Origin: an uncultured bacterium
GTDB taxonomy: Bacteria; Omnitrophota; Omnitrophia; Omnitrophales; Aquincolibacteriaceae
Reading direction: 5' to 3'
Assembly: GCA_964385615.1 (NCBI GenBank)
Contig: CAYLPP010000008.1
Coordinates: 31,150 to 95,149, forward strand
Length of the DNA stretch: 64,000 nt
Shown here: piece by piece, positions 1-64,000 of the stretch
Position numbering within the stretch: position 1 is the stretch's first letter
Layout: the number at the start of each line of letters is the position of its first letter
Notes under the pieces: generated by a model
Databases searched by the model: none
Told to the model about the DNA's origin: nothing
Seen by the model: only the letters and a program-made list of their open reading frames with translations
Position numbers and translations under genes: made by a program

Positions 1-204
1 GAAGAAGTGATGGAAAAAATTCAGGGCATCCGCCTGGTCGGAATTTCATGGGGGGATGAACCGCTGGCTATGGTTGAGGATTCTTCCACTGGACGGACTT
101 ATTTTTTGAAGAAGAATCAGGAATTTCACGGCGTGAAGGTCCAGGAAATCCAGAAACAGAAAATTATCGTGACTTATGAAGGCCAGGAGGCCGAGCTGAT
201 CTGA
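1..204 (+). CDS. C-terminal fragment of a PilP/GspC-like secretin-interacting protein (5' end outside the window)
   Basis: The reading frame is open from nt 1. The C-terminal ~65 aa (IQGIRLVGIS...YFLKKNQEFHGVKVQEI...) matches the small beta-domain of PilP/GspC homology regions. Its stop overlaps the secretin start (ATGA). Confidence 0.5.
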   Translation, partial: EEVMEKIQGIRLVGISWGDEPLAMVEDSSTGRTYFLKKNQEFHGVKVQEIQKQKIIVTYEGQEAELI

Positions 205-1769
205 TGAGAAAGAAATACGCGTCATTTTTACTGGCGGTACTGCTGGCTGTTTCCGGTTTGCCGGCTTCCGTCTCCGCCGATGACGCCAATTCGCTTCCCG
301 CCCGGCTGGGGCTTGACCGCAATGCCGCGGGGCTGAATGAACGTATTACCCTGGACCTCCGCAATATGGAAATTACGGAAGCGCTTAAATTCCTCGCGCT
401 CAAAGGCAACCTCAATATGGTTATCGGCAAGAACGTGACCGGCCGTCTTTCGCTTTTCCTCACGGATGTCACGGTTGCCGATCTTTTGGAAATTATTCTT
501 CTGACGAATAACCTCGCCATCGCCAAGCAGGGCGATATTTACAACGTGATGACGGAAACGGAGTACCAGGCGCTTTACGGCAAGAAATACGCGGATGTCC
601 GGATGGCTAAGATTATGAAGCTTCGCTACGCGGTTCCAAGCCAGGTGTTTACCGTGCTTTCGGCTTCCAAAAGCGACATCGGTAAAGTAGTGATTGATGA
701 AGATTCCGCCACGCTGATTATGGTTGATACGCCTGACCGGATTGCTGAAATGGAGCGGATTGTCACTGAAATGGAAAAAGGCCAGAACATGAGGATTTTT
801 AACCTCCGGTTCGCCAAGGCGGCCGATGTTGAACTTCAATTAAAGGAAAGACTCGACGCCTTGAAGCTGGGGACGGTTAAGTCGGATGAGCGGAGCAATA
901 CTCTGGTGGTTACGGCTTTGTCCAAGAGAATGGAAGAAGTGGAGCGTATTATCCAGGCTCTGGACGAAAAGACCCGGGAAGTGCTGATTGAGGCCCGGAT
1001 TGTCCAGGTGACCCTGACGGACAGCTTTGATGCCGGGATTAACTGGCAGGAAGTGCTTCGTGACGCCGGCAATGAAATCGGCGTGGAGAAGTATATGCCG
1101 ACTTTCAGCGGGACCTTTCCTTTAAGAAGCACGGCAACCCAGTTCGGCCAGCTGGTCGTCGGCAATTCCGCGACTAACTCCTTCAGCGCCACCATGCAGT
1201 ACCTGCAGACGGTGGGGCAGACCAAAATTCTTTCCAGTCCCCGGATTACGGCCGTGAACAAGGAAGCCGCCCGCATTCTGGTAGGTACGCGCGAAGCTTT
1301 CGTAACCACGACCACAACGACCGGTCAGACCACTTCCACCACTGCTGAAAACGTGACTTTCGTTGACGTGGGTATTTCACTTGAAGTGACTCCCACGATT
1401 AATGACGACGGTTACGTTACCATGAAAATTAAACCGGAAGTTTCAAGTGTCGGGCGCACACTGGTGACTCCGACGGCTAACCAGATTCCGATTATTGATA
1501 CAACGCTGGCAGAAACCAGCGTCATGGTAAAAGACGGAACGACAATTGTGATCGGCGGGCTGCGCAAAGATCAAAAAGCCAAGACGGTCAGAAAAATTCC
1601 GATCCTCGGCAGTATTCCGATTTTGGGCGCCGCGTTCCGCGGAACACAGGAAGATCTGACGAAAGTCGAGCTCGTCGTTTTTTTGACGCCTTATGTCATT
1701 AACGGAGAAACGACTTTTACCGACCGCCAAATTCAGGACAAACAGCTCAAGCCATTTAAAGCGTATTAA
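204..1769 (+). CDS. Secretin (GspD/PilQ family) of a T2SS/T4P-like system
   Basis: It has a signal peptide (LLAVLLAVSGLPASVSA) and two Secretin_N-like domains. The C-terminal secretin signature is GTTIVIGGL...IPILGSIPILGAAFRG...VELVVFLTPYVI. Confidence 0.85.
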   Translation: MRKKYASFLLAVLLAVSGLPASVSADDANSLPARLGLDRNAAGLNERITLDLRNMEITEALKFLALKGNLNMVIGKNVTGRLSLFLTDVTVADLLEIILLTNNLAIAKQGDIYNVMTETEYQALYGKKYADVRMAKIMKLRYAVPSQVFTVLSASKSDIGKVVIDEDSATLIMVDTPDRIAEMERIVTEMEKGQNMRIFNLRFAKAADVELQLKERLDALKLGTVKSDERSNTLVVTALSKRMEEVERIIQALDEKTREVLIEARIVQVTLTDSFDAGINWQEVLRDAGNEIGVEKYMPTFSGTFPLRSTATQFGQLVVGNSATNSFSATMQYLQTVGQTKILSSPRITAVNKEAARILVGTREAFVTTTTTTGQTTSTTAENVTFVDVGISLEVTPTINDDGYVTMKIKPEVSSVGRTLVTPTANQIPIIDTTLAETSVMVKDGTTIVIGGLRKDQKAKTVRKIPILGSIPILGAAFRGTQEDLTKVELVVFLTPYVINGETTFTDRQIQDKQLKPFKAY

Positions 1770-1789
1770 ATTTTCAGGAGTCCGGCCTC

Positions 1790-2836
1790 ATGCTTAAAAA
1801 AAGCGTTTCAAATTTTATGATTTTTATTTTATCGGGCGCTGTGATTTTCGGAGCGCCGTCCGCTTTCGCGGATTCTGAAAAAGATGAATTGAAAGCGAAG
1901 GTTGATCAGCTTCAAAAAGATCTCGCCACCGTTACGGCTGACCGTGACAATGTTCTAAAACAGGCGAAGAATTTTTTGAAGGATAAAGAAGAAGCTGTTA
2001 AAAAAATGGAAGAATTAAAAAACGCGGGCGCTCAGACCGGAGTCGAAACCGACGCGGCGAAAAAGGAAATGGAAATTCTGAAGTCTGAGATCGAAAAGCT
2101 GAAAACCGCCCGAACCCAAGACGCGGAAAATTTTCAAAACGAAAAAAAGTCGCTCGAGGACAAAGTCGCCGAGCTTGAAGCCAAGTCCAACTCTCTGGCT
2201 CAGAGCATGAAAGAAAATACGCCCGAAAAAATCCGCGAGATGAACGCGGACCGCAGCCGGCTTGAAGAAGAAAATAAAAAAATGGCGGAGCGGATCATCG
2301 ATAATGAGAAGATGATGCAGGAAATGAAACGCAAGATGGTGCCGTTCGAACTTGACCGTGAAGAGATCAGTAAACTGCGCACGGAGAATAAAGAGTACGC
2401 GAAGCGGATGAAATATGTGACTGAACTTGAAAAGCGTCAGCAGCAGCTGATTAAGGAAAACGCTGAAAACCGTGAAAAACTCGAGGTTTTAAAGGCTAAA
2501 TTCAAGGAATCAGTGCCCGGGCTGGCCAAAGCGGGCCGGATTTCACAAAAAATGATGCGCGAAAACGCGGATATGCATTATAATCTGGGCACGATCTTTC
2601 TGAATAACAAACAGTACCGCGAAGCGATTCGTGAATATGAACAGGTGCTGGAGTTAAGGCCGAACGATCCGGAAACGCATTACAATCTCGGAGTGCTTTA
2701 CGACGATTATCAGCGTGACCGGGAAAAAGCGCTTTATCATTATCAGAGGTATCTGGCGATTAATCCAAAAGCGCCGGACGCTAAGAAGGTCGAATCGTAC
2801 ATTTTATCCCTGGAGCTTGAACAAAAAGTAAGGTGA
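1790..2836 (+). CDS. Secreted coiled-coil / TPR-repeat protein (possible PilF/PilW-like secretin assembly factor)
   Basis: It has a signal peptide with no lipobox Cys, a long K/E-rich coiled-coil, and C-terminal TPR-like repeats (HYNLGTIFLNNKQYREAIREYEQVLELRPNDPETHYNLGVLY...). It lies directly 3' of the secretin. Confidence 0.5.
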   Translation: MLKKSVSNFMIFILSGAVIFGAPSAFADSEKDELKAKVDQLQKDLATVTADRDNVLKQAKNFLKDKEEAVKKMEELKNAGAQTGVETDAAKKEMEILKSEIEKLKTARTQDAENFQNEKKSLEDKVAELEAKSNSLAQSMKENTPEKIREMNADRSRLEEENKKMAERIIDNEKMMQEMKRKMVPFELDREEISKLRTENKEYAKRMKYVTELEKRQQQLIKENAENREKLEVLKAKFKESVPGLAKAGRISQKMMRENADMHYNLGTIFLNNKQYREAIREYEQVLELRPNDPETHYNLGVLYDDYQRDREKALYHYQRYLAINPKAPDAKKVESYILSLELEQKVR

Positions 2837-2861
2837 GAGTGATTCTCACGAAAAAAAATAA

Positions 2862-5800
2862 GTGATAAAACCTGCGCAACGAGGCGGAAAAAAAACAGGG
2901 GTTTTCCTCCAAGCAGGATTTTTGTCTCTTTTTTTTCTGTTTTTCCTCGCGACATCTTCCTTCGCTGAAATCCGCCAGTGGGATTTTGATAATCCCGAAG
3001 ACTATCAATTCGATCAAAACCAAATTAAAATTAAAGACGGTAAAGCAAGTCTGATTCCCGTCGCGCCTTATCGCGATGCCGGCGCTCAATCTTTTCAGCG
3101 CGGTCAGTTTGATTTGAACACGACTGTCGACCGCGGAACTTTGGAACTTTCACTTCGCGGTCCGCAGGAAACGGCAGGCCCCGAACTTCCGTCGCCGGTC
3201 GGTAACCGCGAACCTGGACTCGCCGCGCTTTGGCATCTTGATGAACCGAACGGAACCAATCTTTTGGATTCTGTGGGGAGGACGGTCGCGAAAGCAAGTG
3301 ACGCCGAAGTTGTCAGCGGCCAAACCGGATTTGGTTACGCGCGTCTTTTTGACGGCGAAAAAAGTTTTGTTTTTATTCCGCATTATGAAACGCTCAGCCT
3401 CCGCGGTCCTTTTTCAATTGAAACCTGGATTCGCCCGCTCGCGGTAAAATCTTCCAAACCGCAAACGATTGTTTCCCGCTGGCAGACGGTTGGGGCCCAG
3501 CGCGGATTCGCGCTTCAAATTAATACGGAGGGGAAACTGGATTTTCTGGTTTCCGCGGACGGCGCGACCGTGACTCACCAATTAGGAAATACTGTTTTAA
3601 GCGATGGGGTCTGGCAGCACGTCACCGCGGTTTATACCGGCAGTGACCTCCGCATTTATGTGAACGGAATTTTAGACAGCGCTCCGCTGGCTTTTTCCGG
3701 GCCTGTTTATTTTGCCGACAACCCGGTTTATCTGGGGGCTCTCGTAGACAATCGCGTCGATCAGTTCTATCAGGGTGTCATTGATGAGGTCGCTATTTAT
3801 CAAAGACCGCTGACCGAAACGGAAACTCTGACTCATTTCGGAAATATTCAGGGCCTCGCGGGGCTCTGGCATCTGAATGAGCGCGGGGGAGTTCTGGCGG
3901 ATGCTTCCGGGTATGGTCAAAACGGGAATGTTTCCGGGGATGTCCGCTACGAGACTGAAGGCCGGATGGGAACAGGCTTGGGGTTTTCAGGCCATAATGC
4001 TTATGCTCAGATTGCCGGTTCCAGCCGGTTGGCTCCTCAGGGGCAGATCACTCTTGAAGCCTGGATCAAGCCGGAAGTTTTTCCAGGCCTAGGCCGGCGC
4101 GCTTCGGTCCTTTCTATATATGAAGAACCCGCCCCGGGCGGAGCTCCGGGAGGCGGGGAGATTTCTCTTTCAGTTTTAGGGCCGGATGGGCGGATTGCCG
4201 CTTACGCTTCCAAGCTTCAGCCCGCCGAAGTCCGGGGCCGGATTTCCCTGACTCCCGGTGTCTGGCAGCATGTGGCTGTGACCTGGAGCGAAGGGCGTGT
4301 TCAAATCTACAATAACGGAATTCGTGACACGTCATCGGCCTATACCGGGTCACTTGATTTTGTTTCCAAAGCGGCAATGCGTTTGGGCACGGATGCTTCA
4401 GGAACCAGTGCCTTTCAGGGGAGTATTGATGAAGTTGCGGTTTATCGCCGCGCGCGCACCGGTTCTGAAATAGCGGCTTCAGCCGGACTTTTCGCGCCTT
4501 CAGGAATTTTCACCTCAGAGGTTAAGGATGCCGGCGGAGTTTCCCCGTGGAAGACTGTGGAGTGGAAACTTCCTCTCGACTACGGTTTGGCTAATAACGG
4601 ACAGGAAGCCGGGCTTCTGCACCTTTTTCATCTGGATGACCGGGAAGGCTCCGGGATCACCAACTCCAAAGGAGAAATTCAGGCAAGCCCTATCGGAACG
4701 TATCCGGTTCCTGGCATTTTCGGGCAAGCCCGCTGGTTCGCGGGTAAAGGGTATGACAAGATTTTGTCACAGAAAGATTTTCCCGCTCTCTCTACTTTCA
4801 GCATCAGCTGTTGGTTTGAATTTGCTTCCGGTCAGGCCGGGCTGAGCGACCGCATTTTCAGCATCGGTGACGGGAACCCGACGGTCTTCCGTGCCGGGGA
4901 CGGCCGGATGCATGTTCAGATGCAAGGCGCCCGTGAAATTATCGGCGACCGGATTCTGGGTGACAGCCGGTGGCATCATCTGGCACTGACGGCTGACGGC
5001 CGGAATCTCTTCTTATATATAGATGGTCTTCTGGACGGGGTTTCTCCTTTTATGACGGCCTCCGCTCAGAGCCCGCTTGTGCTTGGCAATTTAAAGAGCA
5101 CGGATACCTTTCAGGGCGCGATTGATGAATTTCTTTTTTACAATTATCCGCTCGACCGTGACACCGTGCTTCAGCAATTCCTGCGCGGGCAGATGGATGC
5201 CAAAATGCTGGTGCGCAGTTCCGACAGCAAAGATTTTTCGAGTGCGGCCTGGCGCGGTCCTCAAGGGGTGAAGCTGGAAGAAGAGCCGGCTATGTTCACC
5301 TCAGCGCTCTGGCATTTTGATGAAAAAGTTTTCCGCGGTCAGCCTGGGGAAATTCAGGATGCAGGACATTTCGCCAATCACGGAACGGTCTTCGGTAAAA
5401 TCTCTTCTTTCTCAGACTCGATTTCCGGAAGCGCGGTTCGTTTTAACGGGAGTACGGACTTTATCCGCGTTACGGACACCGACAGCCTGCACCCGGATAA
5501 ATTTACCATTTCCGCCTGGGTTCGCCCGGATGAGATGGCCGAAGGCCAGGTGACTCTGATCGATAAACAGTTTAAAGCGGGCGCGCCGGTTTTTTCCTCA
5601 TTTGCTTTGGATTTGATCGCGGGGAACCGTCTCGCTTTGCGTTTGGGCCGGCCCGGCGGGTACCGTCAGATTGAAACCGGGCGCGATGGAGAGGTTGCCG
5701 CGGGCAAGTGGAATCATGTCGCCGCGGTTTTTGACCGCAAAGAAGTCCGGCTGTATATCAACGGTAAAAAAGTGAAGACGGCTGATTTCCGTGAGCCTGT

Positions 5801-8800
5801 TCCTTACGATGACGGCCCTCTTTATTTCGGCCGGTACGCTTCTTCCGAAGCGCGGTACTTTCGCGGAGCTCTGGATGAAGTTCATCTGATGAACACACCG
5901 GCTACGGACGCCGAGATTGAATCCCGTTTTGCTCAGGCGGATCCTGGAAATTTTTTCCGGCCGTCCGTAGAAACGCCCGCGGGAGTTTCGCCCGCCCGTT
6001 ATTTCCAGTATCGTGTTTTTCTTAGCACGCGTCAGCCTTTTGCGAGTCCGGCAGTTTCCGAAGTTAACCTTCGGGGCAGTTCATTTCCCGCGGGGCGTCC
6101 GGCCGTTTCTCCCCGGAGCGGAATTTCCTACGCTGAAATTTCAAGTTTCACCGATAAGAAGGGGGCGGGAAACGCGGGGCATGTGACTTATCAGATTTCT
6201 CCGGACGGTTCGAACTGGTTTTTTCATAACGGACGGCGGTGGGTGGTCGCGGCCGGTTCTAATGAATCCAATACCTCCGATCAGATTCAGACCCAGGTGA
6301 ATAGTTTCGCAAAAGAGGTTGGGATGGGCAGTTTTTACTTCCGCGCGTTTCTTCAATCGCCGACCGGCATGGAGCCTGCCGAAATTGAAGATGTCGAAGT
6401 GGAATATCTCCCGAATAAAGTCACGGTGACTTCGCCTAATGGCGGTGAGGCGCTTCTGACCGGAACCTCGCAGGTTATCCGCTGGAATACCGCGGGTGAA
6501 ATGAAGAAAGTCTCTATCGAATATTCCAAGGACGGGTTTCATAATGATTTTCATGAAATCGCCAAAGGGATCGACAATACGGGAAGTTTTGAATGGAAAG
6601 TTCCGGATGACCTCTCGACTTCCGTGAAGGTTCGGGTCATGGACAGCCTCGACCCGCGGATTTACGATATGTCGGATATTTCTTTCCGCGTTACGGGAAA
6701 GTTTGAGTTGATCACTCCGAATTCAGAAGAACGCTGGATGGCCGGAAGTCCGCAGAAGATCGTTTGGAGAACGCAGGGGAAGATTCCTGAAGTTAAACTG
6801 GATTACTCCACGGACGGTTTTGAGAAAACGGTTTTTCCGATCGTTGATTCCGTTAAAAATGAAGGCTCCTTTGAGTGGAAAGTTCCTGACCATCTTTCGA
6901 AGTTCGTCAAAGTCCGTGTTTCGGATGTCCGTGATCCCGAGGTTTTTGACAAGTCCAACGATTCTTTTTCAATTACCGGAGGTTTAGGGATTCTTTCTCC
7001 TCAGCTGGGAACCCGCTGGATCACGGGAAGTCAGCAGGAAATACGCTGGCAGTCGGTTGGAACCATTCCTCTGGTGAATATCGAGTACTTTACTTCCGGG
7101 CGGGGAGATTGGGTCAGGATCGCGGAGAATTTTGAAAGCCGGGGCAGTTTTATGTGGCAGGTTCCGGATGATATTGACGGCCAGGTTCAGATCCGCGTGA
7201 TTGACGCTTCCGACTTGAGAGTTTCCGCTGAGTCTGAACCTTTCGCTATTGTCGGCGGGTTGCGCCTGCTTAATCCGAAAGGCGGGGAGCAGTGGACGGC
7301 CGGAACACGGCGCAAGATTGCCTGGGAGACCATTGGCAGTATTCCCGCGGTAAATCTTGAGTATAAGTCCGGAGCGGATACCGCCTGGCAGACGATTGAG
7401 AAAAACACCGCCAACACCGGGTCTTATGTCTGGGAAGTTCCGGCTTCTTTAAATGGCGCTTTAACGGTTCGGGTTGTTGACGCGCGTGATCCTTTTACCG
7501 AAGCCGTGCACGCTTCGGCTTCCAGCGTGATTCCCGGTTTTCATCTTCAGGCGCCTAACGGCGGTGAGGAATGGAAGATCGGCACCGAACAGCAGATTAT
7601 CTGGGAAACCACGGGCGAATCATCCCAGGTCCGGCTTGAATATTCCAAGGACGGTTTCAAAAGTGATATTCATGAAATTATCGCCGCCGCTTCCAATCTG
7701 GGGAGTTTTACCTGGACGGTTCCGGATGATGCTTCGCAAAATGTCTGGATCCGGGTTTCTGATTCAAATAATTCCACGGCCCAGTCTTCTTCCAACGCGT
7801 CTTTCCGGATTTACGGCGGTTTTGAAATTCAAATTCCCAAAGGCGGAGAGAAATTTGAAGTTGGAAGTCAGGCGACGTTCGTCTGGGATACTTTGGGAAC
7901 TCTTCCCAATGTCCGGCTGGAATATTCTCATGATGATTTCGCCAAAGATTCGCGTCTGATCGAAGCCTCCGCGCCGAATGAAGGCCGTTATACCTGGACG
8001 GTTCCGGATGATATCGGGGACGGGTACCGCCTGCGGATTTCAGATACGCGTGATCCTAAAACCGAAGCTTATTCCAAAGAACCTTTCGCGGTCATGGGGA
8101 ATTTCCATCTGATTTATCCGGTCGGCGGGGAGGATTTGATTGCCGGAACGGTCGCGCGGATCGCGTGGCGCGGAGCCGGTTCGGTTCCTGTGGTCCGGAT
8201 CGATTACTCTGAAGATGATTTTCAGAAAAGCTTCAACACGATTACCGATAAAGCCCCGAATAACGGCGCTTATGACTGGACGGTCCCGAATTTGATCGGG
8301 CGCCAGTTCAAAATCCGTGTTTGGGACCCGTCTCAGCCTGATTCTGTGGATGTGATGAAACAGTCCGCGCGGATCGTTGGCGGTTTCCGGCTGATGGAGC
8401 CCAACGGCGGGGAAGTTCTTTATGTGGGCGACCGTTCCATGATCAAGTGGGAAACGTCCGGCACTCTGCCCCGCGTCAAACTGGAGCTTTCCACGGATAA
8501 TTTTACCCGGGATATTTCGGTGATCGCCGATTCCTATCCGAATAACGGTCAATATGACTGGCTGGTTCCTGACGCGCCTTCCGGCAGGTACAAAGTCCGG
8601 GTTTCGGATCCTCGTGACGTAACCGCGTTTGACATTTCAAATGCTGATTTCCTGATCCGTTCCCGGTTCACGCTTCAGTCGCCCAACGGCGGTGAAGGCT
8701 GGGCGGTCGGTGAGAAAAAAGATATCCGCTGGCAGACTTCGGCCGCTGTTTCCCAAGTCCGCCTGGATTTCACCACCAACGATTTTCAAAGTGTTTCCGT

Positions 8801-11800
8801 AATTGATAAATTGGCTCCGAATACGGGTCTTTATGAATGGACGGTGCCCGACCAGGTTTCCGAAAATGTCCGCCTCCGGGTTTCCGACACAAAGGATCCG
8901 GAAGCTTTTGATGTTTCTGACGCGCCTTTCCGCATTCAGGGAATTTTCCACCTGACCAGCCCCAACGGAGGAGAAGTTTGGAAGACGGGGGAACAGCGCG
9001 CTATTACCTGGCAAACGACCGGTCAAATCGAAGGTGTCCGTCTGGAATATTCCAGAGACGGATTCAGTTCGGAGTCCCGTGTCATTGTCGAATCCACGCC
9101 GAATACCGGGCATTTTAATTGGACGGTGCCGGATGATGTCAGCGCTCAGGTTAAAGTGAAGGTGATGGATGTCAAAAACCTGGAAGTTCAGGACGCTTCC
9201 GATCAGAATTTTGAGATCGTGGGTTCTTTTGTGGTGCTCGCGCCCAACGGCGGTGAGAGTTGGCATGCTACGGAGAAGCGGGAAATTACCTGGATGACTG
9301 TCGGAACCGTGAAAGATATCTCCATCGATTACTCCGGAGATGATTTCAAGACTTACGAAACCATTGAACACGGGCTGATGAATACCGGCCGTTACACCTG
9401 GGATGTTCCCGACCGGCTGGGAGAAAATTTCAAGGTCAGGATTTGCGACACGGATAATCCTCATGGCTGCGATTTCTCTGACAATGTTTTCGCGGTTCGT
9501 TCACCGCTTGAAATCACGGCGCCTCGAGGCGGGGAAGAATGGCTGGTCGGAAGCAATCAGGAAATCCGCTGGAATACCTACGGGAGTGTCCGGCGTGTGG
9601 CGGTTTCGTACGCTTCCAAACCTGGAAACTGGATCAAGCTGATTGATGAATTGCCGAATGAAGGTCACTTCCTTTTTAGAGTGCCCGACGATATTTCCCG
9701 GGAAGTTTTATTCAAGGTCACGGATTATGACAACGAAGTTTTAAGCAGTGTCAGCCGGGGCCCTCTCGCGATCCTGGGTTCTTTTGACCTGATCACGCCG
9801 GACGGCGGGCAAAAGTGGGCCGCCGGAACGACTCAGAAAATTTCGTGGGATACGCTTGGAGCCGTTTCCAACGCCCGCCTTGAATATTCTTTTGATGATT
9901 TCAAAAATGATATCAACTTGATTGAATCCTCCATTCCCAATACCGGTTCGTATGAATGGAAGGTTCCGGCCAAAACAGGTCTGACCGCGAAAGTCCGGAT
10001 TGCCGACGCAAATCATACCGAAGCTTTTGACACCTCCAAGGAGGTCTTTAAAATTATGCCGGGCATGACCGTGATCAGCCCGAACGGCGGGGAACAGTGG
10101 ACGGCCGGGCATAAGGAAAAAATCACCTGGAAGACCGAAGGTAAGTCGGATTGGGTTCGGATCGAATACAGCACGGGATCTAAGCCCGCGGTTGTTCCTG
10201 AAGGCCTGATCGGCCCTCTGCCCGCGCCGGTTTCCGAATGGAAGGTTATCACTGACCGCGCGCCGAACGGCGGTTACTATGAATGGGAAGTTCCGACGCA
10301 AAACGGAACGGAATATAAAATTCGAGTCGTCGATGCGCTGGATTCTGACGCCGTGGATGAATCCGACAATTTCTTTGAAGTTAAGCCTGAGATTCTGCTC
10401 AATCATCCCGTCGGAAAAGAAAATTTCAGGGTGGGTGAGCAGGCCGAAATTCTCTGGGATACCGTCGGTACCATTCCTTTCGTGAAAGTGGAATATTCCC
10501 TGGACGGTTTCAATAAGGATATCCGCCCGATTGCCGACAAGCTTGCGAATGAGGGCAAACTCCTCTGGACGGTTCCGGATACCATCACGGATAACGCTAA
10601 AATTCGCGTTTCAAGCAGTGACGACGCGTTGGTGCGCGCCGTTTCGCCCGCGCCATTCAAGATTCTGCCTCCTTTTGAAATTTTGGTTCCCACTGGAATT
10701 GAAAAGTGGACGGTCGGCACGGAGCAGACCCTCAAGTGGGATTGGCGTGGAACGGTGGAAACGGTCAAGCTGGAATATTCGGTGAATGATTTTTCGTCTT
10801 CAACGGTTCTGATTCCTGCGGCTCCCAATAAAGGTTTCTTTGTTTGGACGGTCCCGGATTTGGCTCACGCCCAGGTCAGTCTGAAGGTTTCTGACCCCCG
10901 TTATCCGGAAGCTTCCGCGGTCTCCAAGCCGTTTAAAATTATTCCCGGATTTAAAATGACCGCGCCGGCCGGCGGTGAAAAATTTGATACCGGAAGCCGT
11001 CAGAATATCGAATGGCAGACGGCCGGGCTGAGCACCAAGGTCAAGCTGGAGTATGGAGTCGTCAGGGACGGTGTTACCGTTTGGAAAACGATTGAGAATG
11101 TCATCCGTAATTCAGGCCGTTACGAATGGAAAGTTCCGGATGATCTTTCCAGCCAGGTTAAAGTCCGGGTTTCCGACGTTCTTGATTCAGCGGCTTTTGC
11201 TGAAAACGAAGGAACTTTCAAAATTCTGGGTGTTTTTAAATTGCTGTCTCCCCGGGCGGATGAATTGCTTCGTATCAATGACCGTTTTCAGATCCGTTGG
11301 GAAACGCAGGGGAAGGTGCCCAGCGTTAAAATTGAATACACCGACGCGCCTGAAAGGGCGGACGCGTACAAGCCGGTTGAAAATCTCTGGCAGAATAACG
11401 GAAATTATTTCTGGACGGTGCCGGACACGGCTTCTGAAAAAGTCTGGCTCAAAATCTCCGACGCGGCTGAGCCCGATGCTTTTCGTCTTTCCGAAGCTCC
11501 ATTTAAGATTCGCGGTTCTCTGGCTTGGGATATGCCCGTGGAAGCCGGCGGTTTGAATTGGCCTGTCGGCAGTCAGCAAACTTTGAAATGGGTAACTGTC
11601 GGCACGCTTCCTCGCGTTAATCTGGAATACACGACGGATCAGAAAACCTGGAAAACGATTGCTTCCGGTGTTTCCAATGCCGGCAGTTTTGGCTGGACGG
11701 TTCCTGATGATACTTCCCGGAATGTTCTTCTTCGGATTTCCGACCCTGATCTCCCGGTCATTTCAGATGTGACGGAGCGCCCGCTTACGATTTCGGCGGA

Positions 11801-14800
11801 ATTCAAAATGCTTTCTCCTTCGGCAGGGGATGTGTGGACCGTTGGGAGTTCGAGAAAAATCGAATGGAAAACTACCGGGCATGTGCAGAAAATCTGGCTC
11901 CAGTTTATGGCGGATGGAAAAAAATGGCAGCAGCTGGCCGGACCGCTTCCGGACGGCGGTTTCTATGAATGGACGGTTCCCGATCATATTTCCTCTGAAG
12001 TCAAAATCCGGATTCTGGACGGTGACAATGACAAGGCGTTTGCCGAATCCTCTCCGTTTAAAATTACAGGAACGCTGACGCTTCAGACGCCTGCCGGCGG
12101 AGAAGTCTGGGAAACAGCTTCGCGTCACGAAATCCGCTGGGCGGCTTCAGGGTCTATTTCTAAAGTCCGGCTGGAAGCCGTGGAAGAACCGCTTAATGCC
12201 GGTGACGCGGTTCAGCCCGCGGTGATTATCGCGGAGTCCGTGAACAATAAAGGTTCTTTTGAGTGGGCGGTTCCCGACCGTATTTCAGACCGTTTGAAAG
12301 TCCGGGTAACGGATGCCTCCGATGCTTCCGTGTCGTCGCAGTCCGCGAATCCTTTCTCGATTATCGCGCACCTTGAAGTTAAGAATCCCAAACGGGGCGA
12401 TATTTGGACTGTGGGTTCGGATCACGAGATTGTCTGGACGGTTTCCGGTACGGTGCCCACGGTCCGGCTGGAATATTCGCGCGACGATTTTTACCGTGAA
12501 ACGAATCTGATTGCTTCTGACGCGCCGAACACAGGGGCCGCGATGTGGACTGTTCCCGATGCGATTTACGACGCGTTGAAAGTCCGTGTTTCAGATTCCC
12601 GTGATATCCGCGCTTTTGGGCTTTCCGAACCTTTTAAAGTCCGCGGGGAATTTGCTTTCGTGAAGCCGGAGCCGGGGCAGGTCTGGCGTGTGGGATCTCT
12701 CCAGTCCGTGGAGTGGCAGACGAAAGGAACGATTCCATCCGTGCGCATGGAATTTTCGCGTGATGATTTTCAAAGAGACATCCAGGTTATTTCCAATGTT
12801 CATGAAAACACGGGCCGGTTTGAATGGGCGGTGCCGGATGTCATTTCTAGAACGCTTAAGCTCCGGATCCTTGACGAAAAAGACGCGTCGGTTTTAGCGG
12901 TTTCCAATCCGCTCAAGGTGGAGGGCGGACTCGCGCTTAAGTCGCCGATGGGCGGAGAAAAATTTCAGGTCCTTTCCACACAGAAAATTGCCTGGGATAC
13001 GACGGGGAGCATTTCGAAAGTCCGCGCCGAATATTCCAAGGATGATTTCAATAATGACGTGCATCTGATAGCGTCAGACCTCAAGAATGAAGGTTCTTTT
13101 GATTGGCTGGTACCGGATGACGTGGCCGATACGCTCAAGGTCCGGGTTATGGACGCGGGAGATTTTTCAGTGAATTCAATCAGCCCCGCGTCTTTCGCGG
13201 TTCGCGGGTCTCTTCTGATGACGACGGCGTCTGCCGGTCAGCGTTGGGCGGTGGGTTCTGAGCGCGAAATCAGCTGGGAAACAGTCGGCACGATTCCTTT
13301 TGTTACGGTTCAGTATTCCAAAGATGACTTTCAAAAAGATATTCGCCTCATTGCTGAAAACGCCGTGAACCGCGGAAAAATAAACTGGACGGTTTCGGAT
13401 GATATCTCCACGACCGTGCGCCTTCGGATTTTTGACGCGGCTCATGGCGAAATTTCCGCGACGGCGGCGGATCCTCTTTCTATTGTCGGAGCGCTGAACT
13501 GGACTTCCGTCACACCAGGTACTTCCGGTGTGGTTGGGGAACCTCTTCTCTTGAAATGGAATTCTCAGGGAACGATTCCTGTCGTCCGGCTGGAATATGG
13601 CCAGCAAACCGGTTCCGGGGCTGAGGATTGGAAGCTGGTAACAGGCTCTCTTGAAAATAAGGGCGAGTTTTCCTGGGTTGTTCCTGATTTTATTACCGAC
13701 CGGGCGGTGTTGAAAATTTCTGATGCCCGTGACGCCGGAACTTCCGCCGTTTCCCCGGCCTTTAAAATCAGCGGAAAACTGACGATGGGTCTTCCTTCCG
13801 GCGGGGAACGGTGGATTGTGGGAACTTCGCATGATCTGGTCTGGAACACTTCAGGGTCCGTGCGCAGTGTCGCCCTGGAGTATTCTTCCGATGGATTTAG
13901 AAAAGATATTCAGCAGGTGACTTCCGCGCCGATTACAAACACCGGACGGTATCTTTGGACGGTTCCGGACCGGATATCCGATAAAGTGCAGATTCGAGTT
14001 AAAGATGCCGGTTCCCAGGCTTTGGAAAGCGTCTCCGGCGTTTTTTCAATTGCCGGCGATCTGGCTTTTCTGAATCCTTCGGGCACGGTTTCCTGGCAGC
14101 TTGAAGTTCCTCAGACGATTGAATGGCAAACGGTCGGATCGATTCCTTTTGTGCGTCTCGAAGCGATCTCCGCGGACGGCGGTGAGGGCGGGGAAAGCGG
14201 TTCGGTTTTGGCTGCCCGTATTGAAAACACCGGAAAATTTACCTGGAATATTCCCGACCACGCGCCTGCCCGCGTGAAATTGCGCGTTGTGAATGCCGAT
14301 GACAGCGCTGTTTTTGCCGAAACTCCCGAACCTGTTCAGATTTTTGGGGTGCTTAATTTTACGGCTCCGGCTGAGAAACAGGTGTGGACGGTTGGAAGCA
14401 CCCAGGATATTGCCTGGACGACCCGGGGATTTGCGCCGAATGTGAAGCTGGAATTTTCACGGGATGGTTTCAGGAAAGATATTCAAATAATTTACCCGCT
14501 GATTCCCAACAACGGTTCTGTTCAATGGCAGGTTCCGGATGTCATTACTCCGGAATTATGGCTTCGCGTTTCTGACGCCGATCATCCCCGTGTTTCGGCG
14601 GTGACTTCCCAGCCTGTTGCCGTGAAGGGCGCGTTGGAAATTACGGCGCCCGTTGACAGCGCTCCCGCGGAAGTTGGCGAGAAGCAGGAGATTGTCTGGA
14701 AGACCATCGGCTCCATTCCGTTTGTGCGGGTGGAATATTCCGCGGATGGTTTTACGGCGACTCAACAGGTCATCGCTGAAAAAGTTCCCAATACCGGGCG

Positions 14801-17800
14801 TTTTACCTGGGATATTCCCGCGGCCGCGCGCCAAAAACTTTCCGTGCGGGTTTCTGATGATGCCGATCCCGGCGTCTTTTCAGTTTCACGGCCGTTTGGG
14901 GTGCACGGCAAACTCGAGCTTCTTTCACCCCGGGGCGGTGAAATCTGGAAGGTTGACGAGACCGCGGTTATTCAATGGAATACGCTGGGCAATGTTGAGT
15001 TTGTCAAAATCGAATATTCTTCCGATGAATTTATAACGTCTGATCTGATTACTGCCCGGGCGGAAAATAAGGGTAGTTTCGCTTGGCGGGTTCCGACGTC
15101 AGCGAATCAGCCGGTCAAAATCCGTGTTTCTGACGCGGATGATCCGGCGGTTTCCGCTGTGACCGCGACTCCGCTTAAGGTTCAGGGTGTGTTTGAGTTT
15201 CTGGCTCCGCAAGGCGGGGAGTTCTGGATTTCCGGCACGGAACAGCCCGTCATCTGGCAGACCCGGGGCAGTATTCCGTATGCTTCCCTTGAATATTCCA
15301 CGGACAATTTCAATACGGCGATTCCGGTGATGCTGGGATTCGTGAATGAAGGGCGCGTCAAGTGGACAGTGCCCGATACCGCTTCCGACACCCTGAAATT
15401 CAGAGTTACGGACGCGCGTGATCAATCCGTTTTCGCCGTTTCCGCTCCGGTTCGTGTCGGTGGGCGTCTCCAGCTTCTGTCTCCTTCAGGAGAGCTTCTT
15501 CGGGTGGGACAGGAAACCTCCATTAGGTGGAAGACGACCGGTGTGATTCCGAAAGTGCGTCTGGAATATTCCGGAGACGCTTTCAAACAGGATGTCCAGG
15601 TGCTCCAGGATTCCGTGGACAATCTTTCAGAGCAGGGGGAATTCACCTGGAAAGTTCCGGATATGATCTCGAAAGATTTGCAGGTGCGTGTTTCCGATAT
15701 TCAACACTCTGATATTTATGATGTTTCCGCCGTTCCGTTTAAAATTGCCGGAACGCTCCGCATGACGGCCCCTCGTGCAGGGGAGACTTGGCCTGTCGCG
15801 GGACGCCGGACTTTGGAGTGGGAAACTTCCGGAACGATTCCCTTTGTGCGGCTTGAATACTCTGCCAATAATTTCGTGACCGCGGTGCCGATGGATTTGC
15901 GTTTGGTGAACACCGGAAGATTTGATTGGACGGTTCCTGATCTTTCAGGGCAGGAGATTCAGTTTAGAATTTCCGACGCGGACGATTCCGCGGTTTCGGA
16001 TATGACGCCGTTCCGCGTGGCGGTGCGGGGAATTCTTACTTTGACGTCTCCGCTGGGTGATGAAGTCTGGCAGGCCCGCAGTGAACATCCCGTTACCTGG
16101 ACGACTACCGGAACTGTGCCGAACGTGAGTCTCGAATATGTTTCAGGGCTGTCGCCGGTTCCCGTTAAAATAGCCGAAGCGATTGCCAACACCGGCAGTT
16201 ATGTCTGGAAAGTTCCGGATCAGACACTTCGTTCTGTTAAAGTCAGAGTTTCTGACAGCCGGAATCCCATGATTTACAGTGAGTCTCCGGTTTTTGAAAC
16301 GCGCGGCAGTCTGAGTCTGAACGCTCCTCAGGGGGGCGAAATCTGGATTGCGGGGACCGAACATCCGGTTTTGTGGACATCCACTGGAAGCATTGAAAAA
16401 GTCCGGTTGGAATATTCCATTGATCAATTCAATACGGTAACGCCTGTTTCTCTATCGCTTCCAAACGAAGGCCGTTACCAGTGGCGCGTTCCGGACGCGA
16501 TTTCCCGGAATGCTCAAATCCGCGTGAGCGACGCCGCTCAGCCGGAAGTGCGCGCTGAAAGCCGGACCTTTGAAATTCGCGGGGCTTTGACGCTGATTAA
16601 TCCTATCGGCGGGGAAGACTGGGCTGTGGGAAGCCGGCATCCGGTTTCCTGGGAAACGACTGGAACGATTCCGCAGGTTAAAGTCGAATACTCTTCGGAT
16701 GATTTTAGAAATGACATTCAGCTGGTGACGCCCGCGACGGCGAACAAAGGCGTTTATTATTGGGATATCCCCTCGCTTCAGGCAACCCAGATTAAAGTCC
16801 GTGTGGTGGATACGGCTAATCCCGATGTTTTTGATATTTCCCGCAACCCGGTCCGGATCGCGGGTGACCTTGAATTGATCACGCCTTCGAACGGAGAAAC
16901 TTACCGTGTGGGTGAAAAGATTCAGGTGCGCTGGCGGGCGACTCCGAATATTGCCAACGTTAAACTGGAATATTCCGCGGATGATTTTAAGACGGCTGTT
17001 CTGATCAGTAATTATGTTCCTAATACCGGAACTTTTGACTGGAATATTCCGGACCGGCTTTCAGAGAATCTGCGTGTTCGTATTTCTGACGCGGCCAATG
17101 CCATTGTTTCGGACACGTCAAAAATTCCTTTCCGGATTCAGGGAGCGTTCAAACTGACATCTCCCCTGGGAGATCAGGTCTGGACGGTCGGAAGCCGTCA
17201 GAAAATCAGCTGGAACACTTTAGGAAGTGTCGCCAAGGTCCGTCTTGAGTATTCTTCGGATAATTTCAAGACGGCTATCCCTATTGCAGCGGGGCTTGAT
17301 AACCAGGGTTCGTTTGACTGGAGTGTTCCCGAGTTGGGCCAGGACATTCAAATCAAAGTTTCCGATGCGTCGGTTTCAGCGGTTCAGGCAGTTACGGACG
17401 GAAAAATTCATGTGGTGGGCCGTTTGGAACTGATCACTCCCGCGGCGGGTGAACGCTGGATTGTGGGTGAAGAACGTGTTATCCGTTGGAGAGTTTTAGG
17501 CCTCATGCCCAAAGTGGATCTCGAATATTCCAAAGACGGATTCAGCCGGGATATTCATTTGATTGCCGAAAATGTTCCGAATTTCGGAAGTTACGCTTGG
17601 AAAATTCCCAATGATCCGGCAGATAAAGTGACGGTGAGAATCCGGAGTGCGGGAGATCATAAGGTTTTTGATGTTTCTGAGGCGCCTTTCCGGATTGATT
17701 ACAATCATGTCAGCTGGACGGTCCGCGATCTGCGCACGGGTGAGCATCTGGTCGGTTTGACTTTGACGGACAGCACCGGCAAAACCCGTTCTGGTTTGAG

Positions 17801-19130
17801 TTCTCCGCTGAGCCTGGATTATCCGTATGGAATTTATACGACGGTCTGGTCAAAGCCTGGCTATGGAGAATTTCAGAGTACCTGGCTGGCGGATAAGGAC
17901 ATGGGCTTCATGGTTTCGCTTAATCCTGAAGAAAAAACGCCTGAGACGGTGCGATTTGATTTCCGTTATGACGCTGACCGCGACTTGATGAGTATCCGAA
18001 GCTGGTATGAGCTGGACGGCGCGGCTGTTTCCTCCGTGGTAAAGTCCGAAGTTAAAATTTATCAGGGCACGGAAATGATCAAAACGCTGATTTCGACCAC
18101 GCCTGACACGAATGGAATTTTTTCTATGGTTTGGGATACCCGTCAAGTTGCCGGAAATACCCGCTACGTGGCTTCGGCCTCCATTACAACGGCGGATGGG
18201 AGAACGCTTGCGAGCCCGGTTTCCTATCAGCTGGATATTCCGGTCAAGGAGTTCAAAGAACCCGCGCCTCGTCAGAGCGTCGCTTCGGTTTATTTGAAGC
18301 CGTTGGCTCTTCCGGCTTCAGGTCCCGCGAAACCGCCTGTTGCCGCGCCGGTTTCCGTGAAGCCTCAGGTTCAGAGTGTTTCGAAACCTGCTATTTCTGA
18401 AAAACAAGAAACTTCGGCTCCGATATCCGCTGAACCGCTTTCAGTATTACAGCGTGCCTCAGAATTTAAACTGTCCGCTCCGTCAGAAGCCGTGATTAAC
18501 GAAACGGTTTCGATTGCTTTTACGGGGGATCGGGGTGCCCGCCCCGTTCTGGATATTTATGACGCGAACCGGCGCTTGATTTTACGCGCGCAGCCGATGA
18601 CGATGCAGCCGGACGGCCAGTTTGTTTATCTTCTGCCGGTTAAAGGGTACTCGTTTATTCCGGGTAAATCCGTTACGGTAACCGCGGTGGATCTGACTTC
18701 GCAGCAATTTAAGTCGGTTTCTATTATGATCAAGTCGGCCGCTTCAGCCCTCGGCCTTGACCGGCAAGCCGGAATGATTTCGGCTCAGGAACTTGTTTCC
18801 AGACTGGATGATATTATTCGTGACATTCAAGTGTTTCAGAAAAGTAGAACTGAATGGGAGAAGATGCTTCCGCGCATTGAAAACGGCATTTCCAATTTAG
18901 CCGGTTCCCTGACCCGTCCGGATCTTCCTGACGCAGTGATTTCAAAAGTCAATGATCTGAGCCAGGCTTTGGCCGGGCTCTTGGAAAGCAGGGGGTACAG
19001 CTCCTCTTTCCTTGCGGATTCTCATGTGGCAGAGGGGGCTCCCGCCCGCGAGATGGAAAGCCAGTTACGGCTGTTCCAGGATGCCATTCAGATGCTCCGC
19101 CGCCTTTACGACAGCACTGTTTCCAATTAA
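2862..19130 (+). CDS. Giant secreted multi-domain protein (5,422 aa): signal peptide, 4x LamG_3 lectin-like domains, 40 tandem ~90-aa beta-sandwich repeats, conserved C-terminal module
   Basis: A single uninterrupted ORF with a GTG start. The signal peptide is RGGKKTGVFLQAGFLSLFFLFFLATSSFA|E. Four domains carry the LamG_3 signature (ALWHLDE..G....DS.G...; VWQHVTAVY..DLRIYVNG; VWQHVAVTW; RWHHLALTADGRNLFLYIDG; KWNHVAAVFDRKEVRLYING). From aa ~1187 there are 40 repeats with the consensus xPNGGExWxxGxxxxIxWxTxGxIxxVxLEYSxDxFxxDxxxIAxxxxNxGxYxWxVPDxxSxxVKVRVSDxxDPxxxDxSDxxFxIxG. Confidence 0.9.
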   Translation: MIKPAQRGGKKTGVFLQAGFLSLFFLFFLATSSFAEIRQWDFDNPEDYQFDQNQIKIKDGKASLIPVAPYRDAGAQSFQRGQFDLNTTVDRGTLELSLRGPQETAGPELPSPVGNREPGLAALWHLDEPNGTNLLDSVGRTVAKASDAEVVSGQTGFGYARLFDGEKSFVFIPHYETLSLRGPFSIETWIRPLAVKSSKPQTIVSRWQTVGAQRGFALQINTEGKLDFLVSADGATVTHQLGNTVLSDGVWQHVTAVYTGSDLRIYVNGILDSAPLAFSGPVYFADNPVYLGALVDNRVDQFYQGVIDEVAIYQRPLTETETLTHFGNIQGLAGLWHLNERGGVLADASGYGQNGNVSGDVRYETEGRMGTGLGFSGHNAYAQIAGSSRLAPQGQITLEAWIKPEVFPGLGRRASVLSIYEEPAPGGAPGGGEISLSVLGPDGRIAAYASKLQPAEVRGRISLTPGVWQHVAVTWSEGRVQIYNNGIRDTSSAYTGSLDFVSKAAMRLGTDASGTSAFQGSIDEVAVYRRARTGSEIAASAGLFAPSGIFTSEVKDAGGVSPWKTVEWKLPLDYGLANNGQEAGLLHLFHLDDREGSGITNSKGEIQASPIGTYPVPGIFGQARWFAGKGYDKILSQKDFPALSTFSISCWFEFASGQAGLSDRIFSIGDGNPTVFRAGDGRMHVQMQGAREIIGDRILGDSRWHHLALTADGRNLFLYIDGLLDGVSPFMTASAQSPLVLGNLKSTDTFQGAIDEFLFYNYPLDRDTVLQQFLRGQMDAKMLVRSSDSKDFSSAAWRGPQGVKLEEEPAMFTSALWHFDEKVFRGQPGEIQDAGHFANHGTVFGKISSFSDSISGSAVRFNGSTDFIRVTDTDSLHPDKFTISAWVRPDEMAEGQVTLIDKQFKAGAPVFSSFALDLIAGNRLALRLGRPGGYRQIETGRDGEVAAGKWNHVAAVFDRKEVRLYINGKKVKTADFREPVPYDDGPLYFGRYASSEARYFRGALDEVHLMNTPATDAEIESRFAQADPGNFFRPSVETPAGVSPARYFQYRVFLSTRQPFASPAVSEVNLRGSSFPAGRPAVSPRSGISYAEISSFTDKKGAGNAGHVTYQISPDGSNWFFHNGRRWVVAAGSNESNTSDQIQTQVNSFAKEVGMGSFYFRAFLQSPTGMEPAEIEDVEVEYLPNKVTVTSPNGGEALLTGTSQVIRWNTAGEMKKVSIEYSKDGFHNDFHEIAKGIDNTGSFEWKVPDDLSTSVKVRVMDSLDPRIYDMSDISFRVTGKFELITPNSEERWMAGSPQKIVWRTQGKIPEVKLDYSTDGFEKTVFPIVDSVKNEGSFEWKVPDHLSKFVKVRVSDVRDPEVFDKSNDSFSITGGLGILSPQLGTRWITGSQQEIRWQSVGTIPLVNIEYFTSGRGDWVRIAENFESRGSFMWQVPDDIDGQVQIRVIDASDLRVSAESEPFAIVGGLRLLNPKGGEQWTAGTRRKIAWETIGSIPAVNLEYKSGADTAWQTIEKNTANTGSYVWEVPASLNGALTVRVVDARDPFTEAVHASASSVIPGFHLQAPNGGEEWKIGTEQQIIWETTGESSQVRLEYSKDGFKSDIHEIIAAASNLGSFTWTVPDDASQNVWIRVSDSNNSTAQSSSNASFRIYGGFEIQIPKGGEKFEVGSQATFVWDTLGTLPNVRLEYSHDDFAKDSRLIEASAPNEGRYTWTVPDDIGDGYRLRISDTRDPKTEAYSKEPFAVMGNFHLIYPVGGEDLIAGTVARIAWRGAGSVPVVRIDYSEDDFQKSFNTITDKAPNNGAYDWTVPNLIGRQFKIRVWDPSQPDSVDVMKQSARIVGGFRLMEPNGGEVLYVGDRSMIKWETSGTLPRVKLELSTDNFTRDISVIADSYPNNGQYDWLVPDAPSGRYKVRVSDPRDVTAFDISNADFLIRSRFTLQSPNGGEGWAVGEKKDIRWQTSAAVSQVRLDFTTNDFQSVSVIDKLAPNTGLYEWTVPDQVSENVRLRVSDTKDPEAFDVSDAPFRIQGIFHLTSPNGGEVWKTGEQRAITWQTTGQIEGVRLEYSRDGFSSESRVIVESTPNTGHFNWTVPDDVSAQVKVKVMDVKNLEVQDASDQNFEIVGSFVVLAPNGGESWHATEKREITWMTVGTVKDISIDYSGDDFKTYETIEHGLMNTGRYTWDVPDRLGENFKVRICDTDNPHGCDFSDNVFAVRSPLEITAPRGGEEWLVGSNQEIRWNTYGSVRRVAVSYASKPGNWIKLIDELPNEGHFLFRVPDDISREVLFKVTDYDNEVLSSVSRGPLAILGSFDLITPDGGQKWAAGTTQKISWDTLGAVSNARLEYSFDDFKNDINLIESSIPNTGSYEWKVPAKTGLTAKVRIADANHTEAFDTSKEVFKIMPGMTVISPNGGEQWTAGHKEKITWKTEGKSDWVRIEYSTGSKPAVVPEGLIGPLPAPVSEWKVITDRAPNGGYYEWEVPTQNGTEYKIRVVDALDSDAVDESDNFFEVKPEILLNHPVGKENFRVGEQAEILWDTVGTIPFVKVEYSLDGFNKDIRPIADKLANEGKLLWTVPDTITDNAKIRVSSSDDALVRAVSPAPFKILPPFEILVPTGIEKWTVGTEQTLKWDWRGTVETVKLEYSVNDFSSSTVLIPAAPNKGFFVWTVPDLAHAQVSLKVSDPRYPEASAVSKPFKIIPGFKMTAPAGGEKFDTGSRQNIEWQTAGLSTKVKLEYGVVRDGVTVWKTIENVIRNSGRYEWKVPDDLSSQVKVRVSDVLDSAAFAENEGTFKILGVFKLLSPRADELLRINDRFQIRWETQGKVPSVKIEYTDAPERADAYKPVENLWQNNGNYFWTVPDTASEKVWLKISDAAEPDAFRLSEAPFKIRGSLAWDMPVEAGGLNWPVGSQQTLKWVTVGTLPRVNLEYTTDQKTWKTIASGVSNAGSFGWTVPDDTSRNVLLRISDPDLPVISDVTERPLTISAEFKMLSPSAGDVWTVGSSRKIEWKTTGHVQKIWLQFMADGKKWQQLAGPLPDGGFYEWTVPDHISSEVKIRILDGDNDKAFAESSPFKITGTLTLQTPAGGEVWETASRHEIRWAASGSISKVRLEAVEEPLNAGDAVQPAVIIAESVNNKGSFEWAVPDRISDRLKVRVTDASDASVSSQSANPFSIIAHLEVKNPKRGDIWTVGSDHEIVWTVSGTVPTVRLEYSRDDFYRETNLIASDAPNTGAAMWTVPDAIYDALKVRVSDSRDIRAFGLSEPFKVRGEFAFVKPEPGQVWRVGSLQSVEWQTKGTIPSVRMEFSRDDFQRDIQVISNVHENTGRFEWAVPDVISRTLKLRILDEKDASVLAVSNPLKVEGGLALKSPMGGEKFQVLSTQKIAWDTTGSISKVRAEYSKDDFNNDVHLIASDLKNEGSFDWLVPDDVADTLKVRVMDAGDFSVNSISPASFAVRGSLLMTTASAGQRWAVGSEREISWETVGTIPFVTVQYSKDDFQKDIRLIAENAVNRGKINWTVSDDISTTVRLRIFDAAHGEISATAADPLSIVGALNWTSVTPGTSGVVGEPLLLKWNSQGTIPVVRLEYGQQTGSGAEDWKLVTGSLENKGEFSWVVPDFITDRAVLKISDARDAGTSAVSPAFKISGKLTMGLPSGGERWIVGTSHDLVWNTSGSVRSVALEYSSDGFRKDIQQVTSAPITNTGRYLWTVPDRISDKVQIRVKDAGSQALESVSGVFSIAGDLAFLNPSGTVSWQLEVPQTIEWQTVGSIPFVRLEAISADGGEGGESGSVLAARIENTGKFTWNIPDHAPARVKLRVVNADDSAVFAETPEPVQIFGVLNFTAPAEKQVWTVGSTQDIAWTTRGFAPNVKLEFSRDGFRKDIQIIYPLIPNNGSVQWQVPDVITPELWLRVSDADHPRVSAVTSQPVAVKGALEITAPVDSAPAEVGEKQEIVWKTIGSIPFVRVEYSADGFTATQQVIAEKVPNTGRFTWDIPAAARQKLSVRVSDDADPGVFSVSRPFGVHGKLELLSPRGGEIWKVDETAVIQWNTLGNVEFVKIEYSSDEFITSDLITARAENKGSFAWRVPTSANQPVKIRVSDADDPAVSAVTATPLKVQGVFEFLAPQGGEFWISGTEQPVIWQTRGSIPYASLEYSTDNFNTAIPVMLGFVNEGRVKWTVPDTASDTLKFRVTDARDQSVFAVSAPVRVGGRLQLLSPSGELLRVGQETSIRWKTTGVIPKVRLEYSGDAFKQDVQVLQDSVDNLSEQGEFTWKVPDMISKDLQVRVSDIQHSDIYDVSAVPFKIAGTLRMTAPRAGETWPVAGRRTLEWETSGTIPFVRLEYSANNFVTAVPMDLRLVNTGRFDWTVPDLSGQEIQFRISDADDSAVSDMTPFRVAVRGILTLTSPLGDEVWQARSEHPVTWTTTGTVPNVSLEYVSGLSPVPVKIAEAIANTGSYVWKVPDQTLRSVKVRVSDSRNPMIYSESPVFETRGSLSLNAPQGGEIWIAGTEHPVLWTSTGSIEKVRLEYSIDQFNTVTPVSLSLPNEGRYQWRVPDAISRNAQIRVSDAAQPEVRAESRTFEIRGALTLINPIGGEDWAVGSRHPVSWETTGTIPQVKVEYSSDDFRNDIQLVTPATANKGVYYWDIPSLQATQIKVRVVDTANPDVFDISRNPVRIAGDLELITPSNGETYRVGEKIQVRWRATPNIANVKLEYSADDFKTAVLISNYVPNTGTFDWNIPDRLSENLRVRISDAANAIVSDTSKIPFRIQGAFKLTSPLGDQVWTVGSRQKISWNTLGSVAKVRLEYSSDNFKTAIPIAAGLDNQGSFDWSVPELGQDIQIKVSDASVSAVQAVTDGKIHVVGRLELITPAAGERWIVGEERVIRWRVLGLMPKVDLEYSKDGFSRDIHLIAENVPNFGSYAWKIPNDPADKVTVRIRSAGDHKVFDVSEAPFRIDYNHVSWTVRDLRTGEHLVGLTLTDSTGKTRSGLSSPLSLDYPYGIYTTVWSKPGYGEFQSTWLADKDMGFMVSLNPEEKTPETVRFDFRYDADRDLMSIRSWYELDGAAVSSVVKSEVKIYQGTEMIKTLISTTPDTNGIFSMVWDTRQVAGNTRYVASASITTADGRTLASPVSYQLDIPVKEFKEPAPRQSVASVYLKPLALPASGPAKPPVAAPVSVKPQVQSVSKPAISEKQETSAPISAEPLSVLQRASEFKLSAPSEAVINETVSIAFTGDRGARPVLDIYDANRRLILRAQPMTMQPDGQFVYLLPVKGYSFIPGKSVTVTAVDLTSQQFKSVSIMIKSAASALGLDRQAGMISAQELVSRLDDIIRDIQVFQKSRTEWEKMLPRIENGISNLAGSLTRPDLPDAVISKVNDLSQALAGLLESRGYSSSFLADSHVAEGAPAREMESQLRLFQDAIQMLRRLYDSTVSN
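3170..5900 (+). other. Four tandem LamG/concanavalin-A-like (Laminin_G_3-type) domains within giant protein 1
   Basis: The LamG_3 motif set recurs four times: LWHLDExxG...DSxG...GxxxxGxxGxAxxFDG...(W)xHVAxxxDxxxxxLYxNG...DEVxIY. Confidence 0.7.
6421..17696 (+). repeat. In-frame tandem array of 40 copies of a ~88-92-aa (264-276 nt) beta-sandwich repeat
   Basis: I counted 40 consecutive units ending in the W-x-VPD ... KVRV(S)D ... F-x-I-x-G motif (for example FEWKVPDDLSTSVKVRV, FEWKVPDHLSKFVKVRV). The units are divergent at nucleotide level and conserved at key hydrophobic, W and G positions. Confidence 0.85.
17697..19130 (+). other. Unique C-terminal module of giant protein 1, paralogous to the C-terminus of giant protein 2
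   Basis: It begins DYNHVSWTVRDLRTGEHL...PYGIYTTVWSKPGYGEF. Giant protein 2 has the matching DYYYITWDIRDLRTNAPL...PYGIWGTTFSKTQYGDL, and the two share an identical 15-mer ccgcgatctgcgcac. The tail is predicted helical/coiled. Confidence 0.7.
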
Positions 19131-19340
19131 TTTCTCAATACAAAGCCTAAAATAGAGCTAAAATTAATGGTATCATTAGTCGATATTACTAATCGGCTTA
19201 CCTATTTGCAATAAATAGTTATAAATTGCTAGTTAATGCAACTTGAATCTTAGCCGGAATAAGGCTATCCTTAGGAAAAGTTAGGTTTGATAACTTTAAA
19301 AATTAACCGCATAAACCTTAATAACCATCGTCCAATAGGC
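19131..19340. promoter_or_regulatory. AT-rich intergenic region, candidate promoter for the downstream PQQ-propeller gene
   Basis: Around 210 nt are markedly more AT-rich than the flanking coding sequence (aaattaatggtatcattagtcgatattactaat...ataaatagttataaattgc). Several TATAAT-like hexamers are present. Confidence 0.3.
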
Positions 19341-20552
19341 ATGAACTTGAAAATCAAAAATCTTCGAAATACGGCTTTGATCCTCTGCGGTCTTCTCATG
19401 ACGTCAGGAACTTCGGCTGTCTGGGCGAAGAAGGAAATGCCTGAAGGCTGGTTCGGTTATAAGAATAGCCAGAATCGCGGGGGGGTCTTTGAAAAAGAAT
19501 CCATAGGCCTTCCTTTTAAAATTGTCTGGAGTTATAAGATTGAAGATAAGTCCAACGGCTTTGTGGATTACGGCCCCGTCGCCGCGAACGGAAAAATTTA
19601 TACCCCCGACGGTCTCAATAATGTCATGGCTTTGAATGCTTCCGACGGCACCCTGATCTGGAAAAAACAAGTGATCTCCAACGTTTTTACGGTTTCGCTT
19701 TCAGAGGATGGAAAAATTCTTTTCGTCACGACAGCGATTACCACGAAGCCCACTCCGACTCTTTTCGCGATTGACGCTGAGACGGGGGATGATCTCTGGG
19801 ATAATTTGGCGTTTAATCAGCCCGCGGTCGGCGGTATGGAAGGCGCTCCTGTTATTCAAGACGGTAAAATTTATGCAGGCTACCTTCAGTATGAAGGTAA
19901 GGGCGGTGTCGCGGCTTACGATGTTCGTGACGGTAAAATGGTCTGGCAGTGGGAAGTTCCCCGGGTCTCGCCGTATAGCCCGCTTTCTTACGCAAAAGGC
20001 CGGCTTTACGTCGGTTTTGAAAATAAATCTATTTACTGTCTGAGCGCTTCAGACGGAAAAATCGTTTGGAATTCTGCTCCTCTTCCCGACATTATTTTTA
20101 TGGCTCCTCTTGTGATGAATGACCGGGTGTACTTCGGGGCAGGTACGGCCGCTTACTCCTTCGATGCTTCACGGGGAAGTTTGATTTGGAAAAAAGAACT
20201 CGATGGCGAACTTGGGCACGGTTCCTTTTCGTATTTTGAAGATACTCTTTACGCGGTTACCCGGGATTCCAGCGTGATTGCTATGCAGGCCGCGACCGGA
20301 TCTATTTTGTGGCGTCAAAATCTCGGGATGGGGCCGATTGAATCTTCTCCTTTAATTGACGCGGATAAACGGATGCTTTACATCGCGACGCAGGAAAATA
20401 AATTGGCCGCGCTGGAATTGTCCGGCGGGAAGATTGCGGGGGAAATGCGGTTTTCTGAAGATCCCAGAGGGGTCTGGAAAAGCACGCCGGCTCTTTACAA
20501 CGGGAAACTGTACGTCGGTTCCCTGGATAGAACTTTTTACGCGGTAGAATAG
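19341..20552 (+). CDS. Secreted PQQ-like beta-propeller repeat protein (BamB/PQQ enzyme repeat family)
   Basis: It has a signal peptide (MNLKIKNLRNTALILCGLLMTSGTSAVWA). Motifs of the form G-K/R-I/L-Y-x-G...DG-x-L/I-x-A-L/M-x-A-x-x-G-x-x-L/I-W recur at least 6 times. An alternative TTG start lies at 19287. Confidence 0.75.
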   Translation: MNLKIKNLRNTALILCGLLMTSGTSAVWAKKEMPEGWFGYKNSQNRGGVFEKESIGLPFKIVWSYKIEDKSNGFVDYGPVAANGKIYTPDGLNNVMALNASDGTLIWKKQVISNVFTVSLSEDGKILFVTTAITTKPTPTLFAIDAETGDDLWDNLAFNQPAVGGMEGAPVIQDGKIYAGYLQYEGKGGVAAYDVRDGKMVWQWEVPRVSPYSPLSYAKGRLYVGFENKSIYCLSASDGKIVWNSAPLPDIIFMAPLVMNDRVYFGAGTAAYSFDASRGSLIWKKELDGELGHGSFSYFEDTLYAVTRDSSVIAMQAATGSILWRQNLGMGPIESSPLIDADKRMLYIATQENKLAALELSGGKIAGEMRFSEDPRGVWKSTPALYNGKLYVGSLDRTFYAVE

Positions 20553-20586
20553 TGTTAAAAATTACAAAATCAAAACGGAGGAAACA

Positions 20587-21207
20587 ATGAACTTAAAAAA
20601 ACAATTCGTTCTCATGACAGCTGTGGTTTTCGGGCTCGCGCTGGTACCGGGGCATTTGTACGCCGTGGATACAGCTGAAATGCTGGCTCAGAAAAAAGCG
20701 GAACTTAACGGCCATGAATGGCAGGTTAAGGTTGTCCCGGCTTCCGACCCTAAAAGCGGAGGTTCGGAGGATACCCTGATTTTTAAGGACATGAAGTTTG
20801 AGTCTATGAAAATGACGGGAGGCGGTTTTCCTTCAACGAACTACACGATTTCCCTTCAGGAGGGCGGACCTTCGGTTTTTGAAACGATGCAGTCCGACGG
20901 CAAGGGAACCGTCGTGTTTTGGCGCGGTGAGTGGGAAGGTGATTCCATGAAAGGCGTTATGAGCAAGCAATCTGAAGGGAAGAACAGCGATTATTACTTC
21001 AGCAGCTTGAGCAAGCAGACGATTGTGGAAGCGCCCAAGGTTGAAGTTCCGGAACCGGTGACCGAAGCGGCTGCGGATACTGCCGAAGCTGTTGAAAACG
21101 CGGAGAGCGCGGCTCAGAACATGGAAGCCGCGGTGCCGCCGGCGGTTCCTGAAACAGTGCCTGCGCAGGAAGAAGAAAAGCCCAAGAAAAAGAAGGGCTG
21201 GTTTTAA
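20587..21207 (+). CDS. Hypothetical secreted protein with acidic A/E/P-rich tail and C-terminal KPKKKKGWF
   Basis: A GGAGGA RBS lies 7 nt upstream. The signal peptide is FVLMTAVVFGLALVPGHLYA. I recognised no family. Confidence 0.6.
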   Translation: MNLKKQFVLMTAVVFGLALVPGHLYAVDTAEMLAQKKAELNGHEWQVKVVPASDPKSGGSEDTLIFKDMKFESMKMTGGGFPSTNYTISLQEGGPSVFETMQSDGKGTVVFWRGEWEGDSMKGVMSKQSEGKNSDYYFSSLSKQTIVEAPKVEVPEPVTEAAADTAEAVENAESAAQNMEAAVPPAVPETVPAQEEEKPKKKKGWF

Positions 21208-21228
21208 CTTTTTTTAACGGATTCAATT

Positions 21229-21277
21229 TCGCCTGCCTTGCTGTTTCTCCGTACCAGCGAGGCAGGCGATCCTTTTT
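21229..21277 (+). terminator. Rho-independent terminator
   Basis: A ~15-bp GC-rich stem (tcgcctgccttgctg / cagcgaggcaggcga) has an 11-nt loop and is followed by tccTTTTT. It lies 22 nt after the stop of the preceding gene and directly before the AAGGAGG RBS of the next. Confidence 0.7.
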
Positions 21278-21289
21278 AAGGAGGCCGTA

Positions 21290-22255
21290 ATGCCCCGCTT
21301 GCGATTCAGCATGCTGACGGTTCTCACTCTCTGCGTTATTCTCCCCCTTAGCGTTTCAGCCCATGATAAAAAAGATGCTCAGGATTCTCTGCTGAATCCT
21401 TTGCGGAAGTATCATGAATTCAAAGCTTTGAAACCTTTCGGCCCTGAACTGCGCGAATTGACGGATAAATTAATTCAAGAGGGTCAGGTTTCTGAAATCG
21501 CTGTTTATTTTCGTTCTTTCAATGACGGTGTCTGGATTGGAGTGAATGAAAAAGAACGTTTTGCGCCCGCGAGTTTGATGAAAGTTCCGGTCATGATGGC
21601 TTATTTAAAACATGCTGAAAAAGATCCGGGTATTTTAAACCGTGAGTTCGAGGTTGAAACGGAAGATCAGCATAGCCAGTTTGTACCTTCTAGTATCAAG
21701 CTGAAAAAGGGGGAAAAACGCAGGGTAGAGGATTTGATCGAGACTATGATCCGCGGCTCAAACAATGACGCGATGGCTACCCTGGTCCATAAAGCGGATG
21801 TGAGGGAAGTCGTGAAGCTTTACAATCAGCTGGGTTACGCGGATTTTGTCAAACAAGGGGATTTCCTTTCATTAAAAGCGTATGCCGGAACTTTTCGGGT
21901 GCTGTATAACGCGACCTATCTGAACGAGGCAATGTCAGAAAAAGCTTTACGGTTTCTTTCGGAAACTGAATTTAAGAAAGGAATTCCCGCGGGGCTTCCT
22001 TCTGCCGTGAAGGTTGCGCATAAATTCGGGGAATACGGTCTTCCAAATTCTCCAGTTAAACAGCTTCACGATGTCGGAATTGTTTATCATCATGAAAACC
22101 CGTATCTGATCGGCATCATGACCCGGGGTGATGATTATGATAAACTCGCTCATGCGATTGAAACGGTTTCTTCTTTTATCTATACGGAAGTCGACCGGCA
22201 GTATAAAGCTTCCGCTGAACCCGATTTTGATTATCAGTTTGAACAGGAGGACTAA
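21290..22255 (+). CDS. Secreted class-A beta-lactamase-fold serine hydrolase (beta-lactamase/PBP-like)
   Basis: An AAGGAGG RBS precedes a signal peptide. The SxxK motif context is ERFAPASLMKV (compare TEM ERFPMMSTFKV). The SxN/SDN-like loop is SNNDAMATLV. The KTG-box equivalent is HKFGE. Confidence 0.65.
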   Translation: MPRLRFSMLTVLTLCVILPLSVSAHDKKDAQDSLLNPLRKYHEFKALKPFGPELRELTDKLIQEGQVSEIAVYFRSFNDGVWIGVNEKERFAPASLMKVPVMMAYLKHAEKDPGILNREFEVETEDQHSQFVPSSIKLKKGEKRRVEDLIETMIRGSNNDAMATLVHKADVREVVKLYNQLGYADFVKQGDFLSLKAYAGTFRVLYNATYLNEAMSEKALRFLSETEFKKGIPAGLPSAVKVAHKFGEYGLPNSPVKQLHDVGIVYHHENPYLIGIMTRGDDYDKLAHAIETVSSFIYTEVDRQYKASAEPDFDYQFEQED

Positions 22256-22274
22256 ATCGAAATGAAAAGTTTGG

Positions 22275-23750
22275 ATGGCTAGAAATAAGCTTAAAGCTAA
22301 AGAAGCTTCGACCCCGGTTAAGTCGCCGTCCGTCCTCTGGATTTTCGCTCTGCTCGCATTTCTCAGTCTGACTGCTTTCGGCCGTTCACTTTCTTACTCC
22401 CGCTATATCAATCTTGATACGGAAGATTACGTGACAAAGAACTCTCATGTCCGTGCCGGCGTCAGTCTGGAAGAGATCCGCTGGGCTTTTACGACCTTTG
22501 ACACGGGGGATTGGCAGCCCCTGACCTGGATTTCCTGGATGGCGCTTGACCAGCCCTTCGGGATGGCCCCTTCGGTTTCGCGCGCCTTTAATTTAAGTTT
22601 TCATATTTTGACAACCTTTCTTCTTTTTATCGTACTCAGACGCATGACCGGCGATTTCTGGAAACCGGCATTCACGGCCGCTTTATTTTCAATTCATCCG
22701 ATGCGGGTTGAATCCGTTGTTTGGGTCGCGGAGCGCAAGGATGTTTTGTCCGGTGTCTTTTTCATGCTGGCTCTGCTTGCCTATGAAAAATACGCGCGCC
22801 GGCCTTCATTAAAAGCTATGTCGTTAACGGTTTTAGCGATGGCGGGGGGGCTGATGGCAAAGCCTGTTTTGGTAACCCTTCCGTTTCTCCTTCTGCTTTT
22901 GGATTACTGGCCGTTGAGGCGTTTTGAAACCTCAAGGTTCAGCGCGCTTGCGGCCGAAAAGATTCCGCTTTTTATCTTGTCCGCGTTTTCATGCGTTACG
23001 GCTTATATTGCGGGGCGCAGCGCCGGCGGGATGTATACGTTTGATGAGATCCCTCTGAAACTGCGTTTGATCAACGCGGTGATTTGTTATTTCCGGTATG
23101 TTAAAAAAACTCTCTGGCCTTATCCGCTCGCGCATTTTTATCCTCACCCCATGGGCGATTATTCTCAGGCGAAGCTGGCCGCGGGTTTTTTGACCTTAGC
23201 TATTATTTTTTATGCCGTTTGGCGCTTCCGAAAGGACAAGCCTTTTATCACTGTCGGTCTGCTGTGGTTTCTGGGAGTTTTATTTCCTGTCATGGGATGG
23301 GTTCAGGTGGGGAGCGCGGCGATGGCGGACCGCTACACCTACCTGCCTCACATTGGATTTTTTATTGCCGCTGTATGGCTCTGGCCCGTTAAGCCTTCGT
23401 CGAGAGCGGCCGCGGTTTTTAGCCTGCTTTTGTTGAGTATTCTTTCGTTCCAGCAGACGGGGTATTGGAGGAGCAGTATCGCGCTGAATCGGCACGCTTT
23501 AGAGACCACCCGGAGTAACCGTAAGGCCAAAGAAAACTTGAAATATTCGCTTATTAAGAGGGGGGACGTGCGCAAAGTTTTTGAGTTTTACGCGGATAAA
23601 GCAGGGGTCGAAATCCCTGAAATTGTGGTTCCGGAAGGAGCTTACCAAGGGAGAAATCCCCTAAAGTATGACAGTGAAAAGAGTTACGAGCAAAAAGAGT
23701 CCGATAATAAAGTCCCTGGTGCTCTTGACAATGCTGGGGGGGTCAGTTAA
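22275..23750 (+). CDS. Polytopic membrane glycosyltransferase, GT-C fold (TMTC / PMT_2 / DUF1736-like)
   Basis: It has at least 9 predicted TM helices. The first-loop acidic motif is DTEDYVTKNSHV (DExxxxxxNxxV as in PMT/TMTC). A DUF1736-like DRYTYLPHIGFFIA motif is present, and the C-terminal soluble tail is short. Confidence 0.6.
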   Translation: MARNKLKAKEASTPVKSPSVLWIFALLAFLSLTAFGRSLSYSRYINLDTEDYVTKNSHVRAGVSLEEIRWAFTTFDTGDWQPLTWISWMALDQPFGMAPSVSRAFNLSFHILTTFLLFIVLRRMTGDFWKPAFTAALFSIHPMRVESVVWVAERKDVLSGVFFMLALLAYEKYARRPSLKAMSLTVLAMAGGLMAKPVLVTLPFLLLLLDYWPLRRFETSRFSALAAEKIPLFILSAFSCVTAYIAGRSAGGMYTFDEIPLKLRLINAVICYFRYVKKTLWPYPLAHFYPHPMGDYSQAKLAAGFLTLAIIFYAVWRFRKDKPFITVGLLWFLGVLFPVMGWVQVGSAAMADRYTYLPHIGFFIAAVWLWPVKPSSRAAAVFSLLLLSILSFQQTGYWRSSIALNRHALETTRSNRKAKENLKYSLIKRGDVRKVFEFYADKAGVEIPEIVVPEGAYQGRNPLKYDSEKSYEQKESDNKVPGALDNAGGVS

Positions 23751-23845
23751 CTTTTAAGAGTATTTCGCAATTTGTGATCAAGGCAAACCCCGGGTAACCG
23801 GGGGGCGCAAAGCCGTGCGTCCTTAACAACGAAAGGATAGGCAGG

Positions 23846-24439
23846 TTGCCGCAAATGAAAAACGATAAGACTGAAGCAACAGAAAAATTTGTCCACTTTC
23901 AAAACCGGAAAGCCGCGTGCTTTTTAAAGGCGCAGGCTTCTTCCGGTTTTTTTATTTTGCTTAGCGTTTTGTTTTTGTCGAGTCCTTCTGTATCTCATGC
24001 CGCGCTGGTAAGTGAGGATCCTGCTCCTATGCCGGCCGCGGCTTCCCAAGTTTCTCAAACAGCGCATAAGACTGCTTCCGCGCCTCAAAAAGTGAAATCC
24101 TCAAAGGTGCTGATCAAGCGCGGTTTGGCTCCGGCTGAGAAAGGCGCGAAGCGCAAAAAACTTCGCGGGCAAGTCGGCGCTAAAAATATGAATGGCATGG
24201 CGGTTGTTTTTGAAAAGGATGATGTTAAGCGTTCTTCGAAAGAAATGTGGTTCCCGTTTGGCGATGAAACTTATCTAGCTGATTACGAAACTCTCGACGA
24301 TGTCCAGGAAGGTGACGAAGTTTCGGTTACTTATGATGAATCCGCTGAAGGCGTGGTCCAACTTAAGGGGATTTCGCTGGTGCGTAAAGCGCCGGTTGAA
24401 GCTGAACAGTACGATCCCGAAGCTGAGGCTGAAGAGTGA
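23846..24439 (+). CDS. Small secreted/membrane-anchored hypothetical protein, translationally coupled to giant gene 2
   Basis: A hydrophobic segment GFFILLSVLFLSSPSVSHA|A lies after a basic N-region. The C-terminus is acidic. Its stop (TGA) overlaps the GTG start of the next ORF (GTGA). An alternative ATG start lies at 23855. Confidence 0.55.
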   Translation: MPQMKNDKTEATEKFVHFQNRKAACFLKAQASSGFFILLSVLFLSSPSVSHAALVSEDPAPMPAAASQVSQTAHKTASAPQKVKSSKVLIKRGLAPAEKGAKRKKLRGQVGAKNMNGMAVVFEKDDVKRSSKEMWFPFGDETYLADYETLDDVQEGDEVSVTYDESAEGVVQLKGISLVRKAPVEAEQYDPEAEAEE

Positions 24440-27400
24440 ACCATACCCTGACATTCACCCGTAAAGTTGTTCAGGCATCTTTCCTTTTGTGGTCTATTTC
24501 ATTTGTTTTAACCGGTTCCGCGCAGGCAGCGCAGATTAAGAAAGTTTACCGCGGTATCGCGACTTTTGACGCTGCTGAAACTCTGCAGGCCGTTCCTATC
24601 GGCGGTTCCGTGGATCCGACCAAAACGGTCGTTCTGGTGACCAATACCCAGTCTACTAACACGGCTTACGACCGAAGCCTTTTCTTCGTTGCTCAGCTTG
24701 CCGGGAACGATACGATTCAGATTGAGCGCGGCGGCGCGGATGGCACGAACACCGCGAGCGCGGCGTGGCAGGTTATTGAATTTGCCGAAGGCGTCCGTGT
24801 TCAAGCCGGTATTTCAGCTGTGGACAAGGGCTCGCTGAGCAAAGATATAACGGTTCCGCCTCTCAGCCCTGCCATGGATATTACTAAAACGGTACCGATT
24901 ATTATGGTCAGAACGCCCATGGGCACCAACAACGCGGGCCGTTATCAAAGAACACACCAGTTATTTCTGCAGCCGAGCCTGGCTACTGACGGTACCAGCG
25001 TGACTATGACTCTGACACGGTTAGAGGCAAACTCGACCACCGGTGACAAAGCCGTGGCTGTTGCCTGGCAGCTTGTCGAGTTTACCACGGATGCAACAGT
25101 CCGTGCGGGTGATGTCTGTATGCGAGTGCCTGCTTCCGCTGGTTCGCAGACCGTGACTAACGATGGCCTGGACCCGGACGGAGGTACCACGAATTGCGGT
25201 ACGAACTCCAGCGCGTTTAGTCCCGCGCTAAATAGTTCTTCGACGGCCATGCTGTTCTTTTATCCCATGTATGGCTCGGGTTTAAACGGTGAAGATAACC
25301 GTATCTTTATCAGTGGAACGGTTTCAAATTCGACGACCGTGTCGTTTAGTCGAGGCTACGCGGCGACTACAGCTTCATCACATGTTCAGATTAAATATTA
25401 TGTCGTGGACTGGAACGACGGCAGCGCCGCCTTGGGCGCAGGAGCGAGGGGTTCGTTAAGCAGCGCGAGCCATCCGGCTCGAATAGGCGTTTCAGCGGGT
25501 ACGGACGCCGTAGACCCTGCGACGATTCAGATTACCACCGCTTCCGCGCATGGATATCAAGTAGGGGATGCCGTGATTCTCGCGGGTTGTTTGACGAATA
25601 CCGCGGCGAATGGAACTTACAAAGTTTCTAATGTTCCAAGTTCGACCACATTTGAAATCAACACATTTGATGGTGATATTGTGGAAGGTTCCGGCGCGGG
25701 CGCAGAGACGGGCTCCGCGGACTATGTTGCAAAATTTCAGGAAGTAAACATGACGACCGCGCTGACGACTGCCGACATTGACCGCATGATCAACTGGACA
25801 ACGTTCTCCGGCCCGAATAACAGCAATACGTCCACCTCTTCGAGCAATGCTGACGACCTGGCGCATGAAAGCTTTCTTTATACGAAAAGCGGCAGTGTTT
25901 ATTTGGCTACGCGCCGCGCACCGGATGGCGAACTCGCGGGTTCAACGCCGGTTACGATTCAATACCATGTTTATGAATTTCCGGAAATGACGCTGGACTC
26001 TCCCAACGGTGCTGAAAACCTGACAGTCGGACAGGCCGTTAACGTTAACTGGACCGCGGCCGACAGCGTCGCGACGAATGACTGGAAACTTCAAATTTCA
26101 ACGGATGCTCCTCATGCCACCTGGACTGATTTAACAACCGCCAATGGCCTTGGCACCTGCGGCGCCGGCGGTAATTCGGATTGTACAGGAACTGATCTTT
26201 CAACCGGAACTATCCAGTGGACGGTTCCTGACCAGATCAGTTCCACGGCACGCTTGAGGATTGTCGACACGACCAGTGGCGCTTCTCTTGCGCGCAGGAG
26301 TGATACCTCAAACGCCGATTTTAATATCCGCGGCAGTTTGACGGTGACGGCGCCTAATGGCGGTGAAACGTGGAATATTGGCGCGGCCAGTAATGTGACT
26401 TGGACTAAAACGGGAAGCCTGGATTACAGCACCGTGACTTTGAAGCTTTCTCTCGATAGCGGGGGAAGTTTCCCGACCACGATTACCAGTCTTTTGACTC
26501 CCAGCGCGCAGACTTATTCCTGGACACCGACCAATTCTCATGACGGCACGGCAAACCGTGTCCGCGCGGAACTGGCTTCCGATCCTACGTACGTTTACGA
26601 TGAATCAGACGCGGACTTTACGGTTCAGGGCAGTATCACTGTTGTCGCGCCCAACGGCGGTGAGAGCTGGGCCACACAGTCCGATGAAGACATTACCTGG
26701 ACCCGCACCGGTGCTTTTGCCAACGTTAAGATTGAATACTCAACCAACAGCGGCGGTTCGTTTCCTACCTTGATCGTTGCGTCTACGCCTGCTGACCCGG
26801 CTCCCGTTGATAACGCGGGTGTCTACACCTGGACGAATATTCCTACGGGAACGATCAGCACTTTCGGGCGTGTCAAAGTAAGCAGCACTTCAAACCTCAA
26901 CGTGGCTGATGAGTCAGACGCTGATTTCAGCATTGTGCCCTCGATCAAGGTGACTTCTCCCGACAACGGAACGGAAGTTTGGCGCGTGGGTGAAGCCAAT
27001 AACATTACCTGGGATTTGAACGGCGCGCTGGCAAACGTGAAAATTGAATATTCCAAGGATAATTTTGTCGGGGATATCAACTTGATTGTCGCTTCCACGA
27101 ATGCGGACCCGGCACCGGTCGATGGTTCCGGATACTATCAATGGACGATTCCTGACGATATTACTGCGACAGCCAAGGTTCGGGTCAGTAACGCGCTGGA
27201 CGCCAACAAGTATGATATTTCTGATAACAACTTCAAAATTCGCGGCAATATCACGGTAGTCTCGCCCAATGGCGGGGAAGTTTGGCCGGTCGCAAGCTCG
27301 CAGAACATTACCTGGGCCAAAGACGGTACCCTCGGTAACGTTGATATTCTCTATTCTATCAATGGCGGCTCCAGCTATCCAAACACTCTGGCTACAAACC

Positions 27401-30400
27401 AGGCGGGAACCTCGTGGAACTGGGACCCAATTCCTGATGCCATCAACAGCAACCTTAAAGTGAAAGTTCGTTCAACCACTTACAACACCGATACGGAAGA
27501 CGTTTCGGATGCGACGTTTGCCATCAAGGGTTCTTTCACGATTACGTCTCCTAACGGAAGTGAGCAGTGGGGAGCGGCTACCAGTAACGCTGTCACTTGG
27601 ACCTATACCGGTACCATGAGCACCGCAAAAATCGAATATGATGACAATAGCGGATTGAACGGTTATGCCAGCTTGGTTGTGGCTTCCGTTGCGGTTTCAG
27701 ATCAGACGTATTCATGGACCCTTCCATCCACGGTCGGCACTCATTATCGTGTCAGGATTTCCAGCAATGACGATGCGACAGTCTATGACACTTCCAACTC
27801 GGATTTCAGTATCCGTGGTAGCGTTACCTTGACGGCGCCCAACGGGGGGCAGACCTGGGTTGTGGGTACGAACCAGAACATCACTTGGACGTATGTCGGA
27901 ACCATTGCCAACGTCAAACTGGAATATTCCACGGATGGCGGCAGTAACTATTTGGCCGGCGGTTTGATTACTAATTCTGCTCCGGTCAGCCAGGCATATA
28001 CCTGGACCGTCGCAGATGCCATCGGCACTCAGCTGCGTGTCCGTGTTTCAGACGCGAATGATTCCACAGTCAATGACCAGTCTGATGCCAACTTTACGAT
28101 TAAAGGTTCTTTGACGATTACCGCGCCCAACGGCGGTGAAGCCTGGGTCGTGGGTGCTTCGAACAACATTACCTGGACCAAGACCGGTACCATTGCCAGC
28201 GTGAAACTGGATTATTCCACCAACGGTTTCTCGGATGAGCTTCAGAATTTTGCCATTATCGGTTCAACGCCCGGCGGTCTTCTTTCTTATGCCTGGACCA
28301 TTCCGGACGCGATTGGAACGACCTTGAAAGTCCGGATCGCTGATCTTTCTGACTTGACGGTTAAAGATGAATCGGATTTCAATTTCGGCATCAAAGGTTC
28401 TGTGACGATTACGGCTCCGAACGGCGGCGAGTCCTGGTCAGTGGGTTCTTCTCACAATATTACCTGGAGCAAGACCGGAACTTTGACCGGCAATATGAAA
28501 CTGGAATATTCCACGGATAATGGCGGAAGCTGGCTGGTTGGAAATTTGATCACTAACAGTGTGTTGGCTAGCGCGGGAACCTACGCTTGGACTCTTCCGG
28601 ATTCTCCCGGCGTTCAGACGCTGGTGCGCGCGACTCAAGTTGATGATACGTCGGTGACGGATACTTCAGACGGTGCTTTCAGTATTAAAGGTCAGCTGAT
28701 TTTGACGGCGCCTAACGGCGGTGAAACCTGGGTTGTGGGTGAAGGACGCGACGTGGAATGGACCCGTATCGGCTCTATTGCCAACGTTCGTTTGGACTAT
28801 TCTATTAACAGCGGCAGCACCTATCCGAACCAAATCACAGCTTCCACGCCGGCTTCCAACGAAAGCTATACCTGGACTATTCCGGATGCTATCGGCACCG
28901 GGTTAAAAGTGAAAGTGACCGATGCCAATGACTCTTCAGTCAATGATGTTTCAGACGCTGTTTTTGAAATCAAAGGTTCTTTAACGGTTACCGCGCCTAA
29001 CGGCGGTGAAACTTGGGTTGTCGGAAACAGCCAGAACGTGACCTGGACCAAGACCGGTACGATTGCCAACGTGATGCTGGAATACGCTACGAACGCTTTC
29101 TTAGATGAAAGTACGACGGCCACGATCGTTGCTTCGACTCCGGGCGCGAATTTGAGCTATGCCTGGACCATTCCGGATGCGATTGGGAATAACCTGAAAG
29201 TCCGTGTTACCAACCTCGCGGATACTACGGTGAAGGATGTGTCAGATGCGGCGTTCGCGGTTAAGGGCTCTCTGACCGTAGGTTCTCCGAACGGCAGTGA
29301 AGCCTGGATCGTGGGTGAAAGCCGTAATATCGTTTGGAGCATGACGGGCTCTCTGCAGAACGTGAAACTGGAATATTCCACTAACGGGTTCTCGGATGAA
29401 CTGCAAACAACATTGATCGTGGCTTCGACCGCGGCTGAAACCAATCCTCCCGCAGGCACGGGTTCCGGACAGTATGCGTGGACCGTGGCGGACGCCATCG
29501 GTACTTCTTTGAAAGTCCGCGTGACTGATGTGGACAATTCCACGGTCACTGACGTTTCCAACGCAGTGTTTACGATTAAAGGTTCCGTGACGGTGACGGC
29601 TCCCAACGGCGGTGAAATTTGGGCCGTGCTGGAAGATCATGACATTACCTGGACCCGCACGGGTTCTTTCAATAACGTTAAAATTGAATATTCCACGGAC
29701 AGCGGTTCCAATTTTTCGAGCGTCACGGCTTCAACCCCGGCTGACCCCGCTCCGGTGGATAACGCCGGCAAATTTACCTGGACGATCCCGGACAATATCA
29801 CGATTCAGGGCCGTGTGCGTGTTTCCGATTTTGATGACGCGACGGTCGTGGATACTTCGGACGCCAACTTCAAGATTCGCGGCGGTCTGGCTGTTTCGAC
29901 GCCCAACGGCGGTGAAAAATGGACGGTGGGTGACAGCCAGAATATCAGCTGGAATAAATTTGGAACGATTACTTCAACCGTCAAACTGGATTACACCAAG
30001 AATGGCGGAAGTAATTACACTTCAATCGCGACAGGCTTGAACGTTACCACTGCCAGCCCGTATGCCTGGACGGTGCCGGCGGATACTTCCCAGACGGTCA
30101 AGATTCGTGTCATGAGCGAAGCGGATACCGACACATTCGACTTGTCAGATGCCAATTTTAAGATTATGCCGAAGTTCGCCGTGACTTCACCCAACGGCGG
30201 TGAAGTCTGGTCCGTCGCGTCTTCTCAGACCCTCGGCTGGACCACTCAGGGTTCAGCGACCAACGTGAGACTGTCTTATTCTGTTGATGGCGGTAATAAT
30301 TACGCTACTGAGATTACGTCTTCGACTTCAAACACGGGTTCCTTTTCATGGACGGTTCCGGATGCGATTGGTACTGCCGTGCGCATCCGCGTGGAAAATG

Positions 30401-33400
30401 CGAGTGATTCCGAGGCTTTCGATGATTCGGATGCCAACTTCAAGATTCGCGGTGTGGTGCAGGTCACGTCTCCTAACGGCGGTGAATCCTGGAATATTGC
30501 CAGCGCGCACGCCGTAACCTGGAACATCACGGGTTCAATTGCGAATGTTAAGCTGGAATATTCCACCAACGGCTTCGCGGATGAAGGTTCGACCGCGACG
30601 ATTATCGCTTCGACTCCGGCCGATCCCGCTCCTGTTGACGGTACCGGCACTTATTCCTGGACGATTCCGGATACGCCTTCCAGCAGTGTGAAGGTCCGCG
30701 TTTCGGATGCTTCCGATTCCACGGCGTCTGATACTTCCAACGCGACTTTTTACATTCGCGGTTCTCTGGCCCTGAATGCTCCCAATGGTGGTGAGGCTTG
30801 GGTGGTGGGCGCGACCCAGAATATTCAATGGACCCGTACGGGTTCTATCGCCAACGTGAAACTGGAATACTCTAACGACAGCGGGTCGACCTGGCCCGCC
30901 GGTAAAGTCATTGTCGCTTCAACTCCGGCCGACCCCGCGCCGGCCGACAACATTGGTCTTTATTCTTGGACGATTCCCGATGACATCGGCACTTTGCTTC
31001 GCGTGCGTGTTTCTGACGCGGCGGACGCGGCCGTGGAAGATACTTCCAATGCCGATTTCACCATCCGCGGCGCGGTGACCGTAACGTCGCCTAACGGCGG
31101 TGAAACCTGGATCGTCGGCGACAGCCAGAACATTACCTGGACTTCTTCCGGTTCTTTCTTGAACGTCAAAATTGAATATTCAACGAATGCTTTTGCGAAC
31201 GAAACTCAGACCTCAACCATTTCCGGTTCGACGCCCAATGATGGTACGTATTCCTGGGCTATTCCGGACGCGATCGGCACGGCTCTTAAAGTCCGTATTT
31301 CCGACGCGTCGGATGCCAATGTCGTGGACGTCTCCAACGCGGCTTTTGAAATCAAGGGTTCCTTGACGATTACATCTCCTAACGGCAGTGAAGTCTGGAA
31401 AGTGGGAGAAAACCGCAGCATCACCTGGAACCGCACGGGTTCGATTACTACCGCGAAACTGGAATATTCCACGAACGGTGGTTCCAGCTATCCGAACACG
31501 ATCATTGCTTCCACGGACGCGACCACGGGTTCCTATGCATGGACGGTTCCTGACGCGATCAGCTCGGCTCTCAAGGCGCAGATTACTAACACGGATGACA
31601 CCAGCGTGAAAGACGCTTCGGATGCCAACTTCGAAATCAAAGGCACGCTGACTCTGACTTCGCCCAACGGCGGTGAGTCCTGGAAAGTGAACAGCCAGCA
31701 TAACATTACCTGGACCAAGACCGGTACTCAGGCGACCGTAAAACTGGAATATTCCACGGATGGTTTCGCGGATGAACTGCAGAATGTGACGATTGCCACG
31801 GGCGTTGACGCTGTGACCGGTACGCCCTATGTCTGGACGATTCCGGATGCCATCGGCAGCGCGATCAAGGTTCGCGTGACTAACGAAGCGGATTCCGCGG
31901 TCAAGGATGCTTCTGACACCAATTTCAAAATCACAGGTTCTCTGACGCTGGATTCGCCGAATGGCAGTGAGAACTGGGCTGTGGCTTCCGTTCAGACGGT
32001 TGCGTGGACGGTCGTCGGTTCAATCGCCAACGTTAAACTTGAATATTCAACCAACAGCGGTTCGACTTATCCGAACGTGATTACCTCTTCTACCGCGGCT
32101 GGCGCCGGTGCTTATTCCTGGACCCTGCCGGACTCGATTGGTTCGACCCGCCGCGTGAAAGTAACCGACGCGACAGATTCGACCGTCAGCGATACTTCAG
32201 ATGCGGATTTCTCGATCATCGGCGGATTCCAGATGACCAGCCCCAACGGGGGGGAAGTCTGGACCGTGGCTTCCGGTCATTCCGTGACCTGGAATACGGA
32301 CGGTACGGTTGCCAACGTGAAACTGGAATATTCCACCAATGGTTTTTCGGATGAGCTGGCGACTACGCAGATTGTGGCCAGCACCACTAACAGCGGAACT
32401 TATTCCTGGACGATTCCGGACGCGATTTCTTCCACGGTTAAGATCCGCGTCAGTGACGCCTCCAACTCCGTTGCTTACGATCTTTCCAACGGTAACTTCA
32501 AGATCCGCGGCGCCCTGCTGGTCAATGCTCCGAACGGCGGTGAAGCCTGGTTCATCGGGAATTCCCAGAACATTCAGTGGACCCGCACGGGCTCAATTGC
32601 CAATGTGAAGCTGGAATATTCTTCTAACGGTTTCGCGGATGAAAACCAGACGGACGTCATTATTGCTTCCACGCCCGCGGATCCGGCTCCCGCGGATAAT
32701 ATCGGCATTTATTCCTGGACGATTCCGGACACTCCGGGTACGGCGAATAAAGTGCGTGTGACGGACGCTTCCGATGCCACAGTGCTCGATACCTCCAACG
32801 CTAACTTCTCCATTAAAGGTCAGTTGGTCATGACTTCCCCGAATGGCGGAGAAGTCTGGACGGTCGGCGCGGTCAACAATGTGACCTGGAGCAAATTCGG
32901 CGCGATCGTTAACGTTTCTCTTCAATATTCCACGGACAGCGGCGGCACTTGGCCGGGCGCGAACGTGATTACGGCCTCAACCGCGGCGGATCCGGCTCCC
33001 ACCGATAATATCGGTGTTTATTCCTGGACGATTCCCGACGAGATCGGCACTCAGGTTCGGGTGCGTGTGGTGGATACGGCTGACAGCTCAACTTATGACG
33101 ATTCAAACGCGGATTTCAAAATCCGCGGTTCTGTGACGATTACCGCTCCTAACGGCGGTGAAAACTGGATTGTGGGTACGAACCAGAATATCACCTGGAA
33201 CAGCACCGGTTCTTTCTCAAACGTAAAACTGGAATATTCCACCAACGGCTTTTCGGATGAAAATCAGGTTGTCTCGATCACGACTTCAACGCCGAATAAC
33301 GGCAGTTATTCCTGGGCGATTCCGGATGCGATCGGCACGACTTTGAAAGTGCGCGCCAGCGATGTGTCTGACTCGACTGTGGTGGATACCTCCAATGCGA

Positions 33401-36400
33401 ACTTTACAATTAAAGGCGCTCTGGCAATTACATCGCCCAACGGCAGTGAAGTCTGGAAAGTGGGTGAAAGCCGTAATATTACCTGGAACCGCAGCGGTTC
33501 CATCACGAACGTAAAACTGGAATACTCGACTAACGGCGGTTCGACGTTCCCGAACACAATTATTGCCTCAACCGGAGCTGCTTCCGGCACCTACTCCTGG
33601 ACGGTTCCGGACTCTATCGGTACTCAGCTCAGGATCAAGGCTACTGACGTTTCCGACTCAACGGTTTCTGACGCTTCTGACGCTAACTTTGAAATCAAGG
33701 GCACAGTGACTGTGACCTCGCCCAACGGCAGTGAAGTTTGGGTTGTCGGAACTCAGCACAATGTGACCTGGACCAAGACCGGTACTTATGCCGCGGTCAC
33801 GCTGGAATATTCCACCAATGGTTTCACGGATGAACTTCAGAACAATACGATCGCGACCGGCGTTGACGCTGTGACTGGAACGCCGTACGCCTGGACCATT
33901 CCTGACGTGATCGGCACGACACTGAAAGTTCGCGTGACGAATGAAGCGGACGCCGCGGTCAAGGATGCTTCCGACCTTAACTTTAAAGTGACCGGCGCCT
34001 TTGTCCTGACGGCCCCTAACGGCGGTGAAAACTGGGCGGTCGGTCTCAACAAGACCGTGACCTGGACCCGCACGGGTTCAATCGCCAATGCCAAGCTGGA
34101 ATATTCCACCAACAGTGGTTCGACGTTCCCGAACGTGATTTCGGCCTCCACCGGCGCGGCGGCTGAAGCTTATATCTGGACGATTCCGGACGTGATTGGT
34201 TCAACCCGCCGGGTCAAGATTTCCGACGCTTCTGATGCTTCTGTTTACGATACTTCTGATGCCGATTTCGCCATCATGGGTTCCTTCACGGTGACGGCTC
34301 CCAACGGCGGGGAAGTCTGGACGGTCGGCAGTGCGCAGTCCGTGACTTGGACCACCGACGGTACCGTGGCCAACAACAAGCTGGAATATTCGACCAATGG
34401 TTTTTCGGATGAAAATCAGACCAGCGTTATGACGGCCAGCACGCCGAACACGGGCAGTTATTCCTGGACGGTTCCTGACGCGATTTCCACCACCGTCAAG
34501 GTCCGTGTCAGTGACGCAAGCAACGCGAATGCTTACGATATTTCAAACGGCAACTTTAAAGTCCGCGGCGCGCTGTTGTTGACTGCGCCTAACGGCGGTG
34601 AACAGTGGCTGATCGGCAACAGTGAAAATATCGCCTGGACCCGCACGGGTTCGATTGCTAACGTTAAGCTGGAATACGCCACCAACGGTTTCGCGGATGA
34701 AAGCACCACGGCTACGATTATCGCGTCAACTCCGGCGGATCCGGCTCCGGCTGACAATGCCGGCACTTATTCCTGGGCTATTCCTGACACGCCCGGCACC
34801 AGCAACAAAGTGCGCGTGACGGATGCTTCCGATTCAACGGTGCTGGACACCTCAAACGCCGTTTTCTCGATTAAAGGTCAGCTGGTCATGCAGATACCCA
34901 ACGGCAGTGAAGTCTGGGTGGTGGGCGGCGTCAACAACGTTCAGTGGTCGAAGTTCGGCAGTATCTCCAACGTCGCTCTCTATTTCTCGACGGACAGCGG
35001 CGGCACCTGGCCGGGCGGAAACCAGATTGTGGCTTCCACGGCGGCGGACCCGGCTCCTATTGATAACGTCGGTATTTATTCCTGGACCATTCCTGACCAG
35101 ATCGGAACCCAGCTGCGTGTGCGTGTGCAGGACGCGGACGATGCTTCCACTTATGATGATTCCAACAATGATTTCAAGATCCGCGGTTCTATCACCATCA
35201 CGGCCCCCAACGGCGGTGAAAACTGGATTGTCGGCGATACTCAGAACATTACCTGGAATCACACGGGTTCTTTTGCCAACGTGAAGCTGGAATATTCAAC
35301 TAACGGTTTCTCAGATGAAAGCCAGACGGTTTCGATTACGACTTCGACCCCGAATAACGGTTCTTACTCTTGGGCCATTCCTGACGCGATCGGAACCAGC
35401 GTGAAGGTTCGCGCCAGTGACGTTTCGGATTCGACGGTCGTTGATACCTCGAATGTTAACTTTACGATTAAAGGTTCTCTGGATTTGACTTCTCCGGACG
35501 GCAGTGAAGTTTGGAAAGTCGGTGAAAACCGCAACATTACCTGGAACCGCAGCGGCTCGATTGCTAACGTGAAGCTGGAATATTCGACCAACGGCGGTTC
35601 GAGCTATCCGAACACCATTATTGCTTCAACGGACGCCGCGACCGGCACTTACTCCTGGACGGTTCCTGACTCCATCGGCAGTCAGCTTCGCGTTAAGGTT
35701 TCTGACGTGTTGGACGCCACCGTGTCGGATACTTCGGCGGCCAACTTCTCGATTAAAGGCACTGTGACTGTGGGTTCTCCAAACGGCGGGGAAGTCTGGG
35801 CGGTCGGCACTCAGCACAACATTACCTGGACCAAGACCGGTACTTACGCGACAGTGGCTCTGGAATATTCCACCAATGGTTTCAGCGATGAACTTGCCAA
35901 TACGACGATCGCGACCGGTGTGGACTCTGTGACCGGCACACCTTACACCTGGACGGTTCCTGACGTGATTGGTTCCACACTGAAAGTGCGCGTGACCAAT
36001 GAAACGGATCCTTCCGTGAAAGATACTTCCGACCTGAATTTCAAGGTCGTCGGCTCTCTGACCCTGACCGCTCCGAACGGCGGTGAAAATTGGGCCGTGG
36101 GCAGCAGCAAAACGATTACCTGGACGCGTGTCGGTTCAATCGCCAATGCCAAGATTGAATATTCAACCAACAGCGGTACTACTTACCCGAACGTGATTGT
36201 GGCTTCCACGGGCGCGGCGGCTGAAGCTTACATCTGGACAATTCCGGATGCGATTGGCACAACCCGCAAGGTTAAGATTTCTGACGCTTCGGATGCTTCG
36301 GTTAATGATGTTTCCGACGCGGACTTTACGATCATGGGCGCTTTTGCCGTGACGGCTCCGAACGGCGGCGAAGTCTGGACGGTCGGCAGCGCACAGTCTG

Positions 36401-39400
36401 TGACCTGGAATACCACCGGTACCGTATCCAACGTGAAACTGGAATATTCGACCAACGCTTTCTCAGATGAACTGCAGACGGGTGTGATGATTGCCAGCAC
36501 GCCCAATACCGGCACGTACTCCTGGACGGTGGCTGACGCGATTTCAGCCCTGAACAAAGTACGCGTTAGCGATGTGAACAACGCCAATGCTTATGACCTT
36601 TCAGACGCGATCTTCAAGATCCGCGGTGCTATTATCGTGACGGCCCCGAACGGCGGCGAGCAGTGGGAAATCGGTACTTCTCAGAACATTACCTGGACCC
36701 TGACAGGTTCAATCGCCAACGTAAAACTGGAATATTCGACGAACGCTTTCTCTGACGAACTGCAGACCGCTGTGATCGTGGCTTCTACCGCGGCGGATCC
36801 TGCTCCTGTGGATGGAACCGGAACCTATGCCTGGACGATTCCTGACTCTCCGTCGACTACCACGAAAGTGCGCGTTACGGATGCTTCGGATTCCACGGTG
36901 CTGGATACCTCCAACGCCAACTTCGCTCTGAAGGGCCGCCTGGTCATGACGGCGCCTAACGGCGGCGAAATCTGGGTCGTGGCCGGTGTCAACAACATCA
37001 CATGGGACAAGTTCGGCAGTATCTCCAACGTCGCTCTTTATTATTCGACCGACAGCGGCGGTACCTGGCCCGGCGCGAACCAGATTGTGGCTTCCACTAA
37101 CGCCGATCCTGCGCCGATTGACGGTCACGGCGTTTACGCCTGGACCATTCCGGATCTTATCGGCACACAGGTCCGCGTGCGCGTGCAGGACGCGATTGAT
37201 CCTTCGACTTACGATGATTCCGACGCCGACTTCAAGATTCGCGGTTCCATCACGATCACGGCCCCGAACGGCGGTGAAACCTGGATTGTGGGTGATACTC
37301 AGAGCATTACCTGGAACCACACGGGTTCTTTTTCCAACGCGAAACTTGAATATTCTACTAACGGTTTTTCGGATGAACTGCAGACCAGCACGATCACCGG
37401 CGCGACGACTAATAACGGCAGTTACTCCTGGGGTATTCCGGATGCTATCGGTTCCTCAGTCAAGGTCCGCGGCAGTGACGCTGGAGATTCCACGGTCAAT
37501 GATGCTTCCAACGCCAACTTCACCATCAAGGGAGCTCTTCTTCTGACGTCGCCTAACGGCAGTGAAGTTTGGAAAGTGGGCGAAAGCCGTAATATTACCT
37601 GGAACCGCACAGGGTCGATTGCCAACGTCAAGCTTGAATACTCGACCAACGGCGGTTCGGCCTACACCAATACGATTATCGCGTCTACGGGCGCCGGTTC
37701 CGGTACTTACGCGTGGACGGTTCCAGACTCGATCGGCAGTCAGCTGCGCGTGCAGGTTTCCGATGTGACGGATTCCACGGTTAACGACGCTTCTGACGCG
37801 AATTTTCAAATCAAGGGTACGGTCACTCTGACTTCGCCTAACGGCGGTGAAGTTTGGGTTGTAGACAGCCATCACAACATTACGTGGACCAAGACCGGTA
37901 CTTATCCGACGGTGAAGCTTGAGTACTCCACCAACGGCTTTACGGATGAACTGCAGAACACAACGATTGCGACTGGCGTGGACTCTGTCAGTGGGACTCC
38001 TTATGACTGGACCGTTCCCGACATTATTGGTTCCGCGATTAAAGTTCGTGTGACCAATGAAACGGATACGACCGTTAATGATGCTTCCGATCTCAATTTT
38101 AAAGTCACCGGCGCGTTTACTTTAACGGCTCCTAACGGCGGTGAAGAATGGGCGGTCGGTGCTTCTCAGACCATTACCTGGAACCGCACGGGTTCGATTG
38201 CCAACGCCAAGCTGGAACTTTCCACGAATGGCGGTTCGACTTATGGAACCGTGATTCAGGCTTCGACCGGTGCCGCGGCTGAAGCTTATATCTGGACGAT
38301 TCCGGATTCTATCGGCGTGAACCGCCGTGTTCGTATTTCTGACGCTTCAGATGCCAACGTGAAAGACACGTCGGATGCCGATTTCTCGATTCTTGGATCG
38401 TTCACGGTCACCAGCCCGAACGGCGGTGAAGTCTGGACGGTGGCTTCCGCGCAGTCTATCGGCTGGAGCACGGTGGGTACGGTGGCCAACGTGAAGCTCG
38501 AATACTCCACCAACGCTTTTAATGATGAATTACAGACCGTAACGATTGCCGCTACCGCCCCGAACACGGGCAGTTACTCCTGGACGGTGTCCGACGCGAT
38601 TTCAGCTCTGGCCAAGATCCGCGTCAGCGACGTGAATAACGCCAATGCTTACGATATTTCCAACGCCGTTTTCAAGATCCGCGGTGCCTTAACAGTTAAT
38701 GCTCCGAACGGCGGCGAAGCCTGGCTGATCGGTAATTCTCAAAATATTCAGTGGACCCGCACGGGTTCGATTGCCAACGTGAAACTGGAATACTCTTCCA
38801 ATGGTTTTTCCGATGAGTTGCAAACGGATGTGATTGTGGCGTCTACAGCCGCGGACCCGGCTCCTGCCGATAACATTGGTCTTTATTCCTGGACCATTCC
38901 GGACAATCCGGGTACGGCCAATAAGGTCCGCGTCACTGACGCTTCTGACGCGACAGTTCTGGATACCTCTAACGCCAATTTCTCCATCAAAGGTCAGGTG
39001 GTATTGACCATCCCGAACGGCGGGGAAGTTTGGACGGTTGGCGGGGTCAATAATATTACCTGGAATAAATTCGGCGCGATCTCGAACGTTAAATTGCAGT
39101 ATTCAACGGATAGCGGTGATACGTGGCCCGATCCGGCCAACGTGATTACGGTTTCCACGGCGGCTGACCCTGCGCCTACCGATAATATCGGCGTTTTCTC
39201 CTGGACGATTCCCGATGCGATCGGAACTCATCTGCGTGTGCGTGTGCAGGATACGGCTGACAGCTCGACTTACGACGATTCTAACGCGGACTTCAAAGTG
39301 CGCGGCCGTATTACGATCACGGCTCCCAACGGCGGTGAAGCCTGGGTCGTGGGTACCAGCCAGAACATTACCTGGACGCACGCCGGTTCTTTCCCGAACG

Positions 39401-42400
39401 CCAAGCTGGAATATTCCACGAACGCGTTCGCAGATGAAAGTCAAACGTTCTCCATCACGGCGGCCACCCCGAACACGGATTCTTACGCTTGGTCGATTCC
39501 GGATGCTATCGGCAGCGCGGTGCGCGTGCGCGGCAGTGACGCCGCGGACTCCACTGTGAATGATACTTCCGACAACAATTTCACGATCAAAGGTTCTTTG
39601 ACTCTGACTTCTCCTAACGGCAGTGAAATCTGGAAGGTCGGTGAAAGCCGTGCGGTTACGTGGAATAAAGCGGGCAGTATCGCCAACGTTAAACTGCTTT
39701 ATTCAAACAACGGCGGTTCGACCTACGGCTTTACGATTACAAATTCGACGGATGCCAACACGGGTTCCTACACCTGGACCGTGCCTGACACCATCAGCGC
39801 GCAGATCCGAGTTGAGGTTTCTGACGTCACGGATGCTACCGTGAAAGATTCTTCCGATGCCAATTTTGAAATTAAGGGCACGGTTCTTTTGGTTACTCCC
39901 AACGGCGGGGAACAGTGGGCGGTCAATACCGCACACAATATTACCTGGACCAAGACCGGTACTTACTCTTCAGTAAAACTGGAATATTCCACGAATGCTT
40001 TTGCTGACGAACTTCAAACGACGACGATCGCGACCGGCGTGGATTCCGTGACCGGGACGCCTTACAGCTGGACGATTCCGGACACGATTAGCTCCAGTAT
40101 CAAGGTCCGCATTACCAATGAATCCGACTCGGCTGTGACTGACAAGTCGGACAATACATTCAAGATTGTGGGTTCACTGACTTTGACGGCTCCCAACGGC
40201 GGAGAAAGCTGGAATGTCGGAACTTCTCAGACCGTTTCCTGGGACCGCGTGGGTTCGATCGCCAACGTCAAATTGGAATACTCCACTACCGGCGCGGCGC
40301 CTTATCCGAATTTGATCGTTTCTTCCACGTCTGCCGGCGCGGGCGCTTATTCCTGGACGATTCCGGATTCTATCGGCACCACCCGTAAGGTTAAGGTGAC
40401 CGACGTGACGGATTCCACGGTTTATGACGAATCGGACGCTAACTTTGCCATTGTCGCGACTTTCAATATTACTCAGCCTAACGGCGGTGAAGTCTGGACG
40501 GTAGCTTCCACCCAGAACATTACCTGGACAACAACCGGTTCAGTCGCGAACGTGAAGTTGGAATACTCCGTGGATAACGGCACTGACAGTTACGGGAATG
40601 TGATCGCTAATTCGACGCCGAACAATTTGACTTACTCCTGGCAGATTCCCGACACCATCAGCACTCTGATGAAGGTGCGTGTCAGCGATGTGAATAACGC
40701 CAATGGTTTTGATACCTCCAACGCTGTTTTTAAGATTCGCGGCGCGCTGACGGTTGATGCTCCGAACGGCGGTGAAGCGTGGGGTATCGGTACGAACAAG
40801 ACGGTTCAGTGGACCCGCACGGGTTCGATTGCCAACGTCAAACTTGAATATTCCACCAACGGTTTCTCGGATGAACTGCAGACGGCTTTGATTGTTGCTT
40901 CGACGCCTGCTGATCCGGCTCCCTCCGATAATATTGGAACCTATTCCTGGGCCATTCCTGACGTTCCGTCTACGACGGTTAAGGTCCGGGTTACCGACGT
41001 CGCGGATTCAACGGTGCTGGATACCTCAAACGGTGTTTTCAGCATCAAGGGTTCTTTGACGATTACGGCTCCTAACGGCACTGAAACCGGATCGAATTCC
41101 TGGATTGTCGGCACGCCCTACAACATCACCTGGATCAAGGGCGGCGCGATTTCCAACGTTAAACTTCAGTACTCAACGGACAGCGGTGTGACTTGGCCGG
41201 ATCCCAGCAAGGTCATTACGACTTCCACCAGCGCCGGTTTCCTGAGCTATACCTGGACGATTCCGGATGATATTACCAATAAAGGCCGTGTCCGTATTCT
41301 GGATGCTAACGACAATAGCGTTAACGACGTTTCTGATGCTGATTTCTCAATCAAGGGTTCTCTGCACCTGACTTCACCGGATGGTACTGAAATCTGGACG
41401 GTGGGTGATACGCACGCAGTGACCTGGACCAAGACCGGTACGATCGCCAACGTCAAACTCGAATATTCAACCGACGGCGGATCCAATTATACCGGCACGA
41501 TCACGGCTTCAACGGCCGCGGCCGCGGGCACGTTTAACTGGACGATTCCGGATTCCATCAGCACTCAGGTCCGCGTGAAAGTTACGCAGACCAACGATTC
41601 TTTTGTGACGGACGCGTCGGATGCCAATTTGGAAATTCGCGGTTCTCTGACGGTCACTTCGCCTAACGGCGGTGAAGTCTGGCGCGTGGCCGATGCTCAG
41701 CCGATTACCTGGACCAAGACCGGTACGATCCCGACTGTTGAAATCGATTATTCCATCAACGGCGGTTCAAGCTATCCGTTTACCATCGCAACGGGCGTGG
41801 CCGGATCTTCAGGCAGTTATTCCTGGACGATTCCCAACGCGATTACCACCAATGCCCGTGTGCAGGTTGTCAATGAAAGTGACACTCAAGTGTTTGACGG
41901 GTCGGATGCCGATTTTAAAATTGCCGGTTCCATTACAGTGGTTTCGCCTAATGGCGGTGAGAAGTGGGCCATTGGAAGTTCCAAGAATATTACCTGGACG
42001 ATTACGGGTTCTATCTCAAGTGTTAAACTGGAATATTCCACCGACGGCGGCTCCACTTACCCGAACATTATTGCCGCTTCCGTGAATGCTTCAACCGGCA
42101 CGCCTTATGCCTGGACGATTCCGGATGATCCCACGACTCAAGGACGCGTGAAAGTTACGAACACGGCGGACACCACGATCTTTGACGCTTCTAACACCAA
42201 CTTCAAAATTCAAGGTTCCGTGACCGTGACTCAGCCTAACGGCGGTGAAGCCTGGAACGTAGGTGAAACCAAGAGCATTGTTTGGAGCAAGACGGGTTCC
42301 TTTGCCAATGTGAAAATCGATTACTCCGTTGACGGCGGTTCGACGTATCCGAACATTGTTTCGGCCTCCACGCCTTCGGGCAATCTGAGCTATGCCTGGA

Positions 42401-45400
42401 CGATTCCGGATGATATCTCTACGACCGCCCGCGTTAAGGTCACGGATACTAATGACAGTGAAGTGACGGATGAATCAAACGCTGATTTCACGATTCGCGG
42501 TGTCTTTACGGTTACGGCGCCTAACGGCGGTGAAACCTGGCGCGTCGGTCAGGCTCAGAATGTTACCTGGACCGTTACGGGTTCAGTGGGTAACGTGAAA
42601 ATTGAATATTCAACCAATGCTTTCGCGGATGAAAGCCAGACTAATCTGATTGTCGCGACGACTCCGGCGGGGAACTTGACCTATGCCTGGAACATTCCGG
42701 ACGCGATCAGCAATACGGTGAAGGTCCGTCTGACGGACGTGGACGGAATTTCTCTGGGTGACGTTTCTAACGGAAGTTTTTCAATCAAGGGTTTGATCAC
42801 GCTGACGTCGCCTAACGGCGGTGAATCTTACGGCGTCAACAGCGCGCAGAATATTACCTGGAACCGCACGGGTTCTTTCTCCAATGTGAAGCTGGAATAT
42901 TCCACCAACGGATTTTCGGATGAAAATGAAACCAATCTGATTACAGCCTCGACTCCGGCCGATCCCGCGCCGGTCGATAATACCGGAACTTACGCCTGGA
43001 CGGTTCCCGACGCGATTTCAATCACGGTGAAAGTCCGTGTGACTGATGCCAATGACGCGGCCACGACCGATACCTCGAATAACAATTTCACCATTCGCGG
43101 CGTGCTGACCATCACGGCGCCTAACGGCGGTGAAAAGTGGATTGTCGGTACGGCCCAGCTGATTACCTGGGACCGCCAGGGTTCAATTTCTAACGTTAAA
43201 TTGCAATACACGACTAACGGATCGATTTATACGGATATTATTCTTTCAACCCCGAATACCGGCACTTATGCCTGGACGATTCCGAACTCCGTTTCCACCA
43301 CGGTTAAGGTCCGTATTTATGACGTGAACAATAACACCGTGACGGACGATTCTGATGCCAACTTCAAGATTCAGGCCGGTTTCACGCTTTCTTCGCCTAA
43401 CGGCGGTGAAGCCTGGCTGGTCGGCAGTACGCACTCCATTGACTGGACGACTTTTGGTACCGTGCCTTTTGTCCGCCTGGATTATTCCACGGACAGCGGC
43501 GCCAATTACAGTAATCAGATTAGCACCTCGACCGGCAACAGTGGAAGCTACTCCTGGGTAGTTCCGGACAGTGTTTCTGGAACGGTTAAAGTGCGCGTCT
43601 CTGACACGAATGACGTGACGGCCAATGATGAATCTAATGCCGACCTGCGCATTCGCGCTTCGATCAGCGTGGTTACGCCTAATGGTGCTGAACAATGGCG
43701 CGTTGGACGCAGTCAGAATATTACCTGGGGTATGGTTGGTACGATTCCGAACGTGAAAATTCAGTATTCTCGGGATGGTTTCTTCGCGGATATTCAGACC
43801 GTTGCGGCTTCCGCGCCGAACACCGGCACCTATGCCTGGACCATTCCTGACAGCATTTCCAATGTGGTTAAGGTCAAGATTATCGATCCGAATGATATCG
43901 GCGCTTACGACATTTCCGATGCTAACTTCCGTATCACAGGCGATTTCGCGATTACGTCGCCCAACGGCGGTGAAAAGTGGAACGTGGATTCCGATCATGA
44001 CATTACCTGGACTCACGCGGGTACGGTCAGTGATGCCACCCTGGAATATTCCACGAACGCGGGCGGCAGCTGGAACCCGATTACCGGTTTGACGCCTAAT
44101 AACGGCGCTTACACCTGGACGATTCCGGATTCCATTACGGCCCAAGGCCGTGTTCGTATCAGTGATCCGAATGATTCGACGGCCAATGATATTTCTGACG
44201 CTAATTTCAAGATCCGGTCGTTCTTTACGCTGGGTGCTCCTAACGGAACTGAAATCTGGACGGTGGGTGATGTGCACGCGATTACCTGGACTAACACGGG
44301 TACGGTCAGCAACGTCAAGCTGTGGTACTCCACTGATAGCGGCGCGACTTTCCCGAATGTGATTATCGCTTCGACATCGAACACGGGGACCTACAACTGG
44401 ACGGTTCCGGATTCTATTTCAACGACGGTTCGTGTACGCGCGGGCAGCCCGACGGACGTGGATGCTTACGATGATTCCGATGCAGACTTGAAGATCCGCG
44501 GTAAGTTTGTGATTTCCGCGCCTAACGGCAATGAAAAATGGAAAATCGCCCAGGCTTCAAATATTCAGTGGGTTACGACCGGTACGATTGCTGATGTGAA
44601 GCTTTACTATTCGACTAATTCCGGCTCAACTTTCCCGAATGTGATCGCGGCTTCAACGCCTAACGGAGCCAGCGGCGCGACGGCTTCTTACAGCTGGACG
44701 GTTCCGGATGACGCGAGCACCATGGCGCGCATTCGCGTTGAAAATATTGCCGACACGACGGTTTATGACGATTCTGACGCTGACTTCAAGATTCAGGGTA
44801 ACTTTATTCTAACCGCGCCTAACGGCGGAGAGCAGTGGATTGTGGGCGATTTACACAATATTACCTGGAACTGGGGCGGTACGATTGCCAACGTTAAGCT
44901 GAGCTACTCTGTTGACAGCGGTTCGAACTATTCACAAGTGATCGCGGCTTCGGCTCCTAATGGTTCGGGCGGTTCCGGTTCCGCTTCCTACAGCTGGACG
45001 GTTCCGGATGATATTTATTCCACGCTCCGCGTGAAAATCGAAGATCCGAATGACGCTGAAGTTTTTGATGAATCGAACGCGGACTTCAAAATCACCGGTT
45101 CTTTCCTGATCACTTCGCCGGCCGGCGGTGAACGCTGGGTGACGAACGAAGTTCACGCGATTACCTGGAACACCACGGGTACGGTACCGACCGTGAAACT
45201 GACCTATTCGCACGACAATTTCGCGACCTCGAATCTGATCACGGCTTCGACGGCGAACGCTGATACTTATAACTGGACGATTCCTGATCCGGGCATCAAC
45301 AACATTCCGAAATCGACTCGTGTGCGCGTGGAAGATACCCGCGACGCGAATGTGAACTCAACTTCCTCAGCTTTCAACATTGACTACTACTACATCACCT

Positions 45401-47073
45401 GGGACATCCGCGATCTGCGCACCAACGCTCCGTTGAGCGACCTGACGGTCAAGCAGACCAAGAACACGGATGATACTTTCGTGCAATGGCAGGAAACCGG
45501 CATCAGCGCTAACCCGCCGAGAGTTCAGCCTACGCCGTACGGCATCTGGGGCACGACCTTCAGCAAAACCCAGTACGGTGATCTTGTCGTGGTCGTGGAA
45601 GCTAACAGCGATCAGACTAAGAAAGAATTCATGGAAACGACGGTTATTCATATCTGGGATGCCAACTCTCAGATCGCTTACAACCCGACCACTCAGACCC
45701 TTAAAGTCACCCTTCGTCTGATTCAGGATATGCAGTTGGTTTCCGGCGTGACCCGTATTATTTATCAGATTTTTGACGGCGCCGCCTTGATTGGTTCCTT
45801 CAAGGTTCATGATGAAATGACCAACAACCTGGAAGATCCCTGGTATGACCCGGATGCTAACGTCGCGATTGCTTCAGGCGCGGCCAACCTGTTCAACGGT
45901 AACTGGGAACTGGTGCTGGATGCGGGGCCGAGCGGTTTGAATCTTCAGCCCGGTAAGGTTTACACCACGCTGACCAAAATGTCGATTGCTTCCGGCGGTA
46001 CGTTCAAGACGCCCAACAGCTTCGATATCACGGCCACTTATAAACTGCAGGACGTGCAGAACACGATTAATGACAAGCTCGATATTTCACTGTCCGACGC
46101 GACCGCGGCCATTCAGGACAATATGAATACTCAGTTCACAACCCTTTCTGATACTGTGACGAGCAAACTGGATGCCACGCAAACTGCTGTTGAAACCAAG
46201 CTTGATACGACCCGTGATGTGCTGGTCGCGAAGATGCAGGAACAGACCGATACCATCAATACGGCCATCACTGACTTTACCCAGAAATCTGATGAAGCCG
46301 TTTACCGCATGGAAGACTCCATTACGGCCGGCGCCATCCGTCTGATCACTCCGGAATCCACCAAGGTCGGGTTCCAGGAACGTATTCAGGTCGCGACCGA
46401 TCCCGCGGCCAGTGTGACCGCCGATTTGATCTGCCCGGACGGTACTCCGATTTTGAGTCTGATTCTGCCCGCGTCTGCGGTGCAGGAAGGTATTTTTTCG
46501 GTTCCCGTGAGATTTGACGCTCAAACTTTCAAGTGCGCTGTTGCTAAAGCCGTGACGATTGTTGCCACGGCCACGATTCCCAGTAAGAATCCGGCGAACC
46601 CGGCTTTCACCACCAGCGCGGTGCGCAGTATGTTCCTGGTGACGGCGACTAACGACGATATTATCGCTTCGACCTCAGGTGTGGCCAACGCTCAGAAGGC
46701 CGCGGAAGCCGCGAAGGACGCAGTCGAACAGATGGGCAAAGCTCTCAAGGGCAACGGCAACATTCAAGATTCCCTGGCCCGCTTACAGCAGTCTATGGAC
46801 CGGTTCCCGTCATTAATGAAATCGGGCGAAGGCAATATCAATGCCCTCAAGGCGTCACTTGAAGAAATCGCTTCCAAGCTCAATGGCTTCATGGGCAATG
46901 AAGGTATTGATATGAAGCAGCTGCTTAAGCAGGAGATCGGTGAAGGCATGAAGGGGGTCCGTAACAAGGTTGACCGGACCCTGGCCACGACCCAGATTAT
47001 TCAGAAAATCACAGAACAAAAGCTTGGGGGAAGCGATGCTCCTGTCGTTAATTCCTACTATGAAACCGTTTAA
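24436..47073 (+). CDS. Giant secreted Ser/Thr-rich repeat protein (7,545 aa): signal peptide, duplicated N-terminal domain, ~65 tandem ~98-aa beta-sandwich repeats, conserved C-terminal module
   Basis: An uninterrupted 22.6-kb ORF with a GTG start. The signal peptide is ASFLLWSISFVLTGSAQA|AQ. From aa ~626 the repeat consensus is G(S/A)xT(V/I)T(S/A)PNGGExWxVGxxQNITWTxTGSIANVKLEYSTNGFSDExQTxxIxASTPxxGxYSWTIPDAIGTxxKVRVSDxxDSTVxDTSNANFxIK. The sequence is Ser/Thr/Asn/Gly-rich throughout. Confidence 0.9.
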   Translation: MNHTLTFTRKVVQASFLLWSISFVLTGSAQAAQIKKVYRGIATFDAAETLQAVPIGGSVDPTKTVVLVTNTQSTNTAYDRSLFFVAQLAGNDTIQIERGGADGTNTASAAWQVIEFAEGVRVQAGISAVDKGSLSKDITVPPLSPAMDITKTVPIIMVRTPMGTNNAGRYQRTHQLFLQPSLATDGTSVTMTLTRLEANSTTGDKAVAVAWQLVEFTTDATVRAGDVCMRVPASAGSQTVTNDGLDPDGGTTNCGTNSSAFSPALNSSSTAMLFFYPMYGSGLNGEDNRIFISGTVSNSTTVSFSRGYAATTASSHVQIKYYVVDWNDGSAALGAGARGSLSSASHPARIGVSAGTDAVDPATIQITTASAHGYQVGDAVILAGCLTNTAANGTYKVSNVPSSTTFEINTFDGDIVEGSGAGAETGSADYVAKFQEVNMTTALTTADIDRMINWTTFSGPNNSNTSTSSSNADDLAHESFLYTKSGSVYLATRRAPDGELAGSTPVTIQYHVYEFPEMTLDSPNGAENLTVGQAVNVNWTAADSVATNDWKLQISTDAPHATWTDLTTANGLGTCGAGGNSDCTGTDLSTGTIQWTVPDQISSTARLRIVDTTSGASLARRSDTSNADFNIRGSLTVTAPNGGETWNIGAASNVTWTKTGSLDYSTVTLKLSLDSGGSFPTTITSLLTPSAQTYSWTPTNSHDGTANRVRAELASDPTYVYDESDADFTVQGSITVVAPNGGESWATQSDEDITWTRTGAFANVKIEYSTNSGGSFPTLIVASTPADPAPVDNAGVYTWTNIPTGTISTFGRVKVSSTSNLNVADESDADFSIVPSIKVTSPDNGTEVWRVGEANNITWDLNGALANVKIEYSKDNFVGDINLIVASTNADPAPVDGSGYYQWTIPDDITATAKVRVSNALDANKYDISDNNFKIRGNITVVSPNGGEVWPVASSQNITWAKDGTLGNVDILYSINGGSSYPNTLATNQAGTSWNWDPIPDAINSNLKVKVRSTTYNTDTEDVSDATFAIKGSFTITSPNGSEQWGAATSNAVTWTYTGTMSTAKIEYDDNSGLNGYASLVVASVAVSDQTYSWTLPSTVGTHYRVRISSNDDATVYDTSNSDFSIRGSVTLTAPNGGQTWVVGTNQNITWTYVGTIANVKLEYSTDGGSNYLAGGLITNSAPVSQAYTWTVADAIGTQLRVRVSDANDSTVNDQSDANFTIKGSLTITAPNGGEAWVVGASNNITWTKTGTIASVKLDYSTNGFSDELQNFAIIGSTPGGLLSYAWTIPDAIGTTLKVRIADLSDLTVKDESDFNFGIKGSVTITAPNGGESWSVGSSHNITWSKTGTLTGNMKLEYSTDNGGSWLVGNLITNSVLASAGTYAWTLPDSPGVQTLVRATQVDDTSVTDTSDGAFSIKGQLILTAPNGGETWVVGEGRDVEWTRIGSIANVRLDYSINSGSTYPNQITASTPASNESYTWTIPDAIGTGLKVKVTDANDSSVNDVSDAVFEIKGSLTVTAPNGGETWVVGNSQNVTWTKTGTIANVMLEYATNAFLDESTTATIVASTPGANLSYAWTIPDAIGNNLKVRVTNLADTTVKDVSDAAFAVKGSLTVGSPNGSEAWIVGESRNIVWSMTGSLQNVKLEYSTNGFSDELQTTLIVASTAAETNPPAGTGSGQYAWTVADAIGTSLKVRVTDVDNSTVTDVSNAVFTIKGSVTVTAPNGGEIWAVLEDHDITWTRTGSFNNVKIEYSTDSGSNFSSVTASTPADPAPVDNAGKFTWTIPDNITIQGRVRVSDFDDATVVDTSDANFKIRGGLAVSTPNGGEKWTVGDSQNISWNKFGTITSTVKLDYTKNGGSNYTSIATGLNVTTASPYAWTVPADTSQTVKIRVMSEADTDTFDLSDANFKIMPKFAVTSPNGGEVWSVASSQTLGWTTQGSATNVRLSYSVDGGNNYATEITSSTSNTGSFSWTVPDAIGTAVRIRVENASDSEAFDDSDANFKIRGVVQVTSPNGGESWNIASAHAVTWNITGSIANVKLEYSTNGFADEGSTATIIASTPADPAPVDGTGTYSWTIPDTPSSSVKVRVSDASDSTASDTSNATFYIRGSLALNAPNGGEAWVVGATQNIQWTRTGSIANVKLEYSNDSGSTWPAGKVIVASTPADPAPADNIGLYSWTIPDDIGTLLRVRVSDAADAAVEDTSNADFTIRGAVTVTSPNGGETWIVGDSQNITWTSSGSFLNVKIEYSTNAFANETQTSTISGSTPNDGTYSWAIPDAIGTALKVRISDASDANVVDVSNAAFEIKGSLTITSPNGSEVWKVGENRSITWNRTGSITTAKLEYSTNGGSSYPNTIIASTDATTGSYAWTVPDAISSALKAQITNTDDTSVKDASDANFEIKGTLTLTSPNGGESWKVNSQHNITWTKTGTQATVKLEYSTDGFADELQNVTIATGVDAVTGTPYVWTIPDAIGSAIKVRVTNEADSAVKDASDTNFKITGSLTLDSPNGSENWAVASVQTVAWTVVGSIANVKLEYSTNSGSTYPNVITSSTAAGAGAYSWTLPDSIGSTRRVKVTDATDSTVSDTSDADFSIIGGFQMTSPNGGEVWTVASGHSVTWNTDGTVANVKLEYSTNGFSDELATTQIVASTTNSGTYSWTIPDAISSTVKIRVSDASNSVAYDLSNGNFKIRGALLVNAPNGGEAWFIGNSQNIQWTRTGSIANVKLEYSSNGFADENQTDVIIASTPADPAPADNIGIYSWTIPDTPGTANKVRVTDASDATVLDTSNANFSIKGQLVMTSPNGGEVWTVGAVNNVTWSKFGAIVNVSLQYSTDSGGTWPGANVITASTAADPAPTDNIGVYSWTIPDEIGTQVRVRVVDTADSSTYDDSNADFKIRGSVTITAPNGGENWIVGTNQNITWNSTGSFSNVKLEYSTNGFSDENQVVSITTSTPNNGSYSWAIPDAIGTTLKVRASDVSDSTVVDTSNANFTIKGALAITSPNGSEVWKVGESRNITWNRSGSITNVKLEYSTNGGSTFPNTIIASTGAASGTYSWTVPDSIGTQLRIKATDVSDSTVSDASDANFEIKGTVTVTSPNGSEVWVVGTQHNVTWTKTGTYAAVTLEYSTNGFTDELQNNTIATGVDAVTGTPYAWTIPDVIGTTLKVRVTNEADAAVKDASDLNFKVTGAFVLTAPNGGENWAVGLNKTVTWTRTGSIANAKLEYSTNSGSTFPNVISASTGAAAEAYIWTIPDVIGSTRRVKISDASDASVYDTSDADFAIMGSFTVTAPNGGEVWTVGSAQSVTWTTDGTVANNKLEYSTNGFSDENQTSVMTASTPNTGSYSWTVPDAISTTVKVRVSDASNANAYDISNGNFKVRGALLLTAPNGGEQWLIGNSENIAWTRTGSIANVKLEYATNGFADESTTATIIASTPADPAPADNAGTYSWAIPDTPGTSNKVRVTDASDSTVLDTSNAVFSIKGQLVMQIPNGSEVWVVGGVNNVQWSKFGSISNVALYFSTDSGGTWPGGNQIVASTAADPAPIDNVGIYSWTIPDQIGTQLRVRVQDADDASTYDDSNNDFKIRGSITITAPNGGENWIVGDTQNITWNHTGSFANVKLEYSTNGFSDESQTVSITTSTPNNGSYSWAIPDAIGTSVKVRASDVSDSTVVDTSNVNFTIKGSLDLTSPDGSEVWKVGENRNITWNRSGSIANVKLEYSTNGGSSYPNTIIASTDAATGTYSWTVPDSIGSQLRVKVSDVLDATVSDTSAANFSIKGTVTVGSPNGGEVWAVGTQHNITWTKTGTYATVALEYSTNGFSDELANTTIATGVDSVTGTPYTWTVPDVIGSTLKVRVTNETDPSVKDTSDLNFKVVGSLTLTAPNGGENWAVGSSKTITWTRVGSIANAKIEYSTNSGTTYPNVIVASTGAAAEAYIWTIPDAIGTTRKVKISDASDASVNDVSDADFTIMGAFAVTAPNGGEVWTVGSAQSVTWNTTGTVSNVKLEYSTNAFSDELQTGVMIASTPNTGTYSWTVADAISALNKVRVSDVNNANAYDLSDAIFKIRGAIIVTAPNGGEQWEIGTSQNITWTLTGSIANVKLEYSTNAFSDELQTAVIVASTAADPAPVDGTGTYAWTIPDSPSTTTKVRVTDASDSTVLDTSNANFALKGRLVMTAPNGGEIWVVAGVNNITWDKFGSISNVALYYSTDSGGTWPGANQIVASTNADPAPIDGHGVYAWTIPDLIGTQVRVRVQDAIDPSTYDDSDADFKIRGSITITAPNGGETWIVGDTQSITWNHTGSFSNAKLEYSTNGFSDELQTSTITGATTNNGSYSWGIPDAIGSSVKVRGSDAGDSTVNDASNANFTIKGALLLTSPNGSEVWKVGESRNITWNRTGSIANVKLEYSTNGGSAYTNTIIASTGAGSGTYAWTVPDSIGSQLRVQVSDVTDSTVNDASDANFQIKGTVTLTSPNGGEVWVVDSHHNITWTKTGTYPTVKLEYSTNGFTDELQNTTIATGVDSVSGTPYDWTVPDIIGSAIKVRVTNETDTTVNDASDLNFKVTGAFTLTAPNGGEEWAVGASQTITWNRTGSIANAKLELSTNGGSTYGTVIQASTGAAAEAYIWTIPDSIGVNRRVRISDASDANVKDTSDADFSILGSFTVTSPNGGEVWTVASAQSIGWSTVGTVANVKLEYSTNAFNDELQTVTIAATAPNTGSYSWTVSDAISALAKIRVSDVNNANAYDISNAVFKIRGALTVNAPNGGEAWLIGNSQNIQWTRTGSIANVKLEYSSNGFSDELQTDVIVASTAADPAPADNIGLYSWTIPDNPGTANKVRVTDASDATVLDTSNANFSIKGQVVLTIPNGGEVWTVGGVNNITWNKFGAISNVKLQYSTDSGDTWPDPANVITVSTAADPAPTDNIGVFSWTIPDAIGTHLRVRVQDTADSSTYDDSNADFKVRGRITITAPNGGEAWVVGTSQNITWTHAGSFPNAKLEYSTNAFADESQTFSITAATPNTDSYAWSIPDAIGSAVRVRGSDAADSTVNDTSDNNFTIKGSLTLTSPNGSEIWKVGESRAVTWNKAGSIANVKLLYSNNGGSTYGFTITNSTDANTGSYTWTVPDTISAQIRVEVSDVTDATVKDSSDANFEIKGTVLLVTPNGGEQWAVNTAHNITWTKTGTYSSVKLEYSTNAFADELQTTTIATGVDSVTGTPYSWTIPDTISSSIKVRITNESDSAVTDKSDNTFKIVGSLTLTAPNGGESWNVGTSQTVSWDRVGSIANVKLEYSTTGAAPYPNLIVSSTSAGAGAYSWTIPDSIGTTRKVKVTDVTDSTVYDESDANFAIVATFNITQPNGGEVWTVASTQNITWTTTGSVANVKLEYSVDNGTDSYGNVIANSTPNNLTYSWQIPDTISTLMKVRVSDVNNANGFDTSNAVFKIRGALTVDAPNGGEAWGIGTNKTVQWTRTGSIANVKLEYSTNGFSDELQTALIVASTPADPAPSDNIGTYSWAIPDVPSTTVKVRVTDVADSTVLDTSNGVFSIKGSLTITAPNGTETGSNSWIVGTPYNITWIKGGAISNVKLQYSTDSGVTWPDPSKVITTSTSAGFLSYTWTIPDDITNKGRVRILDANDNSVNDVSDADFSIKGSLHLTSPDGTEIWTVGDTHAVTWTKTGTIANVKLEYSTDGGSNYTGTITASTAAAAGTFNWTIPDSISTQVRVKVTQTNDSFVTDASDANLEIRGSLTVTSPNGGEVWRVADAQPITWTKTGTIPTVEIDYSINGGSSYPFTIATGVAGSSGSYSWTIPNAITTNARVQVVNESDTQVFDGSDADFKIAGSITVVSPNGGEKWAIGSSKNITWTITGSISSVKLEYSTDGGSTYPNIIAASVNASTGTPYAWTIPDDPTTQGRVKVTNTADTTIFDASNTNFKIQGSVTVTQPNGGEAWNVGETKSIVWSKTGSFANVKIDYSVDGGSTYPNIVSASTPSGNLSYAWTIPDDISTTARVKVTDTNDSEVTDESNADFTIRGVFTVTAPNGGETWRVGQAQNVTWTVTGSVGNVKIEYSTNAFADESQTNLIVATTPAGNLTYAWNIPDAISNTVKVRLTDVDGISLGDVSNGSFSIKGLITLTSPNGGESYGVNSAQNITWNRTGSFSNVKLEYSTNGFSDENETNLITASTPADPAPVDNTGTYAWTVPDAISITVKVRVTDANDAATTDTSNNNFTIRGVLTITAPNGGEKWIVGTAQLITWDRQGSISNVKLQYTTNGSIYTDIILSTPNTGTYAWTIPNSVSTTVKVRIYDVNNNTVTDDSDANFKIQAGFTLSSPNGGEAWLVGSTHSIDWTTFGTVPFVRLDYSTDSGANYSNQISTSTGNSGSYSWVVPDSVSGTVKVRVSDTNDVTANDESNADLRIRASISVVTPNGAEQWRVGRSQNITWGMVGTIPNVKIQYSRDGFFADIQTVAASAPNTGTYAWTIPDSISNVVKVKIIDPNDIGAYDISDANFRITGDFAITSPNGGEKWNVDSDHDITWTHAGTVSDATLEYSTNAGGSWNPITGLTPNNGAYTWTIPDSITAQGRVRISDPNDSTANDISDANFKIRSFFTLGAPNGTEIWTVGDVHAITWTNTGTVSNVKLWYSTDSGATFPNVIIASTSNTGTYNWTVPDSISTTVRVRAGSPTDVDAYDDSDADLKIRGKFVISAPNGNEKWKIAQASNIQWVTTGTIADVKLYYSTNSGSTFPNVIAASTPNGASGATASYSWTVPDDASTMARIRVENIADTTVYDDSDADFKIQGNFILTAPNGGEQWIVGDLHNITWNWGGTIANVKLSYSVDSGSNYSQVIAASAPNGSGGSGSASYSWTVPDDIYSTLRVKIEDPNDAEVFDESNADFKITGSFLITSPAGGERWVTNEVHAITWNTTGTVPTVKLTYSHDNFATSNLITASTANADTYNWTIPDPGINNIPKSTRVRVEDTRDANVNSTSSAFNIDYYYITWDIRDLRTNAPLSDLTVKQTKNTDDTFVQWQETGISANPPRVQPTPYGIWGTTFSKTQYGDLVVVVEANSDQTKKEFMETTVIHIWDANSQIAYNPTTQTLKVTLRLIQDMQLVSGVTRIIYQIFDGAALIGSFKVHDEMTNNLEDPWYDPDANVAIASGAANLFNGNWELVLDAGPSGLNLQPGKVYTTLTKMSIASGGTFKTPNSFDITATYKLQDVQNTINDKLDISLSDATAAIQDNMNTQFTTLSDTVTSKLDATQTAVETKLDTTRDVLVAKMQEQTDTINTAITDFTQKSDEAVYRMEDSITAGAIRLITPESTKVGFQERIQVATDPAASVTADLICPDGTPILSLILPASAVQEGIFSVPVRFDAQTFKCAVAKAVTIVATATIPSKNPANPAFTTSAVRSMFLVTATNDDIIASTSGVANAQKAAEAAKDAVEQMGKALKGNGNIQDSLARLQQSMDRFPSLMKSGEGNINALKASLEEIASKLNGFMGNEGIDMKQLLKQEIGEGMKGVRNKVDRTLATTQIIQKITEQKLGGSDAPVVNSYYETV
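26332..45381 (+). repeat. In-frame tandem array of ~65 copies of a ~95-103-aa repeat (same fold family as in giant protein 1)
   Basis: The array shows continuous PNGGE...W...LEYS...W(T/A)IPD...(V/I)R(V/I)...D(A/T)S(D/N)A(N/D)F motifs. Unit length is ~285-310 nt. Confidence 0.85.
30760..41049 (+). repeat. Higher-order repeat: five consecutive copies of a 7-unit block, period 2,058 nt (686 aa)
   Basis: Block starts at 30760, 32818, 34876, 36934 and 38992 (next at 41050) are exactly 2,058 nt apart. Unit 1 of each block (GQLVMTSPNGGEVW...SKFGAI.NVSLQYSTDSGGTWPGAN...ADPAPxDNIG.YSWTIPD) and unit 7 (...ASTPADPAPADN.G.YSW.IPDTPGT.NKVRVTDASD.TVLDTSNA.FSIK) are diagnostic. Copies are ~80-85% identical at nucleotide level, with mostly synonymous differences. 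More degenerate copies lie on both flanks. Confidence 0.85.
45382..47073 (+). other. C-terminal module of giant protein 2, paralogous to the C-terminus of giant protein 1, ending in a coiled-coil-like tail
   Basis: DYYYITWDIRDLRTNAPL...PYGIWGTTFSKTQYGDL aligns with DYNHVSWTVRDLRTGEHL...PYGIYTTVWSKPGYGEF of giant protein 1. The tail has heptad-like T/Q/D-rich helical segments (KLDATQTAVETKLDTTRDVLVAKMQEQTDTINTAITDF). Confidence 0.7.
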
Positions 47074-47097
47074 CCTCTCTTTCAGAGCCTCGAGGGT

Positions 47098-48066
47098 TTG
47101 ACCATGAAAAAGATTATCCTTCTTCTGAACTTCCTTTTCCTGGGAATAAGCGTTTCTTATGCCGCTGAAACGGCTCCTGCGGCTGCGGACTCTACTGCTG
47201 CGGCGCCGGCGGAATCAGGAAGCCCCGCGGCTCCGGCCAAAGAGCAGAAGCTGGCGGACGATCCCAGCAAGGCTATTAAACTTAAAATTGTGGCGGTCAA
47301 TCCTTCCAAGGATAAAGTTCAGAAAGTGCCGATCAAGATCTATATGCCCAAGGAAGTTATTCCCGACGATATCATTGACATGGGACAGCTCAAGGTCGGT
47401 TACGACTCTGAAAAAGGAATGTATTTTGCTTATGATGACGCGGCGGAACTTAAACCGCTCGAAACCAAAGTTTTTGAAGTTACGCTCGAAGATGTCTGGA
47501 AAATTAAGGACCCTGAGCTCAAGAAGGTCCGTGAGCAGACGGCTCTGGCGCTCAGCCGTCTTGAAAAAACGGAGCATTACGCGCAGGCCAAGGTCATTGT
47601 GGATTCGATCGACCGGCGTTTAAATGAAATTCAAGCCAAGCAGGACGATAACACCATTTCGCGCGAAGAACATATCGGCGCTTACCGGGTCAACCTTCTG
47701 ACCATGAATAACATCCGCCAGGATATTAATATTCTGGAAAAGATGCTGCAGCACACGGGCGCGCCTCCTTCTATTGAATTGCTGAAAGATACGGTATTTG
47801 AAAGGAAGACCGATCTTGACCGCGTGACGGCCTGGAAATTGATTCTCTCAATCATTGGATTTCTGGCACTGCTTGGCGTGGGCTTTTACGTTCGCTGGTT
47901 TCTGCTGGCCCGGGCCACCGTCGGCCGAACCAATGCTCAAAAAATGAAAAGAGTGCCCACGATCAGTGAGCGCGTGGAAGAACATGCCGGCATTCGCGCG
48001 GGCGGCGAAGCGTCCGACATCAGCAAAATGATTCAGCCCGACCAGGAAAAACGGAAAGCTGGCTAG
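47098..48066 (+). CDS. Hypothetical secreted protein with A/P-rich N-terminal linker and C-terminal transmembrane anchor
   Basis: It starts 24 nt after the giant gene 2 stop. The signal peptide is IILLLNFLFLGISVSYA|AE. A C-terminal TM helix (LILSIIGFLALLGVGFYVRWFLLA) is followed by a basic cytoplasmic tail. Confidence 0.6.
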   Translation: MTMKKIILLLNFLFLGISVSYAAETAPAAADSTAAAPAESGSPAAPAKEQKLADDPSKAIKLKIVAVNPSKDKVQKVPIKIYMPKEVIPDDIIDMGQLKVGYDSEKGMYFAYDDAAELKPLETKVFEVTLEDVWKIKDPELKKVREQTALALSRLEKTEHYAQAKVIVDSIDRRLNEIQAKQDDNTISREEHIGAYRVNLLTMNNIRQDINILEKMLQHTGAPPSIELLKDTVFERKTDLDRVTAWKLILSIIGFLALLGVGFYVRWFLLARATVGRTNAQKMKRVPTISERVEEHAGIRAGGEASDISKMIQPDQEKRKAG

Positions 48067-48097
48067 TATGCACACGGCTTCCTCAATCGCGGCTACT

Positions 48098-48121
48098 GTA
48101 CTTGCGCATCGGCGCAAGTGC
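48098..48121 (+). promoter_or_regulatory. Stable GC hairpin in the intergenic leader upstream of the ATPase genes
   Basis: An 8-10-bp stem (acttgcgc / gcgcaagt) with loop ATCG has no U-tract after it. A GAGG RBS and the atpC-like ATG follow within 16 nt. Confidence 0.35.
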
Positions 48122-48136
48122 TGAGGTCCTCTCCCC

Positions 48137-48382
48137 ATGTTCCGCGTTCTAATTCTTCTGGGCGAACCGGAAAAATCCCAAAACATTGTCTACGACGCTG
48201 AAGCCTCCAGTGTGTTTCTACCCGGAGCTGAGGGTGAATTCGAAATTCTCGACTTCCACAAACCTATTATGAGTTACCTGAAAGAGGGAACGATTGTGGT
48301 CGATAATGAGAAGGAGTTCAAAATCCGGGGCGGAGTGGTCAAAATGGGCGGTCAGAGCCTGGTCGCCATGGTGGAACGTTGA
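48137..48382 (+). CDS. atpC: F-type ATPase epsilon subunit, N-terminal beta-sandwich domain only (truncated, 81 aa)
   Basis: It aligns to the E. coli epsilon N-domain (GAEGEFEILDFHKPIMSYLKEGTIVV ~ [27 protein letters not shown]). The C-terminal helical hairpin is absent. Confidence 0.7.
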   Translation: MFRVLILLGEPEKSQNIVYDAEASSVFLPGAEGEFEILDFHKPIMSYLKEGTIVVDNEKEFKIRGGVVKMGGQSLVAMVER

Positions 48383-48591
48383 AAAACATTATCGTTATTG
48401 CCATTATGTTTATCGGAACGCTGGGGCCTTCCATGGTTATCGCGGCCGTGGGTTTTGCCAGCATCATGGCCCTGGGCCGTAATCCGTCGGCTTCACCCAA
48501 GATTATGCTGGCTATGATTATCGCTCTAATTTTCGCGGAAGCGATCGCCATTATCGCTCTGCTCGTCAGTTTTCAGGTGTTTACGCCATGA
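48379..48591 (+). CDS. atpE: F-type ATPase c subunit (proteolipid), H+-type
   Basis: A TTG start overlaps the atpC stop (TTGA). It forms a two-helix hairpin: Gly/Ala-rich helix 1, RNP polar loop (GRNPSASPK), and a conserved carboxylate in helix 2 (LIFAEAIAI). No Na+-site Q/ES/T residues are present. Confidence 0.75.
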   Translation: MKNIIVIAIMFIGTLGPSMVIAAVGFASIMALGRNPSASPKIMLAMIIALIFAEAIAIIALLVSFQVFTP

Positions 48592-48601
48592 GAGGAAATC
48601 T

Positions 48602-49351
48602 ATGATTGTGACGGTGATCGCGCTTCAGGGGATTATCTTTATCGTGCTGATTCTGGTTCTCCGCCATTTCATGAAGGGGAATCTGAGCGGAGCGATGGGA
48701 CACTTGCAGAAACTCAATGACGATCTCCTTAAACAGCAGGCGGAATTCAGGGAGAAATCCGCGGCTTCCCAAAAAGAATATGAAATGAAGCTTAACAAGC
48801 TTCAGCAGGATATTGCTTCCGAACAATCCCGCGCGCGGGAGGAAGCCAACAAGATGATTGAGGACACCAAGAAGCACGCTTTGGGAGAGCGTGAAAAAAT
48901 CATCAACGAAGCGGTGGAAACCCGCGAGAAAATGCGCAAGGAAATCATGAGTGAGATGGAGGAAAAGTCGATTCAGCACTCCAAAATCGTGATTTCTGAA
49001 TTTTTCAGCGGGGAATTGAAGACGCTCATTCACGAAGCGCTGATGGCCCAGGCTCTTGACGGACTTCAGAAAATTTCCATGGAGAATTTCCAGATTAAAG
49101 CTGATCAGGCGGCGGAATTACGGATCCCGGAACCGCTTAAGCCGGAAACCCGGGAAAAGATCCGAAAGCTTTTAAAAGAGAAGATTAAACGGGATGTAGA
49201 TCTTAAGGAAGAAACGGATCCGGCGCTGGTTGCCGGCATGATTATCCGGTTTGGAACTGTTGAAATTGACGGCAGTCTAACTAACCGCTTGAGTGAAGCC
49301 GCGGCCCGGCTGAAGAAAGAAAACGCCCGCCGCTATCAAGCAACGATCTAG
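48602..49351 (+). CDS. atpF: F-type ATPase b subunit fused to a delta (OSCP)-like C-terminal domain
   Basis: An N-terminal TM helix (IIFIVLILVL) and long charged helix are b-like. The C-terminal ...LVAGMIIRFGTVEIDGSLTNRLSEAA matches the delta/OSCP C-terminus (LIGGvvvrvGdkviDgSvrgrL). Confidence 0.65.
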   Translation: MIVTVIALQGIIFIVLILVLRHFMKGNLSGAMGHLQKLNDDLLKQQAEFREKSAASQKEYEMKLNKLQQDIASEQSRAREEANKMIEDTKKHALGEREKIINEAVETREKMRKEIMSEMEEKSIQHSKIVISEFFSGELKTLIHEALMAQALDGLQKISMENFQIKADQAAELRIPEPLKPETREKIRKLLKEKIKRDVDLKEETDPALVAGMIIRFGTVEIDGSLTNRLSEAAARLKKENARRYQATI

Positions 49352-49366
49352 TAACCGGGAGAAGGT

Positions 49367-50833
49367 ATGGGAAACGCCGCGGGAGTTGAAGTCCGTGAAG
49401 TCGGGTATGTGCGTGAAATCCGCGAGTCGATCGCCCGTGTAGAAGGTTTGCCCTCAGTCATGAACGGGCAGATTGTCCATTTCGGCCATGAATCGCGCGG
49501 AATGGTGATGGGTTTCAACGAGAAAGAAGTGCTGGTGCTTATGTTCAGCGGTAAAGAAAAGATCCGCGCGGGGGATCAGGTCTGGAGCCGCGGCGAACCT
49601 TTCTGCCTACCTGTAGGCGACAAATACATAGGCCGGATTGTCAGCGCACTTTGCGAGCCTTGTGATGGAAAACCTCCTATAGAACCGGATTCGGAAATTC
49701 CCGCTTTTAAAATGGCCCCCGGGGTTATGGAAAGAAAGCCGGTCTGCAGTCCTCTGGATACCGGCGTTAAAATTCTCGACGCGATTATTCCCGTGGCCAA
49801 AGGCCAGCGTCAGCTGTTGATCGGCGACCGTATGACCGGCAAAACGACGATCGCCATGGACACCATCATTAATCAGGCGGATAAAAACGTTATCTGCATT
49901 TATTGCTGTATCGGCCGCAGTTATTCCAACCTGCTGAAAGTCGTGGAAATTTTTAAAGAAAAAAATGTTTTCAATTATTCTCTGATTGTGGCAGCAATCG
50001 CTTCCGCTCCCGTAGGGGAACAGTTTTTAGCGCCTTACACCGCGTGCGCTTTAGGCGAGTACTTTATGAATCAGGGAAAGCATGTGTTCGTGGTTTTTGA
50101 CGACTTGACCAAACACTCCTGGGTTTACCGTCAGCTTTCGCTTCTGCTTGACCGCCCGCCAGGCCGTGAATCTTATCCGGGCGATATTTTCTACATTCAT
50201 TCCCAATTGGTTGAACGCGCCGGCCAGATGAGCGACGAAAACGGCGGGGGATCCATGACTTTCTTTCCCATGTGCGACACGCTTCAGGGCGATGTCACGG
50301 GGTATGTTCAGACGAATTTGATTTCCATGACCGACGGCCAGACGGTGATCAGCTCCGCGCTTTTTAACCAAGGCATTAAGCCTGCCATTGATTTTGGTCT
50401 TTCCGTTTCACGTATTGGTAACAAGGCCAGCGTGCCTGCCATGAAAAAACTGGCCGGCAAACTCCGCCTGGAATACTTGCAGTACAAGGAGCTGGTGCGT
50501 ATGACTCAGCTGAAAACGACCCTGTCTGAAGAAGCGGCCGCGCGTATCCGCCGGGGTGAAGTCATTACCGAACTTTTGATGCAGTACAAACATGAGCCGG
50601 CACCGATTGAAGAGCAGATCATCCACCTTTACGCGCTAAAGCTGGGGATTCTTGATCCTCTTTCCAACCAATTGCTTAAAAAGTTTAAAAAGGAAATTTT
50701 AGAATATGCCCGCAAGGAATTTCCGTCCGTCATGGCAGATTTATGTTCCAGCTGGGATTTGACGGACAGCGTGAAAAAGGGGTTGGAAGAAGTTTTTAAA
50801 AACTATATCGATAAAAACAAGGTTGTGATCTGA
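49367..50833 (+). CDS. atpA: F1 ATPase alpha subunit (divergent)
   Basis: The Walker A is GDRMTGKTTIAMDTIINQ (canonical GDRQTGKTAIAIDTIINQ). DDLTKHSWVYRQLSLLLDRPPGRESYPGDIFYIHSQLVERAG corresponds to the canonical [42 protein letters not shown]. Confidence 0.9.
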   Translation: MGNAAGVEVREVGYVREIRESIARVEGLPSVMNGQIVHFGHESRGMVMGFNEKEVLVLMFSGKEKIRAGDQVWSRGEPFCLPVGDKYIGRIVSALCEPCDGKPPIEPDSEIPAFKMAPGVMERKPVCSPLDTGVKILDAIIPVAKGQRQLLIGDRMTGKTTIAMDTIINQADKNVICIYCCIGRSYSNLLKVVEIFKEKNVFNYSLIVAAIASAPVGEQFLAPYTACALGEYFMNQGKHVFVVFDDLTKHSWVYRQLSLLLDRPPGRESYPGDIFYIHSQLVERAGQMSDENGGGSMTFFPMCDTLQGDVTGYVQTNLISMTDGQTVISSALFNQGIKPAIDFGLSVSRIGNKASVPAMKKLAGKLRLEYLQYKELVRMTQLKTTLSEEAAARIRRGEVITELLMQYKHEPAPIEEQIIHLYALKLGILDPLSNQLLKKFKKEILEYARKEFPSVMADLCSSWDLTDSVKKGLEEVFKNYIDKNKVVI

Positions 50834-51696
50834 TGGCCACTAAAAGTCTGGCCAAACTCAAGGCGGAAATGATTTTTAATGCCGACCTGACCCGTTTGGT
50901 TGACGTGATGAAAGGTGTGGCAACTTCCCAGTATTTCGTCATGGAGCATAAGCGGGTTCCTCTCGCGAAATACAGCGAAGCGCTTGACGAGCTTTTTAAG
51001 TTTTACGATTTCCGGAGCGTGGAGCATCCTTATGTCCGCGTGATGAGTGAAAAAAAACTGATTATCATGATCGCCACGGATTCAGGGTTCCTCGGCGGTT
51101 TGAACATGAAAGTCATGCAGGCAGGATTGGCTTTGGAATCCCCGGATACGAAATTCGCGGTACTGGGGGAAAGAGGAGCGACCTACTTGAGGGAATTGGG
51201 AAAGACGTTTGACGCGTTTCCCGGAATCTCTCCAGATGATTCGCGCTTTGAACTCCACAATAAACTCATCAGTTATATTTTAAAGTGCATTTGGGAAGAT
51301 GAAGTGGGGCGCGTGATCCTTGTCCATCCCCGCGCGATTTCTTTCACGGCTCAGAAAATCGATACGCTTAATCTTTTGCCGTGTCCGATGTTTTACAAAG
51401 ACAAGCCGGAAGATATGCCGGATCCTGTTCAGGTCGCCAAGGCCATGATCATGGATTCAAAACCGGAGGGAGCCATTGAGTATATGACCCTTTTCTGGCT
51501 TCGTAAGCGTCTGGTGCAGATTTTTGAAGATTCCAAATTGGCTGAATTCGGCGCCAGGACCATGCATCTGGAAGAGAGCTTCAATACCCTCAAAAACCTG
51601 GATAAACAGCTGAAATTGCAGTTTTTCAAGGCCCGCCGGGAGAAAATCGACCAAAGTCTCCGGGAAACCTTCACCTCCCAGATGGTCTGCAAATAA
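50833..51696 (+). CDS. atpG: F1 ATPase gamma subunit (divergent)
   Basis: It overlaps the atpA stop (ATGA), as expected by position. The N-terminal helix AKLKAEMIFNADLTRLVDVMKGVATSQY resembles the gamma KITKAMEMVAASK region, and the C-terminus is helical. Confidence 0.65.
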   Translation: MATKSLAKLKAEMIFNADLTRLVDVMKGVATSQYFVMEHKRVPLAKYSEALDELFKFYDFRSVEHPYVRVMSEKKLIIMIATDSGFLGGLNMKVMQAGLALESPDTKFAVLGERGATYLRELGKTFDAFPGISPDDSRFELHNKLISYILKCIWEDEVGRVILVHPRAISFTAQKIDTLNLLPCPMFYKDKPEDMPDPVQVAKAMIMDSKPEGAIEYMTLFWLRKRLVQIFEDSKLAEFGARTMHLEESFNTLKNLDKQLKLQFFKARREKIDQSLRETFTSQMVCK

Positions 51697-51718
51697 CCCT
51701 TTTTTTACCCCTCCGCCC

Positions 51719-51747
51719 TTGTGAAGTCTATGGGCATATGCTATATT
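51719..51747 (+). promoter_or_regulatory. Candidate sigma70-type promoter for the histidine kinase + atpD transcription unit
   Basis: TTGTGA (51719-51724), a 17-nt spacer, then TATATT (51742-51747), in the 146-nt gap after atpG. An AGAGGAA RBS lies 8 nt before the ATG at 51843. Confidence 0.4.
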
Positions 51748-51842
51748 TTCTTATACAGAGATTGACAAAGTTATTAAAAGATTAACTACGCAAAAAAACA
51801 GGAACTGTTCCATGGGTGTGTCACTAACCAGAGGAATTGTGC

Positions 51843-55123
<3,281 letters not shown>

Positions 55124-55181
55124 AGGCTTCGGGGTTGTCTTACGGCACCGCCAAACCCGGAATCCTTAGGAGAGGATTTTT

Positions 55182-55607
55182 ATGGCGCTGAGAATTGGTG
55201 AATTACTTGTTAATAAAAAACTTCTGACGGTAGATCAGTTAGATGCGGCTTTGTCGGAGCAGAGCCGGTCAGGCAAGTTTCTCGGAGAAATTCTTGTCCA
55301 GATGGGCATGGTTCACGAAGAGGATCTGCTGAAAGTGCTGGCTGAACAATTCAATACGCACTTTGTGAAGCTTTCAGAAGTTCAGATTAACCCGGTCGTG
55401 GTCAAAATGGTTCCTGTGGATCTCGTGGCGGAGCATCATTTTATGCCGGTGGAAATGCGCAGCGGCATCATGCTGATCGCGGTTTCCAACCCCCTGGATA
55501 TGTGGCCCATGAGCGCTTTGCAGAAAAAACTTAACCTTTCGGACGTGCAGATTGTACTGGCGCAGAAGAAAGACATTCTTAACTGTATCCGGAAATATTA
55601 TGCCTAG
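55182..55607 (+). CDS. Stand-alone MshEN / T2SSE_N-like domain protein (putative c-di-GMP receptor)
   Basis: Two tandem 24-residue MshEN motifs, RLGxxLVxxGxLTxxQLxxALxxQ, are present: LRIGELLVNKKLLTVDQLDAALSEQ and FLGEILVQMGMVHEEDLLKVLAEQ. The protein is 141 aa and sits directly 5' of the GspE ATPase. Confidence 0.65.
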   Translation: MALRIGELLVNKKLLTVDQLDAALSEQSRSGKFLGEILVQMGMVHEEDLLKVLAEQFNTHFVKLSEVQINPVVVKMVPVDLVAEHHFMPVEMRSGIMLIAVSNPLDMWPMSALQKKLNLSDVQIVLAQKKDILNCIRKYYA

Positions 55608-55621
55608 GAACGGGGGACGAT

Positions 55622-57340
55622 GTGAGTGACCGGATTTCTGATGAACTGCTGAAAAAGAACCTGCTCAAAGAAGATCAGGTTAAAGAAGCGGAGGCGGAGC
55701 AGAAAAAGACCGGCGAACCGCTCGGAAAGATTCTTCTCCGGAAAGGTTATGTCCGGGAAGAAGATCTCGCCCGCGCGCTGGCCGAACAGTTTAAAATGCC
55801 GTTTGTCCGTTTCGGAAAATTTTTGATTGCTAAAGACGTTCTTGAGAAAGTTCCTGCCAAGCTGGCAATGCACTACAAGATGATGCCGGTGCGCGCCTCC
55901 GAAACCACCATGACGGTTGCCATTTCAGACCCCCAGGATGTCCGTGTTCTTGACGATATCCGCATCGCTTTGAAATCCAAATATAAAGTTGAGGCTGTTC
56001 TCGCGACTGAAACTGACATTCTGAATTCCATCCGGAAATATTACGGGCTGGGCGCTGAGACGGTCGAAGGCATTCTGCAGGCGGAGGATAAGTCCAGTAT
56101 TCCCGTGCCTGAAGCTGAAAATGAAGTCGAGGATATTGAAAAGCTGGCAGGAGATGCTTCGATTGTAAAACTGGTCAATCAGGTTTTGCTTGAAGCCTAC
56201 AAGAAACGGGCGACGGATATTCATATTGAGCCGTACCGCAGTAAACTTCAGCTTCGCTACCGCGTGGACGGCATGCTTTATCCCGCGGAAGTTCCGGATA
56301 ATATTAAACGGTTTTTGCCCGCGATTATTTCGCGCATTAAAATTATGTCGAACCTGAATATCGTGGAACGGCGTCTGCCTCAAGACGGCCGGGCTTCGAT
56401 TAAAGTCGGCGCTCAGAAAATGGATTTGCGTATCTCCGTTCTTCCGACTCCGCACGGGGAAAGCGTGGTTATCCGCATTCTGCCGACTTCCATGCTGATC
56501 CGTCTTTCCGACTTGGGCATGGATCAGTCTCAGCAGGATATTCTGGAAACCTTGATTCATAAACCTTACGGCATTATTTTTGTCACAGGTCCTACGGGCG
56601 CGGGTAAATCAACAACGCTTTACGCCTGCCTTTCCACCATCAATAAACCTGAAAATAAGATCATTACGATCGAAGATCCGATTGAGTATGAGTTGGAAGG
56701 CATCACTCAGATTCAGGTCATGCCCCAGATCGGGCTGACTTTCGCGCAAGGCCTTCGGAGTATGCTTCGCCATGACCCTGACGTGATGATGGTCGGGGAA
56801 GTCCGTGACTTTGAAACGGCCGAATTGGCCATCCGTATCGCGCTGACCGGCCATCTGGTTTTTTCAACCCTGCACACCAACGACGCGTCCAGCGCCGTAA
56901 CGCGCCTGATCGATATGGGGATTGATCCTTTCCTGGTGGTTTCCTCCGTGGAGTGTTTTATCGCTCAGCGCCTGATCCGCATGATCTGTGATAAGTGTAA
57001 AAAGGAAGATACGCGCACCATTCTTCCTGAGCTCAAAAAAGAAATTATGGAATGCCAGCGCAATACCAAAGATTTTAAACTCTGGATCGGCGAAGGCTGT
57101 GAGCACTGTAATTTTTCCGGCTTCAAGGGCCGTACGGGGATTCATGAATTCCTTCTGCTGACTCCGCCCATGAAAGACGCCATTATGAAAAAAGCTTCAG
57201 CCGACGAAATTAAAAAATTCGCGCTGGCTAACGGAATGCGGACTCTTAGGCAGTCCGGGTGGGACAAAGTTATTTTAGGGCAGACAACGATTGATGAAAT
57301 CATGCGTGTAACTCAGGTCGCCGGCGAAGAAGAAAATTAG
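55622..57340 (+). CDS. gspE: Type II secretion / type IV pilus assembly ATPase (GspE/PilB family) with an MshEN-like N-terminal domain
   Basis: A GTG start follows a GGGGGA RBS. The Walker A is GPTGAGKSTTLYA, with Asp and His boxes. The C-terminal tetracysteine is CDKCKK...CEHCNFSGFKGRTGIHE. The second MshEN motif (PLGKILLRKGYVREEDLARALAEQF) is intact and the first is degenerate. Confidence 0.9.
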   Translation: MSDRISDELLKKNLLKEDQVKEAEAEQKKTGEPLGKILLRKGYVREEDLARALAEQFKMPFVRFGKFLIAKDVLEKVPAKLAMHYKMMPVRASETTMTVAISDPQDVRVLDDIRIALKSKYKVEAVLATETDILNSIRKYYGLGAETVEGILQAEDKSSIPVPEAENEVEDIEKLAGDASIVKLVNQVLLEAYKKRATDIHIEPYRSKLQLRYRVDGMLYPAEVPDNIKRFLPAIISRIKIMSNLNIVERRLPQDGRASIKVGAQKMDLRISVLPTPHGESVVIRILPTSMLIRLSDLGMDQSQQDILETLIHKPYGIIFVTGPTGAGKSTTLYACLSTINKPENKIITIEDPIEYELEGITQIQVMPQIGLTFAQGLRSMLRHDPDVMMVGEVRDFETAELAIRIALTGHLVFSTLHTNDASSAVTRLIDMGIDPFLVVSSVECFIAQRLIRMICDKCKKEDTRTILPELKKEIMECQRNTKDFKLWIGEGCEHCNFSGFKGRTGIHEFLLLTPPMKDAIMKKASADEIKKFALANGMRTLRQSGWDKVILGQTTIDEIMRVTQVAGEEEN

Positions 57341-57347
57341 GTGAGCC

Positions 57348-58595
57348 ATGAGATTTATCTATAAGGCGAAAAAAGGGCCGTCCGAAGTCGTTGAAGGCGA
57401 GCTGGATGCCGAAAACGAAGAAGCGGTTCTTGGAAAAATTTCAGCCTGGGGTCTGATTCCCATCCGGATTTATCCTGCTTCCGCTGAAGAAGCCCAGAGG
57501 ATTTTAGGTTCAACCGCCTCGGAGCGGGCCGAAATAAAAGCTGAAAACCGTAACCGGGTCACGGTTCCTTATAAAGAAATCAATATCTTTACGCGCCAGT
57601 TTGCCATCCTTCTTAAAGCCAGCGTGCCTCTGCTGAGGATTTTTGAAATCCTTCAAAGCCAGAGCCGGAATCCAAAATTTAAAACAGTGCTGAAAGAAAT
57701 TCAGGATACCCTGCGCCAGGGCACGGCTCTTTCGGAAGCGCTTTCTCATTATCCCCGGATTTTTTCGCAAGTTTACATCAGCATGGTTCACGCGGGCGAG
57801 GTTAGCGGTACTCTGGATCAGGTTTTACTCCAGCTTTCAGAATTTGCTGAGAGGGAAGCCGAAGTCCGCGCGCGGGTTCAAAACGCTTTTGTGTACCCGC
57901 TTTTCCTTCTTGCGATGGGCATCGGCACGGTATTCGTTCTGCTGACTTTTGTCATGCCCCGCATGATCAGCCTTTTCGCGGATCTGGGCACGGAGCTTCC
58001 AGGCCCGACCCGTGTGATTATTGCTATTAGCAATTTTTGTCAATCTTACTGGGTTTTTATGATCGCGGGGACGGCGGTTTTAATTTTTCTGCTCCGCTCG
58101 AAGGGGTTGAGCACGGCTCAAAAAAGAAGCGTGGATAAAACCGTTATTCGTTTGCCCATTCTGGGAGCCTTAATGGAAAAAGCGGAAGCTTCAAAATTTC
58201 TCCGTTCTCTGGAACTTCTTTATGAACATGGGATCCCGCTTTATCAGGCGGTCGCGGTCGCGAACCGGACGGTTTCAAATTTGGCGGTGCGGGATGAGCT
58301 GGAAAAAGTTCCGGCCCGTCTGGAAGGAGGCGCGACGCTGGCCCGAAGCCTGGAGGAAGTTCCCTACATTTCTAAATTTGTAACGCATATGGTCGCGGTG
58401 GGCGAAGAGTCAGGGCAATTGGGAACGGCCGTGCGTGAAACCGCTTCTTTTTATGAACAGGAAACCAATCAGATGATCAAAGTCGCGACCTCTTTGCTTG
58501 AACCCCTCATGATTCTTGGAATTGGTCTGGTTGTCGGGTTTATCGTGATCGCGATGCTTCTGCCGATTTTCGAGATCCATGTCCTCGCTCAATAA
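57348..58595 (+). CDS. gspF: Inner-membrane platform protein (GspF/PilC family)
   Basis: It has two T2SSF-type repeats and three TM segments. Its position after the ATPase is conserved. Confidence 0.85.
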   Translation: MRFIYKAKKGPSEVVEGELDAENEEAVLGKISAWGLIPIRIYPASAEEAQRILGSTASERAEIKAENRNRVTVPYKEINIFTRQFAILLKASVPLLRIFEILQSQSRNPKFKTVLKEIQDTLRQGTALSEALSHYPRIFSQVYISMVHAGEVSGTLDQVLLQLSEFAEREAEVRARVQNAFVYPLFLLAMGIGTVFVLLTFVMPRMISLFADLGTELPGPTRVIIAISNFCQSYWVFMIAGTAVLIFLLRSKGLSTAQKRSVDKTVIRLPILGALMEKAEASKFLRSLELLYEHGIPLYQAVAVANRTVSNLAVRDELEKVPARLEGGATLARSLEEVPYISKFVTHMVAVGEESGQLGTAVRETASFYEQETNQMIKVATSLLEPLMILGIGLVVGFIVIAMLLPIFEIHVLAQ

Positions 58596-58986
58596 TAAAG
58601 GATTTACTCTCGTAGAGGTTTTGACCGCGGTGACTGTGCTGGCGGTCGGGTTGGTGCTTGTGGTCCAGGCGATGGGACGTACTCAGCAGGCCGTGCGTCT
58701 TTCCGAAAACCTCACCGCTGCTTCTCATATTGCTGAAGAGCAAATCACCCGCCTGAAACTGGCCGACCGCGAGCGGGGAAAACCCGGCTATGGTGAAGAC
58801 GGCAAGCAGGAGTACCTGGGCCGGGAGTTTAGCTGGGCCAGCAGCGTTGAGCCTTTTACACGCGCGGACGTGCATGAAGAAGACCAGATCAGTCAGATTT
58901 CCGCCGAGGTTAAATGGCAGGAGGCCGGTGTTGAAAAAAATCTGCGCGCGGTTTCACTGGTTACGCACCGGAAGAGCTTTTCATGA
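58579..58986 (+). CDS. Minor pseudopilin (GspH/GspI-like) with type IV prepilin leader
   Basis: NKG|FTLVEVLTAVTVLAVGLVL has G at -1, F at +1, E at +5 and a hydrophobic N-terminal helix. Confidence 0.75.
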   Translation: MSSLNNKGFTLVEVLTAVTVLAVGLVLVVQAMGRTQQAVRLSENLTAASHIAEEQITRLKLADRERGKPGYGEDGKQEYLGREFSWASSVEPFTRADVHEEDQISQISAEVKWQEAGVEKNLRAVSLVTHRKSFS

Positions 58987-59651
58987 AGAATCCCCGCGGT
59001 TTTACCCTAATCGAGACTCTTCTTGCGGTCACTCTTTTTATGATTGTCATGGTGTCCGCCTACAGCGTTTTTCATATGGGAATTCAGATATGGAAGCGGG
59101 TCACTGGCGCGCTGCCCGTGCAGAGATTGGCGCTGACCGCGCTGGAAAGAATGGGGGAGGATATTCGATCCATCCAGCCTATCCAGCCGGCGCCCAAAGG
59201 GGTTGTGATCGTTCAGAAGAAGCATGATTTTAAATTCCAGGGATCTGGAGAATCGTTTCTCATGTCCGCGATTCTGCCCGTTCAGGATTCTTCGGGCGCG
59301 GATTCTTTTCAAGCCGGAGGTCTTGGGTACGCTTTTAAATCTTCAGCCGGTGAACTTTGCCGGATGACACAGAACGCGTCTCAGCTTTACGCCGGCGAAG
59401 AACCCTCCTGCAGGGTGATGCTTTCGGGGATTCAGAAACTTCATTTTCAGTATTGGATTGAAAATCCAATCACTAAAAGTTTTTCCTGGTACGATGCCTG
59501 GGATACTTCCGAAAGTCTTCCTCAGGCCTTCCGCGTGGAAATGGAAATTAAAGTCAAGAGCCGGAAAAACGCGGAACCGCTCCGGTTTGAGCGTACTTTC
59601 TGGGTACCTTCAGGCGATCAAGCGATGACCGTAGATTCGGGGGCCGCATGA
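58983..59651 (+). CDS. Minor pseudopilin (GspJ-like) with prepilin leader
   Basis: PRG|FTLIETLLAVTLFMIVMV has E at +5. It is 222 aa and overlaps its neighbours by 4 nt. Confidence 0.7.
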   Translation: MKNPRGFTLIETLLAVTLFMIVMVSAYSVFHMGIQIWKRVTGALPVQRLALTALERMGEDIRSIQPIQPAPKGVVIVQKKHDFKFQGSGESFLMSAILPVQDSSGADSFQAGGLGYAFKSSAGELCRMTQNASQLYAGEEPSCRVMLSGIQKLHFQYWIENPITKSFSWYDAWDTSESLPQAFRVEMEIKVKSRKNAEPLRFERTFWVPSGDQAMTVDSGAA

Positions 59652-60661
59652 ATCTTACCGCGGGCCGGCAGCAGGGCAGTGTGCTGGTGGCCGTACTTTG
59701 GCTATTGGCCATGATGGGTGTTTTCGCCATGGCCGTGACACGGCAGGCTTCGCAGGAACTTCTTTTCGGCCAATGGCTGAGGGACCGGGTGCTTGCCAGA
59801 AATCTGGCTGAAGCCGGTATTGAACGCGCGTTAATCGAACTTCGCCACGATAAGTTTAAAGTTTTTGACTCGTTTCAGGAAACCTGGGGATCGAACCCGA
59901 AAGCGTTCAGCCATATTTCGCTCCAGGCAGGAACTTATTCAGTGATCTGTGAACAGGATGGAGAAACGCTCTACGGCGCCTGTGATGAATCCGGACGGAT
60001 TAACATTAATAAAGCTTCTCCGGAAATTCTGAAAAATTTGATGATGGCGGCGGATTCCGGCATCGGCGAGGATAAAGCTTCGGCGATTGCTGACGCGATC
60101 GAAGACTGGCGGGATGGAAACGATGACCGCTCCGATCATGGCGCGGAATCCTCCGAGTATCATTCACTGAAGAAACCTTATGAAGCGCGCAACGGAGATC
60201 TGGAATCAGTCGAAGAACTTAATATGGTGATGGGGATGACGCCTGAACTTTTCCGGAAGATCCGGCCGTACGTGACTGTTTACACGGATGGGAGGATTAA
60301 TTTTAATACGGCGCCCAAGGCGGTTTTCAGGGCCCTTGGGCTTTCAGAAGTTCTGGCCGGAAGGCTGGTCGATTTCCGCAAAGGCGCGGACGGCATGACC
60401 GGCACTCTGGACGATGAGGTGTTTCAGGATACGGCCCAGATTCTCCCGGCTTTAAGCGCGGGAGGTAACTTTTCGGGAGAAGATTACTCTCAGCTTTCCA
60501 ACGCGCTCAGCCTGGGTTCGGCATCGGTCACTTCCGGTGTTTTTAGAGTTAATGCTATGGGGAGCTTAAACCGTGAGGCCCGAAAGACCGATACATGGAT
60601 AAGCTGTGTCATGAAACGTGACGGAACCATTCTAAGCTGGAGAGAAGGCCGTAATGCCTAA
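59648..60661 (+). CDS. gspK: Minor pseudopilin GspK-like
   Basis: The N-terminus is QQGSVLVAVLWLLAMMGVFAMAV. GspK characteristically lacks Glu+5 and starts G-(S/V)-(A/V)-L-L-x-V-L-W. It is ~337 aa, with helix-hairpin-helix-like segments. Confidence 0.7.
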   Translation: MNLTAGRQQGSVLVAVLWLLAMMGVFAMAVTRQASQELLFGQWLRDRVLARNLAEAGIERALIELRHDKFKVFDSFQETWGSNPKAFSHISLQAGTYSVICEQDGETLYGACDESGRININKASPEILKNLMMAADSGIGEDKASAIADAIEDWRDGNDDRSDHGAESSEYHSLKKPYEARNGDLESVEELNMVMGMTPELFRKIRPYVTVYTDGRINFNTAPKAVFRALGLSEVLAGRLVDFRKGADGMTGTLDDEVFQDTAQILPALSAGGNFSGEDYSQLSNALSLGSASVTSGVFRVNAMGSLNREARKTDTWISCVMKRDGTILSWREGRNA

Positions 60662-62219
60662 GATGGCGATGCCCAAGTTGAGTCTGCCGAAATTTCGGAT
60701 GCCTCCTTTGTCTTTTAAAGGAGGCAAACTGCCCGGATTTTTTTCTCTGGGGCCAGTCGGTAAGACGGCGCTGGCCATTGAAATCGGTGAAGACTGGCTC
60801 AAGCTCGCGGCCGCCGCTGAAACGGGGAAAAACGAAAGAAAAATTCTTTGGACCGCCTGCGAACCTTCGCGGGATATTGATGCTTTTTCGCTTGCTTTAA
60901 AAGTCGCGCAGATCGTGAAATCTCATCATATGAAACCTTCACGTGTTCTGGTTTCATTTCCATCCCGGCATTTGACGACGCGCATTCTTTCACTGCCCTC
61001 CACGGATCCCGTGGAAATCGCCGATATCGTTTCGCTTCAGGCCGTAAAGCAAACTCCTTACGCGCGCGAAGAAATCACGGCCGGGTATCATAAAATTGAC
61101 AGTGATGCTTCAGGCTATTCCCGGATTTTTCTCGCGATCGCGCACCGCGACCAGCCTTCCCAGTATTTCCGCACGGCAGAAATGGCGTTTCTTCTCCCCG
61201 ATCAAATCGTTCCGGCCGTTGAAGGCCTGCGATTTTGGACAAAAATCGTTTTTGAGAGTGAGGCGGAAAAATCACAGGAACCGGTATTGATTCTTGAAGT
61301 GGACGAAGCGGTGACGGAACTGCTTGTGGTTGCCGGAAATAATATGATTTTTACGCGCGGTCTGGGGATTGGGTCCAAACAGCTTCAGGAGCAAGCCGGG
61401 ACGATTGAGCCGGAATTCCTGCGGGAAGTCCAACGGTCTCTGGAATCGGATGAAACCCTGAAACAGACTCGAATTTCCAGGATCATTGTGACGGGTGTTT
61501 CCCAGGCTTCTAAAACGGCCGCTGCCATTTTAAGCCGTGAAATGGATATTCCCTGCGAAGTCCTGCCGTGTTTTGAGCCGGCCAGGAAATCTTTTGCCGA
61601 TGACGCGGCTGAAAGTATTTCCAAAAGCCCGGTTTCTTTTGCCGCGCTGACCGGACTCCTTCTTTCGCCGGAAATTTCTGAAATCAATTTGATGCCGGAC
61701 GATGTCCGCCTGCGTAAAGGCCTTGAGCAGAGAGCGCGCGAGCTGGCTTTCATGGGAACGCTTCTGCTGACCATTGTCATGCTGGGATCTTTAATCGGTT
61801 TCGAGAAAATTTACAAACGGACTGTGTATCTGGATTATTTGAAAAAAGAATACGCGGCGGTGCGCGCTCAGGCGGAAGATGTGGAACGGCTGATCGGGAA
61901 AATTAAACTGGCGGCTGAGCAGACGGGCGGAAAAACAGACTTTCAGGAAGTTTTGTTTGATATCAATACCGTGCTTCCAGACAGCCTGATTCTGACTTCC
62001 ATTGATTACAATGACCGGGAAAAAACGGTGCTGATCCGCGGAACGGCGCGTGAAATGTCTTCGGTGTTTCAGTTTCTTTCAACGCTGGAATCCACGCCCA
62101 GTCTTGAGCAGGTAAAGACGAGGAATGTGACCAAGCGTAAAGCGGGGGAGCAGGAAGTCTCGGAATTCGAAATCGCGGCGGTTTTGGCCGCGGAGAATTC
62201 CGAGGGAGGCAAGCCATGA
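60654..62219 (+). CDS. GspL-like / PilM-PilN fusion (cytoplasmic actin-like domain + TM + periplasmic domain)
   Basis: It has a ~350-aa cytoplasmic domain and a single TM (LAFMGTLLLTIVMLGSLIGF). The periplasmic PilN/GspL-C-like domain includes ...VLFDINTVLPDSLILTSIDYNDREKTVLIRGTA... Its position precedes the PilO/GspM-like gene. Confidence 0.65.
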   Translation: MPKMAMPKLSLPKFRMPPLSFKGGKLPGFFSLGPVGKTALAIEIGEDWLKLAAAAETGKNERKILWTACEPSRDIDAFSLALKVAQIVKSHHMKPSRVLVSFPSRHLTTRILSLPSTDPVEIADIVSLQAVKQTPYAREEITAGYHKIDSDASGYSRIFLAIAHRDQPSQYFRTAEMAFLLPDQIVPAVEGLRFWTKIVFESEAEKSQEPVLILEVDEAVTELLVVAGNNMIFTRGLGIGSKQLQEQAGTIEPEFLREVQRSLESDETLKQTRISRIIVTGVSQASKTAAAILSREMDIPCEVLPCFEPARKSFADDAAESISKSPVSFAALTGLLLSPEISEINLMPDDVRLRKGLEQRARELAFMGTLLLTIVMLGSLIGFEKIYKRTVYLDYLKKEYAAVRAQAEDVERLIGKIKLAAEQTGGKTDFQEVLFDINTVLPDSLILTSIDYNDREKTVLIRGTAREMSSVFQFLSTLESTPSLEQVKTRNVTKRKAGEQEVSEFEIAAVLAAENSEGGKP

Positions 62220-62764
62220 ACCCGAAAGTTATTTTTGACAAGCTTAAACCCCGGGAAAAGAAAATCCTGTACGTGGTTCTCGCGCTCTTGGTGCTTTTGC
62301 TTGGTTATCATGGTGTCTGGACGCCGATGACCGAAAAGATCGGCACGCTGGATGATGAGATTTTTACGATGGAGATGAAACTGCGTAAAGCCAAAATCCT
62401 GATCCGCCAATCGGCTGAGGTCCGGGCGGAGACCGAAAAGTACGTGAATTTAGATCAGCTTAACGCGGTTTCTGACGAAGAAGAAACCGCCAGGCTTCTG
62501 AGCCTTATTGAAGAAACAGCGCGTAAAACCGGATGCTCACTTTCAGATGTGAAGCCGGAGGCCGTCAAGACCGATAAATGGACCAAGCGTTTTCAGGTTG
62601 AGCTTTACACGGAATCCAGCATGGAACAGCTGATTTCTTTTGTTTATGAGCTGGAACATTCGCCTCAGATTTTAAAAATCGAACGGGTTACGGCGTCGCC
62701 GAAAGAAGAAAAGTCGCCCACCCTTCGATCTCAGCTGACAGTCGTCAGAACAGTTACAACATGA
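62216..62764 (+). CDS. GspM / PilO-like bitopic membrane protein
   Basis: It has a short cytoplasmic N-terminus, a TM (ILYVVLALLVLLLGY), a coiled-coil and a periplasmic alpha/beta domain. It is 182 aa and overlaps the preceding gene by 4 nt. Confidence 0.6.
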   Translation: MNPKVIFDKLKPREKKILYVVLALLVLLLGYHGVWTPMTEKIGTLDDEIFTMEMKLRKAKILIRQSAEVRAETEKYVNLDQLNAVSDEEETARLLSLIEETARKTGCSLSDVKPEAVKTDKWTKRFQVELYTESSMEQLISFVYELEHSPQILKIERVTASPKEEKSPTLRSQLTVVRTVTT

Positions 62765-62780
62765 TTAACCGGAGGTTTTT

Positions 62781-63218
62781 ATGACAGCAATGTTTACAGA
62801 CAGAAATCGCCAGAGAGGGTTTACCCTGATTGAGATTCTCCTGGTCGTGATTATTATCGGGATTCTGGTTTCCCTGGTTGCGCCTCGTCTGGCCGGGCGT
62901 TCTGAAGAAGCCCGTAAACAGGCGGCCAAAGCGGATATCGACGGAGGTATCGCGCTGGCAGTGGATATGTATGAAGTCGACAATGGCCGGTACCCGTCTC
63001 AGCTTGAAGACCTGATTGCTAAACCCGGTGACGCCCCCAACTGGAAAGGCCCTTATATGAAAAAAGGCGTTCCCAAGGATCCCTGGGGAAGCGGCTACAT
63101 TTACCGCCGTCCCGGCAATCACAATACGGAAAGCTATGATCTGTCTTCTCCCGGTCCCGATAAGCAGGCGGGCGGGGAAGATGACATTGTCAACTGGGCA
63201 GGAACCGGTAAAAGCTGA
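62781..63218 (+). CDS. gspG: Major pseudopilin GspG
   Basis: It aligns near end-to-end with canonical GspG: RGFTLIEILLVVIIIGILVSLVAPRL...AKADIDGGIALAVDMYEVDNGRYPSQLEDLI...PKDPWGSGYIYRRPG...GPDKQAGGEDDIVNW. Confidence 0.9.
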   Translation: MTAMFTDRNRQRGFTLIEILLVVIIIGILVSLVAPRLAGRSEEARKQAAKADIDGGIALAVDMYEVDNGRYPSQLEDLIAKPGDAPNWKGPYMKKGVPKDPWGSGYIYRRPGNHNTESYDLSSPGPDKQAGGEDDIVNWAGTGKS

Positions 63219-63219
63219 C

Positions 63220-63597
63220 ATGACACCTAAAACTGTGCTGGTGATTGATGATGAAGTGCTGATCGGCGAGCTTGTCTGCGATTATCTTGCGTCTCTGGGG
63301 TTTAAGGCTTTTGCCGCTCAATCCGCGGTGGAAGGAATCAGTTTAGTTAAAAAAGAAAAACCGGATCTGATTCTTCTGGACGTTCTGATGCCTCAGGTTG
63401 GCGGGATCGAATGTTTGAAGGAAATTAAAATTGAACGTCCGGAGAGTATTGTGGTGATGGTGACGGCGGTTCATGATGAGAACACGGCCAAGCAGGCGAT
63501 CACAAGCGGGGCTTACGATTACATCACGAAGCCGATTGATTTTCAGTATTTAAAAGAAAACGTTCTCGCCCGGGTTTTCCCGGATTTTATTCCCTAA
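63220..63597 (+). CDS. Single-domain response regulator (CheY-like REC only)
   Basis: VLVIDDEVLIGELV...PDLILLDVLMPQVGGIECL...VVMVTAVHDE...YITKP carries the acid pocket DD, the phospho-acceptor D in LLDVLMP, and T/K. The ORF-track version from 63136 overlaps gspG, so the ATG at 63220 is preferred. Confidence 0.8.
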   Translation: MTPKTVLVIDDEVLIGELVCDYLASLGFKAFAAQSAVEGISLVKKEKPDLILLDVLMPQVGGIECLKEIKIERPESIVVMVTAVHDENTAKQAITSGAYDYITKPIDFQYLKENVLARVFPDFIP

Positions 63598-63599
63598 GC

Positions 63600-64000
63600 T
63601 TACCGGCTTCGGACCATATCCGAAGCTTCACCGTAAGTTTTTCCGTCATTCATCAGCGTCAGAATCAATTCTTCAGGGCTTCCTGCCTCAGCCAGCATTC
63701 TGCGGGCATCCGCCCGGGTATAACCGTCTTGAATCAGCCGGCTGAACAGCAGGGTCTTGTTATTTTCAAAATCCTGCTGGTCTTTGGCCTTGCCGGTATT
63801 CTCGCCGAAGTAGAAAGGATTATTGGCAAGAGAAGGCAGGGCATCAGAATTTTCCGGGGCGGGAGCCGGTTTTCCAGCCTGAGCCGGTTCTTCCTCCGCT
63901 TTTCTTCTTTCGATTTCCTGTTTCTCTTTTTCTTCCTGAAGTCTTTTTTGAAAAGCCTCTTCAGAGCCGTTGACGAAGCCGTCAACGAGCGGGGGATTTT
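63600..64000 (-). CDS. C-terminal 133 codons of a minus-strand hypothetical protein (5' part beyond the window end)
   Basis: By manual translation of the reverse complement, 133 stop-free codons end in TAA (plus-strand tta at 63600-63602). The sequence is ...EEKEKQEIERRKAEEEPAQAGKPAPAPENSDALPSLANNPFYFGENTGKAKDQQDFENNKTLLFSRLIQDGYTRADARRMLAEAGSPEELILTLMNDGKTYGEASDMVRSR*. It is convergent with the response regulator gene, 2 nt apart. Confidence 0.5.
   Translation of the reverse strand, partial: NPPLVDGFVNGSEEAFQKRLQEEKEKQEIERRKAEEEPAQAGKPAPAPENSDALPSLANNPFYFGENTGKAKDQQDFENNKTLLFSRLIQDGYTRADARRMLAEAGSPEELILTLMNDGKTYGEASDMVRSR

Follow-up and report, generated by a model that had tools for sequence, protein, structure and literature searches.

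A candidate GT-C-fold glycosyltransferase encoded beside giant Ig-like repeat proteins in an Omnitrophota bacterium

Gene content and gene order of the locus

The window, by which we mean the whole 64-kb stretch of Omnitrophota DNA that was analysed, carries two giant genes together with genes of a secretion machinery, and an open reading frame (ORF) for a polytopic membrane protein lies between the two giants. The features considered here are as follows.

204–2836, + strand: GspD-type secretin plus coiled-coil/TPR protein, upstream of giant protein 1; secretion-machinery context
2862–19130, + strand: giant protein 1, 5422 aa, with signal peptide, LamG/ConA-like domains and 40 repeats of the giant 2 type
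19287–20552, + strand: BamB-like PQQ beta-propeller protein
20587–21207, + strand: u206, small exported protein with an acidic E/P/A-rich tail and terminal KKKKGWF
21290–22255, + strand: class-A beta-lactamase/PBP-like serine hydrolase
22275–23750, + strand: candidate GT-C-fold membrane glycosyltransferase, 491 aa, from the ORF, homologues, AF2 model and Foldseek
23846–24439, + strand: u197, small exported protein of 197 aa with signal/anchor helix, A/P/S-rich linker and acidic C-terminus
24436–47073, + strand: giant protein 2, 7545 aa, candidate acceptor
25984–45369, + strand: repeat array of giant 2, 66 repeats of ~96 aa each (aa 517–6978), from Pfam Kre9_KNH matches
47098–48066, + strand: u322, with signal peptide, A/P/S-rich linker, conserved domain and C-terminal TM helix
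55622–62764, + strand: type II secretion (T2SS)/type IV pilus-like genes (GspE, GspF, pseudopilins J and K, PilM/N-like, GspM-like)

The genes for the BamB-like protein, u206, the beta-lactamase-like protein, the candidate GT-C, u197, giant 2 and u322 form a co-directional cluster, all on one strand and separated by gaps of 20–157 bp. This cluster is flanked by the secretin and giant 1 on one side and by ATP synthase and T2SS genes on the other; the T2SS/pilus-like genes follow downstream of the ATP synthase operon, with the pseudopilins at about 58.6–60.7 kb. Giant 2 begins 686 bp downstream of the GT-C gene, in agreement with the sequence-only reading of this locus, and the u197 ORF, which that reading did not mention, lies in between. 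The u197 stop codon and the GTG start codon of giant 2 overlap (GTGA). No convincing terminator was seen between the GT-C gene and u197; a scan for promoters and terminators was of little use, its counts being no higher than expected from shuffled sequence.

The order u206, GT-C, GT-C-TPR was found again in four Omnitrophota relatives (L002, L003, L013 and L014), in which a TPR-bearing paralogue follows the short GT-C gene; this paralogue is absent from the window locus. The most conserved neighbour is u206, which lies directly upstream of the GT-C gene in L003, L013 and L014 (54–68% identity), and the BamB-like gene is located upstream of u206 both in the window and in L003 (55% identity). 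The beta-lactamase-like gene between u206 and GT-C was observed in the window only and is absent from that position in the relatives. In L002, the one relative whose contig extends to the giant gene, the GT-C and GT-C-TPR genes are followed by a u197 homologue in the same position (35% identical) and then by a giant-2-like gene (54% identical over 432 aa). Omnitrophota relatives likewise keep the succession of giant, ATP synthase and T2SS genes. Those found through AtpD have giant orthologues, on contigs whose start lies within the giant gene or shortly ahead of it, with the GT-C position out of view. Since the relatives share ~50% protein identity, the common gene order may be mere inheritance.

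Passages in two reports describe Omnitrophota giant genes beside gspD/E/F-type genes (10.1101/2023.11.21.568195, 10.64898/2026.06.07.730766), and the window, likewise from Omnitrophota, resembles the loci described there in having its giants near such genes. It differs in that its giants are Ig-like repeat proteins of 5–7.5 kaa and not of the multi-enzyme ‘archaeovorin’ type. A term search of the same two texts yielded no passage on a GT-C or O-mannosyltransferase neighbour.

A GT-C-type protein from a bacterial TM+TPR family

The ORF at 22275–23750 was confirmed as real and polytopic, with 491 aa and 11 membrane-length helices in the AF2 model (pLDDT 86.5, pTM 0.87). Lysine and arginine account for 27% of residues in the loops predicted to be cytoplasmic versus 9% in the periplasmic ones (C-terminal tail left out), and this positive-inside distribution agrees with the topology predicted from the model, N-in, 11-TM and C-out. 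When the model was compared with the PDB using Foldseek, all six matches with E ≤ 1e-3 were GT-C enzymes, and so were all matches with probability ≥ 0.9. The top matches were Pmt4 (9i5k, E 4.1e-4), PglB (6gxc), STT3 (6ezn), ArnT (5f15) and Pmt1/2 (6p25), with ALG12, AftA and DPY19 lower down; scores were modest (E ~1e-3 to 1e-4, TM 0.34–0.43). Pfam and NCBIfam searches with the window protein gave zero matches even at E ≤ 10. Searches of PDB sequences returned TPR matches only, whether started from the single sequence or from a full-length profile, and nothing at E ≤ 10 with a TM-only profile. PF02366 (PMT core) and MIR were matched neither by the window protein nor by 14 relatives.

The window protein has >7,805 homologues, all in a single very large family of TM+TPR proteins, which it matches with E-values of ~1e-100 and down to 1e-134. 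The usual architecture is 11 TM helices plus a TPR array, and nearly all family members among the matches listed have TPR domains. They are annotated as ‘TPR protein’ or ‘protein O-mannosyl-transferase’, the latter being used by JGI for several members, and PF13231 (PMT_2) is matched by 8 of 14 members (best E 2.5e-7). These PMT_2 matches of relatives, together with the Foldseek matches, indirectly support the GT-C membership proposed by the sequence-only reading, while the protein has no HMM match of its own; that it belongs to the GT-C enzyme family is very probable. A transporter or O-antigen ligase identity, which the same reading had named as the finding that would speak against it, was ruled out: the fold matches GT-C enzymes, and Wzy_C is matched neither by the window protein in Pfam and NCBIfam nor by 14 relatives.

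The window GT-C belongs to a small subclade from Omnitrophota in which the TPR array has been lost. This TPR-less form is present in at least five sequences, and a remnant of ~1.5 TPR (aa ~392–443) is left in the window copy. A search of genome contigs with the single GT-C protein found no relative, and scans of metagenomes and GTDB with the subclade alignment returned general family members only (25–48% identity), none from the close subclade. In the wider family, tandem paralogues occur in 37 of 93 loci, and 167 family genes were counted, spread over 86 of 89 loci and standing up to seven in a row. The commonest non-self neighbour is a GT2 of ~260 aa (9 of 89 loci, directly adjacent in six), an arrangement also seen at locus L098. 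Its best NCBIfam matches are AglJ, PpgS, Dol-P-hexose transferase, PgfS and ArnC, all below curated cut-offs, and these best matches suggest a polyprenyl-/dolichyl-phosphate sugar synthase-like protein. No such polyprenyl-P-sugar synthase (GT2) was detected in the 64-kb window or in the loci of close relatives. Genes for GT1, GT9 and YfhO recur near family members. The literature searched contained no substrate assignment for the bacterial 11-TM+TPR GT-C family.

Conserved motifs of the candidate GT-C fall in its periplasmic loops: D48 (followed by T49), R154-K-D156, K196-P197 and D352-R-Y-T-Y356. An alignment of 45 sequences showed D48, R154/K155/D156, K196/P197 and D352/R353/Y356 to be invariant. 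In the AF2 model, RKD, K196 and DRYTY occupy turns between helices on the side predicted to be periplasmic. The loop positions of D48, RKD, KP and DRxxY correspond to the TMTC motifs M1, M3, M4 and M7, a correspondence of position and pattern made outside an alignment with TMTC sequences. The acidic first-loop motif reported from the sequence, LDTEDYVTKNSHV, is present at aa 47–59 and contains the invariant D48; its second Asp is replaced. Thus the predicted periplasmic EL1 of the window copy reads D48-T49, then E50 and D51, where 43 of 44 relatives read D-D, including the sister sequences P0002-4 and P0006, which retain the DD motif. A second replacement concerns H103, which is R in the window copy and H in 44 of 44 relatives. 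The DRYTYLP motif was also found (aa 352–358), and its assignment to DUF1736 had to be revised: it is the (E/D)RxxY motif of EL5, between TM9 and TM10, the place of TMTC motif M7 (ERxxY; PMC7801869). DUF1736 itself (PF08409, the TMTC TM7–TM8 segment with the DW motif, M5) was matched by 0 of 14 family members at E ≤ 1, and the equivalent loop of the candidate reads WPYPLAHFYPHP. The label TMTC-like accordingly suits the family, with its 11 TM plus TPR and its RxD, K-x4-T and (D/E)RxxY at the expected loops, and suits less well the window copy, which is without the TPR array and carries D49T and H103R.

Four known systems provide points of comparison. With TMTC1–4, eukaryotic protein O-mannosyltransferases of the GT-C type, the family shares 11 TM helices and a C-terminal TPR array on the non-cytoplasmic side; by position and pattern it also has the acidic motif of EL1, the RxD of EL2, the Lys of EL3 and, in EL5, (E/D)RxxY. 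It differs in having K-P in EL3, versus K-E (KExxxT) in TMTCs, in the missing DUF1736 HMM match in 14 relatives and in the donor, which would be a bacterial polyprenyl-P-sugar; the window copy in addition has no TPR array, and DT where TMTCs have DD. As to PMT/POMT (GT39) and actinobacterial Pmt, Pmt4 is the best Foldseek match, Pmt1/2 is matched too, the relatives match PF13231 PMT_2, and both have an acidic motif in loop 1, although the second Asp of that motif is Thr in the window copy; the window GT-C is without MIR domain and PF02366 match. PMT-type enzymes prefer mucin-like S/T-rich disordered regions; such regions, the classical PMT acceptors, are lacking in giant 2. Its folded Ig-like repeats are instead comparable to the cadherin EC domains that serve TMTCs as acceptors, and both TMTC and TMEM260 O-mannosylate folded domains, of the cadherin and IPT type (PMC11292533, PMC10214176).

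The third system is TfpW of P. aeruginosa, a pilin O-arabinosyltransferase modelled on ArnT, which is an 11-TM+TPR GT-C encoded beside its substrate pilA (10.1101/2020.04.19.049825). By description it resembles the family in its 11 predicted TM, periplasmic loop-1 DDX motif and C-terminal TPR domain. It differs in that its substrate is a small pilin and not a giant repeat protein, that no pilin gene adjoins the window GT-C, and that its D-Araf donor genes are known, whereas the window has none. Finally, streptococcal GT-C enzymes O-glycosylate exported proteins (PMC12041528). They are likewise described as exoplasm-facing and paired with a small GT2 lipid-sugar synthase, and PgfS also appears among the best NCBIfam matches for the GT2 that recurs beside the window GT-C's family; unlike that family, they are without a TPR domain, and they act on S/T-rich intrinsically disordered regions.

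Giant proteins as candidate acceptors

Giant 2 begins with a Sec-type signal peptide and an N-terminal region of ~500 aa; 66 Ig/FN3-like repeats follow in tandem, and the C-terminal region includes coiled-coil-like sequence. The repeats are arranged as 7-unit super-repeats of 686 aa, and an AF2 model of a single repeat unit (pLDDT 93) revealed a 7-strand beta-sandwich, Ig/FN3-like. The repeat block of giant 1 comprises 40 units (aa 1186–4941, nt 6417–17684), and the post-repeat domains of the two giants are 32% identical. A search with the N-terminal 520 aa of giant 2 returned one 293-aa fragment only, and a literature search on the Kre9 domain and O-glycosylation gave a match that concerned Kre1p. 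In L095 and L097 a segment homologous to u322 continues the giant protein in frame at its C-terminal end. As this segment with its TM helix is the giant's C-terminus in these relatives, the bulk of the giant protein would be located outside the cytoplasm.

Serine and threonine together account for 24.2% of giant 2, 15.5% of giant 1 and 8–16% of all other proteins in the window, which bears out the earlier remark that giant 1 has fewer of them; Asn is at 7.5% in giant 2 versus 3.7% in giant 1. The description of giant 2 as ‘extremely Ser/Thr-rich’ went too far, since S/T stay below 60% in every stretch of 20 aa and never form a run longer than six residues; the same scan gave no mucin-like S/T tracts. 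Nor are these residues confined to loops, as had been supposed: in the modelled repeat they occupy 33% of strand and 25% of loop residues. Two of the S/T/N-rich strings quoted for giant 2 occur in it (TSNAN four times, ASTPADPAP eight times) and one, STNGS, does not. As 40 repeats of the giant 2 type are also present in giant 1, domain type gives the S/T argument no preference for giant 2, and judged from domain content giant 1 would be an equally valid candidate acceptor. Separately, a reading as PglB-type N-glycosylation was dropped, the 132 sequons in giant 2 being close to the number estimated from composition alone.

Ser/Thr glycosylation as a hypothesis and its alternatives

We hypothesize, with a probability of about 0.4 for the explanation as a whole, that a periplasm-facing GT-C glycosylates a Sec-exported protein of the cluster on Ser/Thr, giant 2 being the leading candidate. 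The fold, the predicted topology and the conserved loop residues put the active site on the periplasmic face. The donor, to go by the family, would be a polyprenyl-phosphate monosaccharide supplied by a small GT2 encoded elsewhere in the genome, and the acceptor, to go by genomic context, would be a Sec-exported protein of the same cluster. Ser/Thr would then be modified in the periplasm, ahead of surface display or T2SS-dependent export. Besides giant 2, the acceptor could be giant 1, with the same repeat type, or the A/P/S-rich linkers of u197 and u322. Taken by itself, protein O-glycosylation as the role of the GT-C has an even chance of being right, and giant 2 specifically as the acceptor is doubtful.

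The GT-C and giant 2 as an enzyme-substrate pair are plausible but unproven. The pairing is proposed because the two genes are adjacent and co-oriented, because L002 has the same gene order and because giant 2 has a Sec-type signal peptide. It is weakened because a giant-2-type repeat protein within 10 kb was found at 0 of 89 wider-family loci. Moreover, the family abounds in paralogues and tandem copies, so that a gene beside one of its members need not encode the substrate, and the neighbourhood is a weak guide. Against the explanation as a whole speak the missing HMM match of the window copy, the modest Foldseek scores, the replacement of the second Asp and of H103, the loss of the TPR array, which is thought to bind acceptors, the missing TPR-bearing paralogue, the lack of a polyprenyl-P-sugar synthase gene in the window and in the loci of close relatives, and the lack of mucin-like S/T tracts in giant 2.

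The absence of giant-2-type repeats from the surroundings of those 89 loci, the massive paralogy with tandem arrays (167 genes, 86 of 89 loci) and the rank of u206, not a giant, as most conserved neighbour all favour a GT-C that acts on other exported proteins, such as T2SS pseudopilins or pilins, u197, u322 or a broad envelope set, with the adjacency of giant 2 as lineage-specific synteny. The disordered A/P/S-rich linkers of u197 and u322 do resemble streptococcal GT-C acceptors (PMC12041528), and for pseudopilins, whose genes lie in the same window, TfpW is a precedent of pilin modification. However, these genes are ~35 kb off with the ATP synthase operon between, the tail of u206 is acidic and E/P/A-rich, not S/T-rich, and in L002 the GT-C pair again directly precedes u197-like and giant-2-like genes. 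We regard other exported acceptors as unlikely.

An acceptor other than protein was also considered, with the GT-C modifying a lipid or envelope polysaccharide and the cluster as a whole serving envelope biogenesis. ArnT modifies lipid A, and Emb/Aft enzymes act on cell-wall glycans; ArnT and AftA are among the fold matches, and PF13231 PMT_2 covers ArnT-like enzymes too. The TPR domain, which would speak for a protein acceptor, is missing from the window copy, the neighbours of this copy include the PBP/beta-lactamase-like hydrolase and the BamB-like protein, and GT1, GT9 and YfhO genes are repeatedly near family members. On the other hand, nearly all of the family has a periplasmic TPR array, as in the protein-modifying TMTCs and TfpW. 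The window holds no LPS or cell-wall glycan biosynthesis genes, and the beta-lactamase-like gene is a window-specific insertion. We consider this explanation quite unlikely.

Very unlikely, finally, is a catalytically impaired window copy, either a non-catalytic partner (comparable to a subunit in a PMT-type dimer) or a paralogue in decay, the TPR-bearing partner having been deleted from the locus: D49T and H103R at positions 98–100% conserved in 44 relatives, deviations at 14 of 116 highly conserved columns, the lost TPR array, the missing downstream GT-C-TPR gene of four relatives and the loss of TfpW function upon DDX motif mutation (10.1101/2020.04.19.049825) are countered by an intact, full-length ORF that retains the family residue at every column invariant among the other sequences, including D48, RKD, KP and DRYTY, by a loop kept acidic through E50 and D51 after T49, by a deviation count (12) close to the 11 of the TPR-less sisters, which retain DD, and by the selection implied in the keeping of the TPR-less form in at least five sequences.

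Returning to Ser/Thr glycosylation of a cluster protein, its broadest version, drawn by analogy, is that Omnitrophota TMTC-like GT-C enzymes may O-glycosylate Ser/Thr on folded Ig-like repeats of giant, secretion-system-associated surface proteins, and that the TPR-less and TPR-bearing paralogues, which form a pair in relatives, could act as a heterodimer like Pmt1-Pmt2; this we consider a long shot. At present the result is a reasonable annotation plus a hypothesis, not a discovery. If true, this broadest version would amount to a prokaryotic equivalent of the O-mannosylation of cadherins by TMTCs and would give a first substrate class to a bacterial family whose thousands of ‘TPR proteins’ are uncharacterised. 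A conserved enzyme-acceptor pair would offer an experimental handle on the large, often multi-copy 11-TM+TPR GT-C family. The giant surface proteins of Omnitrophota are believed to serve in attachment to prey or hosts, and the pairing would bear on how these bacteria build and protect them.

Gene cluster and giant proteins

The genes of the window form one long co-directional series on the + strand (window positions; u206, u197 and u322 are small exported proteins named by length in amino acids):

204-1769, +, GspD-type secretin
1790-2836, +, coiled-coil/TPR protein
2862-19130, +, giant protein 1, 5422 aa
19287-20552, +, BamB-like beta-propeller
20587-21207, +, u206
21290-22255, +, class-A beta-lactamase/PBP-like protein
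22275-23750, +, GT-C membrane protein (candidate glycosyltransferase), 491 aa
23846-24439, +, u197
24436-47073, +, giant protein 2, 7545 aa
47098-48066, +, u322
between u322 and the secretion genes, +, F-type ATP synthase operon
55622-62764, +, GspE/F/J/K/L/M-like secretion genes

Giant genes with type II secretion/pilus genes alongside are already known from Omnitrophota, according to passages of two papers (10.1101/2023.11.21.568195; 10.64898/2026.06.07.730766); term searches of both returned no passage on a GT-C or O-mannosyltransferase neighbour, nor on GT-C in this giant-protein context. The sequence-only reading placed giant 2 about 0.7 kb downstream of GT-C, and the gap is indeed 686 bp. 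It is occupied by the u197 ORF, which that reading did not mention and whose stop overlaps the GTG start of giant 2.

Giant 2 begins with a Sec-type signal peptide and an N-terminal region of ~500 aa; then come 66 tandem repeats of ~96 aa each (aa 517-6978, window 25984-45369) and, at the C-terminus, a region of ~570 aa. A higher-order period of seven units (686 aa) yields super-repeats that are 66-72% identical versus about 50% for neighbouring units, indicating that the array was amplified in blocks. The repeats match Pfam Kre9_KNH, and a single-repeat model (pLDDT 93) showed a 7-strand beta-sandwich with FN3/Ig-like modules as nearest solved structures. Giant 1 combines 40 Kre9_KNH-type repeats of this family with LamG domains, and the domain after its repeats shares 32% identity with its giant 2 counterpart, so that in architecture the two giants are paralogues. 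GC skew is about 0 over giant 2 and +0.03 to +0.13 in the remaining window.

Giant 2 contains 24.2% S+T, 7.5% N and only 15.8% charged residues, with S+T at 15.5% in giant 1 and 8-16% in the rest of the window; the proposed S/T enrichment, and the lower content of giant 1, were borne out. Column-wise comparison of the repeats revealed a systematic surface difference, in which positions with charged residues in giant 1 carry S/T/N in giant 2. In the modelled giant 2 repeat, S/T account for 33% of strand and 25% of loop residues, and no mucin-like tract was found in giant 2. The description of its loops as extremely S/T-rich was therefore overstated.

The closest named relatives of the ATP synthase beta subunit are all 'Candidatus Omnitrophica/Omnitrophota' (84%, 82%, then 64-67% identity). 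A histidine kinase gene (PAS/HisKA/HATPase; 51837-53711) lies inside the operon, between atpG (50833-51696) and atpD (53714-55123); in the relatives L095 and L096, atpD directly follows atpG. The b and delta (OSCP) subunits form one fusion protein of ~250 aa (48602-49351), as in the relatives L095:6844-7593 and L097:6847-7605, and L097 has a single 795-aa gene call spanning the alpha and gamma positions.

Family, fold and conserved loops of the GT-C protein

The window GT-C matched nothing in Pfam or NCBIfam even at E=10 and no PDB sequence except for a weak TPR match (aa 392-441); a TM-only profile matched no PDB chain. As direct classification failed, its assignment rests on fold and transitive sequence evidence. 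Homology searching returned >7,805 proteins. Among the matches listed, the closest five are 46-53% identical, four of them short and TPR-less (435-457 aa), and nearly all others are longer, at 500-850 aa, and carry an array of TPRs at the C-terminus. Several of those listed are named 'tetratricopeptide repeat protein' (NCBI) or 'protein O-mannosyl-transferase' (JGI), and a precomputed PF13231 match is recorded for many. When TM parts were re-scanned, 8/14 family members matched PF13231 (PMT_2; best E 2.5e-7), none of the 14 matched DUF1736, and the window copy matched nothing.

A confident AF2 model from 45 sequences (pLDDT 86.5, pTM 0.87) contains 11 membrane-length helices. Its Foldseek matches in the PDB with E<=1e-3 were Pmt4, PglB, STT3 and ArnT, followed by Pmt1/2, ALG12, AftA and DPY19, all GT-C enzymes, with modest scores (E about 4e-4, TM-scores 0.34-0.43); unrelated transporters appeared only later, at low probability. 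The GT-C membership first proposed, which HMMs did not recover for the window copy, is thus supported by the predicted fold and the PMT_2 matches of relatives, and the protein is very probably a GT-C enzyme of a large bacterial family. It is polytopic, as proposed, and its K+R density (27% in predicted cytoplasmic versus 9% in periplasmic loops) fits an N-in/C-out topology, in which the conserved loops would be periplasmic.

Residues invariant in the 45-sequence alignment include D48, R154-K155-D156, K196-P197, D210/W212 and D352-R353-Y356. By loop position, D48, R154-K-D156, K196-P197 and D352-R-Y-T-Y356 match TMTC motifs M1 (DD in extracytoplasmic loop EL1), M3 (RxD in EL2), M4 (Lys in EL3) and M7 (ERxxY in EL5) (Eisenhaber et al., PMC7801869). 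Both peptide motifs noticed earlier are present, at aa 47-59 and aa 352-358 (DRYTYLP). The latter had been called DUF1736-like; since it lies in EL5, and not in the DUF1736 loop between TM7 and TM8 (PMC7801869), it is M7 instead. The window protein lacks the TPR array, DD motif and DUF1736 of strictly defined TMTCs, and was therefore filed under the GT-C enzymes of a bacterial TMTC-like/PMT_2-related family and not under the TMTCs themselves.

Gene neighbourhoods of relatives and the probable sugar donor

In four close-relative loci (L002, L003, L013, L014; GT-C identity about 45-53%), a short GT-C is followed by a second GT-C with TPRs, with a third copy in L013, and u206 precedes the short GT-C wherever the contig extends that far. 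The beta-lactamase/PBP-like gene between u206 and GT-C occurs in the window only, u206 standing directly before GT-C in L003, L013 and L014; a BamB-like gene is also found upstream in L003. By this comparison, the window has lost the TPR-bearing GT-C paralogue and acquired the beta-lactamase-like gene. Beyond the GT-C pair only the L002 contig extends: next comes a u197-like gene (35% identity), then the start of a giant-2-like gene (54% identity over 432 aa, four repeat units, 22.4% S+T). The conserved u206 (window 20587-21207, L003:1155-1778, L013:2-448, L014:1-528) combines a globular core with a long acidic tail rich in E/P/A/V; its C-terminal end is basic and invariant, reading KKKKGWF or KKKWF.

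AtpD led to two more Omnitrophota relatives, with giant orthologues (5013 and 9221 aa; C-terminal regions sharing 49% and 39% identity with giant 2) directly upstream of ATP synthase and T2SS genes, on contigs that start close to the giant start and so exclude the GT-C position. A u322-homologous segment (55-65% identity, C-terminal TM helix included) is fused in frame to the giant C-terminus in L095:5516-6313 and L097:5550-6191. The window has a stop codon at the end of giant 2, and 25 bp beyond it u322 forms an independent ORF that carries a signal peptide and an A/P/S-rich linker, an arrangement that looks like gene fission.

The wider family was sampled in GTDB genomes and in metagenomes, at 89 loci (25-48% identity; Verrucomicrobiota, Planctomycetota, Desulfobacterota, Acidobacteriota and others). 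It is strikingly paralogous, with 167 genes in 86/89 loci, at least two copies in 37/93 loci, and tandem runs of up to seven (L067; four in L026, L036 and L072). Other GT-C types (PMT_2-only, YfhO) occasionally occur nearby. One member in a Terriglobia MAG adjoins a 2808-aa Kelch-like exported protein with 28.6% S+T (L041:99-8522, minus strand), and TPS/filamentous-haemagglutinin (FHA)-like large exported proteins lie alongside members in Myxococcota and Deltaproteobacteria MAGs (L078:2-5341, L081:1-5469).

Neither the window nor the loci of the close relatives contain a GT2 gene. Across the family, a ~260-aa GT2 is the commonest non-self neighbour (9/89 loci, in 6 of which it lies immediately beside the family gene on the same strand), and one locus, L098, reads PMT_2, GT2, GT-C-TPR, GT-C-TPR. 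In NCBIfam this GT2 best matches synthases of polyprenyl- or dolichyl-phosphate sugars (AglJ, PpgS, Dol-P-hexose transferase, PgfS, ArnC), with every match below the curated cut-off. Its recurrence speaks for a lipid-linked monosaccharide as the family's donor.

Candidate acceptors and alternative readings

We propose, at a probability of roughly 40%, that GT-C faces the periplasm, takes a polyprenyl-phosphate sugar and modifies an exported product of its own gene cluster. The analysis shows the fold, topology, family membership, conserved loop residues and co-orientation, along with a limited synteny; from these the donor type, a protein as acceptor and its identity are inferred. Among the possible acceptors giant 2 would rank first, ahead of giant 1 and of the A/P/S-rich linkers in u197 and u322; the choice of giant 2 in particular is tentative. 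Any glycosylation would fall on folded Ig-like domains, after the TMTC/TMEM260 and not the PMT paradigm. The closest characterised analogues are TMTC1-4, which share architecture and loop motifs with the bacterial family and have Ig-like acceptors, and P. aeruginosa TfpW, a GT-C of the 11-TM+TPR type whose DDX motif is essential and whose gene adjoins pilA, that of its substrate (10.1101/2020.04.19.049825). A GT-C protein glycosyltransferase beside a candidate substrate is an arrangement of known kind; the GT-C/giant-protein pairing in Omnitrophota is putative.

That other proteins are the acceptors, the GT-C/giant 2 synteny being merely inherited, seems rather unlikely; giant-2-type repeats within 10 kb in 0/89 wider-family loci speak for this reading, the recurrence of the gene order in L002 against it. 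We consider it unlikely that the acceptor is a lipid or glycan, as for ArnT, itself among the fold matches. Catalytic impairment of the window copy is least likely, even with the partner gene lost, only about 1.5 TPR left, the second Asp of DD replaced by T (D49T; Asp in 43/44 relatives, and DD retained in four TPR-less sister proteins), H103R (H in 44/44) and departures at 14/116 highly conserved columns.

Modification of a cluster-encoded exported protein also admits a stronger version, an improbable one drawn by analogy: a prokaryotic TMTC-cadherin-like system. If true, this would be the first substrate class for this huge bacterial family.

What the first reader, a model, noticed from the sequence alone, without database searches (positions are those of the whole stretch)
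30760..41049. Seven-unit higher-order repeat (period exactly 2,058 nt, five copies) inside giant gene 2
Block boundaries at 30760, 32818, 34876, 36934, 38992 and 41050 are spaced by exactly 2,058 nt (686 aa = 7 units). Each unit is most similar to its positional counterpart in the other blocks. Unit 1 of each block carries SKFGAI.NV.LQYSTDSGGTWPGAN. Units 1 and 7 both carry an ASTPADPAPxDNxG insertion loop. Copies are ~80-85% identical at nucleotide level with predominantly synonymous changes. Progressively more degenerate copies of the same 7-unit block lie upstream (about 26.3-30.7 kb) and downstream (41.05-~42 kb). This points to ancient block-wise amplification followed by purifying selection on every unit, and means the protein has a ~7-domain supra-periodicity. 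It is also a hotspot for recombinational length variation between strains.
Basis: seen in the sequence. Interest (0 to 1): 0.7.

Follow-up and report, generated by a model that had tools for sequence, protein, structure and literature searches.

The report
Seven-domain super-repeat in giant secreted protein
A 7,545-residue secreted protein of an uncultured Omnitrophota bacterium contains a block of seven different Ig-like domains copied five times in a row; this is a real, old internal duplication of a familiar evolutionary kind, not a new kind of system.

Summary
The core observation holds. Inside ORF 24436-47073 (7,545 aa, 66 consecutive Kre9/KNH-type Ig-like domains), a 2,058-nt block of seven distinct domains is repeated five times (30760-41049). 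A partial in-phase copy lies on each side, giving about 5.4 periods over 30.2-41.4 kb. 34 of 35 domains are closest to a positional counterpart.

Three details are wrong. Blocks are 66-76% identical at nucleotide level, not 80-85%. The SKFG motif is missing from block 1, whose first unit is a type-7/type-1 chimera. No in-phase degenerate copies exist upstream of 30.17 kb.

dS is saturated (1.2-1.7) and dN/dS is 0.12-0.19 in every unit type. The longest shared exact stretch is 34 nt, so this array is old and stable, not a present-day recombination hotspot.

Orthologous giant genes in other Omnitrophota metagenome contigs share the synteny of giant gene, ATP synthase and T2SS. Four (L002, L004, L005, L006) clearly carry the same cassette in the same cyclic order, and L003 holds about one copy. 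Blocks cluster by genome, and some relatives have near-identical copies. So the cassette is ancestral and its copy number turns over by in-register duplication.

This is a new member of a known kind: a multi-domain duplication unit, as in nebulin and titin.

The parts
24436..47073 (+). Giant gene 2: a 7,545-aa ORF with a GTG start that overlaps the stop codon of the upstream ORF
   Evidence: ORF list. Codon-position pattern and dN/dS << 1 between internal copies. Homologs in Omnitrophota MAGs.
24436..24528 (+). Predicted Sec signal peptide: positively charged n-region, hydrophobic core, and SAQA|AQ cleavage motif
   Evidence: Read directly from the translation. This is inference; no predictor was run.
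24529..25980 (+). Unique N-terminal region of about 485 aa, with no Pfam match
   Evidence: no family. Homologous N-terminal regions in L002 (35% identity), L005 and L006 (24%).
25981..45384 (+). Uninterrupted array of 66 Kre9/KNH-type Ig-like domains (aa 516-6983) with no linkers
   Evidence: Custom unit HMM. PF10342 at 51-81 bits against a cutoff of 24.6. AF2 model of one unit with pLDDT 95.4, an 8-strand beta-sandwich.
30169..30759 (+). Partial leading copy of the cassette: units 15-16, types 6 and 7
   Evidence: Type classification. Lag-2058 nucleotide identity rises at about 30.3 kb.
30760..32817 (+). Block 1, an edge copy and one of the two most diverged copies (with block 5). Its first unit (30760-31068) is a type-7/type-1 chimera.
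32818..34875 (+). Block 2
   Evidence: B2-B3 is the closest pair: 0.80 aa and 0.76 nt identity.
34876..36933 (+). Block 3
   Evidence: AF2 model of the whole block: pLDDT 92.1, pTM 0.60, seven beta-sandwiches joined strand to strand.
36934..38991 (+). Block 4
   Evidence: Its unit 7 is 92% aa identical to unit 7 of block 1.
38992..41049 (+). Block 5, an edge copy with compensating +1 and -1 codon indels
   Evidence: Orthologs of its units 5 and 6 in L082 are 87% and 80% identical.
41050..43098 (+). Possible degenerate sixth block (units 52-58). Unit 52 is type-1-like without the loop; units 57 and 58 are type-6- and type-7-like.
   Evidence: Motifs. Overall identity margins are only 0.00-0.03. 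Units 52-58 have 1:1 orthologs in L082 and L083.
45385..47070 (+). Unique C-terminal region of about 560 aa with helical, coiled-coil-like segments
   Evidence: Weak Apolipoprotein-like hit only. 75% identical in L001 and 23-35% in L003, L004, L007 and L024. The first ~140 aa are homologous to the C-terminal region of giant gene 1.
2862..19130 (+). Giant gene 1, a 5,422-aa paralog: four Laminin_G_3 lectin-like domains followed by 40 units of the same Ig-like family. It has no higher-order repeat.
204..1769 (+). Secretin of the type II secretion family (context)
   Evidence: PF00263 and PF03958.
55622..62764 (+). Type II secretion genes (E ATPase, F, pseudopilin J, K, PilM/N-like, M), as context
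   Evidence: The same gene order is found in L082 and L084.

Best explanation
The feature is a higher-order tandem repeat inside a coding sequence. An ancestral cassette of seven already-differentiated Ig-like domains was duplicated in register several times. The mechanism is inferred to be unequal recombination or replication slippage between cassette copies.

In this genome the result is about 5.4 tandem copies, within a 66-domain secreted protein of an Omnitrophota bacterium. The copies are old: synonymous sites are saturated. Every domain has been kept intact by purifying selection, including selection against indels.

The central copies (B2-B4) are the most alike and the edge copies (B1, B5) the most diverged. 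The first unit of the array is a chimeric junction. Both are the usual footprints of unequal exchange in tandem arrays.

Functionally (inferred, not shown), the array is the stalk of a very long, linker-less rod of Ig-like domains. The protein is exported through Sec and probably released or displayed by the adjacent type II secretion system. Each added cassette lengthens the rod by seven domains. The period of seven is most simply a frozen accident of the first duplication, which in-register exchange then perpetuates.
For: SHOWN, in this genome.
- The periodicity and positional similarity.
- Divergence and selection: nt identity 0.66-0.76, dS 1.2-1.7, dN/dS 0.12-0.19, the same range for every unit type.
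- No indels among B1-B4.
- The B2-B3-B4 core is supported in 99% of bootstraps, with B1 and B5 basal.
- Unit 17 is chimeric.

SHOWN, across genomes.
- The cassette is ancestral. The same cyclic type order occurs in L002, L004, L005 and L006; L003 holds about one copy in that order.
- The cyclic-order permutation test gives P < 0.0002 for L005 and L006.
- Window type-specific residues are found in 49% of same-phase foreign units, against 15% of other-phase units.
- Blocks cluster by genome: window 96.5%, L005 100%, L006 100% of bootstraps.
- Amplification is recurrent. L004 has about 2.6 copies that are ~100% identical, and L002 has stretches of 96-100% identity.
- Orthology and synteny of the gene itself.

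SHOWN, domain and context.
- Domain nature: PF10342; AF2 unit model with pLDDT 95.4 and block model with pLDDT 92.1 and no linkers; structural matches to Fn3/Ig-like modules and extended Ig arrays such as titin I65-I70.
- Genomic context: secretin plus T2SS E/F/J/K/M.
- Taxon: all named AtpA hits are Omnitrophota.

LITERATURE.
- Repeats commonly expand several domains at a time, and in the middle of arrays; nebulin expands by seven (PMC1553488).
- Omnitrophota giant genes sit next to T2SS-like loci (bioRxiv 10.1101/2023.11.21.568195).
- Omnitrophota 'tandem-repeat scaffolds' have nucleotide repeats that have dissolved through substitutions (bioRxiv 10.64898/2026.06.07.730766).
Against: - The duplication mechanism (unequal crossing-over or slippage) is inferred from pattern only.
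- Clustering of blocks by genome could reflect gene conversion rather than independent amplification. The two cannot be separated here.
- At the unit-7/unit-1 junction the closest pairs are B1-B4 and B2-B5, three blocks apart. The history is therefore not a simple serial duplication.
- Secretion through the T2SS, a rod shape and an adhesive role are untested. The N- and C-terminal regions have no recognisable family.
- A distant syntenic ortholog (L024) also has a period of exactly seven units, but only marginal unit-by-unit homology to this cassette. A pure frozen-accident view does not predict this unless the cassette is very old.
Confidence: 0.78

Rival explanations
1. The seven-domain period has a structural or functional meaning. 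Under this reading the cassette is a module whose seven positions each have a specific role. Examples would be one turn of a superhelical rod, a ruler, or a register that matches a periodic partner such as a pilus or a surface lattice. Nebulin and titin super-repeats match actin and myosin filament periods in this way.
For: - Cassette order and type-specific residues are conserved across diverged genomes.
- Type-specific columns lie mostly in loops: 25 of 38, against 24 of 65 for other columns (Fisher P = 0.0075).
- There are no indels at all among B1-B4 despite 24-31% nucleotide divergence.
- A distant syntenic ortholog (L024) also has a period of seven units.
- The block model has pTM 0.60, which is fairly high for seven domains.
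Against: - Once two cassette copies exist, in-register exchange preserves both the period and the order without any selection on them.
- The paralogous giant gene 1 in the same locus has 40 domains of the same family and no super-repeat.
- Other proteins of the family have periods of 2, 3 and 11 units.
- Units outside the array, which make up nearly half of the domains, show no lag-7 signal.
- No partner is known.
Confidence: 0.13
2. In this genome the array is an active recombination hotspot. Copy number would differ between strains, and copies would be kept similar by ongoing gene conversion.
For: - Relatives carry nearly identical block copies (L004, L002).
- Short-read contigs of the closest relatives break at or inside the array. 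L083 starts exactly at unit 52 and L082 starts in block 5.
- Blocks cluster by genome.
Against: - dS between blocks is saturated at 1.2-1.7.
- The longest exact match anywhere in the gene is 34 nt.
- This window was assembled straight through the array.
- Block 5 units are closer to their L082 orthologs (87% and 80%) than to paralogs in the window (83% and 64%).
- From general knowledge, RecA-dependent exchange falls by orders of magnitude at more than 20% divergence.
Confidence: 0.08
3. The repeat is an assembly or annotation artefact: collapsed or duplicated repeats, or a spurious ORF.
For: Repeats do often cause misassembly. L004 shows identical copies with a frameshift in each copy, which may be a long-read artefact.
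Against: - Copies in the window differ at 24-34% of nucleotides, mainly at third codon positions, and all are in frame with no stop codon over 22.6 kb.
- Misassembly cannot produce this pattern.
- Independent contigs from other samples show the same architecture.
Confidence: 0.01

Closest known systems
Nebulin seven-module super-repeat and titin A-band 7- and 11-domain super-repeats; more generally, multi-domain duplication units in repeat proteins (Bjorklund et al. 2006, PMC1553488)
   Same: - Tandem domains of a single family.
- Self-similarity peaks at a fixed multiple of the unit, here also seven.
- Positional counterparts are more alike than neighbours.
- Duplication is concentrated in the middle of the array, with diverged edges.
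   Different: - This case is bacterial, has no introns and is extracellular.
- No periodic binding partner is known, so the period may have no function.
- The domains are Kre9/KNH-type beta-sandwiches, not nebulin modules or titin Ig/Fn3 domains.
Omnitrophota giant proteins next to type II secretion-like loci (West-Roberts et al. 2023, bioRxiv 10.1101/2023.11.21.568195), and the 'tandem-repeat scaffold' class of long Omnitrophota proteins (bioRxiv 10.64898/2026.06.07.730766)
   Same: - Same phylum.
- Very long gene flanked by gspD/E/F-type genes.
- A single Pfam family dominates by copy number.
- Nucleotide-level tandems have dissolved through substitutions while the domain architecture persists.
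   Different: - At 7,545 aa it is much shorter than the >= 30,000-aa examples mentioned in that work.
- Pfam detected none of the HEAT, enzyme, dockerin or TSP3 content that defines the Archaeovorin and Dockerin types.
- Term searches of both preprints found no mention of a higher-order repeat or of Kre9-type domains.
Higher-order repeats of satellite DNA, such as alpha-satellite HORs (recalled from general knowledge)
   Same: - A multi-unit block is the unit of homogenisation.
- Copies cluster by lineage, which is concerted evolution.
- Array edges are more diverged than the centre.
   Different: - This array is coding and under strong purifying selection.
- It has far fewer copies.
- In this genome homogenisation stopped long ago.
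Giant bacterial adhesins built from Ig-like domain arrays, such as SiiE and the LapA/MpIBP-type RTX adhesins (recalled from general knowledge)
   Same: Tens of tandem beta-sandwich domains form an extended stalk between two functional ends.
   Different: - Those adhesins use type I secretion with C-terminal RTX repeats.
- Here there is an N-terminal Sec signal, no RTX hit and a T2SS neighbourhood.

Membership tests
Higher-order (multi-domain) tandem repeat / super-repeat | The strongest self-similarity lies at a fixed integer multiple of the base unit | tested here: met
   Lag 2,058 nt equals 7 units. Identity is 0.65 against 0.41 or less at lags outside the 2,058-nt series. By unit lag, identity is 0.605 at 7, 0.58 at 14 and 0.556 at 21, against about 0.48 elsewhere.
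Higher-order (multi-domain) tandem repeat / super-repeat | Units are more similar to positional counterparts than to neighbours | tested here: met
   34 of 35 units. Identity is 0.72 for same positions against 0.51 for different positions.
Higher-order (multi-domain) tandem repeat / super-repeat | Three or more contiguous head-to-tail copies | tested here: met
   Five full copies plus partial flanking copies, all in frame.
Functional super-repeat of the nebulin/titin kind | The period matches a periodic structure or binding partner | not testable with these tools
Kre9/KNH-like Ig-like domain (Pfam PF10342) | Score above Pfam's gathering threshold | tested here: met
   51.4, 52.7 and 80.7 bits against a cutoff of 24.6.
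Kre9/KNH-like Ig-like domain (Pfam PF10342) | Beta-sandwich fold | tested here: met
   AF2 model with pLDDT 95.4 and eight strands. The best PDB matches are Fn3/Ig-like modules with TM 0.62-0.69 and E about 1e-3, so the match is generic only.
Omnitrophota giant proteins, Archaeovorin type (West-Roberts 2023) | HEAT repeats, enzymatic domains and transmembrane segments | tested here: not met
   Pfam finds only PF10342-type domains plus weak hits. Transmembrane segments were not tested with a predictor.
Omnitrophota giant proteins, Dockerin type (West-Roberts 2023) | [quoted passage not shown] | tested here: not met
   No such Pfam hits.
Omnitrophota giant proteins (either type) | Adjacent type II secretion-like locus, and Omnitrophota origin | tested here: met
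   Secretin and T2SS E/F/J/K/M genes. All named AtpA hits and the best repeat hits are Omnitrophota MAGs.
'Tandem-repeat scaffold' class of long Omnitrophota proteins (2026 preprint) | [quoted passage not shown] | tested here: met
   66 copies of a single family. TRF, whose longest period is 500 nt, reports nothing. Blocks are 66-76% identical at nucleotide level.
RTX / type I-secreted giant adhesins | C-terminal RTX repeats and adjacent T1SS genes | tested here: not met
   No RTX or HemolysinCabind hit. The neighbouring genes are T2SS, not T1SS.

The most novel reading that the evidence does not exclude
The seven-domain cassette could be a structural module rather than a frozen accident. Seven positions with their own conserved loops would together form one repeat of a regular higher-order structure. 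That structure might be a superhelical turn of the rod, or a register that matches a pilus or surface lattice. This would be a bacterial extracellular counterpart of the nebulin and titin super-repeats. It would explain why the order is kept across Omnitrophota lineages, and why a very distant syntenic ortholog (L024) also repeats every seven domains.
Probability: 0.12. Interest if true: 0.7.

Novelty: new member of a known kind. Interest (0 to 1): 0.35.

Why it matters
1. It is a clean prokaryotic example of domain arrays growing several domains at a time. The cross-genome evidence shows an old cassette with lineage-specific copy turnover, that is, concerted evolution inside a protein.
2. It explains why assemblies of related genomes break at this gene. 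It also warns that domain counts of Omnitrophota giant proteins taken from short-read MAGs are unreliable.
3. It defines a syntenic family: giant Ig-array protein, then ATP synthase, then T2SS. In this family stalk length can be compared between lineages.
4. It does not change what is known about repeat evolution or about Omnitrophota giant genes.

Tried and rejected
- Tandem Repeats Finder on 20-50 kb returned nothing, because its longest period is 500 nt.
- Exact look-ups of three window proteins (two TTG-start ORFs and AtpA) in the assembly index found nothing. The source contig itself is not on record.
- The GTDB genome scan with the C-terminal region gave a single short contig, L001, which holds no part of the array.
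- In-phase degenerate blocks upstream at 26.3-30.1 kb were rejected. Type classification is inconsistent, and the lag-7 identity of the outer units (0.43) is no higher than at other lags. The local nucleotide peaks of 0.47-0.55 at lags 2052-2064 are consistent with the roughly 50% amino-acid identity of any two in-register domains.
- Unit-by-unit homology between the L024 cassette and the window cassette is marginal and was left open. The best cyclic shift scores +0.013, with P about 0.02 and no correction for trying seven shifts.
- Fold searches of the unit and of the whole block returned only generic Ig/Fn3-like arrays and gave no functional lead.
- Pfam and NCBIfam found nothing in the N- and C-terminal regions of gene 2.
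- Misassembly was considered and rejected on the divergence pattern.

Full report
LAYOUT. The window holds two very long ORFs on the + strand: 2862-19130 (5,422 aa) and 24436-47073 (7,545 aa). The finding lies in the second.

A profile built from the claimed units finds 66 back-to-back domains in this protein (aa 516-6983) and 40 in the first ORF. Pfam assigns them to the Kre9/KNH-like Ig-like domain PF10342, at 51-81 bits against a cutoff of 24.6.

An AlphaFold2 model of one unit, with the window's 106 units as its alignment, is an eight-strand beta-sandwich with pLDDT 95.4. Its nearest solved structures are generic Fn3/Ig-like modules. A model of a whole block has pLDDT 92.1 and pTM 0.60. 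It shows seven sandwiches joined strand to strand with no linkers. The large rmsd to compact multi-domain proteins suggests an extended model; the lowest-rmsd matches are elongated Ig arrays such as titin I65-I70.

The protein starts with a Sec-type signal peptide, read from the sequence. It also has unique N-terminal (about 485 aa) and C-terminal (about 560 aa) regions with no family match.

THE OBSERVATION.
- Lag 2,058 nt dominates the self-comparison of the gene. It holds continuously, at 0.64-0.81 identity in 294-nt windows, from about 30.3 kb.
- Block 5 shifts register by +3 nt at about 39.14 kb and back by -3 nt at about 40.6 kb. Its length is therefore still 2,058 nt.
- Blocks 1-4 have no indels relative to each other.
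- The seven units are 103, 96, 95, 98, 95, 96 and 103 aa, not seven times 98.
- 34 of 35 units have their best match at a multiple of seven units; the chance probability is about 2e-28.
- Same-position identity averages 0.72, against 0.51 for different positions.
- The array really starts with two in-phase units, types 6 and 7, at 30169-30759. It runs on into unit 52 (41050-41355), a type-1 relative. This gives about 5.4 periods.
- Units 57-58 look like types 6 and 7 by motif, so a decayed sixth block is plausible but not demonstrable.
- Upstream of 30.17 kb there is no lag-7 signal.
- The SKFG motif is absent from block 1. Its first unit is a chimera, type-7-like in residues 1-40 and type-1-like afterwards.
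- The ADPAP loop is in all type-1 and type-7 units, and also in units 3, 13, 16 and 58.

AGE AND SELECTION.
- Blocks are 66-76% identical in nucleotides and 66-80% in amino acids.
- Third codon positions differ at 47-54% of sites, against 11-27% at first and second positions.
- dS is 1.2-1.7, which is saturated, and dN/dS is 0.12-0.19. Each of the seven unit types falls at 0.12-0.20.
- The longest exact stretch shared anywhere in the gene is 34 nt.
- The array is therefore old, every unit is under purifying selection, and it is now a poor substrate for homologous recombination.
- B2, B3 and B4 are the closest to each other, and B1 and B5 are the outliers. The exception is the unit-7/unit-1 junction, where B1 pairs with B4 (92% aa) and B2 with B5 (83%). 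The history thus involved more than serial duplication.

RELATIVES.
- The best matches to a block are partial proteins from Omnitrophota MAGs, at about 55% identity.
- All named AtpA hits are Omnitrophota.
- The gene order is conserved in L001, L003, L007, L024, L082, L083 and L084: giant gene, small ORF, F-type ATP synthase, then T2SS genes. These are orthologous loci.
- Several orthologs have their own seven-unit repeat:

| Locus | Period (nt) | Copies | Nucleotide identity |
|---|---|---|---|
| L002 | about 2,018 | about 4 | 78%, parts 96-100% |
| L004 | 2,036 | about 2.6 | essentially identical |
| L005 | 2,061 | at least 4.5 | 67% |
| L006 | 2,010 | about 6 | 72% |
| L024 (distant) | 2,076 | at least 3.5 | 75% |

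- The window's type profiles classify the units of L002, L004, L005 and L006 in the same cyclic order. L003 holds about one copy in that order but only a weak periodic signal. The cyclic-order permutation test gives P < 0.0002 for L005 and L006.
- Residues specific to a window type occur in 49% of same-phase foreign units, against 15% of other-phase units.
- Yet in a tree of concatenated units 2-6 the blocks group by genome: window 96.5%, L005 100% and L006 100% of bootstraps.
- The seven-type cassette is therefore older than these lineages, while the copies within each genome arose or were homogenised later. That is concerted evolution of a coding higher-order repeat.
- In the closest relatives (AtpA 90-92% identical), units 52-66 have one-to-one orthologs at 66-97% identity. 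Units 5 and 6 of block 5 have specific orthologs at 87% and 80%. The window's array therefore predates that split.
- Those short-read contigs break at or inside the array.

MECHANISM.
- Shown: the architecture, its age, the selection on it, the ancestral cassette and lineage-specific turnover.
- Inferred: in-register unequal exchange or slippage as the generator. The supporting pattern is central youth, diverged edges and a chimeric boundary unit.
- Inferred: Sec export followed by release or display through the neighbouring type II secretion system. This fits reports that Omnitrophota giant genes sit next to such loci (10.1101/2023.11.21.568195).
- Inferred: a stalk role for the linker-less array, in which each cassette adds seven domains of length.
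- The paralogous gene 1 carries four ConA-like lectin domains in front of its array, which fits an adhesive role for the family.

WHY SEVEN? The simplest account is a frozen accident that in-register exchange perpetuates. Three results support it:
- Gene 1 has no super-repeat.
- The outer 28 units of gene 2 have none either.
- Other proteins of the family repeat every 2, 3 or 11 units.

Three results argue against pure accident:
- Type-specific columns are concentrated in loops (P = 0.0075).
- Blocks 1-4 have tolerated no indel.
- The distant ortholog L024 also repeats every seven units.

I give the structural-module reading about 0.12.

COMPARISON WITH WHAT IS KNOWN. Expansion of domain repeats several domains at a time, preferentially in the middle of arrays, is established, with nebulin's seven-module unit as the textbook case (PMC1553488). 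[quoted passage not shown] Term searches of that preprint and of the 2023 one found no mention of higher-order repeats or Kre9-type domains. This is therefore a new, well-resolved member of a known kind.

VERDICT. Interest is moderate to low.

Noticed in passing
window 2862-19130: Giant gene 1 (5,422 aa) is a paralog. It has four Laminin_G_3 (ConA-like lectin) domains followed by 40 domains of the same Ig-like family. Adjacent-unit identity is only about 35% and there is no higher-order repeat. The first ~140 aa of its C-terminal region are homologous to that of gene 2 (32% identity).
   Followed up: partly
window 47098-62764; L082, L083, L084: The synteny runs giant gene, small ORF, F-type ATP synthase, then T2SS E/F/pseudopilins/K/L-M, and is conserved across Omnitrophota relatives. 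A PAS histidine kinase (51837-53711) sits between ATP synthase gamma and beta in the window, L082 and L083. In L084 it is absent, and three 23S_rRNA_IVP/bAvd-like small genes lie inside the operon instead.
   Followed up: partly
window 30760-31068: The first unit of block 1 is a chimera. Residues 1-40 resemble type 7 (0.67 identity, against 0.54 to type 1). Residues 41-103 resemble type 1 (0.68, against 0.59 to type 7). It may be a recombination scar at the 5' edge of the array.
   Followed up: yes
window 26000-48000 vs 2000-20000: GC skew is about zero across giant gene 2 (-0.02 to +0.05). It is +0.06 to +0.10 across giant gene 1 and mostly positive (+0.03 to +0.14) in the flanks, although both genes are on the same strand and encode the same domain family.
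   Followed up: no
L004 8100-13440: In a 2.16-Mb long-read contig the orthologous gene has about 2.6 block copies with essentially identical nucleotides. Their period is 2,036 nt, which is not a multiple of 3, and the gene is called as several ORFs. This is either a systematic long-read error repeated in each copy or a very recent amplification that broke the gene.
   Followed up: partly
L083 1-300; L082 1-660: Short-read contigs of the closest relatives end at the array. L083 begins exactly at the ortholog of unit 52, and L082 begins in block 5 unit 5. This suggests that the array, or a more homogeneous version of it, breaks assemblies.
   Followed up: partly
L024 1-8300: A distant syntenic ortholog (AtpA 65% identical) has a seven-unit repeat of its own, with a period of 2,076 nt. 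Lag-7 identity is 0.56 against a background of 0.29. Unit-by-unit homology to the window cassette is only marginal.
   Followed up: partly
L020, L036, L025, L022, L035, L039: Other proteins built from this domain family show higher-order repeats with periods of 3, 11 and 2 units. Multi-domain duplication units are therefore common in the family.
   Followed up: no
window 31213-31701, 36709-37320, 43246-44277 (- strand): Antisense ORFs of 160-340 aa lie inside giant gene 2. Given the strong coding signal on the + strand they are probably spurious.
   Followed up: no

Follow-up and report, generated by a model that had tools for sequence, protein, structure and literature searches.

What is a complete, separately encoded MshEN domain doing immediately upstream of a secretion ATPase whose own MshEN domain has a decayed first motif? 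The question is raised by two neighboring ORFs in a 64,000-nt stretch of DNA from an uncultured Omnitrophales bacterium (hereafter the window: the whole stretch that was analyzed):

55182..55607, + strand: ORF for the free MshEN protein of 141 aa, made up of a four-helix bundle (MshEN_N) and an alpha/beta subdomain resembling T2SSE_N1
55622..57340, + strand: ORF for a 572-aa ATPase of GspE/PilB type, in which residues 1-143 are an MshEN domain and residues 176-562 the T2SSE core

Both ORFs are placed exactly where an earlier, sequence-only reading of the window had put them. The first begins with ATG, preceded by GGAGAGG; the second begins with GTG, 14 nt past the TAG of the first and in a different frame. 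The 141-aa ORF is a genuine gene on which purifying selection acts (dN/dS 0.05-0.15), and 48 homologs of its product were found, 141-153 aa in length. Its match to PF05157 (MshEN / GSPII; E 2.6e-15, 56.6 bits against a 23.1-bit cut-off) is to a model that spans only the C-subdomain (residues 58-141). In the AF2 model of the whole protein (pLDDT 89.9), helices at residues 5-11, 17-30, 34-40 and 46-56 are followed by a beta-alpha unit, and the best structural match found by Foldseek is the c-di-GMP-bound form of MshE (5HTL; E 1.4e-11, TM 0.88, rmsd 1.7 A). The ATPase matches Pfam T2SSE (E 6e-131) and MshEN (E 3.5e-17), has a Walker A sequence (GPTGAGKST), and scores 580 bits against both the GspE and the PilB models of NCBIfam, in each case under the equivalog cut-off (630 and 676, respectively). 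Its N-domain aligns end to end with the free protein at 41% identity (E 9e-30): the two are paralogs, with a similarity far beyond chance.

Does the free copy have what is needed to bind c-di-GMP? The canonical MshEN motif, RLGxxhhxxGhhxxxxLxxxLxxQ, comes in two copies of 24 residues with a 5-residue spacer. Aligned without gaps to Vibrio cholerae MshE (5HTL), the free copy keeps both the register and the 24+5+24 spacing exactly:

55191..55262, + strand: free-copy motif I, RIGELLVNKKLLTVDQLDAALSEQ, residues 4-27, with R1, h2, G3, L17, L21 and Q24 of the motif kept
55278..55349, + strand: free-copy motif II, FLGEILVQMGMVHEEDLLKVLAEQ, residues 33-56, with Phe for the first Arg and the remaining key residues kept
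55488..55514, + strand: family signature NPLDMWPMS, residues 103-111, invariant in an alignment of 32 homologs

MshE residues R9/L10/G11/L25/L29/Q32 correspond to R4/I5/G6/L20/L24/Q27 of motif I, and R38/L39/G40/L54/L58/Q61 to F33/L34/G35/L49/L53/Q56 of motif II. The sequence-only reading had named the absence of key contacts on such an alignment as the result that would speak against it; 11 of the 12 are retained. Its description of both motifs as intact is slightly overstated, because motif I has Lys (K13) in place of the turn Gly at position 10 (MshE Gly18) and motif II starts with Phe rather than Arg; each motif likewise misses the published relaxed pattern, [RKPN]hGxxhhxx[GAS]hh..., at one position. 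Both substitutions are common to the family: among the 32 aligned homologs (55-100% identity), Lys is found at motif I position 10 in most members and F33 is nearly invariant, alongside R4 in at least 90% and invariant G6, L20, L24, Q27, L34, G35, L53 and Q56.

[quoted passage not shown] A hydrophobic first motif residue thus improves affinity in GSPII-B, and F33 fits this extended consensus (PMC11731258, PMC12002112). In MshE, mutation G11L left no detectable binding, G40I weakened it 72-fold and L29A more than 10-fold (PMC5013675). Within the NPLDMWPMS signature, W108 is invariant in a broader homolog set as well, and in a table of residues at position 108 the pair W108-P109 occurs only in free copies and in those sister-lineage domains that are fused and intact. 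Residues N103 and D106 would align, by a +5 offset, with D108 and D111 of MshE, the only residues of its C-subdomain near the ligand (PMC5013675). At the level of the motifs the free copy is thus a predicted c-di-GMP binder. Predictions at this level are fallible, because PilF GSPII-A, a non-binder with one good and one decayed motif, was still without binding when its consensus was restored (PMC11731258, PMC12002112).

The corresponding region of the ATPase bears out the claim that only its second motif is retained:

55631..55702, + strand: decayed ATPase motif I, RISDELLKKNLLKEDQVKEAEAEQ, with Gly3 replaced by Ser, Gly10 by Asn, Leu17 by Val and Leu21 by Glu
55718..55789, + strand: retained ATPase motif II, PLGKILLRKGYVREEDLARALAEQ, with 6 of 6 key positions kept (4-6 of 6 in orthologs)

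Motif I reads R4, I5, S6, N13, V20, E24 and Q27 at the diagnostic positions, and motif II keeps P33, L34, G35, G42, L49, L53 and Q56; Gly3 with the Leu17/Leu21 cluster, the combination expected in both half-sites of a member of the binding family, is lacking in the first. The decay is general: in the 12-pair clade to which the window belongs (11 distinct ATPase orthologs and the window's own), position 3 is S, R, K, E or I and never Gly, and position 21 is E, R, T, K or Q and never hydrophobic. The MshEN fold alone does not demand Gly3 or Leu21, because the ATPase paralog keeps the fold and has lost both in every ortholog examined. The ATPase N-domain appears to have lost c-di-GMP binding, as judged from these residues; some binding may be kept, since the NCBIfam model NF053729 ("c-di-GMP_motif", 53 residues; cut-off 38 bits) still gives it 52.3 bits. 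The same model gives the free protein 71.6 bits, and it is matched by all 32 members of the free-copy family and passed by the fused copy in 10 of 10 orthologs. Its use to discriminate binders from non-binders was rejected, as both families pass.

The pattern of an intact free copy beside a decayed fused one is not confined to the window: its clade, known from Omnitrophota MAGs and metagenomes, yields 12 distinct gene pairs of this kind, and a sister lineage yields 4. Where a free copy lies upstream, 16 of 17 distinct ATPases have a decayed site of their own, the exception (L020) having both copies intact; without one, roughly 10 of 30 do. These counts are not phylogenetically independent and represent about two lineages plus the exception. 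Across at least 16 loci or assemblies, the junction between the two genes measures -4, -1, 3, 6, 11, 14, 35, 80, 106 or 179 nt, with stop/start overlaps of 1-4 nt in L008, L013, L019 and L023. Each gene has its own start and ribosome-binding site, and no terminator-like site was found between them.

Related genomes also show other solutions at the same place, between atpD and gspF. One branch, which includes L028, L032 and L050 among others, fills it with a single ATPase that has an intact MshEN domain fused on; there is no free copy, and the fused domain is free-copy-like, shares W108-P109 and is sister to the free copies. A further lineage has an ATPase with a decayed MshEN and a C-terminal PilZ domain, and the PilZ domains at the C-terminus of sister-lineage ATPases have RxxxR/[DN]xSxxG intact; one locus (L054) has no free copy. 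A decayed MshEN at an orthologous locus goes together with a free copy, a PilZ at the C-terminus, or both. The ATPase cores from all atpD-linked loci form one clade (80% bootstrap). In a neighbor-joining tree of 78 MshEN domains, the free copies form a clade with 100% bootstrap and the fused copies one with 87%, with deep nodes below 60%; because the two clades branch in parallel, the copies are best regarded as old, co-inherited paralogs. A recent tandem duplication was rejected, as free copies group together and not with the N-domains of their neighbors. The duplicated module noted in the sequence-only reading is therefore not a recent, local duplication: the window's free copy falls among the other free copies, together with the sister-lineage domains that are fused and intact, the deep nodes here being weakly supported. 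The proposal of that reading that sensing has been off-loaded gains comparative support from the alternation between intact fused domains standing alone and decayed ones with a free copy and/or PilZ, and the related genomes suggest that the sensor of the ATPase was split off into a separate subunit.

The genes around the pair, and one RNA element, bear on what such a subunit might regulate:

204..1769, + strand: secretin GspD, at the head of the co-directional array (Pfam Secretin, E 3e-48)
23773..23854, + strand: c-di-GMP-I-GGC riboswitch aptamer (Rfam RF03167, 64.9 bits against a gathering threshold of 59, E 4.7e-13)
53714..55123, + strand: atpD, F0F1 ATP synthase beta subunit (NCBIfam TIGR01039, 573 bits against a 463-bit cut-off)
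57348..58595, + strand: GspF/PilC platform protein (Pfam T2SSF, E 3.9e-60)
58579..60661, + strand: three minor pseudopilins, GspI-, GspJ- and GspK-like (Pfam N_methyl, T2SSI, T2SSJ, T2SSK_1st)
60654..62219, + strand: PilM-PilN fusion, GspL-like (Pfam PilN, E 4.8e-11; PilM_2, E 1.4e-5; NCBIfam pilM)
62216..63218, + strand: GspM/PilO-like protein and major pseudopilin GspG (Pfam T2SSM; T2SSG, E 5e-29)

All long ORFs from 204 to 63597 are on the + strand in one co-directional array, and the neighbors of the ATPase are T2SS-like (GspD, F, G, I, J, K, M and the PilM-PilN fusion). By analogy, this fusion would be the expected docking partner of N1-type domains: PDB 2BH1, a Foldseek match at rank 23, is the EpsE N1-EpsL complex, in which an N1-type subdomain binds the GspL of a T2SS. 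Upstream, atpD is the neighbor in many related loci (L001-L005, L008, L010, L012, L013, L062, L069, L078), and the ATP synthase epsilon, whose gene stands at the head of the atp cluster, is truncated to an N-domain of 81 aa. Recruitment of a Mycoplasma-type or "alternate" N-ATPase to secretion was considered and rejected; because the alpha and beta subunits pass the ordinary F0F1 equivalog cut-offs, the cluster is treated here as a housekeeping enzyme in unusual synteny.

The sequence-only reading had also pointed to diguanylate cyclases or phosphodiesterases as a check on c-di-GMP signaling. A motif scan and Pfam found none within the 64-kb window, nor any EAL, GGDEF or PilZ protein; what the window does contain is the c-di-GMP-I-type riboswitch. 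The match is full-length (model positions 1-80) and places the element in the GEMM-I clan, GGC being a variant class with a putative ligand assignment. It ends 1 nt before an ATG, with a small ORF and then a giant gene (7545 aa) downstream, and lies 31 kb upstream of the free MshEN gene in the same array. Elsewhere, one Omnitrophica MAG locus combines EAL, PilZ and a canonical c-di-GMP-I riboswitch, and pilZ genes are described as conserved near giant genes of Omnitrophota in passages of West-Roberts et al. 2023 (10.1101/2023.11.21.568195).

The explanation we favor, and to which we give an even chance of being correct, is that a T2SS- or pilus-like machine here senses c-di-GMP through the 141-aa protein, an MshEN module made as a separate subunit and acting in trans on the ATPase. 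One c-di-GMP would be bound across its two 24-residue motifs; the liganded protein would then dock, via its N1-like subdomain and the NPLDMWPMS patch, on the ATPase or on an ATPase-GspL/PilM platform, and docking would set the recruitment or activity of the ATPase. The free protein would thus do in trans what the fused MshEN does in MshE and PilB, or the extra MshEN in Thermus PilF-like ATPases, and the ATPase's own MshEN, its first half-site lost, would probably be a structural docking domain only. Contact between the two proteins, like the sign of the regulation, belongs to the proposed part of this picture. A larger version, which we hold to be possible and rather doubtful, is that free receptor and decayed ATPase MshEN form a paralogous heterodimer, a ligand-gated clutch, in a broad Omnitrophota-like group, and with the riboswitch before the giant surface-protein gene constitute a single c-di-GMP "attack/attachment" regulon, co-ordinating synthesis and export of giant proteins and physically tied to the ATP synthase operon.

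Other roles for the free protein have to be weighed against that of a sensor in trans. It might be a decoy or brake, an alternative already raised in the sequence-only reading as a competitive regulator, mimicking the docking domain of the ATPase so as to compete for the GspL/PilM-like platform or cap the ATPase, and blocking assembly in one c-di-GMP state. A full-length paralog of the ATPase N-domain, N1-type subdomain included, would suit such a role, and the good conservation of the ATPase N1 subdomain (FIRFGKFLI, VPAKLAMHYKMMP) means that both could target one site; however, the conserved surfaces of the free family (FNT[HR]FV, MPIEMR, NPLDMWPMS) differ from those of the ATPase N-domain, which argues against simple mimicry of one interface, and the sister-lineage ATPase carries the same type of domain as its sole N-domain, as would be expected of a working part more than of an inhibitor. 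We consider the decoy unlikely. Less likely again is an assembly factor independent of any nucleotide, a structural adaptor whose motif residues are kept for helix packing or protein contacts: PilF GSPII-A is a precedent for a near-consensus MshEN that does not bind for reasons invisible in the motif, and the prevalent Lys of motif I could be read in the same way, but conservation falls precisely on the positions that in 5HTL face the solvent and contact the ligand, a co-located paralog of the same fold has let those positions drift, and the structure closest to the AF2 model is a liganded one.

The position of the MshEN gene, last in the atp cluster and in the usual place of epsilon, raises the further idea that it couples c-di-GMP to F1 rather than to secretion. 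The junction of atpD with the MshEN gene is as tight and conserved as that of the MshEN gene with gspE (overlaps or 2-nt gaps in L001, L005, L008, L012, L013 and L062), and the truncation of epsilon and its displacement to the head of the cluster are in keeping with the idea. Against this, atpD and gspE stay adjacent where the free copy is absent (L054) or the domain is fused (L028, L032, L050), and it is because of this persistence that the MshEN domain is seen to follow the secretion ATPase. We know of no MshEN-ATP synthase link, and regard a role in ATP synthase regulation as very improbable. That the arrangement is no arrangement at all, a tandem (MshEN)2-T2SSE gene having been broken in two by a sequencing or assembly frameshift or the small ORF being a decaying remnant, is hardly credible: ATPases of the form (MshEN)2-4-T2SSE do exist (e.g., P0075, P0079, P0182) and the gap here is small, but the two genes are separate in at least 16 independent assemblies, with junctions that differ in length and frame, each copy has its own translation signals, and the small ORF has been under selection. 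Frameshift, artefact and pseudogene were rejected on junction diversity and dN/dS.

With a sensor in trans as the preferred reading, how does the pair compare with systems already described? The N-domain of V. cholerae MshE (5HTL; PMC5013675) has the two-subdomain fold and the motif register in common with the free copy, but there the MshEN is the N-terminus of the ATPase, and the free copy differs in Phe for Arg38 and Lys for Gly18 and belongs to a family in which the NPLDMWPMS patch is invariant. Thermus thermophilus PilF and other (MshEN)2-4-T2SSE proteins (PMC11731258, PMC12002112; Supplementary Table 4 of PMC5013675) resemble the locus in having several MshEN domains per ATPase; PilF also mixes binding domains (GSPII-B and -C) with a decayed one (GSPII-A), and its high-affinity domain shares the hydrophobic first residue of motif II. 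All of these lie on one chain, whereas here a binding-competent-looking domain and a decayed one are carried by separate polypeptides, a division that has been conserved; the window does not encode a multi-MshEN ATPase ((MshEN)n-T2SSE in one polypeptide), a stop codon, the 14-nt spacer and the frame change intervening.

There is also a functional likeness with Xanthomonas, whose PilB N-domain matches the free-protein model with TM 0.76-0.79 (Foldseek). Its sensor FimX is a degenerate EAL domain that works with a non-binding PilZ adaptor. In the FimX-PilZ-PilB complex (PDB 7LKM/7LKN/7LKO), a separate c-di-GMP sensor docks, via this adaptor, on the non-binding, MshEN-like N-domain of PilB; unlike FimX, the candidate sensor here is itself paralogous to the domain on which it would dock. 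The window has no gene of FimX or PilZ type, and the pair is not a FimX-PilZ-PilB system, the resemblance being functional only. Pseudomonas aeruginosa PA3740 is also small, consists essentially of one MshEN module, and has been listed among the c-di-GMP binders; it differs in its highly diverged N1 subdomain and in having no described pairing with an ATPase. Apart from PA3740 and the table of architectures in Wang et al. (2016; PMC5013675), in which a complete free MshEN does not appear, a literature search found no characterized stand-alone MshEN, and no description of a complete stand-alone MshEN coupled to an ATPase with a decayed one. Many MshEN-only proteins of 145-205 aa are present in a representative protein set. 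The T2SS-like loci of Omnitrophota in West-Roberts et al. 2023 (10.1101/2023.11.21.568195), as described in its passages on matching terms, share the genomic setting, in that genes for pilins and gspD/E/F lie next to genes several thousand codons long and conserved pilZ genes are close by; the MshEN pair, the atp synteny and the riboswitch are not mentioned in those passages.

The proposed split between MshEN sensor and ATPase would be a new arrangement of a known signaling module. For annotation, the locus shows that generic MshEN or "c-di-GMP motif" models cannot separate binding-competent from decayed copies, and that stand-alone MshEN proteins are numerous, yet absent from the published list of architectures. 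How an ATPase responds when c-di-GMP binds to MshEN is poorly understood because sensor and motor normally share one chain; if the proposal is true, a conserved sensor/motor split would make binding, docking and ATPase control separately measurable with two small soluble proteins, and the fused-intact, split and PilZ-bearing versions found at one locus would provide built-in comparisons. It would also be the first regulatory handle on the T2SS-like machines that stand beside giant genes in uncultured, probably host-dependent Omnitrophota.

A sequence-only reading had proposed a duplicated MshEN module in two adjacent ORFs, and both were found exactly where it had placed them:

55182-55607, + strand: free MshEN ORF, 141 aa, ATG start preceded by GGAGAGG
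55622-57340, + strand: secretion ATPase ORF, 572 aa, GTG start

The TAG of the first and the GTG of the second are 14 nt apart, and the reading frames differ. Pfam identifies an MshEN domain in the 141-aa protein (E 2.6e-15), and in the 572-aa protein a T2SSE secretion ATPase (E 6e-131) preceded by an MshEN domain at the N-terminus (E 3.5e-17); the full-length free copy also aligns with ATPase residues 1-142 at 41% identity (E 9e-30), confirming the duplication. The free copy is a stand-alone paralog of the ATPase N-domain, and chance resemblance is excluded. Its AF2 model is confident (pLDDT 89.9), with c-di-GMP-bound V. cholerae MshE (5HTL; TM 0.88, rmsd 1.7 A) as top structural match, followed by c-di-GMP-bound Thermus PilF GSPII-B and the PilB N-domain of the Xanthomonas PilB-PilZ complex.

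The MshEN consensus comprises two 24-residue motifs (RLGxxhhxxGhhxxxxLxxxLxxQ) with a 5-residue linker, binding being carried by R1, L2, G3, L17, L21, and Q24 of each (Wang et al., PMC5013675). The free copy aligns with MshE without gaps: R9/L10/G11/L25/L29/Q32 of MshE motif I correspond to R4/I5/G6/L20/L24/Q27, and R38/L39/G40/L54/L58/Q61 of motif II to F33/L34/G35/L49/L53/Q56. It differs from MshE twice, at the turn (Gly18 to K13) and at Arg38 (F33), and the earlier description of both motifs as intact is slightly generous, because each is off at one position when held against the relaxed search pattern of the authors. F33 is nearly invariant within the free-copy family. The equivalent residue of PilF GSPII-B (KD 6 nM) is Leu196; L196R lowers affinity 4-fold, K167L at the equivalent motif I position improves KD to 2 nM, and the authors widen the consensus to include hydrophobic first residues (PMC11731258, PMC12002112).

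In the ATPase, motif I reads R4 I5 S6 ... N13 ... V20 E24 Q27 and motif II P33 L34 G35 G42 L49 L53 Q56, in agreement with the degraded first and retained second motif reported from the sequence. Among MshE mutants, G11L does not bind, G40I loses affinity 72-fold, and single Leu-to-Ala changes lose more than 10-fold (PMC5013675); PilF GSPII-A, in which one motif is near-perfect and the other decayed, shows no binding, and restoring its consensus did not regain it (PMC11731258, PMC12002112). Given that failed repair, and that both copies (free 71.6, ATPase 52.3 bits) pass the NCBIfam 53-residue “c-di-GMP_motif” model (cut-off 38 bits), as do all members of both the free and fused families, the motif reading is suggestive, for binding or for loss, rather than decisive.

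Free-copy homologs number 48 (141-153 aa, 55-100% identity). An alignment of 32 homologs has invariant G6, L20, L24, Q27, L34, G35, L53, and Q56, and an invariant family signature, NPLDMWPMS (residues 103-111), whose N103 and D106 correspond, by the +5 offset, to MshE D108 and D111, the sole C-subdomain residues close to the ligand (PMC5013675). Ortholog dN/dS of the free copy is 0.05-0.15, with dS saturated. Twelve distinct window-clade loci were collected from genome and metagenome scans with contig look-ups, all with the order atpA-atpG-(histidine kinase)-atpD-MshEN-gspE-gspF-pseudopilins-pilMN-gspM-gspG. Those relatives that carry a name belong to Candidatus Omnitrophota (Ca. Taenariivivens baikalensis and Omnitrophica/Omnitrophota MAGs), which fits the two giant ORFs of the window and published descriptions. 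In every pair of this clade the free copy keeps 6/6 + 6/6 key positions, and motif I of the ATPase never has Gly at position 3 or a hydrophobic residue at position 21. Free MshEN-ATPase junctions of -4, -1, 6, 11, 14, and 179 nt occur, in differing frames, and this variation excludes a frameshift artefact or programmed read-through; the gene pair as an artefact is likewise excluded.

A wider metagenome scan was queried with the ATPase N-domain, and every MshEN domain in 97 loci (L-numbers) was scored with a free-family HMM. Four states were seen at the locus.

States of the atp-linked secretion ATPase locus
A (L028, L032, L050): no free MshEN; own MshEN intact, W-P type; no PilZ
B (window clade): free MshEN upstream; own motif I decayed; no PilZ
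C (L062, L069, L078): free MshEN upstream; own MshEN decayed; C-terminal PilZ
D (L054): no free MshEN; own MshEN decayed; C-terminal PilZ

In state A (with L040-L042 and L046), a single 554-559-aa ATPase occupies the same position; where upstream sequence is covered (L028, L032, L050), atpD lies directly upstream with no free copy, and the ATPase has an intact MshEN of its own (6/6 and 5-6/6) that bears the W-P signature of the free family (DPLAVWPME). A further fused version of the free-copy type is P0102 from the representative library, a 559-aa T2SSE ATPase whose only N-domain is free-family-like (EFLG, NPLDVWP), although its motif I ends in Cys. In the distant loci L058, L062, L069, and L078, an intact free MshEN is directly upstream of an ATPase with a decayed own site (1-3/6 and 4-5/6); the last three keep the atpA-atpG-atpD synteny upstream, and their ATPases are longer (705-729 aa) because a PilZ domain follows at the C-terminus, its RxxxR and [DN]xSxxG motifs intact. 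L054 has the same locus and PilZ-bearing ATPase, and lacks the free copy. The MshEN(decayed)-T2SSE-PilZ architecture with both PilZ motifs intact was seen in sister-lineage ATPases of 705-735 aa, in L048, L054, L056, L062, L069, and L078.

An NJ tree of ATPase cores places every atp-linked ATPase in a single clade (80% bootstrap), inside which the window and PilZ-bearing clades make up a subclade (76%). In the MshEN-domain tree, with deep nodes below 60% support, the free copies fall together, adjoining the intact fused domains of L028/L032 and not grouping with their neighbours' N-domains. Own-site decay was found in 16/17 ATPases with an upstream free copy versus ~10/30 without, counts of distinct sequences that represent about two lineages and so are not phylogenetically independent; in the exception, L020, both copies are intact. 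Read as a Rosetta stone, the four solutions at one orthologous locus argue that the free protein probably works together with the ATPase, and they show a predicted c-di-GMP input being retained while the putative receptor module relocates.

The surrounding genes in the window are:

204-1769, + strand: secretin (GspD), 53 kb upstream of gspE-gspG
2862-19130, + strand: giant ORF, 5422 aa
23773-23854, + strand: full-length c-di-GMP-I-GGC riboswitch aptamer (Rfam RF03167, 64.9 bits, E 4.7e-13; gathering score 59)
24436-47073, + strand: giant ORF, 7545 aa, dozens of ~85-aa repeats
48137-55123, + strand: F-type ATP synthase genes
51837-53711, + strand: PAS-HisKA-HATPase histidine kinase, between atpG and atpD
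60654-62219, + strand: single PilM-like + PilN protein, 521 aa, GspL-like
63136-63597: single-domain response regulator, end of the secretion cluster

Every long, non-overlapping ORF from 204 to 63597 is on the + strand, with a TPR protein, the giant genes, and the atp cluster between gspD and gspE-gspG. Repeats of the 7545-aa ORF follow SPNGGE.W.VG...I.W...G....VK.EYS, and GC skew is flat (~0) over 26-48 kb, unlike the remaining window. The ATP synthase order is unusual (epsilon of 81 aa, N-domain only; c; b-delta fusion; alpha; gamma; beta), with no a subunit near the cluster; alpha and beta are above ordinary F0F1 equivalog cut-offs. Synteny of atp and secretion ATPase genes is deep (also L008, L012, L028, L032, L050, L054, L062, L069, L078), with frequent stop/start overlaps. 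The histidine kinase insert is found in the window and L001, and is absent in L002, L004, L005, and L008; the PilM-PilN protein is kept in all related loci.

Motif scans and Pfam found no GGDEF, EAL, or HD-GYP proteins in the 64 kb window. The aptamer ends 1 base before the ATG at 23855, which opens a small ORF; the 7545-aa giant gene starts within that ORF, and all three lie in one co-directional array. Such a placement suggests that a cyclic dinucleotide controls translation of the giant-gene operon. The c-di-GMP-I-GGC variant class has been proposed to possibly sense another dinucleotide. At L016, an Omnitrophica MAG locus, a distant free MshEN has PilZ and EAL proteins as neighbours, together with a canonical c-di-GMP-I riboswitch (L016 14049-14138, - strand), and one published study describes pilZ genes conserved near Omnitrophota giant genes (10.1101/2023.11.21.568195). 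The riboswitch, the L016 locus, and the reported pilZ genes support c-di-GMP signalling as plausible here.

The best-supported reading is a trans-sensor in four steps. Residues and fold suggest c-di-GMP binding by the free protein; operon coupling and the fusion states suggest that it may be a trans-acting regulator of the secretion ATPase or the GspL/PilM platform; the invariant N103-S111 patch, adjoining the ligand site, could, more speculatively, be the ligand-sensitive contact; and, from the mutational precedents, the ATPase's own MshEN would be reduced to a docking domain. Alternatively, the free protein could be a decoy competing for the platform, or a ligand-independent adaptor. Regulation of the ATP synthase is a further candidate role, but it is disfavoured because, through the changes of architecture, the MshEN domain stays with the secretion ATPase.

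The closest cis analogues of this MshEN family member are multi-MshEN ATPases, such as PilF with its mixed binding and non-binding domains, and for the proposed trans action the closest analogue is the Xanthomonas FimX-PilZ-PilB complex. The domain has 29,265 representatives in the representative library, many of the top matches being 145-205 aa, and MshEN-only small proteins are abundant in sequence space, in several genomic contexts. More distant stand-alone proteins (L014-L017; 35-38% identity) follow a secretin/TPR cluster, lie beside glnA-amtB-PII or PilZ+EAL (L016), or lie upstream of a PEGA protein and a GT2 glycosyltransferase; three of the four keep the W108 signature, L015 being without it. 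A complete stand-alone MshEN is absent from the published architecture table (PMC5013675), and our literature search found no paper pairing one with a decayed-MshEN ATPase. The main value of the gene pair would be as a natural dissection of sensor versus motor, and it may offer a regulatory handle on Omnitrophota secretion machines.
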